Notes under the pieces: generated by a model | The model's input: only the letters and a program-made list of their open reading frames with translations | Database searches by the model: none | What the model was told of the DNA's origin: nothing | Origin: Eutreptiella sp. 'Long Island Sound 2002' | Taxonomy: Eukaryota; Protista; Euglenida | NCBI GenBank assembly: GCA_964036045.1 | Contig: OZ038378.1 | Coordinates: 163,928,001 to 163,992,000, forward strand | Length of the DNA: 64,000 nucleotides | Reading direction: 5' to 3' | Program-made: the position numbers and the translations under genes | Shown: positions 1 through 64,000 of the stretch, piece after piece | Numbering within the stretch: position 1 is the stretch's first letter | Layout: each line of letters opens with the position of its first letter

Positions 1-739
1 CCCCCCCCCCGATCCGCCGGCCCTGCCCCCGGACAACACCTGCGGTCGTGCCGAGGAGATGGAGGCGACGGTGCGGCCTCCGGAGGGCCGTGCGCAGCCC
101 CAACGCAATGCCGGCGATCACGAGCGACAACGCGGACACCAGCACCACCGCCGCGGGGCCGGGCTGCACACAGAAGGGGCGGCGGAGAGCGGCGGCATGT
201 CATGGGGCTTGGGGGGGGGGGGGGGTGACCCCGCCATTGCCCGACCCGCGCCCCCACACACGGCGCGAACACCCGCGGGCGCCGCGTTGGCGGTGGTTGC
301 GGCCCGTGGCACTGGGCTCTATGGGGCCGGAGGGGGCGCGGCGCACGCGTCCCATGCGCCTGTGCCCAAGAGAAGGGGGTGGCGGGGGCCACTCATCGGG
401 CGGTCCCAAAGAGGAGCACGTGGCGTCCGTCTCGGGGGCCGCATGCGCTTACCCCAGGGGTCCGGCGTGGGCCGGCGGTGGCGCAGCGACCGGGACCGCC
501 GTGCCGTGTGCCGGAGGTCATCGACCGCGGCCTCCGGAGCCCCCGGCACACCGCCCGGCAGTCGCCCCCCCCCCATGCCCCTCCGTTGGGCACACGCCGT
601 CTGTTGGGAAAGAAACCGCCGAGACGGACGTGGGGGCCGATCGGATCTGTTGGTGGGTGGTTTGGGGACGCAGGGGGAAGGGGAAGGGCTCCTGTTAAGG
701 CAGTGTGTGCCGTTTGCACGCCCCCCCCCCCCCCCCCGC

Positions 740-860
740 CCCCGGTGGTGCTGAGTTTTTAGAGGCGCCAAAGGCGCCAGAGAAAATTTTTCATTGGCCG
801 AAGGCCCGCAAGAAAATTAGCGCAGTTTTTGAAGGGGCGGGGGGGGGGGGGGGGGCACCC
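740..860. repeat. Putative small dispersed repeat/MITE-like element with GGCGCC-N3-GGCGCC motif between C- and G-runs
   Basis: GGCGCC-AAA-GGCGCC at 764-778, next to A/T runs and homopolymer flanks. A similar opposite-orientation motif, GGCGCC-TTC-GGCGCC, lies at 7376-7390 in a similar context. Boundaries not resolved. Confidence 0.3.
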
Positions 861-1574
861 CTTCACCCCCGTGCAGTAGTGCCAAGTCGTTCAAAGGAGC
901 CCCGGGCCCCGCACGCAAACGGACATGTTCGGCCCCGGCGCAGTGCCGCATCATCGGGCGTTTGGTGGGTTCGACCCTCCGGCAGGACTGCGGAGGGTCC
1001 TGCTGCTCCGGCGATGCGTCCCTTGGGCCATGTCTCTGACACCCCCCGAAGGGGGAGGAGCAGCCCACGGCCGGCACCCTCGCTTTTTGTGGTGGGCCCA
1101 CGAGGGGGGGGGGGGCGCAGGAATGAGCGAAAGAAGATCCCCCACGACGCTGGTCGTTTTGAGGGCTGTGTCATGGGGGGAAAGGGTTTTTTTGGAGAAA
1201 ATCTGCGGCGGGGCCGCTCCGTGGCCCGATCTCGGGCGGGTGGTCTGGCCGCGACCGCCCCCTGTTCCGGACGCTCCCGCGGTTGTCCCCGGGGCTCGAA
1301 CGCCCCCCTTCCCCCGCCCCGAAAATGACCTCCCCCTTTTCCCCCGTGAGCGTCCCATTTCAGACGATGGAGAGGCCCCGAACAACAGCCGAACGACGGC
1401 GGGCGGCCGGTCACCGACGGGCGTGTGCAGATGCCCCCCCCTCCCGAATGGGCGATGGGCAGCGCAGGGTCTGGGGGGTGGCTATGGAACGCCCACGCCC
1501 CCGGGCGGCGTCCACGGGCCGACGGCCTGCGTCTGCTCCGGTTGTGGTCAGTGCGCCGACAACCGCTGCCGGCG

Positions 1575-1775
1575 ATGGCCGGCCCACCGACCTCCGGCAC
1601 CGGAGCGGCGTGGCGTGGGGGGGAGGCAATGGCCGGCCCACCGACCTCCGGCACCGGAGCGGCGTGGCGTGGGGGGGAGGCAATGGCCGGCCCACCGACC
1701 TCCGGCACCGGGGCGGCGTGGCGGGGGGGGAGGCAATGGCCGGCCCACCGACCTCCGGCACCGGGGCGGTGCGGG
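1575..1775. repeat. GC-rich minisatellite, ~54-bp unit x ~3.7
   Basis: ATGGCCGGCCCACCGACCTCCGGCACCGG recurs at 1575, 1629, 1683 and 1736. Confidence 0.95.
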
Positions 1776-2980
1776 GGGGAGGGGCCACACCAAATCGAAA
1801 GCCACAGGGGCTGCGGCCCCCCTCGTCCTGGCTGCATCCGCCCTTGGGGGCTGCTCTGGGCCGAGGCGTGCGTATCGAGGGGAGTTCATTGCCCGCGGAG
1901 CCGCTGAGCGCTGCGTGGGGACGCGCACCTGCAAAGGACGGCGACGAGGGGCAGAGGATGGGCCGGCTATCACACGGTGACCGCTGAGGATCGGGCCGTC
2001 GATGACCCTGGGCTCGTGAACGGGTGTTGAGGCCGTTTGCCCTTCTGTCTGTCCGCCTGCTTCTCGGGCGTCGTCCCACCGGCGCAGTCGCCCCAGTAGA
2101 CCCCAGCAGCCCGTTTCCCTTGGAGCGGGTAAAAGAAAGCGTGGCCTCCGCTTCGCCGTCGCCGGAGCGCGCACACCGCTCTGGCCACGGGGGCAGTGTT
2201 TAAGCGATGGACCCCCTTTTGTGGGGCCCTCGATGCAGAAAACAGTGGGAATGCCCCCCCCCCCCCTATACACAAACACAAGACGCACACTAGCCCGTGG
2301 AACAGGGTGACGGCGATCATGGCCAACGATTGTCCATGGCACTCTCAAGGAAGGAAAGTACCGCGTGACAGGGTCACAGGCAACACAACGAGCACTGAGG
2401 GGGTTGAGAGGGAAGCAATGCCATGTTGCATACATTGCACCCAAACGCGCAGTGTACAACACATTAGTTGCTGTAGTATTAGGGAAGGAGGGTAGAAGCA
2501 ACACAACCCCCCGAAAGCGGACACTGCACCCAGCAAGTGCCGTTCACAATGTCTTGAATGTGCCTCACAAAGCTCACACGCATGCAATCAGGGGTGAACT
2601 TGCCAACAGCTACTTTTAGATCCGTTTGCAACAATTGCTGAACCAAACATAGGGAGTCCAACCATAGAAATAATGGAATCCCAAAGGCTTCACAGTTAGC
2701 AGGCTGCCTTCTTTGACAAGTTCCTCAATAAGAGGTCCCATGTACAAATCAGTACCCTTGGCATTCCACAAACACACATGCAGGTTCAACAAGCGCCCCC
2801 AAAAGAAACCGATGCACCCCGTTGGAACAATTGCTATTCGTCAAGACGACCCCCCCACGTCTGTGCTATGGCACGATGCAGTCAAAAGGAGGGAAGGGGG
2901 TTGATCGCACACGCGCCTGGCAGCCGGTAAGGGCGAGCTTGGGTTGGTACCAAGTGTCGACACAAGAGGCACAATCTCTG

Positions 2981-3130
2981 ACACACACGCACGCACGCAC
3001 GCACGCACGCACACACGCAGGCACGCACGCAGGCACGCAGACCCAGACCCAGACCCAGACACAGACACAGACACAGACACAGACACAGACACAGACACAG
3101 ACACAGACACACACACACACACACACACAG

Positions 3131-3162
<32 letters not shown>

Positions 3163-3211
3163 AGACACAGACACAGACACAGACACAGACACAGACACAG
3201 ACACAGACACA

Positions 3212-3268
<57 letters not shown>

Positions 3269-3300
3269 AGACACAGACACAGACACAGACACAGACACAG

Positions 3301-3334
<34 letters not shown>

Positions 3335-3438
3335 AGACACAGACACAGACACAGACACAGACACAGACACAGACACACACACACACACACACAGACACAC
3401 ACAGACATACACACACACACACACACAGACACACACAG

Positions 3439-3477
<39 letters not shown>

Positions 3478-3495
3478 CTCTCTCTCTCTCTCTCT
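2981..3495. repeat. Compound microsatellite (GCAC)n-(CAGACC)n-(CAGACA)n/(CA)n-(CT)n
   Basis: Directly visible; explains the THTH/QTQT/CVCV pseudo-ORFs. Confidence 0.99.
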
Positions 3496-3875
3496 TGTAG
3501 TATACAATACAGTACAATACAAACAGTGGGTGCACACTTGGAGTATTTGCCAGAGCAATCTTCAGATCCTGCAGCGCAAACTGCAGCTCAGACCAGGATC
3601 AGACACTAACACACGCAACACACAGCAACACACAGACAGGACGCATTCAGCGACTGGTGCTCGGGGCTCACTGCAACCTGGGTTCAACCAAGTCATCCCT
3701 CTCCATCAGCGAGCACCTTGGTGTGACGTCTCACTGACATCGCTAACTTCTTGGAGGGGTAAGCCGCTGCACCAAGGGTCCAGTCGCTCAGTACACGCAG
3801 CACAGAGGTACAAGCAGTACTATGCAGCAGTACACAGCACACCTGTAACACACCAGTAACCGGTATATTGCCCTC

Positions 3876-3945
3876 CACACACACACACACACACACACAC
3901 ATACGCACACAAACACACAACAACGGCAACAACAGCAACAACAAC
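3876..3945. repeat. (CA)n followed by degenerate (CAA/CAG)n
   Basis: Directly visible. Confidence 0.9.
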
Positions 3946-4170
3946 CTTGCCCCTGCTGGCCACTGCTGAGTGCATCTGCAGCGTCCACAAGCGGTTTGTC
4001 CAATCAGTCCTTCTGCCTTCAACAGTAATGGATGCGATCGCAAGTGTCGTCACAATGACGGAGACCACGACAAGCGCTTTGCAGACCACCCCCACACTGC
4101 TGCACAGACGAAATGGGGCGGGGGTCGGCCGCAGCTGCGGAGGCGGTGGAGGGGAGGTGGATCCCTCAAG

Positions 4171-4859
4171 GGGGGAATGTTTGCCCGGTGCGCTACTTTT
4201 CTATTAACTATCCCAACTTCAGCCCCAGATTTACCCTCTCATGGAGAAGCCCCCCAAGTAGACCACGTTGCACTGCACAACTTCCCTACAAAGCACATTG
4301 CATAATAAAGCAATAGCTGTGAATTCAACAACTCCAAATGTCATTTGTATTGTACTTAACAAACAACATTGGTCCCACAAGTGTGGATGTCAATACATTC
4401 AGCACAATAGTGCCCTTCACACTCACCACCAACTGTGATGGTGGAACGCTTCTGACAACACAACACACACACTTCTGCCTCATCCTCTGCCTCATCCTCT
4501 GCCTCATCTTGCGTGGTGGCCGGGTTGCTTTTGTTAGTCAAAACTTGAGGCGGGACATGCTCCCATGGTCCATAGGGGGGGGGGGGGGTGACGCGGGGTC
4601 TCCATGGTGGGGAGAAATCAATATGGCTACATCATCCCTGCCTTCTCGGGGTCCACATGGTGAGGAGAAATGAACCTAGTAAGGAGTGGATGTGGTGGAA
4701 ACGAGCAAAAAATGGATGAAAATGGGTGAAACTGGGTGAGAATCCAAATATACATCAAAACGCCCGTTTTCAAACAACAATGCACCCCCTGAAAGGTCAC
4801 CGGTGGGGCACGGGTCAAAAAAGATGCCCGGCGCGTGCCCGGAGCGCTAACACTCCCCC
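4171..4859 (-). mobile_element. Non-autonomous TIR element, member A of the 'GGGGGAAT...CCCCC' family (689 bp)
   Basis: Left end GGGGGAATGTTTGCCCGGTGCGCTACTTTT and right end GCGCTAACACTCCCCC align with the ends of 11894-12607. 4680-4790 is a diverged homolog of 12400-12510. Flanked by AAG at 4168-4170 and 4860-4862. Confidence 0.7.
4356..4541 (-). pseudogene. Cargo coding fragment: (DEAE)3 acidic repeat plus Cys/His-rich putative Zn-binding motif
   Basis: QDEAEDEAEDEAEVCVLCCQKRSTITVGGECEGHYCAECIDIHTC, ending in TAA; no convincing start codon. Confidence 0.45.
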
Positions 4860-7249
4860 AAGGACCCCACAAAAACCTCCCCCTGCCCCCAGATCTGTTC
4901 CATCTCCAGACCATTGACACGACCGCTTTGTTGATGGGCATCCGTTGTGTCGTTCGGCCTGGCCCGGCGTTGCGACCCTCGGGCCTCCCCTTTGTCTGCG
5001 GCCCCTCTTCCCTCTGCCGTATATCGTTTGCCACACGTCCTGCCCTCTATCTTCGGTACACAGATACAGTGCACCCGGACGGTGTGGGTGCCCTGTGCGG
5101 TGCGCAGAGTGTGCGGGTGGGGGATGCAGTGCAGTACCCAGTACAGTGCGCTGGGGTGCACCGTGTGCCAAGCGCAGCGCGTGTGGCGCGTGGAGGGCAT
5201 GGGGGCGTGTGCGGGAGTCGATCAACATCCACGTCACCCCGTCCGCCTTTGCACAAGTGCACCCGACAGGGGTCGCACTACGTGGACAAGGCCGGTCCTG
5301 CGCATGCCCCGCGGCACGACAAAAGAAGGGCCTGAAACACGGAGACCCTGTGGCCTCCGGGCCTCCATCCCTCTGCACTGCGTACACACCCATGTCACGC
5401 TACACTCGCAACCGCAGAGGCTGTGGTCAGAAAGACGGCGGCATGATGGGGTCACAGGGACAGGGCCGTTCTCACGCAAAAAGGAGCTGCAAACACATTC
5501 AACAGCATAGGGCGGGTCTACAGCAGGGCAATGGCGTACTTAGACCATAGATGCTCAGTCCCGTCAGAGTCTTCGCTCTCAGTGACAATGCTTTGTGCAT
5601 TGAGCTCGTCTATACGTACAATGCCTCTCCGATCGGTCGGTTATTGACTCCTCCCTCTCATACTTTGTGTTGTGTCGCTCCATTTTGTTTTTTGTCCGCC
5701 CTTAGGCGTGCATGCACTCACTGGGGAAGGCACCTGGACGTCTCTAGAGGTCTTGCATAATGCTAGCACCCGATTGGCCAAACTTCTAGTTCTGTCCCTT
5801 GGTATTTTGCTTCTAGTCTAACCCTATCCGTCCCTCCCTGGGTCAGGTGGTTTACAATGACATAAAGGGGGGGGGGGTCTTGACATGGCCTTGGGTTCCC
5901 CCAGCGCACATGCTCCACTTTTGTTGTGCCCCCCCCCCCCCCCCCCCGTGTGACATTTCGTCGGGTTGCGGTTTCTTTACGGGGCACTGGACAGTCAGTC
6001 ACCTGCTCGTCCCTCCGCGTACTGCCTCCGGGCAGTGCTTTGTGACGGGCAGTGTTCCCTGTGGTGTCTTTGCCGCGCTGGCAGGGACCAGCAGTCGCAG
6101 CACTGAGGCTGTGCTGGCTGTCGCGGGGGCGTTTGACGGTGAGTGCTGCCCAGTCCCCTCCACGTCCGGGTTGTCCACATGCCTCCCCGCGTTTCTGTGT
6201 GTGTGAGGCTGAAGTCCCCCCCTCCCAGCCCCCGTCGCCCGCCTCGGAACACGCGTGCGGCTGCCCCATTCGGTCAGACATGGAACGGCATCCCTTGCGC
6301 CTGCGCCTGCGGGGGAGCGGGGGGGTTGGACCGCCATCGTGCACTCTCCGGGGCCGCTGTGCCAGGCCGTGTGTGTGTGACGCCACAGTATTCAATCAAA
6401 GCTCAAACTGCACGGTTCAACAGACCTAAATGCCTCCCATTGATCAGCTGCGCACACGTGTGTCTGTGCCAAAGCATCAATTCCAATCATAGCTCAAAGT
6501 GTGAGGTTCAACAATCCTACATTCCTACCGCTGCTGCAAACCATGAGTTCAATGGTCCGCCCTGCAGGGGGGCTGCCCTGATGAGCGAATGGCGCCATAT
6601 GCACAAGCACCGCAAACACACCACGGCTTCCAGCCCCTCAAACCACCCCAGGGAGCATCAAGACACACATGCATGTGCATGCATGTGTGCTCTACCTCTC
6701 CCCGCGTCCCCATCCCACGCATGCGTGTGTGTGTGCGCGCGCGTGCGGGGAAGAACAATATTACAGAGGGAGGCCTGCATGGGTCCAGGGCCCCCAGCGG
6801 TCGCCTGTGTGCGCGCGCGTGCGGCGCGTCCCCTGTGCTGCCGGGGCCATCGCCTGGGGCCCGGGGTAGGGCGTGCGCGCCGGACCCCACGGCGGTGTGG
6901 TCATGTGCGTAGGGGTGTCGACCTGGAATGCGGTGCGGCCCATGGCCCATTGGTCCGTACGGCGTCCGGGTATCCCCAGTGCAGCGTGCCTCCGGGTGGG
7001 GCCGACAGCACGCGGCTTGCGTGCGAGGCTGCCATGCAGCGGACTTATGACATGGCGCTGAGCAGGTGGGCGAAACAACGGGACCCCATGTGCCACAGGG
7101 GCAACCGGGCTTGCAATTGGGGGGGGAGTGGGGTCGATAGAGCCCCCTGGCTAGACCCACATCCCCCCCAAAAAGGGGCTGAATTGACAGGACACCCAAA
7201 ATCCTAACGAGACTGACCCCCGGGCCTCAGAGGTGACCCAGACCCAAAA

Positions 7250-7460
7250 ATCGGCACAAAATGAAAATGGGATTTTTGGAATCAGCGTGTCGAGAAGGTT
7301 CAGAAAAGTCATCATTTGCCATGTATTTGGTGAAAAAAAATTTTTTGACCATTTGTGATGCTCAAAAAAATTATCGGCGCCTTCGGCGCCAGTGATGTCT
7401 GATTCATGGTGCCAGTCAATTGAACCCTTTTCCCAGCCCCCCCCCCCCCCCCCCCGCCCC
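7250..7460. repeat. Putative dispersed repeat related to 740-860 (opposite orientation)
   Basis: GGCGCC-TTC-GGCGCC, A/T runs and a terminal C-run; boundaries uncertain. Confidence 0.3.
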
Positions 7461-8989
7461 AAGATTTTGGGGGCTCTATTGACCCCACCCCGCCCTCACT
7501 TGCAAGCCCGACATGCCCAGAGGCCATTCATCGAATGCGCATGTATGACAGGCATTGGTGTCCCCATGTATCTTCGATGTGGTAGGCGGCCCACACCAAC
7601 CACCCCCCCCCCGCCCGCCCGCCACCAAATTGGGCCAGACATCACAAAGCACCACATCCACCAATGGGTCTTGGAGCGCACCCAGCGATGGTTGTTCTGA
7701 AACGAATTTGTGCCAAGTGCATCTTGTGGCATGGCAAATGAGCAATGGACGTTGACGCGGGCCGCACTGTTTGTGGACGTGGCAGTTTGTGATCAGTGTC
7801 TTGCACTTTGCATTGGGCACTTCATGTCAACCCGGTGTCTGATTTAGCCATTCAGGGATTTGTGGCGTCCCAATCTAATTGGAAAGTGGGGTCGATGCAT
7901 CACAATGGTTCGTGCCACGACCGGTTCCATGCATATTGCGTGGACACTGTGCTTGGGAGGCACATTCTGCATGCCACACCACGAAGCCTCCTGCCCAACC
8001 GGCCTGGCAACAGGGTGGGCAATAGTAGGCAGGCCATTCTAGTGCAGCAGTTGAGCACCACACAAAACCTTGTTCATCAACCACATATGCCGACCGGTAA
8101 TCGCCCTTTTGAGAAAAATTGTGTGTTCGTTTTGGCTCGATTCCTTCCTATACGACATGGAAACCCTTCAACACTTGAAATCGTCGGCACACCAACTCAA
8201 CTCCAAAGATTGCATTTGCCAAGGCAAATTGCCCTGGAATGAGGACAAGAGGCTGTCAAGGTCAACACTGGTGTAACACGTATCTTTGTGTTCTGCACAG
8301 TGCACACAAACTCCGTTTGCCTCCACAACATCCAAGCCAAAGCAATGGCATCATTTTTGGGTGTGCACCATTTTTCGGGTGCGCTTGTGATCCCACTCAC
8401 CTGCAGCAATTGTACCAAGGAAACCACTCTTCTCATGATGACGCCTGGATACAGGTTGCTCTTTGGCTCTCGCGAGGTTGCAGCTGTGTGAGAACGCTTG
8501 CTCTTTGTAGCTTTGCTGCACGCTGCTCTGCAGCTATTCTCCATTTGTGTCTTGTATGTGACATCAAGGGACCGCGCGACAATCTACAACTTTACAATCA
8601 CATATGAGTACATGGGCATCTTGTATGGTGCTTGTTTGCCCACTCGCACAAAAGAGGTGTTGGAGGACAGGGGGAGGGGGCTACGTTGACTTGCCAGCCG
8701 TCAAGGGCCATGTTGGGCCATTTTGAAGGATGTTGAAGGTGCTCTCCTCTGGCTACTCGCACTCTGTCTTGCTTTCGGCTTCATCAAGGCGGTAGCGTGC
8801 GGACCCATCTTGCTTGTGCCTGCGTCCGCAAGGTCTTGCCACTGCCAGTGAAGTTGGAGGCCGAGGATGCAGAGTTTGTGTCACGTCGAGGTCACCAATT
8901 GCTTTGGTCGTTGCAATTGCCATCGGTGTTCAAAGAGGCTTTTCATATTCAGAATGGCCTCAAAAGGTCGGGTGTGGACCCGCCACTTA

Positions 8990-9393
8990 CCCCCCCCCCC
9001 CTTGTATAAGCTACGCTAATGTCCCAAATTACTACGGTCCCTACGCCTACTGTAGCTTGGACACGGGCGTAGCTTGCGCGCCACAGATACAACTACCAAC
9101 ACCGGGCGCCCAGGTTCAAAAAGAGAGGATTGCATGGTGAGCGGGTGCAAAAAAGGGGAATGTAATGCACAAACATCCCCAAAATCATAGCTATGTGGGT
9201 TCAAGTGGGCAAACACTCACAACAAATGTGTCCATGACACTATGTAGCCAGCACATTTGTCACCAAACCCATGTCTTATGTGGCTGCACTACGTTTGGTA
9301 CCAAAGTAAAATTAGGTCCCAAATTAATACGGCCCCTACGCCTACTGTAGCTTGGACAAGGGCGTAGCTTATACAAGAGGGGGGGGGGGGGGG
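8990..9393. mobile_element. MITE with TA target duplication (Tc1/mariner-type by TSD), 404 bp
   Basis: TIRs C(n)TTGTATAAGCTACGC and GCGTAGCTTATACAAGAG(n); TA at 8988-8989 and 9394-9395; internal 55-bp direct repeats at 9021-9075 and 9316-9370. Confidence 0.8.
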
Positions 9394-10649
9394 TAGTTCC
9401 AGCGGCGCCTGCCTTCACACGGCCTTCATCTCCATCTCCGTTTATAGCGTGCTCGACGTGCCATTTGACTGTCCACTGGCTCATTGTGCTTCTCCTTACC
9501 CTCCCTGACGTGGGTAAGAGACAAGGCCTGTTGGTTTCATATTCAGGATTTTGGGGGGGGCTCACAGGCAGACACTGGGAAAACGGGGCTCACAATGGGC
9601 TAAACAAAATCATCTGAGCATCTCAAGTGGTCGAAGATCACTTTTGGAAACACGCAGCTTTGATGCATTTGTGACCCTCCGAAGATGGCCGATTTTCAGG
9701 GCCGTTTCAGACTGTCGCTCAAAAAGGGCAAAACCACTTGTTTGGGTGTCCCCAATGGTCCGAGGATAATTTTGAAACAAATCATCCCCGCTTCCCCCCT
9801 GTCAGCCCATTTCTGGCTGGGCAAAGACTAGAGACTGGGCAGAGACCACATGTGCACCGGTGCAGGGTTTGGGTGTTCCGATGCGCCATTCTGAGGGGGG
9901 CACAAAAAGCGGGGGGTCGCGGGTGGACTGGGTGCAATCAGAATCGGGTTCAACAAAAACAAACCAAAACCATAGCAAGTCTCCAACAACCCACACATGA
10001 AGAAAGCAACAGTCCTCTAGGTTTTCTGTTTCCCAAAGAACAACACTGTCGCAAGGACATGTTACAGATAAGAAAGAAAGCATGAACTCTTGTGGGTTTG
10101 TCCAAGCAGCTTTTGCAACCCGAATTGTGCATCATGCGTGGACCCAGGGCACCATCCCTGGGTCATAACCACCTGCATACCCATAACCCCCCCCAAAAAA
10201 AATTAGTACCCCCCAAAACTTATTACCCCCTGGCCCTATTGAGCAATCTGCCACAATTAGCACCCCCTTGAGCCTCCCAAGCAACGGAACACGAACCAAC
10301 CGACAAGTCACACTTTTCAGAGCCGCGAGCGTCACTTGAAGAATGAAGTCAGTTTCATTAGGTTTTTTGTATTGGAAACACTAGCAGAGCATGGGCCACA
10401 TCTGCAGAAGCATCTGCATTAGCTCCATCAGCCCCTGTTACACGGGAAAATCACAGGTGGCATGAACCCGCCCAAAATGAGTAGCCCCCGCCCACCCCAA
10501 AATTAGCACCCCCCCGAAATTAGTACCCCCCCCAGCCTTATTGAGCATTCTGCCGAAGTTAGTACCCTAGGGTGCTAAATTTTTTTTGGCGGGGGCTTAA
10601 TTCACAAGAGTGGGCCACGACAGCACACTAGGAGCTACCCCCCCATTCA

Positions 10650-11350
10650 GTGTCCACTAGCAAGTATGAATCCTCAACACCTTGCATGACCCTATGGATG
10701 CAACGCTTTGCAAAAACAGGGGGAGGGGGGGCGGTTGTCTGGGCATATGAGGGCAAAGCAAGCCCTGTGCCTAGCCTTGCTAGTGCACCAACATACGGAT
10801 GGCGCCATGCTGCGTCGATTGGACATTGCCAAGAATACCCCAGTATGCTACACCCTTGCTTCCTCAGGGCTCTGCGTCTTTTGGGTGCGCCCACCACCAC
10901 ATCCACTCCCTGGTGCCTGCCACCTACCAAGGTGGCATTGGGGCCCAAGGCGATGTCAGCGAGGCATCAAAGAGGGATGCCTGCGGTCGCCACCAATGTT
11001 CGTACTTGTGCACCAGGCGTTTCACGCCACTCTGGCACGCAAATTCGCTAAGTATAACCACCTTGGTGGATGTCGATGACGCTGCCATCATAACGCCCAA
11101 GTAGTGGGTCTGGAAACATGTCCAACAGTTATTGGTGGTGTCAGGCCTTCACACCAACTGCTCCAAGAAGCAAATCTGTCGCTGGGCCCCCACTACCTCG
11201 ACGTCTTGGCCCGGCCCGGTGTGCAGAGCCACACTTTGACACCCTACATTGGCCTACCCCCGTGGCAAAAGATACGAGCCAGAGCCATGCAGCAGCACGC
11301 AGTGCACAGGCAGTGCAAACATATTTGCATCTGTCATCACTAGTTGCTTT
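10650..11350 (+). pseudogene. Decayed non-LTR retrotransposon reverse transcriptase (LINE-B head, copy 1)
   Basis: Frameshifted RT motifs: LDIAK (domain 3), GIKEGCLRSPPMF (domain 4, cf. GxxQGCPLSP), VDVDDAAII (YxDD position), PYIGLP (cf. YLG). Confidence 0.8.
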
Positions 11351-11893
11351 CATAGCCACAATATGACACATGATTTGAAAACGATATCTTAATTCGGCAG
11401 CGTGGTACTGCCTACATGCGACTTGACTGTCTGTCCTATTTCCCAGTGCAACTGTGATCAAGCACTCCTTTGGCTCTCAGTATCGTGGGCGTCCACGGGG
11501 GCAAAGGAGCCATGTGACACGTGGGCAGCAGTCTGATACCAGGTTCCAATGTCATCAACGATAAAAAATCTTGTGGGGGCAAAAGGAGTGGCAGCAGGAA
11601 GGTCGGGTTCTCAGGGTATGACCTGGCGAGCTGGGCTTGCTCAGAATAACCCGGCCAGCATGTGTCCCTAGTCATTGATCTGCAGCAAAAATGATTTTGG
11701 GCGCCGGCGCTCAACTGGTGGACAAGATGACTTATTGCACTTTGGCATGAGACGCCTTGATATGCACATGGCATGAAACCTGTCACCACCCTCTTCACAC
11801 CAATGAGGTATGCAACACATCCTGACCACAGGTGAGGGTCACCTGGCGACAGTGGAAATCAGAGAGACTGTGTGTGATATCACTTGCATCTTA

Positions 11894-12607
11894 GAGGGAA
11901 TCCTTCCACTGCGCGCGCACGGCGCGCTACTTTTAGACTATGTTCCCCCCGAAGAGCCCCTAGGCATGCCCCTTGGAAACACTGTTAGAATTAGGCAACC
12001 CAAACTGGACTGGAGGGGACCTTGAGGGGGACCTTCCCGGTTCTTGTGGCAGTGGTGAAGGACCAGGGGCCTTTGGGGGGGGACTTGACTGTGTATTGGG
12101 CGGCGGAGATGGAGGGCAGTCAGGTGGCGAGTCTGAACTTGGGATGGCAAAGGAGATGGACTCCATCTTGCATCGCCAATTCACCACTCTCAACCCATCT
12201 TGGAAGTATTCCAAGTGGAGGAGTCCATCTTCAGCCGTCCCAACCACTGTGGCAGGAGGTCACGGGCCATTGGAGCGGATGTAGAGCACCCTATCCCCAA
12301 TACTGAGATCCATGGAGAAAGTGGGCCTGACAAATGAGGAGGGAAGTATGACATCCCGTAGCAGGCACCCTCAAAGTGTATCAACATATCAATCAACCAA
12401 GAAAAAGAGTAGATGTGGTGGAAATGGGGGAAAAGTGTGTGCAAAAAAGTAGAAATGGGTGAAACAGGGTGAACATCCAAAAATGCCAGATCCCCAATGC
12501 AACAATGATGCCCAAAGTACCACAAAGTATGGGTTTCTACTACGGCCAAACGCTCAAATAGTTGCACTGCGCGCGCACTGCACGCGCACTGCGCTTAAGG
12601 CGCCCCC
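11894..12607 (-). mobile_element. Non-autonomous TIR element, member B (714 bp), TTA TSD; copies at 16405-17110, 19843-20547, 29255-29967, 35998-36685, 45586-46168 (left-truncated) and 48882-49569
   Basis: Ends GAGGGAAT...GCGCCCCC flanked by TTA (11891-11893, 12608-12610); subterminal direct GCACTGCGC repeats at both ends. Removing it rejoins the LINE frame (...DITCIL|AGLLPTDLL...). Confidence 0.85.
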
Positions 12608-13551
12608 TTAGCTGGCTTGTTGCCCACTGATCTCCTGCAGTCCATTGGGCAGGGGTACAATGCGCTGAAAAATTCTGCAGCTGACTTCTGGTGACAAATT
12701 CTGGACCAACCAGACAAAAACGTTACGCGCTGGTGTGCTCCGTGCCAGAACGTGCTCACAAGTCACCACAAAGTGTTTGCATGGCACATGTTAGCACAGT
12801 GGGACCGTGGGGAATGCAAAGCGTGGTTCCTTTGGTTCTGATACTGCATGGTACCCTCATCCCATGCGACTGGCCCAGGCATAAGAGGCCTTGGGCTTGA
12901 TCTTGTTTGGAAAAAAAATGGCAGGAGCGGTGCTGTTGCGTACATTGTGATTTGCCATGCAGGCATTCAGGAGAAAATGAAATTCTTGCAGCAATGTCCA
13001 CTTAGAATAGTACTGGCTGCCATCTTTGGAGAAAAAGGTTCTCTGGGGCCAAATGAAACCAGCCGCCAGACTGATCCGGTGTCAAGTATCCAGCCAGCTA
13101 ACCGCATCCTGGAGATACCATACAACATTTGATGCTAAATGCTACTCTATCCAACATCTTTGGAGAAAAAGCTTCTCTGGGGATACCATACACCATTTGA
13201 GCTCGTCCAAGGGGGTGGGCGGCAAAGCAATACTTACAAAAAAAAGAGCGGCACCGAGCAGGAACGTAAGAAGCGGTTCCGGAGGCTGCGAAAATGGAAT
13301 GAGACATCCACATGGAAGATGGCTGCAAACATCGCTTGTTTGCTACCTTGTACTGCAGGACTGCTACAGTTGGGCTTCCAAAAGTGGGAACCTAGCACAT
13401 TTTGGAAATACCAAGTCCTGAACACCAGACACCGAGCGACACGCCACACAAACCAGGCATCATCAGCTTTGCTAAAGCTGTATGCTGAGGCCCAACTGGT
13501 GCAGGTGGGCCCGACGCCTTTCTGGCATGGCGATGCCTTTTACGTGACAAT

Positions 13552-13600
13552 GCACTAAAGATGCACTGACTGACTGACTGACTGACAACGCACTAAAGAT
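13552..13600 (+). mobile_element. 27-nt (CTGA)n insert between 11-bp direct repeats; copy at 30911-30959
   Basis: GCACTAAAGAT-[GCACTGACTGACTGACTGACTGACAAC]-GCACTAAAGAT. Confidence 0.6.
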
Positions 13601-15723
13601 TCGTGCCAGTTGACGTTTTGAGGGTGCAATCATGCAGCCTGCCACTGCCAGCACAGTCTGTGCGGAGATATCAATGGGTGTACTTGTGACGGGTGCTTGT
13701 TGCACAACCTCTACAAGCCCAAGGCTGTGCCCTTCATGCGAAATTGGAAATCAAATAGGACCACGGGACCTCCCAAGGCTAAAGGCTGCGCAATCGGCCT
13801 CAAACGACCGAAGGCTGTGCCATCAGTGGCCCAAAGCCGAAAGACTCAACCCATCAAAATCTGAACCAGCTGCTGACAGAGGGGGCGCTTTCGAACAGCG
13901 TGTGCACAGCGCCAATTATTACGTTGTTTATCCCCGGAACACCCCTGAAAACCACCCACCTACAGAAGGATGCATGATCAATTCAAAACAGCACGGGGTG
14001 CACAATTCAGGACCCTGGGACCCGTGGCAAGCATCAGACAAGAAAAAAAACCCTGGTGCACCAGCAGGGGGTGTAGGGTGCAGAATTCAGGAACCTGGGA
14101 TCCATGGCTACCGGTGGTGGAAAACTGCCGACTTTTCGTACAGCGCGGGCACAGCGCACGGTGCGCCCCCAGAAGTAGCTGTGGCTCTCACTGCCGCAAG
14201 CACTGCACCATGACAATGATACTCTATCAAACGGAGGTGCACGTGCCAACACAGGCAGGTGCGGTGCTAATTCTGCTCACAAAAACTGTGGCTATCAACG
14301 TCGTTACGCTCGCGTACTTTCGGTGGTTGTGCATGCTTGTGCACGCCCTAACCCTGGAAGCTACGCACCCTTGTGCACACTTGGGACTGACAACGCAGCA
14401 GCAGGGGCAGCAGTGACTGCAGTGAAAGCCAATCACCTTCTCAAGGGGCTGTCCTTATATGATAGTTGGCGCTGGTGCGAGTATAACCAGTGGCCCAAAT
14501 GGCCAAAAGGCCCAACCCCCAAAACCAAAACCGGGTGCTGACAGAAGTAGCTATTGCTATTGCTGCCGCAACCACTCCACCCTGACAACGCCACTCTACG
14601 CAAAGGAGGTGCATCTGCCCACTATGCAGGCATGCAGGCAGGTGCAAATTCTGGTTATAAGAACTGTGGCTCGAAACGTCGTTGGGCACGCGTACTTTCT
14701 GTGGTTGTGCATGCTTGTGCACGCCTAACCCTGGAAGCTACGTGCACACTTGGGACTGACAACACGGCAGCAGGGGCAGGAGGTCACTGTGGTGAAAGCC
14801 ACACACTTTCTCCAGGGGTTTTCTCATACAATCGCAGGTGCGGGTGGAATTTTTGTTGAAGCGCAACGTGTGCTTCAGCCCCCCTGCCATCCTGCATTGG
14901 GTAAATTCATTTGCTGACCAACGTGTGGACATGCCTCAGATAAGGGCCCAAGTCTCTACTCCTGGATGACAGGGCTACCACAGTGCCCTGTGGTCCAGGC
15001 AACTTCTTCGTACTATGCTTGCTGCCAGAATATGTCAAGCTGCCACTGCATGCTCGCCTCGAAATTAAAATCAATTGTATACCACATTGATATGGCGCGA
15101 ACATATGATGTTCGTTGGACAAAGGCGTGCATTGGACTTCAGAAACTGTGCCACATATGACCTCCTTTCCATAAAATCATGGCTAACCACAGAAGCCACC
15201 CAAAACTTAGGGTCTTAGACTCATACTCGGAGTATTCCTGAGATGAGCCAAAGCTCATCACCGGTGGCCTTGGCCACTGGTCGCTCACGTAACATGGATT
15301 GTTCTGAATATTGTTTGCTGTTGTAGGCAACATCTCAGTGCCAAAAAAAGGCTGCGCGCGACGCAGCCTGTGACTCGTGTGCATGCATGCATTAGTATGT
15401 CGACAGAATTCGATGTATAGAGCAGGTACAAGCAGTTAAGCGTACTGTCAATTTGTCAATCAAACAGCGAGACATTGCGCTGTGACCTACAGGTGTGCAT
15501 GGATGCATTCAACGCGCATGCATGGACAGCAGACACATTGACCCGATACGCCCCTGGTCACGCCACAGACGGCCATGTGGCACACGATATGCTTCGGTCT
15601 GTACACGCATCTACTTTGTGTTTGCAAATGCTACCGAAAAAAGCGGGGAAAGCAGAATGAAACTGCGAAGCAAGGCTCCCATGCTCCAATCAAATCAACC
15701 ACGGAAGCGCAGATTCGCGTATG

Positions 15724-18700
15724 CCACACTTTGACACCCTACATTGGCCTACCCCCGGCTGTAAGAAAACCCGTGGCAAAAGGTACAAGCCAGAGCCATG
15801 CAGCAGCACGCAGTGCACAGGCAGTGCAAACATATTTGCATCTGTCATCACTAGTCGCTTTCATAGCCACAATATGACACATGATTTGAAAACGATATCT
15901 TAATTCGGCAGCGTGGTACTGCCTACATGCGACTTGACTGTCTGTCCTATTTCCCAGTGCAACTGTGATCAAGCACTCCTTTGGCTCTCAGTATCGTGGG
16001 CGTCCACGGGGGCAAAGGAGCCATGTGACACGTGGGCAGCAGTCTGATACCAGGTTCCAATGTCATCAACGATAAAAAATCTTGTGGGGGCAAAAGGAGT
16101 GGCAGCAGGAAGGTCGGGTTCTCAGGGTATGACCTGGCGAGCTGGGCTTGCTCAGAATAACCCGGCCAGCATGTGTCCCTAGTCATTGATCTGCAGCAAA
16201 AATGATTTTGGGCGCCGGCGCTCAACTGGTGGACAAGATGACTTATTGCACTTTGGCATGAGACGCCTTGATATGCACATGGCATGAAACCTGTCACCAC
16301 CCTCTTCACACCAATGAGGTATGCAACACATCCTGACCACAGGTGAGGGTCACCTGCTGACAGTGGAAATCAGAGAGACTGTGTGTGATATCACTTGCAT
16401 CTTAGAGGGAATCCTTGCACTGCGCGCTACTTTAGACTATGTTCCCCCCGAAGAGCCCCTAGGCACGCCCCTTGGAAACACCGTTAGAATTAGGCAACCC
16501 AAACTGGACTGGAGGGGACCTTGAGGGGGACCTTCCCGGTTCTTGTGGCAGTGGTGAAGGACCAGGGGCCTTTGGGGGGGGACTTGACTGTGTATTGGGC
16601 GGCGGAGATGGAGGGCAGTCAGCTGGCGAGTCTGAACTTGGGATGGCAAAGGAGATAGACTCCATGTTGCATCGCCAATTTTTCTCGGTTGATTGATATG
16701 GTGATACACTTTGAGGGTGCCTGCTACAGGATATCATACTTCCCTCCTCATTTCTCAGCCCCACTTTCTCCATGGATCTCAGTATTAGGGGTTAGGGTGC
16801 TCTACACCCACTCCAATGGCCTGTGACCTCCTGCCACGGTGGTTGGGACGGCTGAAGATGCACTACTCCACTTGGATTACTACCAAGATGGGTTGAGAGT
16901 GGAGAAAAAGAGTAGATGTGGTGGAAATGGGAAAAAAATGTGTGCAAAAAAGTAGAAATGGGTGAAACAGGGTGAACATCCAACAATGCCAGATCCCCAA
17001 TGCAACAATGATGCCCAAAGTACCACAAAGTATGGGTTTCTACTACGGCCAAACGCTCAAATAGTTGCACTGCGCGCGCACTGCACGCGCACTGCGCTTA
17101 AGGCGCCCCCTTAGCTGGCTTGTTGCCCACTGATCTCCTGCAGTCCATTGGGCAGGGGTACAATGCGCTGAAAAATTCTGCAGCTGACTTCTGGTGACAA
17201 ATTCTGGACCAACCAGACAAAAACGTTACGCGCTGGTGTGCTCCGTGCCAGAACGTGCTCACAAGTCACCACAAAGTGTTTGCATGGCACATGTTAGCAC
17301 AGTGGGACCGTGGGGAATGCAAAGCGTGGTTCCTTTGGTTCTGATACTGCATGGTACCCTCATCCGATGCGACTGGCCCAGGCATAAGAGGCCTTGGGCT
17401 TGATCTTGTTTGGAAAAAAAATGGCAGGAGCGGTGCTGTTGCGTACATTGTGATTTGCCATGCAGGCATTCAGGAGAAAATGAAATTCTTGCAGCAATGT
17501 CCACTTAGAATAGAGCTGGCTGCCATCTTTGGAGAAAAGGTTTCTCTGGGGCCAGCTATGCGCTAAATGAAATCAGCCGCCAAACTGATACGGTGTCAAA
17601 GATCTAGCCAGCTAACCGCATCCTGGTGATACCATACAATATTTGATGCTAAATACTACTCTATCAAACGGAGGTGCACGTGCCAACACAGGCAGGTGCG
17701 GTGCTAATTCTGCTCACAAAAACTGTGGCTATCAACGTCGTTACGCTCGCGTACTTTCGGTGGTTGTGCATGCTTGTGCACGCCCTAACCCTGGAAGCTA
17801 CGCACCCTTGTGCACACTTGGGACTGACAACGCAGCAGCAGGGGCAGCAGTGACTGCAGTGAAAGCCAATCACCTTCTCAAGGGGCTGTCCTTATATGAT
17901 AGTTGGCGCTGGTGCGAGTATAACCAGTGGCCCAAATGGCCAAAAGGCCCAACCCCCAAAACCAAAACCGGGTGCTGACAGAAGTAGCTATTGCTATTGC
18001 TGCCGCAACCACTCCACCCTGACAACGCTACTCTACGCAAAGGAGGTGCATCTGCCCACTATGCAGGCATGCAGGCAGGTGCAAATTCTGGTTATAAGAA
18101 CTGTGGCTCGAAACGTCGTTGGGCACGCGTACTTTCTGTGGTTGTGCATGCTTGTGCACGCCTAACCCTGGAAGCTACGTGCACACTTGGGACTGACAAC
18201 ACGGCAGCAGGGGCAGGAGGTCACTGTGGTGAAAGCCACACACTTTCTCCAGGGGTTCTTCTCATACAATCGCAGGTGCCGGTGGAATTTTTGTTGAAGC
18301 GCAACGTGTGCTTCAGCCCCCCTGCCATCCTGCATTGGGTAAATTCATTTGCTGACCAACGTGTGGACATGCCTCAGATAAGGGCCCAAGTCTCTACTCC
18401 TGGATGACAGGGCTACCACAGTGCCCTGTGGTCCAGGCAACTTCTTCGTACTATGCTTGCTGCCAGAATATGTCAAGCTGCCACTGCACGCTCGCCTCGA
18501 AATTAAAATCAATCGTATACCACATTGATATGGCGCGAACATATGATGTTCGTTGGACAAAGGCGTGCATTGGACTTCAGAAACTGTGCCACATATGACC
18601 TCCTTTCCATAAAATCATGGCTAACCACAGAAGCCACCCAAAACTTAGGGTCTTAGACTCATACTCGGAGTATTCCTGAGATGAGCCAAAGCTCATCACC

Positions 18701-19161
18701 GGTGGCCTTGGCCACTGGTCGCTCACGTAACATGGATTGTTCTGAATATTGTTTGCTGTTGTAGGCAACATCTCAGTGCCAAAAAAAGGCTGCGCGCGAC
18801 GCAGCCTGTGACTCGTGTGCATGCATGCATTAGTATGTCGACAGAATTCGATGTATAGAGCAGGTACAAGCAGTTAAGCGTACTGTCAATTTGTCAATCA
18901 AACAGCGAGACATTGCGCTGTGACCTACAGGTGTGCATGGATGCATTCAACGCGCATGCATGGACAGCAGACACATTGACCCGATACGCCCCTGGTCACG
19001 CCACAGACGGCCATGTGGCACACGATATGCTTCGGTCTGTACACGCATCTACTTTGTGTTTGCAAATGCTACCGAAAAAAGCGGGGAAAGCAGAATGAAA
19101 CTGCGAAGCAAGGCTCCCATGCTCCAATCAAATCAACCACGGAAGCGCAGATTCACGTATG
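15724..19161 (+). repeat. T unit T2 (short form, 3438 bp)
   Basis: Period 3437-3438 seen in ORF recurrences (e.g. 15475, 18913, 22350). Confidence 0.9.
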
Positions 19162-22100
19162 CCACACTTTGACACCCTACATTGGCCTACCCCCGGCTGT
19201 AAGAAAACCCGTGGCAAAAGGTACAAGCCAGAGCCATGCAGCAGCACGCAGTGCACAGGCAGTGCAAACATATTTGCATCTGTCATCACTAGTCGCTTTC
19301 ATAGCCACAATATGACACATGATTTGAAAACGATATCTTAATTCGGCAGCGTGGTACTGCCTACATGCGACTTGACTGTCTGTCCTATTTCCCAGTGCAA
19401 CTGTGATCAAGCACTCCTTTGGCTCTCAGTATCGTGGGCGTCCACGGGGGCAAAGGAGCCATGTGACACGTGGGCAGCAGTCTGATACCAGGTTCCAATG
19501 TCATTAACGATAAAAAATCTTGTGGGGGCAAAAGGAGTGGCAGCAGGAAGGTCGGGTTCTCAGGGTATGACCTGGCGAGCTGGGCTTGCTCAGAATAACC
19601 CGGCCAGCATGTGTCCCTAGTCATTGATCTGCAGCAAAAATGATTTTGGGCGCCGGCGCTCAACTGGTGGACAAGATGACTTATTGCACTTCGGCATGAG
19701 ACGCCTTGATATGCACATGGCATGAAACCTGTCACCACCCTCTTCACACCAATGAGGTATGCAACACATCCTGACCACAGGTGAGGGTCACCTGCTGACA
19801 GTGGAAATCAGAGAGACTGTGTGTGATATCACTTGCATCTTAGAGGGAATCCTTGCACTGCGCGCTACTTTAGACTATGTTCCCCCCGAAGAGCCCCTAG
19901 GCATGCCCCTTGGAAACACCGTTAGAATTAGGCAACCCAAACTGGACTGGAGGGGACCTTGAGGGGGGCCTTCCCGGTTCTTGTGGCAGTGGTGAAGGAC
20001 CAGGGGCCTTTGGGGGGGGACTTGACTGTGTATTGGGCGGCGGAGATGGAGGGCAGTCAGCTGGCGAGTCTGAACTTGGGATGGCAAAGGAGATAGACTC
20101 CATGTTGCATCGCCAATTTTTCTCGGTTGATTGATATGGTGATACACTTTGAGGGTGCCTGCTACAGGATATCATACTTCCCTCCTCATTTCTCAGCCCC
20201 ACTTTCTCCATGGATCTCAGTATTAGGGATAGGGTGCTCTACACCCACTCCAATGGCCTGTGACCTCCTGCCACGGTGGTTGGGACGGCTGAAGATGCAC
20301 TACTCCACTTGGAATACTACCAAGATGGGTTGAGAGTGGAGAAAAAGAGTAGATGTGGTGGAAATGGGAAAAAGGTGTGTGCAAAAAGGTAGAAATGGGT
20401 GAAACAGGGTGAACATCCAAAAATGCCAGATCCCCAATGCAACAATGATGCCCAAAGTACCACAAAGTATGGGTTTCTACTACGGCCAAACGCTCAAATA
20501 GTTGCACTGCGCGCGCACTGCACGCGCACTGCGCTTAAGGCGCCCCCTTAGCTGGCTTGTTGCCCACTGATCTCCTGCAGTCCATTGGGCAGGGGTACAA
20601 TGCGCTGAAAAATTCTGCAGCTGACTTCTGGTGACAAATTCTGGACCAACCAGACAAAAACGTTACGCGCTGGTGTGCTCCGTGCCAGAACGTGCTCACA
20701 AGTCACCACAAAGTGTTTGCATGGCACATGTTAGCACAGTGGGACCGTGGGGAATGCAAAGCGTGGTTCCTTTGGTTCTGATACTGCATGGTACCCTCAT
20801 CCCGTGCGACTGGCCCAGGCATAAGAGGCCTTGGGCTTGATCTTGTTTGGAAAAAAAATGGCAGGAGCGGTGCTGTTGCGTACATTGTGATTTGCCATGC
20901 AGGCATTCAGGAGAAAATGAAATTCTTGCAGCAATGTCCACTTAGAATAGAGCTGGCTGCCATCTTTGGAGAAAAGGTTTCTCTGGGGCCAGCTATGCGC
21001 TAAATGAAATCAGCCGCCAAACTGATACGGTGTCAAAGATCTAGCCAGCTAACCGCATCCTGGTGATACCATACAACATTTGATGCTAAATACTACTCTA
21101 TCAAACGGAGGTGCACGTGCCAACACAGGCAGGTGCGGTGCTAATTCTGCTCACAAAAACTGTGGCTATCAATGTCGTTACGCTCGCGTACTTTCGGTGG
21201 TTGTGCATGCTTGTGCACGCCCTAACCCTGGAAGCTACGCACCCTTGTGCACACTTGGGACTGACAACGCAGCAGCAGGGGCAGCAGTGACTGCAGTGAA
21301 AGCCAATCACCTTCTCAAGGGGCTGTCCTTATATGATAGTTGGCGCTGGTGCGAGTATAACCAGTGGCCCAAATGGCCAAAAGGCCCAACCCCCAAAACC
21401 AAAACCGGGTGCTGACAGAAGTAGCTATTGCTATTGCTGCCGCAACCACTCCACCCTGACAACGCTACTCTACGCAAAGGAGGTGCATCTGCCCACTATG
21501 CAGGCATGCAGGCAGGTGCAAATTCTGGTTATAAGAACTGTGGATCGAAACGTCGTTGGGCACGCGTACTTTCTGTGGTTGTGCATGCTTGTGCACGCCT
21601 AACCCTGGAAGCTACGTGCACACTTGGGACTGACAACACGGCAGCAGGGGCAGGAGGTCACTGTGGTGAAAGCCACACACTTTCTCCAGGGGTTCTTCTC
21701 ATACAATCGCAGGTGCCGGTGGAATTTTTGTTGAAGCGCAACGTGTGCTTCAGCCCCCCTGCCATCCTGCATTGGGTAAATTCATTTGCTGACCAACGTG
21801 TGGACATGCCTCAGATAAGGGCCCAAGTCTCTACTCCTGGATGACAGGGCTACCACAGTGCCCTGTGGTCCAGGCAACTTCTTCGTACTATGCTTGCTGC
21901 CAGAATATGTCAAGCTGCCACTGCACGCTCGCCTCGAAATTAAAATCAATCATATACCACATTGATATGGCGCGAACATATGATGTTCGTTGGACAAAGG
22001 CGTGCATTGGACTTCAGAAACTGTGCCACATATGACCTCCTTTCCATAAAATCATGGCTAACCACAGAAGCCACCCAAAACTTAGGGTCTTAGACTCATA

Positions 22101-22598
22101 CTCGGAGTATTCCTGAGATGAGCCAAAGCTCATCACCGGTGGCCTTGGCCACTGGTCGCTCACGTAACATGGATTGTTCTGAATATTGTTTGCTGTTGTA
22201 GGCAACATCTCAGTGCCAAAAAAAGGCTGCGCGCGACGCAGCCTGTGACTCGTGTGCATGCATGCATTAGTATGTCGACAGAATTCGATGTATAGAGCAG
22301 GTACAAGCAGTTAAGCGTACTGTCAATTTGTCAATCAAACAGCGAGACATTGCGCTGTGACCTACAGTTGTGCATGGATGCATTCAACGCGCATGCATGG
22401 ACAGCAGACACATTGACCCGATACGCCCCTGGTCACGCCACAGACGGCCATGTGGCACACGATATGCTTCGGTCTGTACACCTATCTACTTTGTGTTTGC
22501 AAATGCTACCGAAAAAATCGGGGAAAGCAGAATGAAACTGCGAAGCAAGCCTCCCACGCTCCCATCAGATCAACCACGGAAGCGCACATTCGCGTACG
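19162..22598 (+). repeat. T unit T3 (short form)
   Basis: Near-identical to T2, including the internal inversion. Confidence 0.9.
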
Positions 22599-22967
22599 TC
22601 GACTCCAATCGACGTGGCTGGTCTGAGAAGGGCTGACAGCATTGGGCAGCCCAGGCGCCTCCCGAATTCATTCCTTAGGGCAAACCACTCAGAGGCGGGG
22701 ACCTGGGTGTGCCGCAGTTCTGCAAGTGTCAGCAAAATATTATCTACATGATCAGATTTCAACAACTGTGCGGGCGGCAAACAACGAGCAGACGTATCGA
22801 TACACTTGCTCTTGAGGCATATACCATTGCACCCCTTGGGGTGGAGATGGACATCGATTCCAGGACTACAGAAAGCCAGCCAAACAGTTTAGTGTGTGGA
22901 GTGTGCGGTGCCGTGTCGTTTGGAGCCGAAAATAGGTCGTTCAGCAGTAAAATCAAGAGCTTTTACT

Positions 22968-23006
22968 GGAGGAGGAGGACGAGGAGGAGCAGCAGCAGCA
23001 GCAGCA
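22968..23006. repeat. (GAG)n(CAG)n trinucleotide run; copies near 39110, 57147 and 57665
   Basis: Directly visible; length varies among copies. Confidence 0.9.
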
Positions 23007-23254
23007 GTGCATGGTGGTGCATGACATTGGCTGCCGGTTTTTTTGTAGAATGTGTGACGCCATGTGCCACACTCTGCGCGCTGCGTGCGGCGCTCTGCGC
23101 GGCAAGGTGCTGCTCCGCACGTGCACGTGGTGGTCAGCACCGTGCGGTCAGAGACATGGACTGCTTGGCGGGTCTGGCAATGGAACCAGGTCATTGTCAG
23201 AAACCCCCAACCCAGGATCGCTTTGGTATATAAGTGTTACACTGCACAGACATA

Positions 23255-23820
23255 CCTTACCCCCCCCTTGTAATCTGTCCCCCAATGTCGTGACGGTTCC
23301 CCCCCTGGGGGGGGGGGGGGGGCGAATTGCACCACCAAACCGTAACACTTCAAAACTGCAGCTGTGCATGCACAACACCGGTAGTGTGAATCACATTGAA
23401 CCATGATGTTACTTCTGTGCGCGTGCCCCCTCCACAGGCACTGTGTGAAACTTCTTTTTCCGACTCCAAACAACCTTGAACTCCTGGACATGCTCAGCGG
23501 GCAATTCAGGTTTAGGCTGAGGATTGGAAGACGAGGTAGGCTGTGCAGCTCGGTTTCCAGCTCTTTTGGCAGCTGGTTTGGCTGGCTGGGACTTGACAAA
23601 GAAATGTCAAAGTAGCGTTCCCCCCCCGGGGGGAGGGATTTGTGTCTCCAACCTCCTCCCTGCAAAGCCAAAACTGCCAGCACTGCTGTCACTGATCTGT
23701 AATGTCTCCGGTCAGTCCATGTACAACTCTACCCATACCAAATAAATACAAACAGTCCTGAGCCGGAATGCAAAACAGATGTTTTTGGCAAAAAAATTGG
23801 ATTTCAATGGGGGGGTAAGG
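23255..23820. mobile_element. MITE-like element with TA TSD (566 bp); copy at 39393-39959, right-end fragments at 57.3-57.96 kb
   Basis: TIRs CCTTACCCCCCC...GGGGGGGTAAGG; TA at 23253-23254 and 23821-23822. Confidence 0.65.
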
Positions 23821-23920
23821 TAATACGGGTGCGGACGGGAACGAGCCGTCCACCAGCTGCCTTCAGAAGCAGGGGTGACATACAATTGGTGTCTTTCCGC
23901 ATATTAGCTCCATTTGAGCC

Positions 23921-23975
23921 ATTCAGTCAGTCAGTCAGTCAGTCACTCACTCATTCACTCACTCAGTCACTCATT
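23921..23975. repeat. (TCAG)n(TCAC)n tetranucleotide run; copies near 40061 and 58061
   Basis: Directly visible. Confidence 0.9.
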
Positions 23976-24830
23976 CGCGGACCCACTCACTCTCCTTGCG
24001 GTCCTCCGTTGGGAACGGGGGGGGGGGGGGGGCATCCTGAAAAAGCGCCCCATCCCCCCAGCCCCCGCCCCCGCCCCTTTGGATGCACTTCATTACAGGT
24101 CTCTTTGGCGTGCGACGCATGTGGGGCGGACCGATTTCGTTACGTTCTTTGGTGCTTTGCGTTCCCATTGCCAACAACTGCAGGTCAATTCCGGAGAGGC
24201 ATCCAACAGCGGAACCAAAACCTACAAAACGTGCCGGCGTGGGTGGCATGTCCACTGCGTCCATGTGGATTAGCCATGGGCGCCCACACCCGGAATGACA
24301 AGGGATTCAAAAGAGCAAAAGACATTTGGAACTGAAAACTTAAAGCTGTCCTCAGTAAAAGAAATCACTGGCCAGACCATCGCATTGCCCAGAACCTCAG
24401 CTCACCAAAATCTGCAAAACAATCATTGAAGAACATTCCTGCAACTTACTGAGCCCTTTATTCACGACATGTGCAGTTGAACCCCTCCCCAAACCCAGTG
24501 GCCAACATTGGAACCAGGAAGATCGAAGTATTCAGCCTGCGCCCAGATTCAAGGATGGCATGCTCCGTCAGGTGGCTCCCCCTCCCACAGCTGTCAGCCC
24601 AAAGCCTGACATTTCATGGAGAACTCCGTTGTAAAGAATACCTCTGGCAGCGCAATGGACTTATGGAGCCAGTGGCGGTGTTGCCATTACCCCGGGATTG
24701 CGCGAGGCAATGCACACAGACACCAGCACAACGGTACAGAGGCACAGGCATATACAATGCCACAAGCAGTGGCCAAGACAGCAGCAGTGGTTGCAGGGGG
24801 GCTAGGCACAACTGTGTGTTTGGCCGTACT

Positions 24831-25211
24831 CTACCGGGCCTTCCGCGATGCCTCCAGCTCTTTCGCCAGTTGGTCAACAAATGCGTCGGCTTCACGCTGA
24901 AGCTGGCGTTGGTGCTGTCGCCTCATCGTCCTCATCTGCAGCCGCATCGTGGCGATGTCATGCTCAAGCTGCTGATTGGCCTCCTGGAGGCGCAGGGCTT
25001 CGAGCTCAAGATCGTTCACGGTGTTCTTCCGACGTCGCCGGCCCTTCTTCTTTGGGACCTGTTGCCCGGATGCTGCCACGCAGGTGTCTTCTTTCAATTG
25101 AACAGGACTGTCCTCGAAAGTCTTGGAAGACGACCGCAGAGGGAACTCGCTGGAGATATTCCTCAGCAACATGTCTGTTGTGCCGCGAGCAGAGGTTCGC
25201 ACAGCATGCAT
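24831..25211 (-). CDS. Putative 126-aa basic/leucine-zipper (bZIP-like) protein or exon, copy 1
   Basis: KKKGRRRRKNTVNDLELEALRLQEANQQLEHDIATMRLQMRTM has L-L-L-M-M heptads and Asn at a zipper 'a' position; a pyrimidine tract + CAG lies 3 nt before the ATG. Confidence 0.5.
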   Translation of the reverse strand: MHAVRTSARGTTDMLLRNISSEFPLRSSSKTFEDSPVQLKEDTCVAASGQQVPKKKGRRRRKNTVNDLELEALRLQEANQQLEHDIATMRLQMRTMRRQHQRQLQREADAFVDQLAKELEASRKAR

Positions 25212-25293
25212 CGGCTGAAGAACATGGGAGAACGGGATGAGGCCGTCATCGTGAGGGAAATCAGGCACACAATGCAACACAGACAGCACCAAA

Positions 25294-25503
25294 CTGCAGC
25301 CGCCTGAAACTGGAAAAAACGGCCGAAAATAAGAAAAATGCAGCCACCCGAAACTGGCAAAAACGGCCGAAAATAATACAAATGCAGCCGCCCAAAAAAT
25401 TGTCAGAACAGCCAAAAATGATAAAAATGCAGCCGCCTAAAAAATGGCCCAAACGGCCGAAAACAATAAAGATGCAGCCACGCGAAAAAAAGCCAAAACG
25501 GCC
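25294..25503. repeat. Degenerate ~44-45-bp tandem array (core AAATGCAGCCGCC...AAACGGCCGAAAATAA), ~5 units; copy at 41438-41647
   Basis: TGCAGCC recurs at ~25295, 25339, 25383, 25428 and 25473. Confidence 0.85.
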
Positions 25504-26298
25504 CCCCATCAGCCCTACCAGAACCCCCCTCCCAAGCCCCCCCCCCCCCCCCCAAGGGGGCCTCCGGCCAATGGTTAGTGGGGGAGCAATGGTCGGTTCT
25601 GATAGACTGAATGTCCCCGCCATAGACACTTTCAGCCATTAGTCCAAAGGTTCACGTATTGATCACAGCACACAATGTGTCCCCTTCTTGGTTGGGGTGC
25701 TCCACTATCTATGTACACCTTTCCGTATGAAGTACAGTGGGTAAATGTTGAACATCTACGTGTTTGGTACATTAGGGCGTCCGTTCATTAGTTAGCGTCA
25801 CCCACCAACGGCAGGCTCTATGCTATTGCATGCTCTCCATTCTCGGGTGCAATGCATGGCACTCATTCGGCCTTCCCGTGCATGGAGGCTATTCAGCTTC
25901 AAAGGGAAGGTATTACATACAACTGGCACTTTGACAAACTTGATCGACCGCAGGTGGATTCGGAGTGTTTCTAGGAGAATCTCCTAGAGAGGTTTGCACC
26001 CACCACCCTCCCACAGTGCCGGTTAGTCTCTAACCTCTCGCTCTGCGGGTCTCTCTCTCTCCGACCTTTCACTCTGCGGGCCTCTCTCTCTCTGTGTTTC
26101 GTTCTCTTCACCCTCCCAAGGGGGTTTGTCCTTCTCCTTACCCTCCCAAGGGGGTTTCTCTTCCTCTTCACCCTTCCCACGGGTTTCTCTCTGTCCCTCT
26201 CTTCCCTGTGTCTCTACCTCGTCTTACCCCCCCCTCTGCTTGCCGGTTCAACTCAGGCATATCGCCGTTCGCATGACGGCGTGCTCAGCAACGTGTAA

Positions 26299-27075
26299 AG
26301 GAGAGCCTTAAGCGCAGTGCGCGTGCAGTGCGCGCGCAGTGCGCGCGCAGTGCAACTATTTGGGCGTCCGGCCGTACTAGAGACCCATACTTTGAGATAC
26401 TAGGGGCCCCTAGGGGCATCATGGTGACCTCTAGCGGAGGTTTTGACTTCTGATTCTGTCCCCCTTTGTTTGGGTGTGCCAAAGGTGATTGAGCAGATCT
26501 TGCGGTTCGGCAAGGGTAACCACTTACCAAGGGATGAAGAAAGTGTAATCATCCAGGATGGGCTTGATGGCCAACCATTCTCTGAAGGCGGCAGTAAAGC
26601 GCCAACACTGCAGCCTGCGATTGACCGTTTGCGCCGTGAGAAAAGAGAGAGAGAGGCCAAGAAACAAGCAAAACATGCGCAGCAGTTCCTAGAAAAGCGG
26701 CAACGCACACTGGATGCTTTTTGTGTTGCTGCGCCCCCTCGGGCCGATGTGGCTTCTTCCAGCTCCAATCTCCCTGAACCCTCTCAGTCCTCGCAACCCC
26801 CCGTGGCTACACAATCTCAACCCCAATCCGATTCTAACCGCAAGGGAAAGGAGAGAGCCCCTTCCTCACAACCGAAACCACGCATGTGGCAGTGGGGCAT
26901 CGTAAGGAACATGTGTGTGTTATGTTAAGGGAAGGTAGTTTGCAACTTTCTTGAGCTGGGGCAGTTTGGGTCACCTAATTCTAAGGGCGTTTCCAAGGGG
27001 TGTGCTTGGGGGCTCTTCGGGGGGAACATAGTCTAAAAGTAGCGCGCAGTGCGCGCGCAGTGCAAAGATTCCCCC
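26299..27075 (+). mobile_element. Non-autonomous TIR element, member C (~777 bp), opposite orientation to member B
   Basis: 26305-26400 and 26960-27075 are reverse complements of member B's two ends; absent at paralogous sites 43921-43940 and 63460-63480. Confidence 0.85.
26443..26928 (+). pseudogene. Cargo ORF of member C: charged helical segment plus S/P/Q-rich tail
   Basis: IDRLRREKREREAKKQAKHAQQFLEKRQRTLDAF...SSQPPVATQSQPQS; reads as a protein C-terminus. Confidence 0.5.
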
Positions 27076-27999
27076 TAACAGTGTCCCCTGTGACCGGGTT
27101 TGCCTGCCTGAAGAGTGTTTTCTGAAACAGACTTATCAGATCAGCTCGGCCCGTCAACCACACGTGCGGGCAGTCTCCATTCCTACTCACTGAGGATGGC
27201 ACCGCCCCGTGGCCCTCTGCCGTTGGGCAATGGATGATCACCTCCCATTGGAACAGGTGCCACTTGCCAGCACTCCTGGGCCGCCACTCAATCTGCATAT
27301 TTGTCAGGGCCCGAGTCTTCAGAGTCCAGTTGATTTGGACCATCACCGAGTAGAGTTCCTGGTCGTTCATCAGCAATGGTACCCCGTGATTGTCCACAAT
27401 TTCACAATTCCACAATTTCCTTGTGCTGTGAGGTTGATCCAGTCGAAGCCAAATTTGCTGGTCCTGTGCCCAGGCCATAGTGTCCAGCTCCGAGGTGATA
27501 ATCCTCAACCCTTCCTCCGCTATGGCGTCTAGCTGGTTCAGTGCTTGTACTTTGAGACGCTGACGTGCTTGCTGGGGCTTGATTTTCTTGGAAGCTAGGT
27601 TGACTTGACACGAACCAACCGACAAATCACACTTTTCAGAGCCGCGAGCGTCACTTGAAGAATGAAGTCAGTTTCATTAGCTTTTTTGTATTGGAAACAC
27701 TAGCAGAGCATGGGCCACATCTGCAGAAGCATCTGCATTAGCTCCATCAGCCCCTGTTACACGGGAAAATCACAGGTGGCATGAACCCGCCCAAAATGAG
27801 TAGCCCCCGCCCACCCCAAAATTAGCACCCCCCCGAAATTAGTACCCCCCCAGCCTTATTGAGCATTCTGCCGAAGTTAGTACCCTAGGGTGCTAAATTT
27901 TTTTTGGCGGGGGCTTAATTCACAAGAGTGGGCCACGACAGCACACTAGGAGCTACCCCCCCATTCAGTGTCCACTAGCAAGTATGAGGTAATACCATG

Positions 28000-28700
28000 G
28001 CTCATCCTCAACACCTTGCATGACCCTATGGATGCAACGCTTTGCAAAAACAGGGGGAGGGGGGGCGGTTGCCTGGGCATATGAGGGCAAAGCAAGCCAT
28101 GTGCCTAGCCTTGCTAGTGCACCAACATACGGATGGCGCCATGCTGCGTCGATTGGACATTGCCAAGAATACCCCAGTATGCTACACCCTTGCTTCCTCA
28201 GGGCTCTGCGTCTTTTGGGTGCCCACCACCACATCCACTCCCTGGTGCCCGCCACCTACCAAGGCGGCATTGGGGCCCAAGGCGATGTCAGATTTCCCTT
28301 ACAGCAAGGCATCAAAGAGGGATGCCTGCGGTCGCCACCAATGTTCGTACTTGTGCACCAGGCGTTTCACGCCACTCTAGCACACCAATTCGCTAACAAC
28401 ACCACCTTGGTGGATGTCGATGACGCTGCCATCATAACGCCCAAGTAGTGGGTCTGGAAACATGTCCAACAGTTATTGGTGGTGTCAGGCGTTCACAACA
28501 ACTGCTCCAAGAGGCAAATCTGTCGCTGGGCCCCCGCTACCTCGACGTCTTGGCCCGGCCCGGTGTGCAGAGCCGCACTTTGACACCCTGCATTGGCCTA
28601 CCCCCATCTGCAAAGGAAACCCGTGGCAAAAGATACGAGCCAGAGCCATGCAGCAGCACGCAGTGCACAGGCAGTGCAAACATATTTGCATCTGTCATCA
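28000..28700 (+). pseudogene. Decayed non-LTR RT (LINE-B head, copy 2)
   Basis: ORF 28020-28448 contains FPLQQGIKEGCLRSPPMF...LVDVDDAAII. Confidence 0.8.
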
Positions 28701-31700
28701 CTAGTCACTTTCATAGTTACAATATGACACATGATTTGAAAACGATATCTTAATTCGGCAGCGTGGTACTGCCTACATGCGACTTGACTGTCTGTCCTAT
28801 TTCCCAGTGCAACTGTGATCAAGCACTCCTTTGGCTCTCAGTATCGTGGGCGTCCACGGGGGCAAAGGAGCCATGTGACACGTGGGCAGCAGTCTGATAC
28901 CAGGTTCCAATGTCATCAACGATAAAAAATCTTGTGGGGGCAAAAGGAGTGGCAGCAGGAAGGTCAGGTTCTCAGGGTATGACCTGGCGAGCTGGGCGTG
29001 CTCAGAATAACCCGGCCAGCATGTGTCCCTAGTCATTGATCTGCAGCAAAAATGATTTTGGGCGCCGGCGCTCAACTGGTGGACAAGATGACTTATTGCA
29101 CTTTGGCATGAGACGCCTTGATATGCACATGGCATGAAACCTGTCACCACCCTCTTCACACCAATGAGGTATGCAACACATCCTGACCACAGGTGAGGGT
29201 CACCTGCTGACAGTGGAAATCAGAGAGACTGTGTGTGATATCACTTGCATCTTAGAGGGAATCCTTGCACTGCGCGCGCACTGCGCGCTACTTTTAGACT
29301 ATGTTCCCCCCGAAGAGCCCCTAGGCACGCCCCTTGGAAACACCGTTAGAATTAGGCAACCCAAACTGGACTGGAGGGGACCTTGAGGGGGACCTTCCCG
29401 GTTCTTGTGGCGGTGGTGAAGGACCAGGGGCCTTTGGGGGGGGACTTGACTGTGTATTGGGCGGCGGAGATGGAGGGCAGTCAGGTGGCGAGTCTGAACT
29501 TGGGATGGCAAAGGAGATGGACTCCATCTTGCATCGCCAATTCACCACTCTCAACCCATCTTGGTAGTATTCCAAGTGGAGGAGTCCATCTTCAGCCGTC
29601 CCAACCACTGTGGCAGGAGGTCACAGGCCATTGGAGCGGATGTAAAGCACCCTATCCCCAATACTGAGATCCATGGAGAAAGTGGGCCTGAGAAATGAGG
29701 AGGGAAGTATGATATCCTGTAGCAGGCACCCTCAAAGTGTATCACCATATCAATCAACCGAGAAAAAGAGTAGATGTGGTGGAAATGGGAAAAAATGTGT
29801 GCAAAAAAGTAGAAATGGGTGAAACAGGGTGAACATCCAAAAATGCCAGATCCCCAATGCAACAATGATGCCCAAAGTACCACAAAATATGGGTTTCTAC
29901 TACGGCCAAACGCTCAAATAGTTGCACTGCGCGCGCACTGCACGCGCACTGCGCTTAAGGCGCCCCCTTAGCTGGCTTGTTGCCCACTGATCTCCTGCAG
30001 TCCATTGGGCAGGGGTACAATGCGCTGAAAAATTCTGCAGCTGACTTCTGGTGACAAATTCTGGACCAATTAGACAAAAACGTTACGCGCTGGTGTGCTC
30101 CGTGCCAGAACGTGCTCACAAGTCACCACAAAGTGTTTGCATGGCACATGTTAGCACAGTGGGACCGTGGGGAATGCAAAGCGTGGTTCCTTTGGTTCTG
30201 ATACTGCATGGTACCCTCATCCCATGCGACTGGCCCAGGCATAAGAGGCCTTGGGCTTGATCTTGTTTGGAAAAAAAATGGCAGGAGCGGTGCTGTTGCG
30301 TACATTGTGATTTGCCATGCAGGCATTCAGGAGAAAATGAAATTCTTGCAGCAATGTCCACTTAGAATAGTACTGGCTGCCATCTTTGGAGAAAAAGGTT
30401 CTCTGGGGCCAAATGAAACCAGCCGCCAGACTGATACGGTGTCAAGTATCCAGCCAGCTAACCGCATCCTGGAGATACCATACAACATTTGATGCTAAAT
30501 GCTACTCTATCCAACATCTTTGGAGAAAAAGCTTCTCTGGGGATACCATACACCATTTGAGCTCATCCAAGGGGGTGGGCGGCAAAGCAATACTTACAAA
30601 AAAAAGAGCGGCACCGAGCAGGAACGTAAGAAGCGGTTCCGGAGGCTGCGAAAATGGAATGAGACATCCACATGGAAGATGGCTGCAAACATCGCTTGTT
30701 TGCTACCTTGTACTGCAGGACTGCTACAGTTGGGCTTCCAAAAGTGGGAACCTAGCACATTTTGGAAATACCAAGTCCTGGACCCAGACACCGAGCGACA
30801 CGCCACACAAACCAGGCATCATCAGCTTTGCTAAGGCTGTATGCTGAGGCCCAACTGGTGCAGGTGGGCCCGACGCCTTTCTGGCATGGCGATGCCTTTT
30901 ACGTGACAATGCACTAAAGATGCACTGACTGACTGACTGACTGACAACGCACTAAAGATTCGTGCCAGTTGACGTTTTGAGGGTGCAATCATGCAGCCTG
31001 CCACTGCCAGCACAGTCTGTGCGGAGATATCAATGGGTGTACTTGTGACGGGTGCTTGTTGCACAACCTCTACAAGCCCAAGGCTGTGCCCTTCATGCGA
31101 AATTGGAAATCAAATAGGACCACGGGACCTCCCAAGGCTAAAGGCTGCGCAATCGGCCTCAAACGACCGAAGGCTGTGCCATCAGTGGCCCAAAGCCGAA
31201 AGACTCAACCCATCAAAATCTGAACCAGCTGCTGACAGAGGGGGCGCTTTCGAACAGCGTGTGCACAGCGCCAATTATTACGTTGTTTATCCCCGGAACA
31301 CCCCTGAAAACCACCCACCTACAGAAGGATGCATGATCAATTCAAAACAGCACGGGGTGCACAATTCGGGACCCTGGGACCCGTGGCAAGCATCAGACAA
31401 GAAAAAAAATCCCTGGTGCACCAGCAGGGGGTGTAGGGTGCAGAATTCAGGAACCTGGGATCCCTGGCTACCGGTGGTGGGAAACTGCCGACTTTTCGTA
31501 CAGCGCGGGCACAGCGCACGGTGCGCCCCCAGAAGTAGCTGTGGCTCTCACTGCCGCAAGCACTGCACCATGACAATGATACTCTATCAAACGGAGGTGC
31601 ACGTGCCAACACAGGCAGGTGCGGTGCTAATTCTGCTCACAAAAACTGTGGCTATCAATGTCGTTACGCTCGCGTACTTTCGGTGGTTGTGCATGCTTGT

Positions 31701-33084
31701 GCACGCCCTAACCCTGGAAGCTACGCACCCTTGTGCACACTTGGGACTGACAACGCAGCAGCAGGGGCAGCAGTGACTGCAGTGAAAGCCAATCACCTTC
31801 TCAAGGGGCTGTCCTTATATGATAGTTGGCGCTGGTGCGAGTATAACCAGTGGCCCAAATGGCCAAAAGGCCCAACCCCCAAAACCAAAACCGGGTGCTG
31901 ACAGAAGTAGCTATTGCTATTGCTGCCGCAACCACTCCACCCTGACAACGCTACTCTACGCAAAGGAGGTGCATCTGCCCACTATGCAGGCATGCAGGCA
32001 GGTGCAAATTCTGGTTATAAGAACTGTGGATCGAAACGTCGTTGGGCACGCGTACTTTCTGTGGTTGTGCATGCTTGTGCACGCCTAACCCTGGAAGCTA
32101 CGTGCACACTTGGGACTGACAACACGGCAGCAGGGGCAGGAGGTCACTGTGGTGAAAGCCACACACTTTCTCCAGGGGTTCTTCTCATACAATCGCAGGT
32201 GCGGGTGGAATTTTTGTTGAAGCGCAACGTGTGCTTCAGCCCCCCTGCCATCCTGCATTGGGTAAATTCATTTGCTGACCAACGTGTGGACATGCCTCAG
32301 ATAAGGGCCCAAGTCTCTACTCCTGGATGACAGGGCTACCACAGTGCCCTGTGGTCCAGGCAACTTCTTCGTACTATGCTTGCTGCCAGAATATGTCAAG
32401 CTGCCACTGCACGCTCGCCTCGAAATTAAGATCAATCGTATACCACATTGATATGGCGCGAACATATGATGTTCGTTGGACAAAGGCGTGCATTGGACTT
32501 CAGAAACTGTGCCACATATGACCTCCTTTCCATAAAATCATGGCTAACCACAGAAGCCACCCAAAACTTAGGGTCTTAGACTCATACTCGGAGTATTCCT
32601 GAGATGAGCCAAAGCTCATCACCGGTGGCCTTGGCCACTGGTCGCTCACGTAACATGGATTGTTCTGAATATTGTTTGCTGTTGTAGGCAACATCTCAGT
32701 GCCAAAAAAAGGCTGCGCGCGACGCAGCCTGTGACTCGTGTGCATGCATGCATTAGTATGTCGACAGAATTCGATGTATAGAGCAGGTACAAGCAGTTAG
32801 GCGTACTGTCAATTTGTCAATCAAACAGCGAGACATTGCGCTGTGACCTACAGTTGTGCATGGATGCATTCAACGCGCATGCATGGACAGCAGACACATT
32901 GACCCGATACGCCCCTGGTCACGCCACAGACGGCCATGTGGCACACGATATGCTTCGGTCTGTACATGCATCTACTTTGTGTTTGCAAATGCTACCGAAA
33001 AAAGCGGGGAAAGCAGGATGAAACTGCGAAGCAAGGCTCCCATGCTCCAATCAAATCAACCACGGAAGCGCAGATTCGCGTATG
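28573..33084 (+). repeat. T unit T1' (long form)
   Basis: Retains the ~1.08-kb segment also present in T1. Confidence 0.9.
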
Positions 33085-33259
33085 CCACACTTTGACACCC
33101 TGCATTGGCCTACCCCCAGCTGTAAGGAAACCCGTGGCAAAAGATACGAGCCAGAGCCATGCAGCAGCACGCAGTGCACAGGCAGTGCAAACATATTTGC
33201 ATCTGTCATCACTAGTCGCTTTCATAGTTACAATATGACACATGATTTGAAAACGATAT

Positions 33260-35478
33260 GTTATTTTTTTTTTTTTTTGATCAAATGGGCCAGTTCATAA
33301 TGTGCCAAGGGCCACTGTGGGCCAAGTTCGATGCAGAGTTCAGATTTCGGCAAAGCCAGGGTGTGCATACGGGCTGCAGCTCATGACTGCGCCCCCATGG
33401 TTTCCCGTTGAGGTGGTTTTGGTCATGTCATTGGTATTTCCCACTCGTTTGGATCCCAGTGCGTTTTGTGGCGTTTTGGTAGTGGTTGTATCGGGACTTC
33501 CCACAAGGTGGGGTCCCAACGTTCCCGCGGCCGTTTCCGTATCAGGTATATCGCCTGTCGTGCTGGTCGGGTTGTTTGCCAGTATTATGTCGTCTTATGT
33601 TTGCAGGCGTCATGGTAGCACTGTGTCATGTTTGCCAAGTGTTTGTGCTGGTGCCACATGTAGAGTGCCTGCCGTAGGTGAAGGTCCAGCAGCTTCTCGG
33701 TGCCAGCGCACAGCCTCCGGTATCGTCCACAGATCAGCAGCAGCAGTTTTGCATCAGCATACCATATCCCTGTGTCGTATTTTGCTTGTTCATACCATTG
33801 CCTGCGTATTTGGCACAGGTGTTTGTGTGTGTCCTGCAGTCGCTGTGTGGTCATCTGGTCTTTGATCAGTTTTGTGACGAGCCTGTGATAGTCTGTTTTG
33901 GCCGTTAGTGTGTTGGTGTAGTGCGTGTGCAGGGTGCGTAAGTGTTGCCTTGCCACCGCAGCGGCGTGTGCCCTGTGGTATATGTCATGTGTTTGCTGTG
34001 CGTGTTCTTGTGCCAACCTGTCTGCTGTCTTTCTGTACTGTTCCCATCGTTGTGCGTCAACGCTGGGACGCTGACGTTTCTTGGTGGGTTCGTCTTGTGC
34101 TGTGTTAGTTGCTCGTATTCTTGCGAACCACGCCACTGCCTCATCGTCGTTTGCGCCGCGCGCATCGCGCATCCATTGGTCGGGGTCGATGGGTTCCGCC
34201 GTCGCGACCTCGGTCTTACGTTTGCGTTTCGTGCCGCTCCGCATGGGCGCCCCGACGTGGTTTCGTAGGTTTTGCGGCGTTTCGCGCAATGGAAGTGCCT
34301 GAGCGACGTATTTGGTCGGCCATAGGGGCGACGGTGGCTGGTGTGGTGTAGGGTCTGCGTATTTCCGTCGTAGAGTTTGGACGGACTGAATCATGCGAAA
34401 CTGGAAAAGGCCCACCTCTGTCCGAAGCTTATGCCGTTCTGTAGTGGGTATAGCATCGATGAGAGACAGTGGTACGAGCAGCCTGGCACAGAGCCAGAGT
34501 TCTTGGCTGTTGGCCGTTTGCTGCCATTGGTACGTGTATTGGGCCCAATCAGTCCAGCTCCTGCGCCACAGGTCCCAGAAATCGCTCCAGGCGGGACAGT
34601 AAGCCAGTCTCGACTGCACTGATGCTCCGTGTTGTTGGCCACACTGGGAGCAGAGGGTGGGTGTTCGTTCCCAGGGGGCACCTACTCCCCACCACCTTAC
34701 CTGCCCCCACAGCCAAGGTGTCCACGCGTTTCGTCTATAGTGTTTCATGGGGAGCCAGCTTACCCAGTGTACCTCAGGTGTTTGTTTTTGTCTACGCACT
34801 TGCATAATCCATGCCTTGGCAGGCGTGGGCATGATTTGTCCTGTGATGACAATATCATGGGGTTGTGGTTGTTGGGAGTCCATGGGTAGGTTGTCGCCCA
34901 TATTGGCAAGGACGTCGGAGTGGTTGTTCCCCTGTATGTCCTGGTAGTCTTTATACGTGGTGGCTTGTTCTAGGGTACGGTGTCCCGGTGTCCATCGTAT
35001 CGTCAGTCGTTTCGAGGAGGTGTTGAGATACCCTATGTCGCGGTAGTCTTGGTCCTTGACCACTCCTTTGCGTTTTATAGGTGTGGCTTTCACCACACTC
35101 TGGTTGTCTAGTATAATGTCGTCCCCTGGTTTGGCCATTTCAGAGGCCAATGCGCAAGCGATTGTCTCGGCCCAATACACCTGTTGAGGCCCGTGCACCC
35201 GGAAAGCCGCGCGGTAGGTCCCGTTGTAAATACCCCCTCCCGCTCGTCCGTGTCGTTTCGACCCGTCTGTGTACCACCGCCTGGTGGTGGGTTCTCCCGT
35301 GTAGTATACGGTGATCCCGTGGATCTTCTGCTGGTGGGGTAGCGCCTGACATACCTCGTGGGTTTCCTCAGAGGTGGGTCGTTTGGCGGGTTCATCCAGC
35401 CGTAGTCCAAACGGTTGGTTGCCGGCCGTGTCTTCCCTGCGTGTGTCTCTTGATCCTCCTCCGAGCTCTCCGAGTCGT
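33260..35478 (-). mobile_element. Young 5'-truncated non-LTR retrotransposon (LINE-C), 2219 bp
   Basis: 15-bp TSD ATTTGAAAACGATAT at 33245-33259 and 35479-35493; A15 tail (T at 33264-33278); empty site in other T units (e.g. near 15884, 19322, 48371). Confidence 0.95.
33585..35478 (-). CDS. C-terminal part of LINE ORF2: RNase H + Cys motif + long helical tail (no start codon)
   Basis: WYTDGS...YWAETIA...IILDNQ...RWTPGH...GNNHSDVLA (RNase H D-E-D-D), then CSQCGQQH...LAYCP; about 630 codons without a stop. Confidence 0.9.
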
Positions 35479-36169
35479 ATTTGAAAACGATATCTTAATT
35501 CGGCAGCGTGGTACTGCCTACATGCGACTTGACTGTCTGTCCTATTTCCCAGTGCAACTGTGATCAAGCACTCCTTTAGCTCTCAGTATCGTGGGCGTAA
35601 AGGAGCCATGTGACACGTGGGCAGCAGTCTGATACCAGGTTCCAATGTCATCAACGATAAAAAAGAACACAATCTTGTGGGGGCAAAAAGAGTGGCAGCA
35701 GGAAGGTCGGGTTCTCAGGGTATGACCTGGCGAGCTGGGCTTGCTCAGAATAACCCGGCCAGCATGTGTCCCTAGTCATTGATCTGCAGCAAAAATGATT
35801 TTGGGCGCCGGCGCTCAACTGGTGGACAAGATGACTTATTGCACTTTGGCATGAGACGCCTTGATATGCACATGGCATGAAACCTGTCACCACCCTCTTC
35901 ACACCAATGAGGTATGCAACACATCCTGACCACAGGTGAGGGTCACCTGCTGACAGTGGAAATCAGAGAGACTGTGTGTGATATCACTTGCATCTTAGAG
36001 GGAATCCTTGCACTGCGCGCTACTTTAGACTATGTTCCCCCCGAAGAGCCCCTAGGCACGCCCCTTGGAAACACCGTTAGAATTAGGCAACCCAAACTGG
36101 ACTGGAGGGAACCTTGAGGGGGACCTTCCCGGTTCTTGTGGCAGTGGTGAAGGACCAGGGGCCTTTGGG

Positions 36170-36390
36170 GGGGGACTTGACTGTGTATTGGGCGGCGGAG
36201 ATGGAGGGCAGTCAGGTGGCGAGTCTGAACTTGGGATGGCAAAGGAGATGGATTCCATCTTGCATCGCCAATTCACCACTCTCAACCCATCTTGGTAGTA
36301 TTCCAAGTGGAGGAGTCCATCTTCAGCCGTCCCAACCACCGTGGCAGGAGGTCGCAGGCCATTGGAGCGGGTGTAGAGCACCCTATCCCC
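36170..36390 (-). pseudogene. Cargo exon of member B: putative Tudor/SH3-like beta-barrel plus Pro/Ser-rich tail (representative copy)
   Basis: PLSIGDRVLYTRSNGLRPPATVVGTAEDGLLHLEYYQDGLRVVNWRCKMESISF, preceded by the pyrimidine-rich acceptor TTCCCTCCTCATTTCTCAG. Fold assignment is by pattern only. Confidence 0.5.
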
Positions 36391-39300
36391 AATACTGAGT
36401 GGGCCTGAGAAATGAGGAGGGAAGTATGATATCCTGTAGCAGGCACCCTCAAAGTGTATCACCATATCAATCAACCGAGAAAAAGAGTAGATGTGGTGGA
36501 AATGGGAAAAAGGTGTGTGCAAAAAAGTAGAAATGGGTGAAACAGGGTGAACATCCAAAAATGCCAGATCCCCAATGCAACAATGATGCCCAAAGTACCA
36601 CAAAGTATGGGTTTCTACTACGGCCAAACGCTCAAATAGTTGCACTGCGCGCGCACTGCACGCGCACTGCGCTTAAGGCGCCCCCTTAGCTGGCTTGTTG
36701 CCCACTGATCTCCTGCAGTCCATTGGGCAGGGGTACGATGCGCTGGGAAATTCTGCAGCTGACTTCTGGTGACAAATTCTGGACCAATTAGACAAAAACG
36801 TTGCGCGCTGGTGTGCTCCGTGCCAGAACGTGCTCACAAGTCACCACAAAGTGTTTGCATGGCACATGTTAGCACAGTGGGACCGTGGGGAATGCAAAGC
36901 GTGGTTCCTTTGGTTCTGATACTGCATGGTACCCTCATCCCATGCGACTGGCCCAGGCATAAGAGGCCTTGGGCTTGATCTTGTTTGGAAAAAAAATGGC
37001 AGGAGCGGTGCTGTTGCGTACATTGTGATTTGCCATGCAGGCATTCAGGAGAAAATGAAATTCTTGCAGCAATGTCCACTTAGAATAGAGCTGGCTGCCA
37101 TCTTTGGAGAAAAAGGTTCTCTGGGGCCAGCTATGCGCTAAATGAAATCAGCCGCCAAACTGATACGGTATCAAGGATCTAGCATGATAACCGCATCCTG
37201 GTGATACCATACAATATTTGATGCTAAATACTACTCTATCAAACGGAGGTGCACGTGCCAACACAGGCAGGTGCGGTGCTAATTCTGCTCACAAAAACTG
37301 TGGCTATCAATGTCGTTACGCTCGTGTACTTTCGGTGGTTGTGCATGCTTGTGCACGCCCTAACCCTGGAAGCTACGCACCCTTGTGCACACTTGGGACT
37401 GACAACGCAGCAGCAGGGGCAGCAGTGACTGCAGTGAAAGCCAATCACCTTCTCAAGGGGCTGTCCTTATATGATAGTTGGCGCTGGTGCGAGTATAACC
37501 AGTGGCCCAAATGGCCAAAAGGCCCAACCCCCAAAACCAAAACCGGGTGCTGACAGAAGTAGCTATTGCTATTGCTGCCGCAACCGCTCCACCCTGACAA
37601 CGCTACTCTACGCAAAGGAGGTGCATCTGCCCACTATGCAGGCATGCAGGCAGGTGCAAATTCTGGTTATAAGAACTGTGGCTCGAAACGTCGTTGGGCA
37701 CGCGTACTTTCTGTGGTTGTGCATGCTTGTGCACGCCTAACCCTGGAAGCTACGTGCACACTTGGGACTGACAACACGGCAGCAGGGGCAGGAGGTCACT
37801 GTGGTGAAAGCCACACACTTTCTCCAGGGGTTCTTCTCATACAATCGCAGGTGCGGGTGGAATTTTTGTTGAAGCGCAACGTGTGCTTCAGCCCCCCTGC
37901 CATCCTGCATTGGGTAAATTCATTTGCTGACCAACGTGTGGACATGCCTCAGATAAGGGCCCAAGTCTCTACTCCTGGATGACAGGGCTACCACAGTGCC
38001 CTGTGGTCCAGGCAACTTCTTCGTACTATGCTTGCTGCCAGAATATGTCAAGCTGCCACTGCACGCTCGCCTCGAAATTAAGATCAATCGTATACCACAT
38101 TGATATGGCGCGAACATATGATGTTCGTTGGACAAAGGCGTGCATTGGACTTCAGAAACTGTGCCACATATGACCTCCTTTCCATAAAATCATGGCTAAC
38201 CACAGAAGCCATCCAAAACTTAGGGTCTTAGACTCATACTCGGAGTATTCCTGAGATGAGCCAAAGCTCATCACCGGTGGCCTTGGCCACTGGTCGCTCA
38301 CGTAACATGGATTGTTCTGAATATTGTTTGCTGTTGTAGGCAACATCTCAGTGCCAAAAAAAGGCTGCGCGCGACGCAGCCTGTGACTCGTGTGCATGCA
38401 TGCATTAGTATGTCGACAGAATTCGATGTATAGAGCAGGTACAAGCAGTTAGGCGTACTGTCAATTTGTCAATCAAACAGCGAGACATTGCGCTGTGACC
38501 TACAGTTGTGCATGGATGCATTCAACGCGCATGCATGGACAGCAGACACATTGACCCGATACGCCCCTGGTCACGCTACAGACGGCCATGTGGCACACGA
38601 TATGCTTCGGTCTGTACACCTATCTACTTTGTGTTTGCAAATGCTACCGAAAAAATCGGGGAAAGCAGAATGAAACTGCGAAGCAAGCCTCCCACGCTCC
38701 CATCAGATCAACCACGGAAGCGCACATTCGCGTACGTCGACTCCAATCGACGTGGCTGGTCTGAGAAGGGCTGACAGCATTGGGCAGCCCAGGCGCCTCC
38801 CGAATTCATTCCTTAGGGCAAACCACTCAGAGGCGGGGACCTGGGTGTGCCGCAGTTCTGCAAGTGTCAGCAAAATATTATCTACATGATCAGATTTCAA
38901 CAACTGTGCGGGCGGCAAACAACGAGCAGACGTATCGATACACTTGCTCTTGAGGCATATACCATTGCACCCCTTGGGGTGGAGATGGACATCGATTCCA
39001 GGACTACAGAAAGCCAGCCAAACAGTTTAGTGTGTGGAGTGTGCGGTGCCGTGTCGTTTGGAGCCGAAAATAGGTCGTTCAGCAGTAAAATCAAGAGCTT
39101 TTACTGGAGGAGGAGGACGAGGAGGAGCAGCAGCAGCAGCAGCAGTGCATGGTGGTGCATGACATTGGCTGCCGGTTTTTTTGTAGAATGTGTGACGCCA
39201 TGTGCCACACTCTGCGCGCTGCGTGCGGCGCTCTGCGCGGCAAGGTGCTGCTCCGCACGTGCACGTGGTGGTCAGCACCGTGCGGTCAGAGACATGGACT

Positions 39301-40974
39301 GCTTGGCGGGTCTGGCAATGGAACCAGGTCATTGTCAGAAACCCCCAACCCAGGATCGCTTTGGTATATAAGTGTTACACTGCACAGACATACCTTACCC
39401 CCCCCCTTGTAATCTGTCCCCCAATGTCGTGACGGTTCCCCCCCTGGGGGGGGGGGGGGGGGCGAATTGCACCACCAAACCGTAACACTTCAAAACTGCA
39501 GCTGTGCATGCACAACACCGGTAGTGTGAATCACATTGAACCATGATGTTACTTCTGTGCGCGTGCCCCCTCCACAGGCACTGTGTGAAACTTCTTTTTC
39601 CGACTCCAAACAACCTTGAACTCCTGGACATGCTCAGTGGGCAATTCAGGTTTAGGCTGAGGATTGGAAGACGAGGTAGGCTGTGCAGCTCGGTTTCCAG
39701 CTCTTTTGGCAGCTGGTTTGGCTGGCTGGGACTTGACAAAGAAATGTCAAAGTGGCGTTCCCCCCCCGGGGGGAGGGATTTGCGTCTCCAACCTCCTCCC
39801 TGCAAAGCCAAAACTGCCAGCACTGCTGTCACTGATCTGTAATGTCTCCGGTCAGTCCATGTACAACTCTACCCATACCAAATAAATACAAACAGTCCTG
39901 AGCCGGAATGCAAAACAGATGTTTTTGGCAAAAAATTGGATTTCAATGGGGGGGTAAGGTAATAGGGGTGCGGACGGGAACGAGCCGTCCACCAGCTGCC
40001 TTCAGAAGCAGGGGTGACATACAATTGGTGTCTTTCCGCATATTAGCTCCATTTGAGCCATTCAGTCAGTCAGTCAGTCAGTCAGTCACTCATTCACTCA
40101 CTCAGTCACTCATTCGCGGACCCACTCACTCTCCTTGCGGTCCTCCGTTGGGAACGGGGGGGGGGGGGGGGGCGGCATCCTGAAAAAGCGCCCCATCCCC
40201 CCAGCCCCCGCCCCCGCCCCTTTGGATGCACTTCATTACAGGTCTCTTTGGCGTGCAACGCATGTGGGGCGGACCGATTTCGTTACGTTCTTTGGTGCTT
40301 TGCGTTCCCATTGCCAACAACTGCAGGTCAATTCCGGAGAGGCATCCAACAGCGGAACCAAAACCTACAAAACATGCCGGCGTGGGTGGCATGTCCACTG
40401 CGTCCATGTGGATTAGCCATGGGCGCCCACACCCGGAATGACAAGGGATTCAAAAGAGCAAAAGACATCCGGAACTGAAAACTTAAAGCTGTCCTCAGTA
40501 AAAGAAATCACTGGCCAGACCATCGCATTGCCCAGAACCTCAGCTCACCAAAATCTGCAAAACAATCATTGAAGAACGTTCCTGCAACTTACTGAGCCCT
40601 TTATCCACGACATGTGCAGTTGAACCCCTCCCCAAACCCAGTGGCCAACATTGGAACCAGGAAGATCGAAGTATTCAGCCTGCGCCCAGATTCAAGGATG
40701 GCATGCTCCGTCAGGTGGTCTCCCCTTCCCACAGCTGTCAGCCCAAAGCCTGACGTTTCATGGAGAACTCCGTTGTAAAGAATACCTCTGGCAGCGCAAT
40801 GGACTTATGGAGCCAGTGGCGGTGTTGCCATTACCCCGGGATTGCGCGAGGCAATGCACACAGACACCAGCACAACGGTACAGAGGCACAGGCATATACA
40901 ATGCCACCAGCAGTGGCCAAGACAGCAGCAGTGGTTGCAGGGGGGCTAGGCACAACTGTGTGTTTGGCCGTACT

Positions 40975-41355
40975 CTACCGGGCCTTCCGCGATGCCTCCA
41001 GCTCTTTCGCCAGTTGGTCAACAAATGCGTCGGCTTCACGCTGAAGCTGGCGTTGGTGCTGTCGCCTCATCGTCCTCATCTGCAGCCGCATCGTGGCGAT
41101 GTCATGCTCAAGCTGCTGATTGGCCTCCTGGAGGCGCAGGGCTTCGAGCTCAAGATCGTTCACGGTGTTCTTCCGACGTCGCCGGCCCTTCTTCTTTGGG
41201 ACCTGTTGCCCGGATGCTGCCACGCAGGTGTCTTCTTTCAATTGAACAGGACTGTCCTCGAAAGTCTTGGAAGACGACCGCAGAGGGAACTCGCTGGAGA
41301 TATTCCTCAGCAACATGTCTGTTGTGCCGCGAGCAGAGGTTCGCACAGCATGCAT
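40975..41355 (-). CDS. bZIP-like ORF, copy 2
   Basis: Same translation as copy 1; frame intact. Confidence 0.5.
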   Translation of the reverse strand: MHAVRTSARGTTDMLLRNISSEFPLRSSSKTFEDSPVQLKEDTCVAASGQQVPKKKGRRRRKNTVNDLELEALRLQEANQQLEHDIATMRLQMRTMRRQHQRQLQREADAFVDQLAKELEASRKAR

Positions 41356-41789
41356 CGGCTGAAGAACATGGGAGAACGGGATGAGGCCGTCATCGTGAGG
41401 GAAATCAGGCACACAATGCAACACAGACAGCACCAAACTGCAGCCGCCTGAAACTGAAAAAAACGGCCGAAAATAAGAAAAATGCAGCCACCCGAAACTG
41501 GCAAAAACGGCCGAAAATAATACAAATGCAGCCGCCCAAAAAATTGTCAGAACAGCCAAAAATGATAAAAATGCAGCCGCCTAAAAAATGGCCCAAACGG
41601 CCGAAAACAATAAAGATGCAGCCACGCGAAAAAAAGCCAAAACGGCCCCCCATCAGCCCTACCAGAACCCCCCTCCCAAGCCCCCCCCCCCCCCCCCCCA
41701 AGGGGGCCTCCGGCCAATGGTTAGTGGGGGAGCAATGGTCGGTTCTGATAGACTGAATGTCCCCGCCATAGACACTTTCAGCCATTAGT

Positions 41790-44476
41790 CCAAAGGTTCA
41801 CGTATTGATCACAGCACACAATGTGTCCCCTTCTTGGTTGGGGTGCTCCACTATCTATGTACACCTTTCCGTATGAAGTACAGTGGGCAAATGTTGAACA
41901 TCTACGTGTTTGGTACATTAGGGCGTCCGTTCATTAGTTAGCGTCACCCACCAACGGCAGGCTCTATGCTATTGCATGCTCTCCATTCTCGGGTGCAATG
42001 CATGGCACTCATTCGGCCTTCCCGTGCATGGAGGCTATTCAGCTTCAAAGGGAAGGTATTACATACAACTGTCATCAGAGGAGCTCTACTCTGAAATTGG
42101 TGGCGACCAATCGCCCTGCAAAACTTCTGGATCAAGCCGTAGGGGGAGATCCTCGAAAACGTGATCGGCTTTCTTCATTGGCGATGATTGTTCATGTGTA
42201 AAAAGCAGTGTTCGTGAAACTGAGCTCGTGTTTGCGTCGGGTGAACGCCTCCGCCTTTTGGGTGGTGGGGGGGGGGGTCACCTGTGATGTGGTATCGTGT
42301 GCTGGCGTCTGCAGAATTGGGCACAGTGGGTGGGAAACCTTCCATGATCCGCCATGCGTCCAGGTTCATTATTTCCAATGACTTTCACATGTGAGGGCAC
42401 TTTGACAAACTTGATCGACCGCAGGTGGATTCGGAGTGTTTCGAGGAGAATCTCCTAGAGAGGTGCATTTGACACGGGTCCTTTGCTCCCTACCCACATG
42501 TGTGCAGCTCCTGTTGCTCCCAGAATTATATACTCACTATCTGTGCCAAAAGCAATCTTCCCACAAGTAAAAATTTGCAGTGCACGGATGGTCACCAAAA
42601 GCTCAGTAGCATTGTTCGTCCGTGGAAAATTTACAAGGACATAAGCCACAATGCTGATATCCGGGTGTGCATAGATGCCATAACCCGCCATCCTACCAAC
42701 ACCATCCATTTCTGTTGATGAACCATCTGGAAAGACCAGGGTATATCCGTCCAACCGCAGTGAATCAAAATTTCCCTCTAGCTCCACCGCCGCTGGTGTT
42801 TGCGCTATTGACGCGTTGTTTCTTTAAGTTTTGCTTTGCTGGGTGGGAGGGGGGGTCATCTTGAGGTATGGGTGCTGCAAGACACCGTCTTGTAATGATG
42901 CTTGCAGTGCATTGCTGAAAAGCTTTAATTCTTGCTTATAGATAGGGATGCGCTCAAGGGTAGTAGACCACAGTTGGAGCGTGTTAATCCACAAAGATAC
43001 AAAATGGGACCAATTGGCAGCATATTGGGGCTGATGATGTTTCTTCCGCCCGATGAGCCAGTTAGCGTACACTGCTGCGCACGTGAGAAAACTGCTGGGC
43101 TCGCAAAAGATTCCGGTAACAATGCTGTGAGAAGAGTTGGTGGGAGCTCTGCTTCCGCTACTGCAGGCATACACTTTCAAATTGTGTCGAAGGCTACTCT
43201 AAGCAAAGAACACTGCGTTGAAGCATGATCCATAGTCTCCAATTCCCAGTCTATGGGACACCAGACATCGTCTAGTTTCCATTTTTTTGGTGTTCCCTAT
43301 CGAAAGGCGGCACCACACTACGTGTCTGATAAAATCAGCATGATAAGATGGCACACCGAAAAGGTTGAACCTTCCACACTTCTTGTGTCTGTCTCCGAGG
43401 CAGTGAATTGGGGGAGCAGCGGAAAAGTGCCATCTGTTTAACCGTCCAACGTGACCAAACATCTGCTGATGGGATGGGGGCCATGAGGCAACGGATATTG
43501 GGCTCGCATACGCCCCCATGTCACAGGCGCATGGTCATCACCACTCAGTTCAATGTTTTGCCTTGCTACACTGCAGCGCCAACCAGTTCGGTGCCCCTCC
43601 GGGTGGCTTTTGAATGTGCTTTGCACCCACCACCCTCCCACAGTGCCGGTTAGTCTCTGTCCCTTCGCTCTGCGGGTCTCTCTCTCTCCGACCTTTCACT
43701 CTGCGGGCCTCTCTCTCTCTGTGTTTCGTTCTCTTCACCCTCCCAAGGGGGTTTGTCCTTCTCCTTACCCTCCCAAGGGGGTTTCTCTTCCTCTTCGCCC
43801 TCCCCACGGGTTTCTCTCTGTCCCTCTCTTCCCTGTGTCTCTACCTCGTCTTACCCCCCCCTCTGCTTGCCGGTTCAACTCAGGCATATCGCCGTTCGCA
43901 TGGCGGCGTGCTCAGCAACGTGTAAAGGAACCTCACAGTGTCCCCTGTGACCGGGTTTGCCTGCCTGAAGAGTGTTTTCTGAAACAGACTTATCAGATCA
44001 GCTCGGCCCGTCAACCACACGTGCGGGCAGTCTCCATTCCTACTCACTGAGGATGGCACCGCCCCGTGGCCCTCTGCCGTTGGGCAATGGATGATCGCCT
44101 CCCATTGGAACAGGTGCCACTTGCCAGCACTCCTGGGCCGCCACTCAATCTGCATATTTGTCAGGGCCCGAGTCTTCAGAGTCCAGTTGATTTGGACCAT
44201 CACCGAGTAGAGTTCCTGGTCGTTCATCGGCAATGGTACCCCGTGATTGTCCACAATTTCACAGTGCATCCTTGTGCTGTGAGGTTGATCCAGTCGAAGC
44301 CAAATTTGCTGGTCCTGTGCCCAGGCCATAGTGTCCAGCTCCGAGGTGATAATCCTCAACCCTTCCTCCGCTATGGCGTCTAGCTGGTTCAGTGCTTGTA
44401 CTTTGAGATGCTGACGTGCTTGCTGGGGCTTGATTTTCTTGGAAGCCAGGTTGACTTGACACGAACCAACCGACAA
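41790..44476 (-). mobile_element. LINE-A remnant, copy 2: ORF1-like region, deleted ORF2 with zf-RVT-like motif then RNase H
   Basis: ORF1-like 44476-~43640 with a KPPWEG-repeat tail; WCPIDWELETMDHASTQC at 43210-43263; RNase H downstream. Outer boundaries approximate. Confidence 0.7.
42340..42787 (-). pseudogene. RNase H domain of LINE-A (copy 2), with a premature TAG
   Basis: LVFPDGSS...TNNATELL...GTDSEY...VSNAPL*EILL...IKFVKVPSHVKVIGNNE. Confidence 0.85.
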
Positions 44477-44849
44477 ATCACACTTTTCAGAGCCGCGAGC
44501 GTCACTTGAAGAATGAAGTCAGTTTCATTAGCTTTTTTGTATTGGAAACACTAGCAGAGCATGGGCCACATCTGCAGAAGCATCTGCATTAGCTCCATCA
44601 GCCCCTGTTACACGGGAAAATCACAGGTGGCATGAACCCGCCCAAAATGAGTAGCCCCTGCCCACCCCAAAATTAGCACCCCCCCGAAATTAGTACCCCC
44701 CCAGCCTTATTGAGCATTCTGCCGAAGTTAGTACCCTAGGGTGCTAAATTTTTTTTGGCGGGGGCTTAATTCACAAGAGTGGGCCACGACAGCACACTAG
44801 GAGCTACCCCCCCATTCAGTGTCCACTAGCAAGTATGAGGTAATACCAT

Positions 44850-45570
44850 GGCTCATCCTCAACACCTTGCATGACCCTATGGATGCAACGCTTTGCAAAA
44901 ACAGGGGGAGGGGGGGCGGTTGCCTGGGCATATGAGGGCAAAGCAAGCCCTGTGCCTAGCCTTGCTAGTGCACCAACATACGGATGGCGCCATGCTGCGT
45001 CGATTGGACATTGTAAAGAATACCCTAGTATGCTACACCCTTGCTTCCTCAGGGCTCTGCGTCTTTTGGGTGCCCACCACCACATCCACTCCCTGGTGCC
45101 CGCCACCTACCAAGGTGGCATTGGGGCCCAAGGCGATGTCAGATTTCCCTTACAGCAAGGCATCAAAGAGGGATGCCTGCGGTCGCCACCAATGTTCGTA
45201 CTTGTGCACCAGGCGTTTCACGCCACTCTGGCACACCAATTCGCTAACAATACCACCTTGGTGGATGTCGATGACGCTGCCATCATAACGTCCAAGTAGT
45301 GGGTCTGGAAACATGTCCAACAGTTATTGGTGGTGTCAGGCCTTCACACCAACTGCTCCAAGAGGCAAATCTGTCGCTGGGCCCCCGCTACCTCAACGTC
45401 TTGGCCCGGCCCGGTGTGCAGAGCCACACTTTGACACCCTACATTGGCCTACCCCCATCTGCAAGGAAACCCGTGGCAAAAGATACAAGCCAGAGCCATG
45501 CAGCAGCACGCAGTGCACAGGCAGTGCAAACATATTTGCATCTGTCATCACTAGTGGCTTTCATAGCCAC
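44850..45570 (+). pseudogene. Decayed non-LTR RT (LINE-B head, copy 3)
   Basis: ORF 44871-45299 has the same RT motifs. Confidence 0.8.
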
Positions 45571-48210
45571 AATATGACAATGATATGGAGGGGACCTTGA
45601 GGGGGACCTTCCCGGTTCTTGTGGCAGTGGTGAAGGACCAGGGGCCTTTGGGGGGGGACTTGACTGTGTATTGGGCGGCGGAGATGGAGGGCAGTCAGGT
45701 GGCGAGTCTGAACTTGGGATGGCAAAGGAGATGGACTCCATCTTGCATCGCCAATTCACCACTCTCAACCCATCTTGGTAGTATTCCAAGTGGAGGAGTC
45801 CATCTTCAGCCGTCCCAACCACCGTGGCAGGAGGTCGCAGGCCATTGGAGCGGGTGTAGAGCACCCTATCCCCAATACTGAGTGGGCCTGAGAAATGAGG
45901 AGGGAAGTATGATATCCTGTAGCAGGCACCCTCAAAGTGTATCACCATATCAATCAACCGAGAAAAAGAGTAGATGTGGTGGAAATGGGAAAAAGGTGTG
46001 TGCAAAAAAGTAGAAATGGGTGAAACAGGGTGAACATCCAAAAATGCCAGATCCCCAATGCAACAATGATGCCCAAAGTACCACAAAGTATGGGTTTCTA
46101 CTACGGCCAAACGCTCAAATAGTTGCACTGCGCGCGCACTGCACGCGCACTGCGCTTAAGGCGCCCCCTTAGCTGGCTTGTTGCCCACTGATCTCCTGCA
46201 GTCCATTGGGCAGGGGTACGATGCGCTGGGAAATTCTGCAGCTGACTTCTGGTGACAAATTCTGGACCAATTAGACAAAAACGTTGCGCGCTGGTGTGCT
46301 CCGTGCCAGAACGTGCTCACAAGTCACCACAAAGTGTTTGCATGGCACATGTTAGCACAGTGGGAATGCAAAGCGTGGTTCCTTTGGTTCTGATACTGCA
46401 TGGTACCCTCATCCCATGCGACTGGCCCAGGCATAAGAGGCCTTGGGCTTGATCTTGTTTGGAAAAAAAATGGCCGGAGCGGTGCTGTTGCGTACATTGT
46501 GATTTGCCAAGCAGGCATTCAGGAGAAAATGAAATTCTTGCAGCAATGTCCACTTAGAATAGAGCTGGCTGCCATCTTTGGAGAAAAAGGTTCTCTGGGG
46601 CCAGCTATGCGCTAAATGAAATCAGCCGCCAAACTGATACGGTGTCAAAGATCTAGCCAGCTAACCGCATCCTGGTGATACCATACAATATTTGATGCTA
46701 AATACTACTCTATCAAACGGAGGTGCACGTGCCAACACAGGCAGGTGCGGTGCTAATTCTGCTCACAAAAACTGTGGCTATCAACGTCGTTACGCTCGCG
46801 TACTTTCGGTGGTTGTGCATGCTTGTGCACGCCCTAACCCTGGAAGCTACGCACCCTTGTGCACACTTGGGACTGACAACGCAGCAGCAGGGGCAGCAGT
46901 GACTGCAGTGAAAGCCAATCACCTTCTCAAGGGGCTGTCCTTATATGATAGTTGGCGCTGGTGCGAGTATAACCAGTGGCCCAAATGGCCAAAAGGCCCA
47001 ACCCCCAAAACCAAAACCGGGTGCTGACAGAAGTAGCTATTGCTATTGCTGCCGCAACCACTCCACCCTGACAACGCTACTCTACGCAAAGGAGGTGCAT
47101 CTGCCCACTATGCAGGCATGCAGGCAGGTGCAAATTCTGGTTATAAGAACTGTGGCTCGAAACGTCGTTGGGCACGCGTACTTTCTGTGGTTGTGCATGC
47201 TTGTGCACGCCTAACCCTGGAAGCTACGTGCACACTTGGGACTGACAACACGGCAGCAGGGGCAGGAGGTCACTGTGGTGAAAGCCACACACTTTCTCCA
47301 GGGGTTCTTCTCATACAATCGCAGGTGCGGGTGGAATTTTTGTTGAAGCGCAACGTGTGCTTCAGCCCCCCTGCCATCCTGCATTGGGTAAATTCATTTG
47401 CTGACCAACGTGTGGACATGCCTCAGATAAGGGCCCAAGTCTCTACTCCTGGATGACAGGGCTACCACAGTGCCCTGTGGTCCAGGCAACTTCTTCGTAC
47501 TATGCTTGCTGCCAGAATATGTCAAGCTGCCACTGCACGCTCGCCTCGAAATTAAAATCAATCGTATACCACATTGATATGGCGCGAACATATGATGTTC
47601 GTTGGACAAAGGCGTGCATTGGACTTCAGAAACTGTGCCACATATGACCTCCTTTCCATAAAATCATGGCTATCCACAGAAGCCACCCAAAACTTAGGGT
47701 CTTAGACTCATACTCGGAGTATTCCTGAGATGAGCCAAAGCTCATCACCGGTGGCCTTGGCCACTGGTCGCTCACGTAACATGGATTGTTCTGAATATTG
47801 TTTGCTGTTGTAGGCAACACCTCAGTGCCAAAAAAAGGCTGCGCGCGACGCAGCCTGTGACTCGTGTGCATGCATGCATTAGTATGTCGACAGACTTCGA
47901 TGTATAGAGCAGGTACAAGCAGTTAGGCGTACTGTCAATTTGTCAATCAAACAGCGAGACATTGCGCTGTGACCTACAGGTGTGCATGGATGCATTCAAC
48001 GCGCATGCATGGACAGCAGACACATTGACCCGATACGCCCCTGGTCACGCCACAGACGGCCATGTGGCACACGATATGCTTCGGTCTGTACACGCATCTA
48101 CTTTGTGTTTGCAAATGCTACCGAAAAAATCGGGGAAAGCAGGATGAAACTGCGGAGCAAGGCTCCCATGCTCCAATCAAATCAACCACGGAAGCGCAGA
48201 TTCGCGTATG
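45424..48210 (+). repeat. T unit T1'' (short form with an extra 5' deletion)
   Basis: CACAATATGACA is joined to TGGAGGGGACC at ~45580, removing the left end of the nested TIR element. Confidence 0.88.
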
Positions 48211-51200
48211 CCACACTTTGACACCCTACATTGGCCTACCCCCAGCTGTAAGGAAGCCCGTGGCAAAAGATACAAGCCAGAGCCATGCAGCAGCACGCAG
48301 TGCACAGGCAGTGCAAACATATTTGCATCTGTCATCACTAGTCGCTTTCATAGTTACAATATGACACATGATTTGAAAACGATATCTTAATTCGGCAGCG
48401 TGGTACTGCCTACATGCGACTTGACTGTCTGTCCTATTTCCCAGTGCAACTGTGATCAAGCACTCCTTTGGCTCTCAGTATCGTGGGCGTAAAGGAGCCA
48501 TGTGACACGTGGGCAGCAGTCTGATACCAGGTTCCAATGTCATCAACGATAAAAAATCTTGTGGGGGCAAAAAGAGTGGCAGCAGGAAGGTCGGGTTCTC
48601 AGGGTATGACCTGGCGAGCTGGGCTTGCTCAGAATAACCCGGCCAGCATGTGTCCCTAGTCATTGATCTGCAGCAAAAATGATATTGGGCGCCGGCGCTC
48701 AACTGGTGGACAAGATGACTTATTGCACTTTGGCATGAGACGCCTTGATATGCACATGGCATGAAACCTGTCACCACCCTCTTCACACCAATGAGGTATG
48801 CAACACATCCTGACCACAGGTGAGGGTCACCTGCTGACAGTGGAAATCAGAGAGACTGTGTGTGATATCACTTGCATCTTAGAGGGAATCCTTGCACTGC
48901 GCGCTACTTTAGACTATGTTCCCCCCGAAGAGCCCCTAGGCACGCCCCTTGGAAACACCGTTAGAATTAGGCAACCCAAACTGGACTGGAGGGGACCTTG
49001 AGGGGGACCTTCCCGGTTCTTGTGGCAGTGGTGAAGGACCAGGGGCCTTTGGGGGGGGACTTGACTGTGTATTGGGCGGCGGAGATGGAGGGCAGTCAGG
49101 TGGCGAGTCTGAACTTGGGATGGCAAAGGAGATGGACTCCATCTTGCATCGCCAATTCACCACTCTCAACCCATCTTGGTAGTATTCCAAGTGGAGGAGT
49201 CCATCTTCAGCCGTCCCAACCACCGTGGCAGGAGGTCGCAGGCCATTGGAGCGGGTGTAGAGCACCCTATCCCCAATACTGAGTGGGCCTGAGAAATGAG
49301 GAGGGAAGTATGATATCCTGTAGCAGGCACCCTCAAAGTGTATCACCATATCAATCAACCGAGAAAAAGAGTAGATGTGGTGGAAATGGGAAAAAGGTGT
49401 GTGCAAAAAAGTAGAAATGGGTGAAACAGGGTGAACATCCAAAAATGCCAGATCCCCAATGCAACAATGATGCCCAAAGTACCACAAAGTATGGGTTTCT
49501 ACTACGGCCAAACGCTCAAATAGTTGCACTGCGCGCGCACTGCACGCGCACTGCGCTTAAGGCGCCCCCTTAGCTGGCTTGTTGCCCACTGATCTCCTGC
49601 AGTCCATTGGGCAGGGGTACGATGCGCTGGGAAATTCTGCAGCTGACTTCTAGTGACAAATTCTGGACCAATTAGACAAAAACATTGCGCGCTGGTGTGC
49701 TCCGTGCCAGAACGTGCTCACAAGTCACCACAAAGTGTTTGCATGGCACATGTTAGCACAGTGGGAATGCAAAGCGTGGTTCCTTTGGTTCTGATACTGC
49801 ATGGTACCCTCATCCCATGCGACTGGCCCAGGCATAAGAGGCCTTGGGCTTGATCTTGTTTGGAAAAAAAATGGCCGGAGCGGTGCTGTTGCGTACATTG
49901 TGATTTGCCATGCAGGCATTCAGGAGAAAATGAAATTCTTGCAGCAATGTCCACTTAGATGAGTACTGGCTGCCATCTTTGGAGAAAAAGGTTCTCTGGG
50001 GCCAGCTATGCGCTAAATGAAATCAGCCGCCAAACTGATACGGTGTCAAAGATCTAGCCAGCTAACCGCATCCTGGTGATACCATACAATATTTGATGCT
50101 AAATACTACTCTATCAAACGGAGGTGCACGTGCCAACACAGGCAGGTGCGGTGCTAATTCTGCTCACAAAAACTGTGGCTATCAACGTCGTTACGCTCGC
50201 GTACTTTCGGTGGTTGTGCATGCTTGTGCACGCCCTAACCCTGGAAGCTACGCACCCTTGTGCACACTTGGGACTGACAACGCAGCAGCAGAGGCAGCAG
50301 TGACTGCAGTGAAAGCCAATCACCTTCTCAAGGGGCTGTCCTTATATGATAGTTGGCGCTGGTGCGAGTATAACCAGTGGCCCAAATGGCCAAAAGGCCC
50401 AACCCCCAAAACCAAAACCGGGTGCTGACAGAAGTAGCTATTGCTATTGCTGCCGCAACCACTCCACCCTGACAACGCTACTCTACGCAAAGGAGGTGCA
50501 TCTGCCCACTATGCAGGCATGCAGGCAGGTGCAAATTCTGGTTATAAGAACTGTGGCTCGAAACGTCGTTGGGCACGCGTACTTTCTGTGGTTGTGCATG
50601 CTTGTGCACGCCTAACCCTGGAAGCTACGTGCACACTTGGGACTGACAACACGGCAGCAGGGGCAGGAGGTCACTGTGGTGAAAGCCACACACTTTCTCC
50701 AGGGGTTCTTCTCATACAATCGCAGGTGCGGGTGGAATTTTTGTTGAAGCGCAACGTGTGCTTCAGCCCCCCTGCCATCCTGCATTGGGTAAATTCATTT
50801 GCTGACCAACGTGTGGACATGCCTCAGATAAGGGCCCAAGTCTCTACTCCTGGATGACAGGGCTACCACAGTGCCCTGTGGTCCAGGCAACTACTTCGTA
50901 CTATGCTTGCTTCCAGAATATGTCAAGCTGCCACTGCACGCTCGCCTCGAAATTAAAATCAATCGTATACCACATTGATATGGCGCGAACATATGATGTT
51001 CGTTGGACAAAGGCGTGCATTGGACTTCAGAAACTGTGCCGCATATGACCTCCTTTCCATAAAATCATGGTTATCCACAGAAGCCACCCAAAACTTAGGG
51101 TCTTAGACTCATACTCGGAGTATTCCTGAGATGAGCCAAAGCTCATCACCGGTGGCCTTGGCCACTGGTCGCTCACGTAACATGGATTGTTCTGAATATT

Positions 51201-51611
51201 GTTTGCTGTTGTAGGCAACATCTCAGTGCCAAAAAAAGGCTGCGCGCGACGCAGCCTGTGACTCGTGTGCATGCATGCATTAGTATGTCGACAGAATTCG
51301 ATGTATAGAGCAGGTACAAGCAGTTAGGCGTACTGTCAATTTGTCAATCAAACAGCGAGACATTGCGCTGTGACCTACAGTTGTGCATGGATGCATTCAA
51401 CGCGCATGCATGGACAGCAGACACATTGACCCGATACGCCCCTGGTCACGCTACAGACGGCCATGTGGCACACGATATGCTTCGGTCTGTACACCTATCT
51501 ACTTTGTGTTTGCAAATGCTACCGAAAAAATCGGGGAAAGCAGAATGAAACTGCGAAGCAAGCCTCCCACGCTCCCATCAGATCAACCACGGAAGCGCAC
51601 ATTCGCGTACG
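48211..51611 (+). repeat. T unit T2'' (short form)
   Basis: Period 3401 relative to T1'' (46252 and 49653). Confidence 0.9.
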
Positions 51612-51958
51612 TCGGCTCCAATCGACGTGGCTGGTCTGAGAAGGGCTGACAGCATTGGGCAGCCCAGGCGCCTCCCGAATTCATTCCTTAGGGCAAACCA
51701 CTCAGAGGCGGGGACCTGGGTGTGCCGCAGTTCTGCAAGTGTCAGCAAAATATTATCTACATGATCAGATTTCAACAACTGTGCGGGCGGCAAACAACGA
51801 GCAGACGTATCGATACACTTGCTCTTGAGGCATATACCATTGCACCCCTTGGGGCTTGGGGTGGTGATGGACATCGATTCCAGGACTACAGAAAGCCAGC
51901 CAAACAGTTTAGTGTGTGGAGTGTGCGGTGCCGTGTCGTTTGGAGCCGAAAATAGGTC

Positions 51959-52065
51959 GTTTAGGTTATGCACCCTGCACTGAAACATGCACTGCACCAC
52001 AAGTCCAACACACAGCCTGTCAATTGCTGACAACAACTCGGGGTTCAGGTCCATGCCCCTACCCG
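51959..52065 (-). repeat. Split direct repeat B2 (107 bp)
   Basis: Element 3' terminus. Confidence 0.95.
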
Positions 52066-52271
52066 CTACCCGGGGGCAGGGCATGCGCAGCCAGGCAGGC
52101 TGCTTCCAGTAGACAGTGTTTGCATAGCGGTGGCGGCAGGGCTAGCTGTACTGAGGCACAGGCGCTGGGTGCATTCAGCGACCCGGAGGGGGGGGGTGGG
52201 TGGGGGCAGGGCACTGGCCGGTGTGGTGGGTGTGGAAGCAGAACCAGGGCCAGTAAGGGTGGGTGGGTGGG

Positions 52272-52353
52272 GGACCCAACCATCAGTGCAAAGAACACAC
52301 TAAGCAACACAGTCGGGGTCCTAAACTATAGTTTATATCCATAAACTAAGGTT
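52272..52353 (-). repeat. Split direct repeat A2 (82 bp)
   Basis: Abuts B1, sharing GTT at 52351-52353. Confidence 0.95.
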
Positions 52354-52457
52354 TAGGTTATGCACCCTGCACTGAAACATGCACTGCACCACAAGTCCAA
52401 CACACAGCCTGTCAATTGCTGACAACAACTCGGGGTTCAGGTCCATGCCCCTACCCG
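52351..52457 (-). repeat. Split direct repeat B1 (107 bp); includes the RT stop codon
   Basis: Identical by eye to 51959-52065. Confidence 0.95.
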
Positions 52458-54427
52458 ATGAATACGCTGTGCGCCCCCCCCCCCCCTGTCCCAAGAAAGA
52501 CTGTGGAGAGTGCACGGGGGGGTAGGGCAGGGTGGCGCTGGCTTACCTCGAAAACCGGGTGGCTCCCACGCGTTGCCCTTGCGGCCGCCGTGGGGTCTCC
52601 CTGCGCCTGTGCCCCCCCCCCCCCCCCCCCGCCTCTGTATCGCACTGTCCCTACATGCAGGGGTGTGTGCACGCGTTCCTGGTCCAAACGTGCCTGTGTG
52701 CATAGTGCTGCTACAAGCATGTCGTCAGGAGAGTCATAAGATCTCCAGCGGGATGGAACATCCGCTGGGTTCAACTCTCCCTTGACCCACAGCAGTTCAA
52801 CCACCGCCCCAGACCAACGCAGAGTGTGCTGCAGCTGGCGCAGCAGCCTGTTTTGTGCATCACAGGCCGTGGCTGCTCTGCCCTTCATGGCAGAAAACAA
52901 TGATGACATGTTGTCACCATAGATTCGCAGGAACTGCACCCGTTTGTATGCCCCCGTGCGCACTGTCTCTACAATACCTGCCAGCTCCGCTGCTTGCTGT
53001 GTAGCTACCCAATCAGGCAGCCTCTTTATACGCATCCCCAGTGTATCCCCCCAGATGCCAACATAATAATGCTGGCCCTGTCGGGCCGCGTCGCAGTAGA
53101 ACGTATCAGTTGATCCCAGGGTGCCGTGGGGCACCCATGGGACCAAAGCACATGCAATGCCTTCCAGGGGGCCCCGCAGGACCTTGGGTGGCGTACACTT
53201 CGCAGTACTGGGTCCCTGGTTGAGCCAACGGTACGCGCCAGCCAGGAAAGGCTGTGCCCCCCTCCCCGGCCGCAGTGCCCACTGTAGTTTCCCCAGCATG
53301 CGCCTCAGCGCTTTGTCCGAATATCCGGTGGTGGCTAGTCTAAGCCAACGGCAGACGAGGTGTGCCTGCAGCGCTGGGGCATTCTGCACCCCTCCCTGGT
53401 CTCCCCCGACCACCTTTCCCATCCACTTTACGCGGTCGCTGGGGTCCAGGGAGGACTTCGGGCTGACCACCCAACCGGCCTTTTCTAAATCCGCCTTCGT
53501 ACGCAGTGCCTGCTGACGGACCGAGCTGGAGTGCCTGCCTGCCACCAACACATCATCTGCATATTGGATCACCACCACCGACCCTGGGAAATATTCTACA
53601 AGGAAAGCTGCCAAAATGGCTTGCGCCATGGAGGGACTGTGCTTCCAACCGAATGGCAGGGACTGCAGTGCGTACACCCGCCCCCCCACCCCCACCCTGA
53701 TGCTGTCGCGCTGCGGTGGGGGCAGTCGACAGCTCCAGAAGTGGTTGCTTATATCAAGGGTGCAGTAAAACAATTGCTCCCCACGTAGTGCGCACAATTG
53801 CAGCAGGTGTGCCAGCCCATCCAATGTGGGCAATTTAAATGGTAGGGGGTCCACACAGCGGGCATTCAGGTCCAGCATGGGTAAGATCAGGGAGCACTTG
53901 TGCTCATTCTTGTGCTAGACATACGCCCTTGCATTTGGCGGCTTTTGCGACGGGGAAACCGCAACAAGCTGTTGCCCCAACAGGGTGTGAACAAGTGCAA
54001 CCAACGGCGGGTCCGATGAAAATGGTTGGGGGGGGGTGCCCTCAGAGGCCCACAGGAAATTAGCCGGAGCCATGGCATCCCAGACACTGTCCGGTATGTC
54101 AATGGCCCCCGTGTCCCCCAGGCCCTTCTCGGCCACCTCCACTGGCACCACCAACTTAGACCGGTGTCTCCGCGAGGATGACGTGCTGATGTCCGGTGGT
54201 GAGATGTCCGTGGCCGCTTCCACATTGGTGGCCAGCTCATGCAGAACCGCTCCCAGGTGACGGCTCACTGGCCCCGCCTCCTCGTTCCATCGGCACATAG
54301 TAGTCATCGTGTAGTCCCTCAGCAGGTCCCTCACCGTCTGCTCCTTCACCCGGATCGTCTTCGCCACCTTCTTGGAGGCCTGTAGCCAGTGGTCCGTCAC
54401 CAGAGCCTCGCATTCCGGACACTTCAT
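52451..54427 (-). pseudogene. Reverse transcriptase/RNase H ORF with one in-frame TAG (53915-53917)
   Basis: NARAYV*HKNEHKCSLILPMLDLN, LDISNHFW, LPFGWKHSP, YADD; RNase H FYCDAA/AAELAG/YGDN/NPADVPSR. The 727-aa and 475-aa track ORFs are in the same frame. Start (MKCPEC, 54427) is tentative. Confidence 0.88.
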
Positions 54428-55913
54428 CTGGGCCAGCGCGGTGCACCTGCACAGGTCTCCACAGCTGGTACTGTGGACCTCGCCGAGTCGCCGTGACCAC
54501 ATACCCAAAGTGTGGGGCTGTGTCGGATTCGGGTTCCCGCATAGGCGGCTCGCCTCCACCTTCACGTTCTCTCCTGCATGCCCGCTTGGCGCTGTCAGGC
54601 AGGTCGTCACCATCGCGTTGCCGCTTGTGTCGGGCTGGCATGTCGTCCGTCGCCGCCGGCGTCGCAGCGTCTGTCCCCAAATCACTAACTGGGTCACCAC
54701 CATCATCCGAGTCATCGACCACAACGTGTACCACATGCTCCTCAGCAGGCCTGATGTCGCTTGCTGCAGTAGCAGGGTCATCAGGAGCTGGCTCCACCTC
54801 GGTGTACTCAGCCTCAGCACCCACACCCTCCGTGATCTTCGGTCCCTCCGCTCCTTGAGCGACATCATCGAATTTCTCCAGCAGCTCCACCGGCTCTGTC
54901 GTTGGCGTTTCCTCGTCTGCCGCATCTGGCCCCTCATCTGACGTGCAGGCGCTGGAGGTTTCAGAGTCGTCTCCCGGTGGTTCGGGGTCGTCCCTGTCCC
55001 CCCTAGTGAACATGGCTGCTGGGATCTTCGGCACTGGCGACCATGCATCCGCAGGCCAGAGTGACTTGGGTTGGACCAGTCGCCCCTCCACATCTCTGGC
55101 CAACCATCCGCTGTTCCCCACCGGCCATGGCACGTGGACTTCTGCTGGTAGTGACCATCCTGGCGGTGTCTTCCAGTAATGTCTGGGCTGGGCCTGTGAC
55201 CACCAGCGGCCCCAGACTTGCAACCCTCGCAACTTTCCGCCTTGATGCCCCCAGGACACGGCCCCCAGCTTCTTGAGTCCGTGCCAGGCAGCTTTTGGGA
55301 GGTCCCGATGTTGCACCACTTGCTGGAGCACCGTTTGTAGCACCGACCTTCCTCCTGGGACCAGCGGCTGTCGTACTTGCACGTGTCCAGGTCTGTGTTT
55401 CCAGAGATATGCCCTCCATGCCTCAAGAAAAGGCGAGAGGGCGTATGTGGTGACTTTCTTGTTGCGCTTTTCGTCCCAGAATGTAACGAACCCCGGCACT
55501 GATATCCACTCCCACGTGACGCTGGCCGCGTCGCCCACCCTCCAGAGGTACACGATGCTGCAAATGGCCAGGAACACCAGCCGGGCCGAGGCCCGGTGGC
55601 CCCGGCTGGTGGTGATCGTCTCGACGTGGTCCCATGTGGCGACCGGCTTAGGCTGTGCCCTGCGCGCCCATCCTTTACCAATCGCCCTGGCTTGCATCCA
55701 GTGGACCTCGGTAACCACCGCTTGGATGATGCGTAGCTTTTCCAGTAGTCGCACCCCTGAGATGAGCGCTGTCGCGCTTGACCCGCTCTTTCGCTTGGCT
55801 GCCAAGGCATTGAGCCTCCTCTCCACGGCGTCCACCAGGAGCTCGTCTGGTGTGCTGGCCAGCAGTGCTTGTCGCAGCGCGCTGGTGTACGTGTCCACCG
55901 ACCCGGGTTCCAT
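54237..55913 (-). CDS. Tyrosine recombinase with acidic C-terminal extension (frame open back to 56045)
   Basis: YLWRVGDA (first Arg), FWDEKRN, WHGLKKLGA (HxxR position), GRWWSQAQPRHYW (GRW...Y). Confidence 0.88.
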   Translation of the reverse strand: MEPGSVDTYTSALRQALLASTPDELLVDAVERRLNALAAKRKSGSSATALISGVRLLEKLRIIQAVVTEVHWMQARAIGKGWARRAQPKPVATWDHVETITTSRGHRASARLVFLAICSIVYLWRVGDAASVTWEWISVPGFVTFWDEKRNKKVTTYALSPFLEAWRAYLWKHRPGHVQVRQPLVPGGRSVLQTVLQQVVQHRDLPKAAWHGLKKLGAVSWGHQGGKLRGLQVWGRWWSQAQPRHYWKTPPGWSLPAEVHVPWPVGNSGWLARDVEGRLVQPKSLWPADAWSPVPKIPAAMFTRGDRDDPEPPGDDSETSSACTSDEGPDAADEETPTTEPVELLEKFDDVAQGAEGPKITEGVGAEAEYTEVEPAPDDPATAASDIRPAEEHVVHVVVDDSDDGGDPVSDLGTDAATPAATDDMPARHKRQRDGDDLPDSAKRACRREREGGGEPPMREPESDTAPHFGYVVTATRRGPQYQLWRPVQVHRAGPDEVSGMRGSGDGPLATGLQEGGEDDPGEGADGEGPAEGLHDDYYVPMERGGGASEPSPGSGSA

Positions 55914-56045
55914 GACCCGGATGGCTGTCGCTCCCGTGCTCGACCCTGAGTCGGTGTGCGTGAGCCTCCGGACATGCTGTAATGCCTCCCATGCATCGCG
56001 GACTGTGGGGGCCCCAGTGGGGACCTCCGGCCCCCCCCCGCCCCT

Positions 56046-57050
56046 TCACTGGCCCTCCCCTGCCGGGCAGGGGTCCTTGGACCAGTGCATATGGCCACAT
56101 TTTATGCACGGCGTGGGGGGCGGCTTGCTGGTGTCGTACGCCACTCCTTTCGCCGACACCCAGAGCCTGGTGTCGCCGATCTGCTGGAAACCTCCAGTGG
56201 ACCCCTTCTTGCCGCAGTCCGCGGCCCAGTGCCCGTCTTCGCCACACCGGAAGCACCTGCCCGGCTTGGCAGGCCGTCCTTCGCCATTAGCTCCCGTCTG
56301 TTGCTTGGGTGTCTGCGGGGTCTGCGCGTTGTGCTGCTGGACTGTCGCCCTACCATTTTGCTTCGCTAGGATTTCCTGGTGTAGCACATTCCATACCGCC
56401 AACACGAACTTGTCCTCCCGCCAGTTTTCCGCATTCAAAGGTCTGGTCTGCAGCTGTGCCACCGCGGATGCCAGCGTGGTCATCCACTGGTATGGCAACG
56501 CTTTGCCCAGCATTTTCGCTATCTCCTCGTCGGTGAGCGCCGGGGCTGCCCGCGCTTTTGCCTTCTCCATCTCGAGGGTGGCCCTGGCTAGCTTCGCCTC
56601 CAGTTCCGCTATCCGTTGTTTGTCGGGCGTTTGATCTGCTTCCACGATGGCGTATGCATCTTTGACGAAGATTCCCGCGTCGAAATCGGGTCGCATGTGC
56701 TTGCGGCCGTGATACACTCCCATTGCCCTGATCAAATCCGCCTTGTCGGTGAAATCTCCTCCGACCGCATCCATGAACAGCTGCAGCATCTCGTCCGGCA
56801 CGTCCTCCACCGCCAGCCACTCGTGCATGCCGATTTCCCATTCCGCCACGTTCATCTTGTAAGCTTCGCTCGGGAGTAATACCCTGTACGGCCCTGCTGC
56901 CCACTTCTTCCAGTCAGACCGCACCTGGTCCACCGCCTCAGTGATCATGTCTGCGGCTCTCTGGTCCTGGACCACTTCTGCTGATGACGCGCTTGTTGCT
57001 GGACTGGCCCCCCCTTGTCCCGTACCCCCATTTGCGTCGGACCCAACCAT
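56046..57050 (-). CDS. gag: Gag-like protein with coiled coil and CCHC zinc knuckle
   Basis: ATG at 57050 (MVGSD...); RIAELEAKLARATLEMEKAK coil; CFRCGEDGHWAADC (CX2CX4HX4C); second CIKCGHMHW motif. Confidence 0.88.
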   Translation of the reverse strand: MVGSDANGGTGQGGASPATSASSAEVVQDQRAADMITEAVDQVRSDWKKWAAGPYRVLLPSEAYKMNVAEWEIGMHEWLAVEDVPDEMLQLFMDAVGGDFTDKADLIRAMGVYHGRKHMRPDFDAGIFVKDAYAIVEADQTPDKQRIAELEAKLARATLEMEKAKARAAPALTDEEIAKMLGKALPYQWMTTLASAVAQLQTRPLNAENWREDKFVLAVWNVLHQEILAKQNGRATVQQHNAQTPQTPKQQTGANGEGRPAKPGRCFRCGEDGHWAADCGKKGSTGGFQQIGDTRLWVSAKGVAYDTSKPPPTPCIKCGHMHWSKDPCPAGEGQ

Positions 57051-57120
57051 CAGTGCAAAGAACACACTAAGCAACACAGTCGGGGTCCTAAACTATAGTT
57101 TATATCCATAAACTAAGGTT
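57039..57120 (-). repeat. Split direct repeat A1 (82 bp); includes the gag ATG
   Basis: Identical by eye to 52272-52353. Confidence 0.95.
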
Positions 57121-58002
57121 CAGCAGTAAAAGCAAGAACTTTTACTGGAGGAGGAGGAGGAGGAGGAGCAGCAGCAGCAGCAGCAGCAGCAGTGCATGGT
57201 GGTGCATGACATTGGCTGCCGGTTTTTTTGTAGAATGTGTGACGCCATGTGCCACACTCTGCGCGCTGCGTGCGGCGCTCTCCCTGCAAAGCCAAAACTG
57301 CCAGCACTGCTGTCACTGATCTGTAATGTCTCCGGTCAGTCCATGTACAGCTGTACCCATACCAAATAAATACAAACAGTCCTGAGCCGGAATGCAAAAC
57401 AGATGTTTTTGGCAAAAAATTGGATTTCAATGGGGGGGTAAGGTAATAGGGGTGCGGACGGGAACGAGGCGTCCACCAGCTGCTTTCGATACACTTGCTC
57501 TTGAGGCATATACCATTGCACCCCTTGGGGCTTGGGGTGGTGATGGACATCGATTCCAGGACTACAGAAAGCCAGCCAAACAGTTTAGTGTGTGCAGTGT
57601 GCGGTGCCGTGTCGTTTGGAGCCGAAAATAGGTCGTTCAGCAGTAAAAGCAAGAACTTTTACTGGAGGAGGAGGAGGAGGAGGAGGAGCAGCAGCAGCAG
57701 CAGCAGCAGTGCATGGTGGTGCATGACATTGGCTGCCGGTTTTTTTGTAGAATGTGTGACGCCATGTGCCACACTCTGCGCGCTGCGTGCGGCGCTCTCC
57801 CTGCAAAGCCAAAACTGCCAGCACTGCTGTCACTGATCTGTAATGTCTCCGGTCAGTCCATGTACAGCTGTACCCATACCAAATAAATACAAACAGTCCT
57901 GAGCCGGAATGCAAAACAGATGTTTTTGGCAAAAAATTGGATTTCAATGGGGGGGTAAGGTAATACGGGTGCGGACGGGAACGAGCCGTCCACCAGCTGC
58001 TT
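57121..58002. repeat. Local 517-bp tandem duplication; its first copy (from ~51810) is interrupted by the YR element
   Basis: 57121-57485 repeats at 57638-58002; 57486-57637 repeats ~51810-51961, including an empty GTT site at 57635-57637. Confidence 0.88.
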
Positions 58003-58976
58003 TCAGAAGCAGGGGTGACATACAATTGGTGTCTTTCCGCATATTTGCTCCATTTGAGCCATTCAGTTAGTCAGTCAGTCACTCACTCACTCACTCATTC
58101 ACTCACTCAGTCACTCATTCGCGGACCCACTCACTCTCCTTGCGGTCCTCCGTTGGGAACGGGGGGGGTGGGGGGCGGCATCCTGAAAAAGCGCCCCATC
58201 CCCCCAGCCCCCGCCCCCGCCCCTTTGGATGCACTTCATTACAGGTCTCATTGGCGTGCAACGCATGTGGGGCGGACCGATTTCGTTACGTTCTTTGGTG
58301 CTTTGCGTTCCCATTGCCAACAACTGCAGGTCAATTCCGGAGAGGCATCCAACAGCGGAACCAAAACCTACAAAACGTGCCGGCGTGGGTGGCATGTCCA
58401 CTGCGTCCATGTGGATTAGCCATGGGCGCCCACACCCGGAATGACAAGGGATTCAAAAGAGCAAAAGACATTTGGAACTGAAAACTTAAAGCTGTCCTCA
58501 GTAAAAGAAATCACTGGCCAGACCATCGCATTGCCCAGAACCTCAGCTCACCAAAATCTGCAAAACAATCATTGAAGAACATTCCTGCAACTTACTGAGC
58601 CCTTTATTCACGACATGTGCAGTTGAACCCCTCCCCAAACCCAGTGGCCAACATTGGAACCAGGAAGATCGAAGTATTCAGCCTGCGCCCAGATTCAAGG
58701 ATGGCATGCTCCGTCAGGTGGCTCCCCTTCCCACAGCTGTCAGCCCAAAGCCTGACATTTCATGGAGAACTCCGTTGTAAAGAATCCCTCTGGCAGCGCA
58801 ATGGACTTATGGAGCCAGTGGCGGTGTTGCCATTACCCCGGGATTGCGCGAGGCAATGCACACAGACACCAGCACAACGGTATAGAGGCACAGGCATATA
58901 CAATGCCACAAGCAGTGGCCAAGACAGCAGCAGTGGTTGCAGGGGGGCTAGGCACAACTGTGTGTTTGGCCGTACT

Positions 58977-59357
58977 CTACCGGGCCTTCCGCGATGCCTC
59001 CAGCTCTTTCGCCAGTTGGTCAACAAATGCGTCGGCTTCACGCTGAAGCTGGCGTTGGTGCTGTCGCCTCATCGTCCTCATCTGCAGCCGCATCGTGGCG
59101 ATGTCATGCTCAAGCTGCTGATTGGCCTCCTGGAGGCGCAGGGCTTCGAGCTCAAGATCGTTCACGGTGTTCTTCCGACGTCGCCGGCCCTTCTTCTTTG
59201 GGACCTGTTGCCCGGATGCTGCCACGCAGGTGTCTTCTTTCAATCGAACAGGACTGTCCTCGAAAGTCTTGGAAGACGACCGCAGAGGGAACTCGCTGGA
59301 GATATTCCTCAGCAACATGTCTGTTGTGCCGCGAGCAGAGGTTCGCACAGCATGCAT
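58977..59357 (-). CDS. bZIP-like ORF, copy 3
   Basis: Frame intact; one visible Q->R change. Confidence 0.5.
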   Translation of the reverse strand: MHAVRTSARGTTDMLLRNISSEFPLRSSSKTFEDSPVRLKEDTCVAASGQQVPKKKGRRRRKNTVNDLELEALRLQEANQQLEHDIATMRLQMRTMRRQHQRQLQREADAFVDQLAKELEASRKAR

Positions 59358-59439
59358 CGGCTGAAGAACATGGGAGAACGGGATGAGGCCGTCATCGTGA
59401 CGGAAATCAGGCACGCAATGCAACACAGACAGCACCAAA

Positions 59440-59745
59440 CTGCAGCCGCCTGAAACTGAAAAAAACGGCCGAAAATAATACAAATGCAGCCGCCCAAAAA
59501 ATTGCCAGAACAGCCAAAAATGATAAAAATGCAGCCGCCTAAAAAATGGCCCAAACGGCCAAAACCAACAAAGATGCAGTCATGCGAAAAAAGGCCAAAA
59601 CGGCCGAAGATAATAGAAATGCAGCCGCCCAAAAATGGCCAATACGGCCGAAAATAACAAAAATGCAGCCGGCCGAAAACGGCGTACACGGCCGAAAATA
59701 ATATAATAAAAAAGCAGCCGCCCAACAAATGGCCTAAATGGCGGG
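59440..59745. repeat. Degenerate ~44-45-bp tandem array, longer form (~7 units)
   Basis: Same core motif recurring about every 45 bp. Confidence 0.85.
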
Positions 59746-60789
59746 GGAAGACACGCGCTGCAGATGGCAAGCAGTGAATCAATCAAACGGGGCTGGGATT
59801 CATTCAGCCCGACTTCATCAGGAACACCCGATAAGCTACACTTGTGTGCCACTGCAACGCACCTCCTTTTGGCTGATAACAAACACCTTCACACTGTTCG
59901 CGAGGCACCCTGTGTGTAAATAGGCGACTGACCCCGTCAAGCGCCGACCTCTCTGCGTATTGTCCACCCACAATTCCACTGGCCCATGACTGCGAGGCTG
60001 AAACTGTGTCCCGCGGGAACAAGTGTGCCGAAGGAACAGGCAAACCACTGCCTGCAGACCACACCCTGCGCCCGGTGCCCAGTGCACCGCCCGGTGGTGC
60101 AGTAGGAGGATGGGTATTAGCCACTTCAGCAGCCCACCTCCCGCGTCTAAGGACGCCCTTGTCTAAGGGACAACCGCCCGTATTCATCTTTGCACCCGCT
60201 TTTCATCCATTCCCCAATCCGATGGCCCACGGAGGCACGACAACCCTAGCCTCGCCCCCTGTTGTGCCTTTTGGATGCAGCAGCTGAGGGTGCAGGGGAA
60301 TGCCCCAGTTGTGAAAACCAAACCTTCATAAACAGTGGCGGGATAGGGATTTCCAGGGGTCTGATCGGGGTTCTTATGCTGTGTGTATGACAGCAACGAC
60401 CCTGGTGGTGCATGGCACACGGGCACAAACCAGCGCAGGGGGGCACACGGCATCCCATCTGTCTGCAATCTGCCCACCAACGATGTAACGGGTGTCTAAT
60501 GGGTGGATAGTGGGTTAGGGTGATGGTAGAGGGCGGGCAAGGGGAGGTAAGGGAACCCTGTGATTGACCAACGCTTGGCCTTGGGGGCACGTAACCCCCA
60601 TATCGCCCCACTTGGAACCCCCCACCCCACCCCAAAAGCCCCTCCTAGAACCCCCATCAGCCCTACCAGAACCCCCCTCCCAAGCCCCCCCCCCCCCCAA
60701 GGGGGCCTCCGGCCAATGGTTAGTGGGGGAGCAATGGTCGGTTCTGATAGACTGAATGTCCCCGCCATAGACACTTTCAGCCATTAGTC

Positions 60790-63700
60790 CAAAGGTTCAC
60801 GTATTGATCACAGCACACAATGTGTCCCCTTCTTGGTTGGGGTGCTCCACTATCTATGTACACCTTTCCGTATGAAGTACAGTGGGTAAATGTTGAACAT
60901 CTACGTGTTTGGTACATTAGGGCGTCCGTTCATTAGTTAGCGTCACCCACCAACGGCAGGCTCTATGCTATTGCATGCTCTCCATTCTCGGGTGCAATGC
61001 ATGGCACTCATTCGGCCTTCCCGTGCATGGAGGCTATTCAGCTTCAAAGGGAAGGTATTACATACAACTGTCATCAGAGGAGCTCTACTCTGAAATTGGT
61101 GGCGACCAATCGCCCTGCAAACTTCTGGATCAAGCCGTAGGGGGAGATCCTCGAAAACGTGATCGGCTTTCTTCATTGGCGATGATTGTTCATGTGTAAA
61201 AAGCAGTGTTCGTGAAACTGAGCTCGTGTTTGCGTCGGGTGAACGCCTCCGCCTTTTGGGTTGTGGGGGGGGGGGGGTCACCTGTGATGTGGTATCGTGT
61301 GCTGGCGTCTGCAGAATTGGGCACAGTGGGTGGGAAACCTTCCATGATCCGCCATGCGTCCAGGTTCATTATTTCCAATGACTTTCACATGTGAGGGCAC
61401 TTTGACAAACTTGATCGACCGCAGGTGGATTCGGAGTGTTTCGAGGAGAATCTCCTAGAGAGGTGCATTTGACACGGGTCCTTTGCTCCCTACCCACCTG
61501 TGTGCAGCTCCTGTCACTCCCAGAATTACGTAATCACTATCCGTGCCAATAGCAATCTTCCCAGAAGTAAAAATTTGCAGTGCACGGATGGTCACCAAAA
61601 TTGTTCGTCTGTGGAAAATTTACAAGGACATAAGCTGCAATGCTGATATCCGGGTGTGCACAGATGCCATAACCCGCCATCCTACCAACACCATCCATTT
61701 CTGTTGATGAACCATCTAGAAAGACCAGGGTATATCCGTCCAACCGCAGTGAATCAAAATTTCCCTCTAGCTCCACCGCCGCTGGTGTTTGCGCTATTGA
61801 CGCGTTGTTTCTTTAAGTTTTGCTTTGCTGGGTGGGAGGGGGGGTCATCTTGAGGTATGGGTGCTGCAAGACACCGTCTTGTAATGATGCTTGCAGTGCA
61901 TTGCTGAAAAGCTTTAATTCTTGCTTATAGATAGGGATGCGCTCAAGGGTAGTAGACCACAGTTGGAGCGTGTTAATCCACAAAGATACAAAATGGGACC
62001 AATTGGCAGCATATTGGGGCTGATGCTTTTTCTTCCGCCCGATGAGCTAGTTAGCGTACACTGCTGCGCACGTGAGAAAACTGCTGGGCTCGCAAATGAT
62101 TCCAGTAACAATGCTGTGAGGAGAGCTGGTGGGAACTCTGCTTCCGCTGCTGCAGGCATACACTTTCAAATTGTGTTGAAGGCTACTCTAAGCAAAGAAC
62201 ACTGCGTTGAAGCATGATCCATAGTCTCCAATTCCCAGTCTATGGGACACCAGACATCGTCTAGTTTCCAGTTTTTTGGCGTTCCCTATCGAAAGGCGGC
62301 ACCACACTACGTGTCTGATAAAATCAGCATGATAAGATGGCACACCAAAACCTTCCACACTTCTTGTGTCTGTCCCCGAGGCAGTGAATTGGGGGAGCAG
62401 CGGAAAAGTGCCATCTGTTTAACCGTCCAGCGTGACCAAACATCTGCTGATGGGATGGGGGGGGGGGGGGGGACTGGGGTTTCCTTGGTGGTTCCGAGGG
62501 TGTTCCGAGGGTGTTCCCTGTGATGCTGAGTAGTGCCAGATGCCGTCCCGATAGAGTGAGGTCCAAGTATGCGCGATGTGTGTGATTGATTTGTCCGCTT
62601 CCAAGAGGTGCCCCACTGTGTTGACCCCTTCTCTGATCAACTGGGGATAAAAATATGTGAGCGACCGTTAGTTACGAAATAGACTGTTATGCCACAAGGG
62701 GGTGTCATAAGATAGAAGCTCTGTTTTTGAAAATGGACCTTATGGAACACAATGGAGAAAGCCCGTGCACTCCAAGCTAGGTAGGGCATTCATTGCCACA
62801 CAACATTACTGCCCACCAAGAATAACGGGAGCGACACTGGACTAAATGCCTAGCTCACTGGCAAACCTTTCATAAGGCGCCGTAATGCAACCTGGGATTA
62901 CCTCAGTTCTGTGGACATGTCGTACAAAAAGGGGGGAAATGCTATAGCATGAACGCGGAGGGTGAGGCCAGGTCCATGCCTCTGCTCCTTAGAATGGGAT
63001 GGTTCGTGGGGCCACGAGGCAACGGATACTGGGCTCGCATACGCCCCCGTGTCACAGGCGCATGGTCATCACCACACCCAGTTCAATGTTTTGCCTTGCT
63101 GCACTGCATCGCAAACCAGATCAATGCCGCATGCTGCCTTGCGTTCGCCACTCCAGGTGGCTATCGAAAGTTCTTAAGCTGTTTGGGTCAGCTCGCTCCG
63201 ACCACCCTCCCACAGCGCCGATTAGTCTCAAACCTCTCGCTCTGTGGGCCTCTCTCTCTGTGTGTGCTTCTTTCTCTTCGCCAAGGGGGTATGTCTTCCT
63301 CTTCGCCCTCCCAAGGGGGTTTCTCTTCCTCTTCGCCCTCCCCACGGGTTTCTCTCTGTCCCTCTCTTCCCTTGTTCTCTGCCTCGTCTTACCCCCCCCC
63401 CTGCTTGCCCGTGCTACTCAGGCGCACCGCCGTTCGCACGGCGGCGTGCTCAGCAGCGTGTAGAGGAACCTTACAGCGTCCCCTGTGACCGGGTTTGCCT
63501 GCCTGAAGAGCGTTCTCTGAAACAGACTTATCAGATCAGCTCGGCCCGTCAACCACACGTGCAGGCAGTCTCCATTCCTACTCACTGAGGAGGGACCACC
63601 CTTGTGGCCCTCCGCCGTTGGACAGTGTAGGATCGCCTCCCACTGAAACGGGTGCCACTTGCCCACACTCTTGGGCTGCCACTCAATCTGCATATTCGTC

Positions 63701-64000
63701 AGGGCCCGAGTCTTCAGGGTCCAGTTGAGTTGGACCATCACCGAGTAGAGCTCCTGATTGCTCATCAGCAACGGCTCCCCGTGGCTGTCCACAATTTCAC
63801 AGTGCATCCTCGTGTTGTGAGGTTGATCCAGTCGAAGCCAGATTTTCTGGTTCCGGGCCCAGGCCATGGTTTCCAGCTCCGAGTTGATAATCCTCACCCC
63901 CTCCTCCGCTATGGCGTCTAGCTGAATCAGTGCTTGTACTTTGAAACTCTGTCGTGCTTGCTGGGGCTTGATTTTCTTTGGAGATGGGCTGACTTGCGTG
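60790..64000 (-). mobile_element. LINE-A remnant, copy 3 (most complete; runs off the window)
   Basis: RNase H ~61350-61776, zf motif 62199-62252, extra ORF2 remnant 62460-63000 (IREGVNTVGHLL), ORF1-like 63418-64000. Confidence 0.7.

Follow-up and report, generated by a model that had tools for sequence, protein, structure and literature searches.

The closest described systems are the PIF/Harbinger elements of rice, where the autonomous Ping and Pong occur together with mPing, a Tourist-like MITE that is a deletion derivative (general description, PMC2836001). In Ectocarpus, Harbinger families carry tail-to-tail genes with TNA or ANT duplications, and an LTR retrotransposon, Gypsy-10_Ec32, carries a Tudor reader domain (PMC12477816). 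In the literature searched, we found no description of Harbinger elements from Euglena, and euglenid DNA transposons are almost undescribed there. The window studied here, the whole stretch of 64,000 nucleotides that was analysed, comes from an apparently euglenid genome of 2.28 Gb. It contains three short elements, A, B and C, which are very probably non-autonomous internal-deletion (MITE-like) derivatives of a large PIF/Harbinger-type family in this genome. The three are as follows:

4171–4859, minus strand: element A, 689 bp, non-autonomous, CCGGG-motif lineage; the transposase sense is the minus strand
11894–12607, minus strand: element B, 714 bp, non-autonomous, CAGTG-motif lineage
26299–27075, plus strand: element C, 777 bp, young, non-autonomous, CAGTG-motif lineage; the transposase sense is the plus strand

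The limits that an earlier note had assigned to these elements were confirmed. The target-site duplications are AAG for A (4168–4170 and 4860–4862), TTA for B (11891–11893 and 12608–12610) and TAA for C (26296–26298 and 27076–27078). Each element represents a high-copy family, with more than 5867 first-look candidates genome-wide for A, more than 3413 candidates in the genome for B and more than 1649 for C. Copies of B on other chromosomes are 88–92% identical, and copies of C are 96–99% identical.

All three elements are bounded by GGGGG...CCCCC and have related ends and 3-bp duplications, in agreement with the proposal that they share short termini. B and C align over 112 bp at one end (89% identity, E 6e-38) and over 83 bp at the other (88%, E 6e-25), while the same comparison found their interiors to be different. 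The termini of A are GGGGGAAT...CCCCC, with an end layout like that of B and C. A and B share an internal stretch of 94 columns (~83–94 bp) that is ~70% identical, and long elements of the A lineage show ~190 bp of left-end homology to B at 70%. The shared termini exceed chance by far, with 1302 exact genome matches to a 27-nt end pattern (0 for the reversed control) and 2098 to a 22-nt pattern of the other end (0 for the control).

The perfect inverted part of the termini is limited to GGGGG(A). Beyond it, the likeness of the ends lies mainly in near-palindromic 11-bp units. These have one and the same orientation at the left and right ends of an element (33 of 33 checked for either end, 0 opposite), as had been claimed for direct-orientation subterminal motifs. 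In B/C, the unit is GCGCAGTGCGC, a palindrome of odd length, so that its "direct" orientation is set by the central base only. The unit occurs in the forms GCGCAGTGCGC, GCGCCGGGCGC and GCGCTGTGC, and its core is lineage-specific, being CAGTG in B/C and CCGGG in A, with TGTG as a third type. We considered whether the unit is strictly palindromic, with changes that compensate each other from lineage to lineage, and dropped this because the third common variant, GCGCTGTGC, is non-palindromic (100 sampled genome hits). Full-length elements carry the unit only in the outermost ~45 bp of each end. The arrays of element C are:

26312–26355, plus strand: left-end array of the 11-bp unit GCGC(G/A)CAGTGC
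27042–27065: matching right-end array of the same unit

A perfect 3-bp duplication was found in 46 of 52 independent insertions. The length suggested for the duplications was thus right, but the suggested TWA specificity found no support: TAA or TTA accounts for only 10 of the 46 (22%), and A has AAG. TNA duplications make up 15 of 46 (33%), a looser pattern than the classic one. The duplications are biased toward T at position 1 (63%), A or T at position 2 (78%) and A at position 3 (48%). The data for the A lineage come from five elements and the window copy.

On chromosome 1, exact 5' end patterns were paired with exact 3' ones, which revealed a length series of 366–3627 bp with the same ends and led to the long parents. 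The termini of L081 (4492 bp, duplication CTT), L083 (4456 bp, ATA), L085 (4315 bp, TCT), L089 (3333 bp, TAT) and L082 (2973 bp, TGA) are identical to those of the short elements, and their 3-bp duplications are perfect. Full-length parents of the B/C lineage measure 4.3–4.5 kb; the coding elements of the A lineage are shorter, ~1.9–2.0 kb and up to ~2.9 kb. In L085, GGGGGA and 7 nt are followed by the 11-bp unit in one to four copies, variable tandem repeats of 171 bp and 46 bp, ORF1 (Tudor-like), the transposase (DDE_Tnp_4 core and Cys-rich tail), same-strand 11-bp units and, finally, ~12 nt ending in CCCCC. ORF1 is truncated in L081. The full-length copies are 98–99% alike and their reading frames are open, so the family may still be active, as judged from these sequences.

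The 658-aa ORF of the B/C-lineage long elements matches Pfam DDE_Tnp_4 (PF13359) at 31.4–34.2 bits, and the transposases of the A lineage and of L087 match it at 29.3–29.8 bits (29.6–29.8 for the A lineage); the curated cut-off is 24.8 bits. Together with the 3-bp duplications, this match supports the suggested PIF/Harbinger affinity. The A-lineage transposases are 60% identical to that of L081 over 398 aa (E 2e-168), and VDSMPI, MDGAY and RIEHLF are candidate catalytic motifs. A first look at the genome gave at least 16,825 transposase candidates. The first 30 DDE_Tnp_4 loci were rejected as parents: they have no similarity to A, B or C and belong to other Harbinger families. In L051, a rearranged long copy, a nested ORF weakly matches zf-RVT. 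A Pfam scan of ten other large ORFs in the window gave no useful match, nor did one of the ORFs of the short elements.

The middles of A, B and C do differ, as the earlier note had observed. They correspond to a transposase tail, a part of ORF1 and an N-terminal transposase segment, respectively:

4371–4580, minus strand: "Cys-rich cargo" of A, a remnant of the transposase C-terminal tail
12116–12364, minus strand: "Tudor/SH3-like cargo" of B, a decayed ORF1 remnant with an in-frame stop codon
26472–26915, plus strand: "charged-helix cargo" of C, transposase residues 118–254 fused in frame to ~545–556

The Cys-rich piece of A has the pattern PPYGPWEHVP ... CxxCC ... CxxC ... CID.HTC. It matches residues 586–654 of the L081 transposase at 44% identity (E 1e-11, tblastn) and is 79–82% identical to A-lineage copies with open frames of 344–501 aa. 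The first 78 bp of A are 92% identical to L091–L096 and its last 399 bp 88–89% identical. The Cys-rich piece of A is thus the transposase C-terminal tail of a sister lineage (88% DNA identity). The piece in B matches residues 7–89 of the L085 ORF1 at 67% identity (E 7e-27, tblastn), and stop codons interrupt the ORF1 remnant in the window B copies and in L031, L036, L040 and L068. The ends of B are 84–90% identical to those of L085, L087 and L089, and its interior is only 74–76% identical to L085 and L087; the exact parent lineage was not recovered among the parents compared.

Element C consists of four collinear L081 blocks (14–154, 2554–2966, 3837–3873 and 4315–4469) at 94–97% identity. Its cargo is 94% identical to 2554–2966 plus 3837–3873 (blastn) and 93% identical to transposase residues 118–254 (tblastn). 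The three deletion junctions show ~3–4 bp of microhomology, with GGG, CAC and ~CATG common to both donor sides. The charged-helix piece makes up most of a 161-aa ORF (26443–26928), which lacks the DDE core and is intact in 11 of 11 copies. Of its 21 variants, 9 are synonymous and 12 non-synonymous, which is no significant deviation from neutrality, and only ~1 stop is expected. The idea of selection keeping the ORF open was therefore dropped, as the youth of the family explains its integrity in all copies. A weaker idea is that this always-intact truncated transposase may act as a regulator.

The earlier note had also counted B seven times. The window copies of B with an intact end all agree in their flank and in the TTA duplication, and they sit within segmental duplications of 3.4–5.6 kb. 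They therefore represent one insertion multiplied by segmental duplication, not seven insertions. The duplicates are:

16405–17110, minus strand: B duplicate with a 228-bp internal inversion (16680–16906) and one 11-bp end unit fewer
19843–20547, minus strand: B duplicate with the same internal inversion, at 20118–20343
29255–29967, minus strand: B duplicate, 98% identical, with the same flanks and TTA
35998–36685, minus strand: B duplicate, the same insertion
45586–46168, minus strand: B duplicate lacking the first 117 bp of B, cut at the duplication boundary
48882–49569, minus strand: B duplicate, the same insertion

The finding of three different coding-looking interiors between related ends had led to the proposal of Pack-type capture, in which one set of ends repeatedly took up unrelated fragments of host genes. 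Mapping of the interiors contradicts this. All three cargos fall on transposon ORFs, the outcome that the earlier note itself had named as speaking against capture, and they align collinearly and in the same orientation to the ORF1 or transposase of the parents, at up to 94% DNA identity. Alignments to long elements cover A, B and C completely and leave no interior segment unexplained, and within each family the same cargo is kept across thousands of copies. Capture is consequently given next to no probability. The fallback that had been offered, deletion derivatives of different autonomous elements, matches the data. The direction of descent could conceivably be reversed, with the short elements ancestral and the long ones descended from MITEs that gained a transposase gene between their ends by insertion or recombination; long copies are indeed far fewer than short ones, and some, such as L051, are clearly rearranged. 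However, the transposase frame survives in C as three truncated fragments, separate but collinear, that are joined at microhomologies, and the ORF pieces of A and B are truncated and either lack a start or contain stop codons. It is not plausible that an intact 658-aa gene was built from such fragments, and the purifying selection on ORF1 between lineages (dN/dS 0.22) also speaks against this order of events, which we consider extremely improbable.

It is likewise very unlikely that the family belongs to another superfamily with 3-bp duplications (Zator, CACTA/EnSpm or Academ) and that its association with DDE_Tnp_4 is coincidental. The duplications are not restricted to TWA, the terminus is perfectly inverted over a very short stretch only (GGGGG[A]), and no Myb-like ORF1 was found with Pfam, all of which would suit such an assignment. 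Conversely, at least 10 independent copies from two lineages have a DDE_Tnp_4 ORF enclosed by precisely these termini and duplications, Pfam detected no other transposase domain in the elements, and the termini are not CACTA.

The derivation of A, B and C from PIF/Harbinger-type parents by internal deletion agrees with the features found in them: both ends are common to the autonomous element, the interior is collinear, and an intact transposase is lacking. Insertion of the elements would generate the 3-bp duplication. Each short family would have retained both ends and the internal stretch spared by its deletions, which explains why the cargos differ and yet, as had been noted, share one reading direction with respect to the ends. 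The cargos are leftover pieces of the parent's two genes, and this points to the ordinary origin of small non-autonomous transposons rather than to gene capture. Three internal deletions with junction microhomology would have produced C from its parent, and such deletions may result from abortive gap repair or template switching. We propose that the transposase of each lineage acts in trans on the short elements belonging to it, and that its recognition targets are the termini and the lineage-specific 11-bp units, CAGTG in B/C and CCGGG in A.

ORF1 precedes the transposase, with the same strand orientation, and encodes 219 aa in L085 and 208 aa in L087. Its dN/dS between the two lineages is 0.22, which at the sequence level shows purifying selection. 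The ORF1 of PIF/Harbinger elements is usually of the Myb/SANT/MADF type. Here, Pfam detected no Myb/SANT/MADF domain at E ≤ 0.1 in ORF1, the transposase or other L085 frames of at least 90 aa, a threshold at which a very divergent Myb is possible. The conserved core of ORF1 was modelled as a five-strand barrel, with Tudor domains as the best PDB matches; an ESM Atlas search gave noise-level scores only (≤0.83). The predicted fold backs the "Tudor/SH3-like" label given to the piece in B, and ORF1 looks Tudor-like rather than Myb-like in this model. The modelled protein could possibly be a chromatin reader or a DNA-binding barrel. One may speculate, with considerable doubt, that this euglenid Harbinger-type clade has exchanged its Myb-like helper for a Tudor-like ORF1 and uses lineage-private 11-bp units (CAGTG, CCGGG, TGTG) as recognition marks tying a transposase to the derivatives of its lineage. 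If true, it would have no precedent among DNA transposons, in the literature searched, as the carrier of a Tudor-type protein.

These results remove a tempting false lead, in that there is no Pack-type gene-shuffling system here, and provide a well-documented euglenid case of short non-autonomous elements arising from their parents. With thousands of exact-match ends, the family is large; it may still be active, which could matter for genome annotation. Testable leads on end recognition and target choice in PIF/Harbinger elements come from the end motifs of each lineage and from the Tudor-like ORF1.

Like Ping and Pong, the long elements combine a DDE_Tnp_4-type transposase and a separate ORF1 on one element and generate 3-bp duplications; like mPing, the short ones are high-copy derivatives that keep both ends, have lost the middle and are presumably moved in trans. 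In contrast to mPing, they are larger (~0.4–1.4 kb), form many subfamilies and retain recognisable coding pieces. The euglenid system also differs from that of rice in its target choice, which is looser than TAA/TTA, and its ORF1 has a Tudor-like predicted fold and shows no Myb-like domain. The nested series of deletion derivatives with the ends of the autonomous parent resembles Ac/Ds of maize. Deletion junctions of the Ds type show short microhomologies, typical of interrupted gap repair, and those of C show them as well, although Ac/Ds belongs to another superfamily (hAT) with 8-bp duplications. Pack-MULE and Pack-CACTA elements similarly combine related ends with differing coding-looking interiors, but theirs are host gene fragments unrelated to the transposon, whereas the interiors here derive from the family's own ORF1 and transposase. 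The Harbingers of Ectocarpus are also of protist/algal origin, have two genes and are accompanied by abundant non-autonomous derivatives; in the present family, however, ORF1 and the transposase share a strand, and the Tudor-like domain, unlike that of Gypsy-10_Ec32, is found in the ORF1 of a DNA transposon.

Retrieval of the sequence confirmed three genuine elements at the positions reported in an earlier note on this DNA:

4171-4859, minus strand: element A
11894-12607, minus strand: element B
26299-27075, plus strand: element C

In the orientation of that note, all three start with G(G/A)GGGAAT and finish with (C/T)CCCC. B and C have 112 bp in common at one end (89%, E 6e-38) and 83 bp at the other (88%, E 6e-25), so the end similarity proposed earlier is significant by alignment; their interiors do not align. 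A is more distant, with a terminal layout like that of B and C, and an internal stretch of 94 columns (about 83–94 bp) aligns to B at ~70% identity. Each element belongs to its own high-copy family within this 2.28-Gb genome, with first-look candidates numbering at least 3413 for B (copies on other chromosomes 88–92% alike), at least 1649 for C (96–99%) and at least 5867 for A (82–93%). Exact genome matches to a 27-nt end pattern and to a 22-nt pattern of the opposite end number 1302 and 2098, respectively, and the reversed control gave 0 for both. Three C copies, L047, L048 and L049 (chromosomes 5, 20 and 3, respectively), have identical flanks and duplications; their insertion therefore lies within a different repeat or mobile unit, which spread later.

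A first search for parents compared the best 30 Pfam DDE_Tnp_4 loci of the genome with A, B and C, and these were rejected, having no similarity to any of the three. In a second, exact 5′ and 3′ end patterns were paired along chromosome 1, yielding a same-termini length series of 366, 462, 491, 492, 529, 533, 543, 669, 683, 710, about 720–800, 944, 1089, 1409, 1446, 2647 and 3627 bp. An all-against-all comparison revealed that the short members are mosaics of the long ones. The 2.6-kb member contains a 303-aa ORF matching DDE_Tnp_4 (34.2 bits; cut-off 24.8), and a genome search with this ORF returned at least 16,825 first-look candidates, some with open frames of 617–658 aa. Extension of candidate loci gave complete elements with the termini of the series and perfect 3-bp duplications. 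A transposase with matching termini, proposed as a check in the earlier note, is thereby found.

Complete elements elsewhere in the genome, with their duplications and transposon genes
L081: 4492 bp, duplication CTT; transposase ORF at element positions 2204-4177
L083: 4456 bp, duplication ATA
L085: 4315 bp, duplication TCT; ORF1 of 219 aa at L085:2508-3164, minus strand, directly upstream of the transposase
L089: 3333 bp, duplication TAT
L082: 2973 bp, duplication TGA

The right-hand 2.3 kb, the transposase part, is about 99% identical among copies; the left halves contain 171-bp and 46-bp internal tandem repeats in varying numbers. In L081, L083 and L085 the left 2 kb holds long arrays of these repeats, whose copy number varies between copies that are otherwise 98–99% identical. 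Nested in one 3.6-kb family member is an ORF of 645 aa (L051:1244-3181, plus strand of the locus); its zf-RVT match is weak (E 0.0026), and it is probably a fragment of a retroelement that inserted in the transposon.

The earlier note favored Pack-type gene capture to explain the three unlike interiors, and offered deletion derivatives of different autonomous elements as its fallback. Taking the transposase sense as forward, the window carries C in forward and both A and B in reverse orientation. Four collinear blocks of L081 (14-154, 2554-2966, 3837-3873 and 4315-4469) make up C, at 94–97% identity. Given the position of the L081 ORF, C's "charged helix" is transposase residues 118–254 (93% identical), fused in frame to residues ~545–556. 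At its three deletion junctions, GGG, CAC and about CATG are common to both donor sides. The Cys-rich piece of A matches residues 586–654 of the L081 transposase, its C-terminal tail (44% identity, E 1e-11). This peptide, used as a query, led to a sister lineage whose open frames span 344–501 aa, and six such loci were fetched; A is 88–89% identical to them over its last 399 bp and 92% over its first 78 bp. The transposases of the A lineage score above the DDE_Tnp_4 cut-off and are 60% identical to that of L081 over 398 residues (E 2e-168). The Tudor-like piece of B aligns to the L085 ORF1 (67% identity, E 7e-27), and the equivalent ORF1 in L087 (208 aa, L087:3478-4101) has 74% DNA identity to B over 378 bp. 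Stop codons interrupt this remnant in several B copies, those of the window included, and the exact parent of B was not recovered among the long elements fetched.

Because alignments to long elements, interior and end matches together, cover A, B and C completely, Pack-type capture is refuted, by the result that the earlier note had itself named against it. The fallback is correct: the interiors map to ORF1 and the transposase of the parents. The common reading direction of the remnants also held, and is explained by both parental genes lying on one strand. The Pfam DDE_Tnp_4 match settles the assignment of the transposase, and A, B and C with their parents are a PIF/Harbinger-type family and its non-autonomous derivatives, a new family of a familiar sort; no paper describing Harbinger elements of Euglena was found in the literature searched. 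The 161-aa ORF of C is intact in 11 of 11 copies. Its variants (9 synonymous, 12 non-synonymous; about one stop expected) show no significant departure from neutrality, and its intactness is attributed to the youth of the C family.

Target-site duplications had been described as 3-bp TWA. The length is borne out by perfect 3-bp duplications at 46 of 52 independent insertions in the window and on other chromosomes; the restriction to TWA is not, as only 10 of the 46 are TAA/TTA (TNA in 15) and that of A in the window is AAG. The bases are biased: the first is T in 63%, the second A/T in 78% and the third A in 48%. For the A family, where the data come from few copies, five loci of the A-type fetch, one of them L087 from the B/C lineage, show perfect duplications (TCT, TAT, CTC, TTA, TTA).

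The subterminal motifs are 11-bp units, GCGCAGTGCGC in the B/C lineage and GCGCCGGGCGC in the A lineage. In full-length elements they occur only within about 45 bp of either end, in one to four copies, beginning 13 nt from the left terminus and finishing 12 nt from the right. The direct orientation claimed for them holds in that the strand is constant at both ends (33 of 33 for each). Each of the two units is a palindrome of odd length centered on a G, so its orientation is set only by that base and the array phase. Variants were sampled in the first 100 (chromosome 1) of 15,113 genome hits for a degenerate two-unit pattern; pairs of hits separated by a few hundred bases always shared a strand. 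The unit has a third common variant, GCGCTGTGC (14 of the 100), which is not palindromic, so palindromy is no strict rule. This variant also forms same-strand pairs at spacings from a few hundred to about 1300 bp, suggestive of a further sister lineage. We infer that the units are putative binding sites of an element-encoded protein, which would define lineage-private mobilization groups.

The seven copies of B counted previously are present, but they are not seven insertions: all those with an intact end have identical flanking sequence and the duplication TTA. Most of the window (10289-51961) is a stack of segmental or tandem duplications of 3.4–5.6 kb, 94–99% alike, whose larger ORFs have no Pfam match. 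Two duplicated B copies have the same 228-bp internal inversion, its boundaries showing no obvious long inverted repeat:

16680-16906 and 20118-20343: inverted part, the ORF1 remnant

Separately, a 24-nt Euglena-type spliced-leader motif, which we take to be that of Euglena gracilis, has 3309 exact genome matches (control 0), in agreement with a euglenid host; they are dispersed over the chromosomes and not gathered in a few arrays.

The conserved ORF1 core, ~55 aa, has a dN/dS of 0.22 between lineages (purifying selection), indicating that ORF1 is a working transposon gene. An AlphaFold model from an alignment of eleven ORF1 cores predicts a Tudor-like five-strand barrel (core pLDDT 84–89, mean 73). 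Tudor domains (PHF20, PHF1, SMN, TDRD3) make up nearly all of its top PDB matches, with weak E-values (from 6e-3), target-normalized TM-scores up to 0.75 and an rmsd of about 2.5 Å over 54 residues. The model is of medium confidence, and we regard ORF1 as a modest side lead. A Gypsy element reported in PMC12477816 carries a Tudor domain, the first transposable element to do so as far as the authors know. Pfam detected no Myb/SANT/MADF domain in ORF1, the transposase or other L085 frames of at least 90 aa. In contrast to the ORF1 proteins of PIF/Harbinger, whose Myb-like domain is presumed to bind the element ends (PMC2836001), the ORF1 described here lacks a Pfam Myb match and appears Tudor-like in the model.
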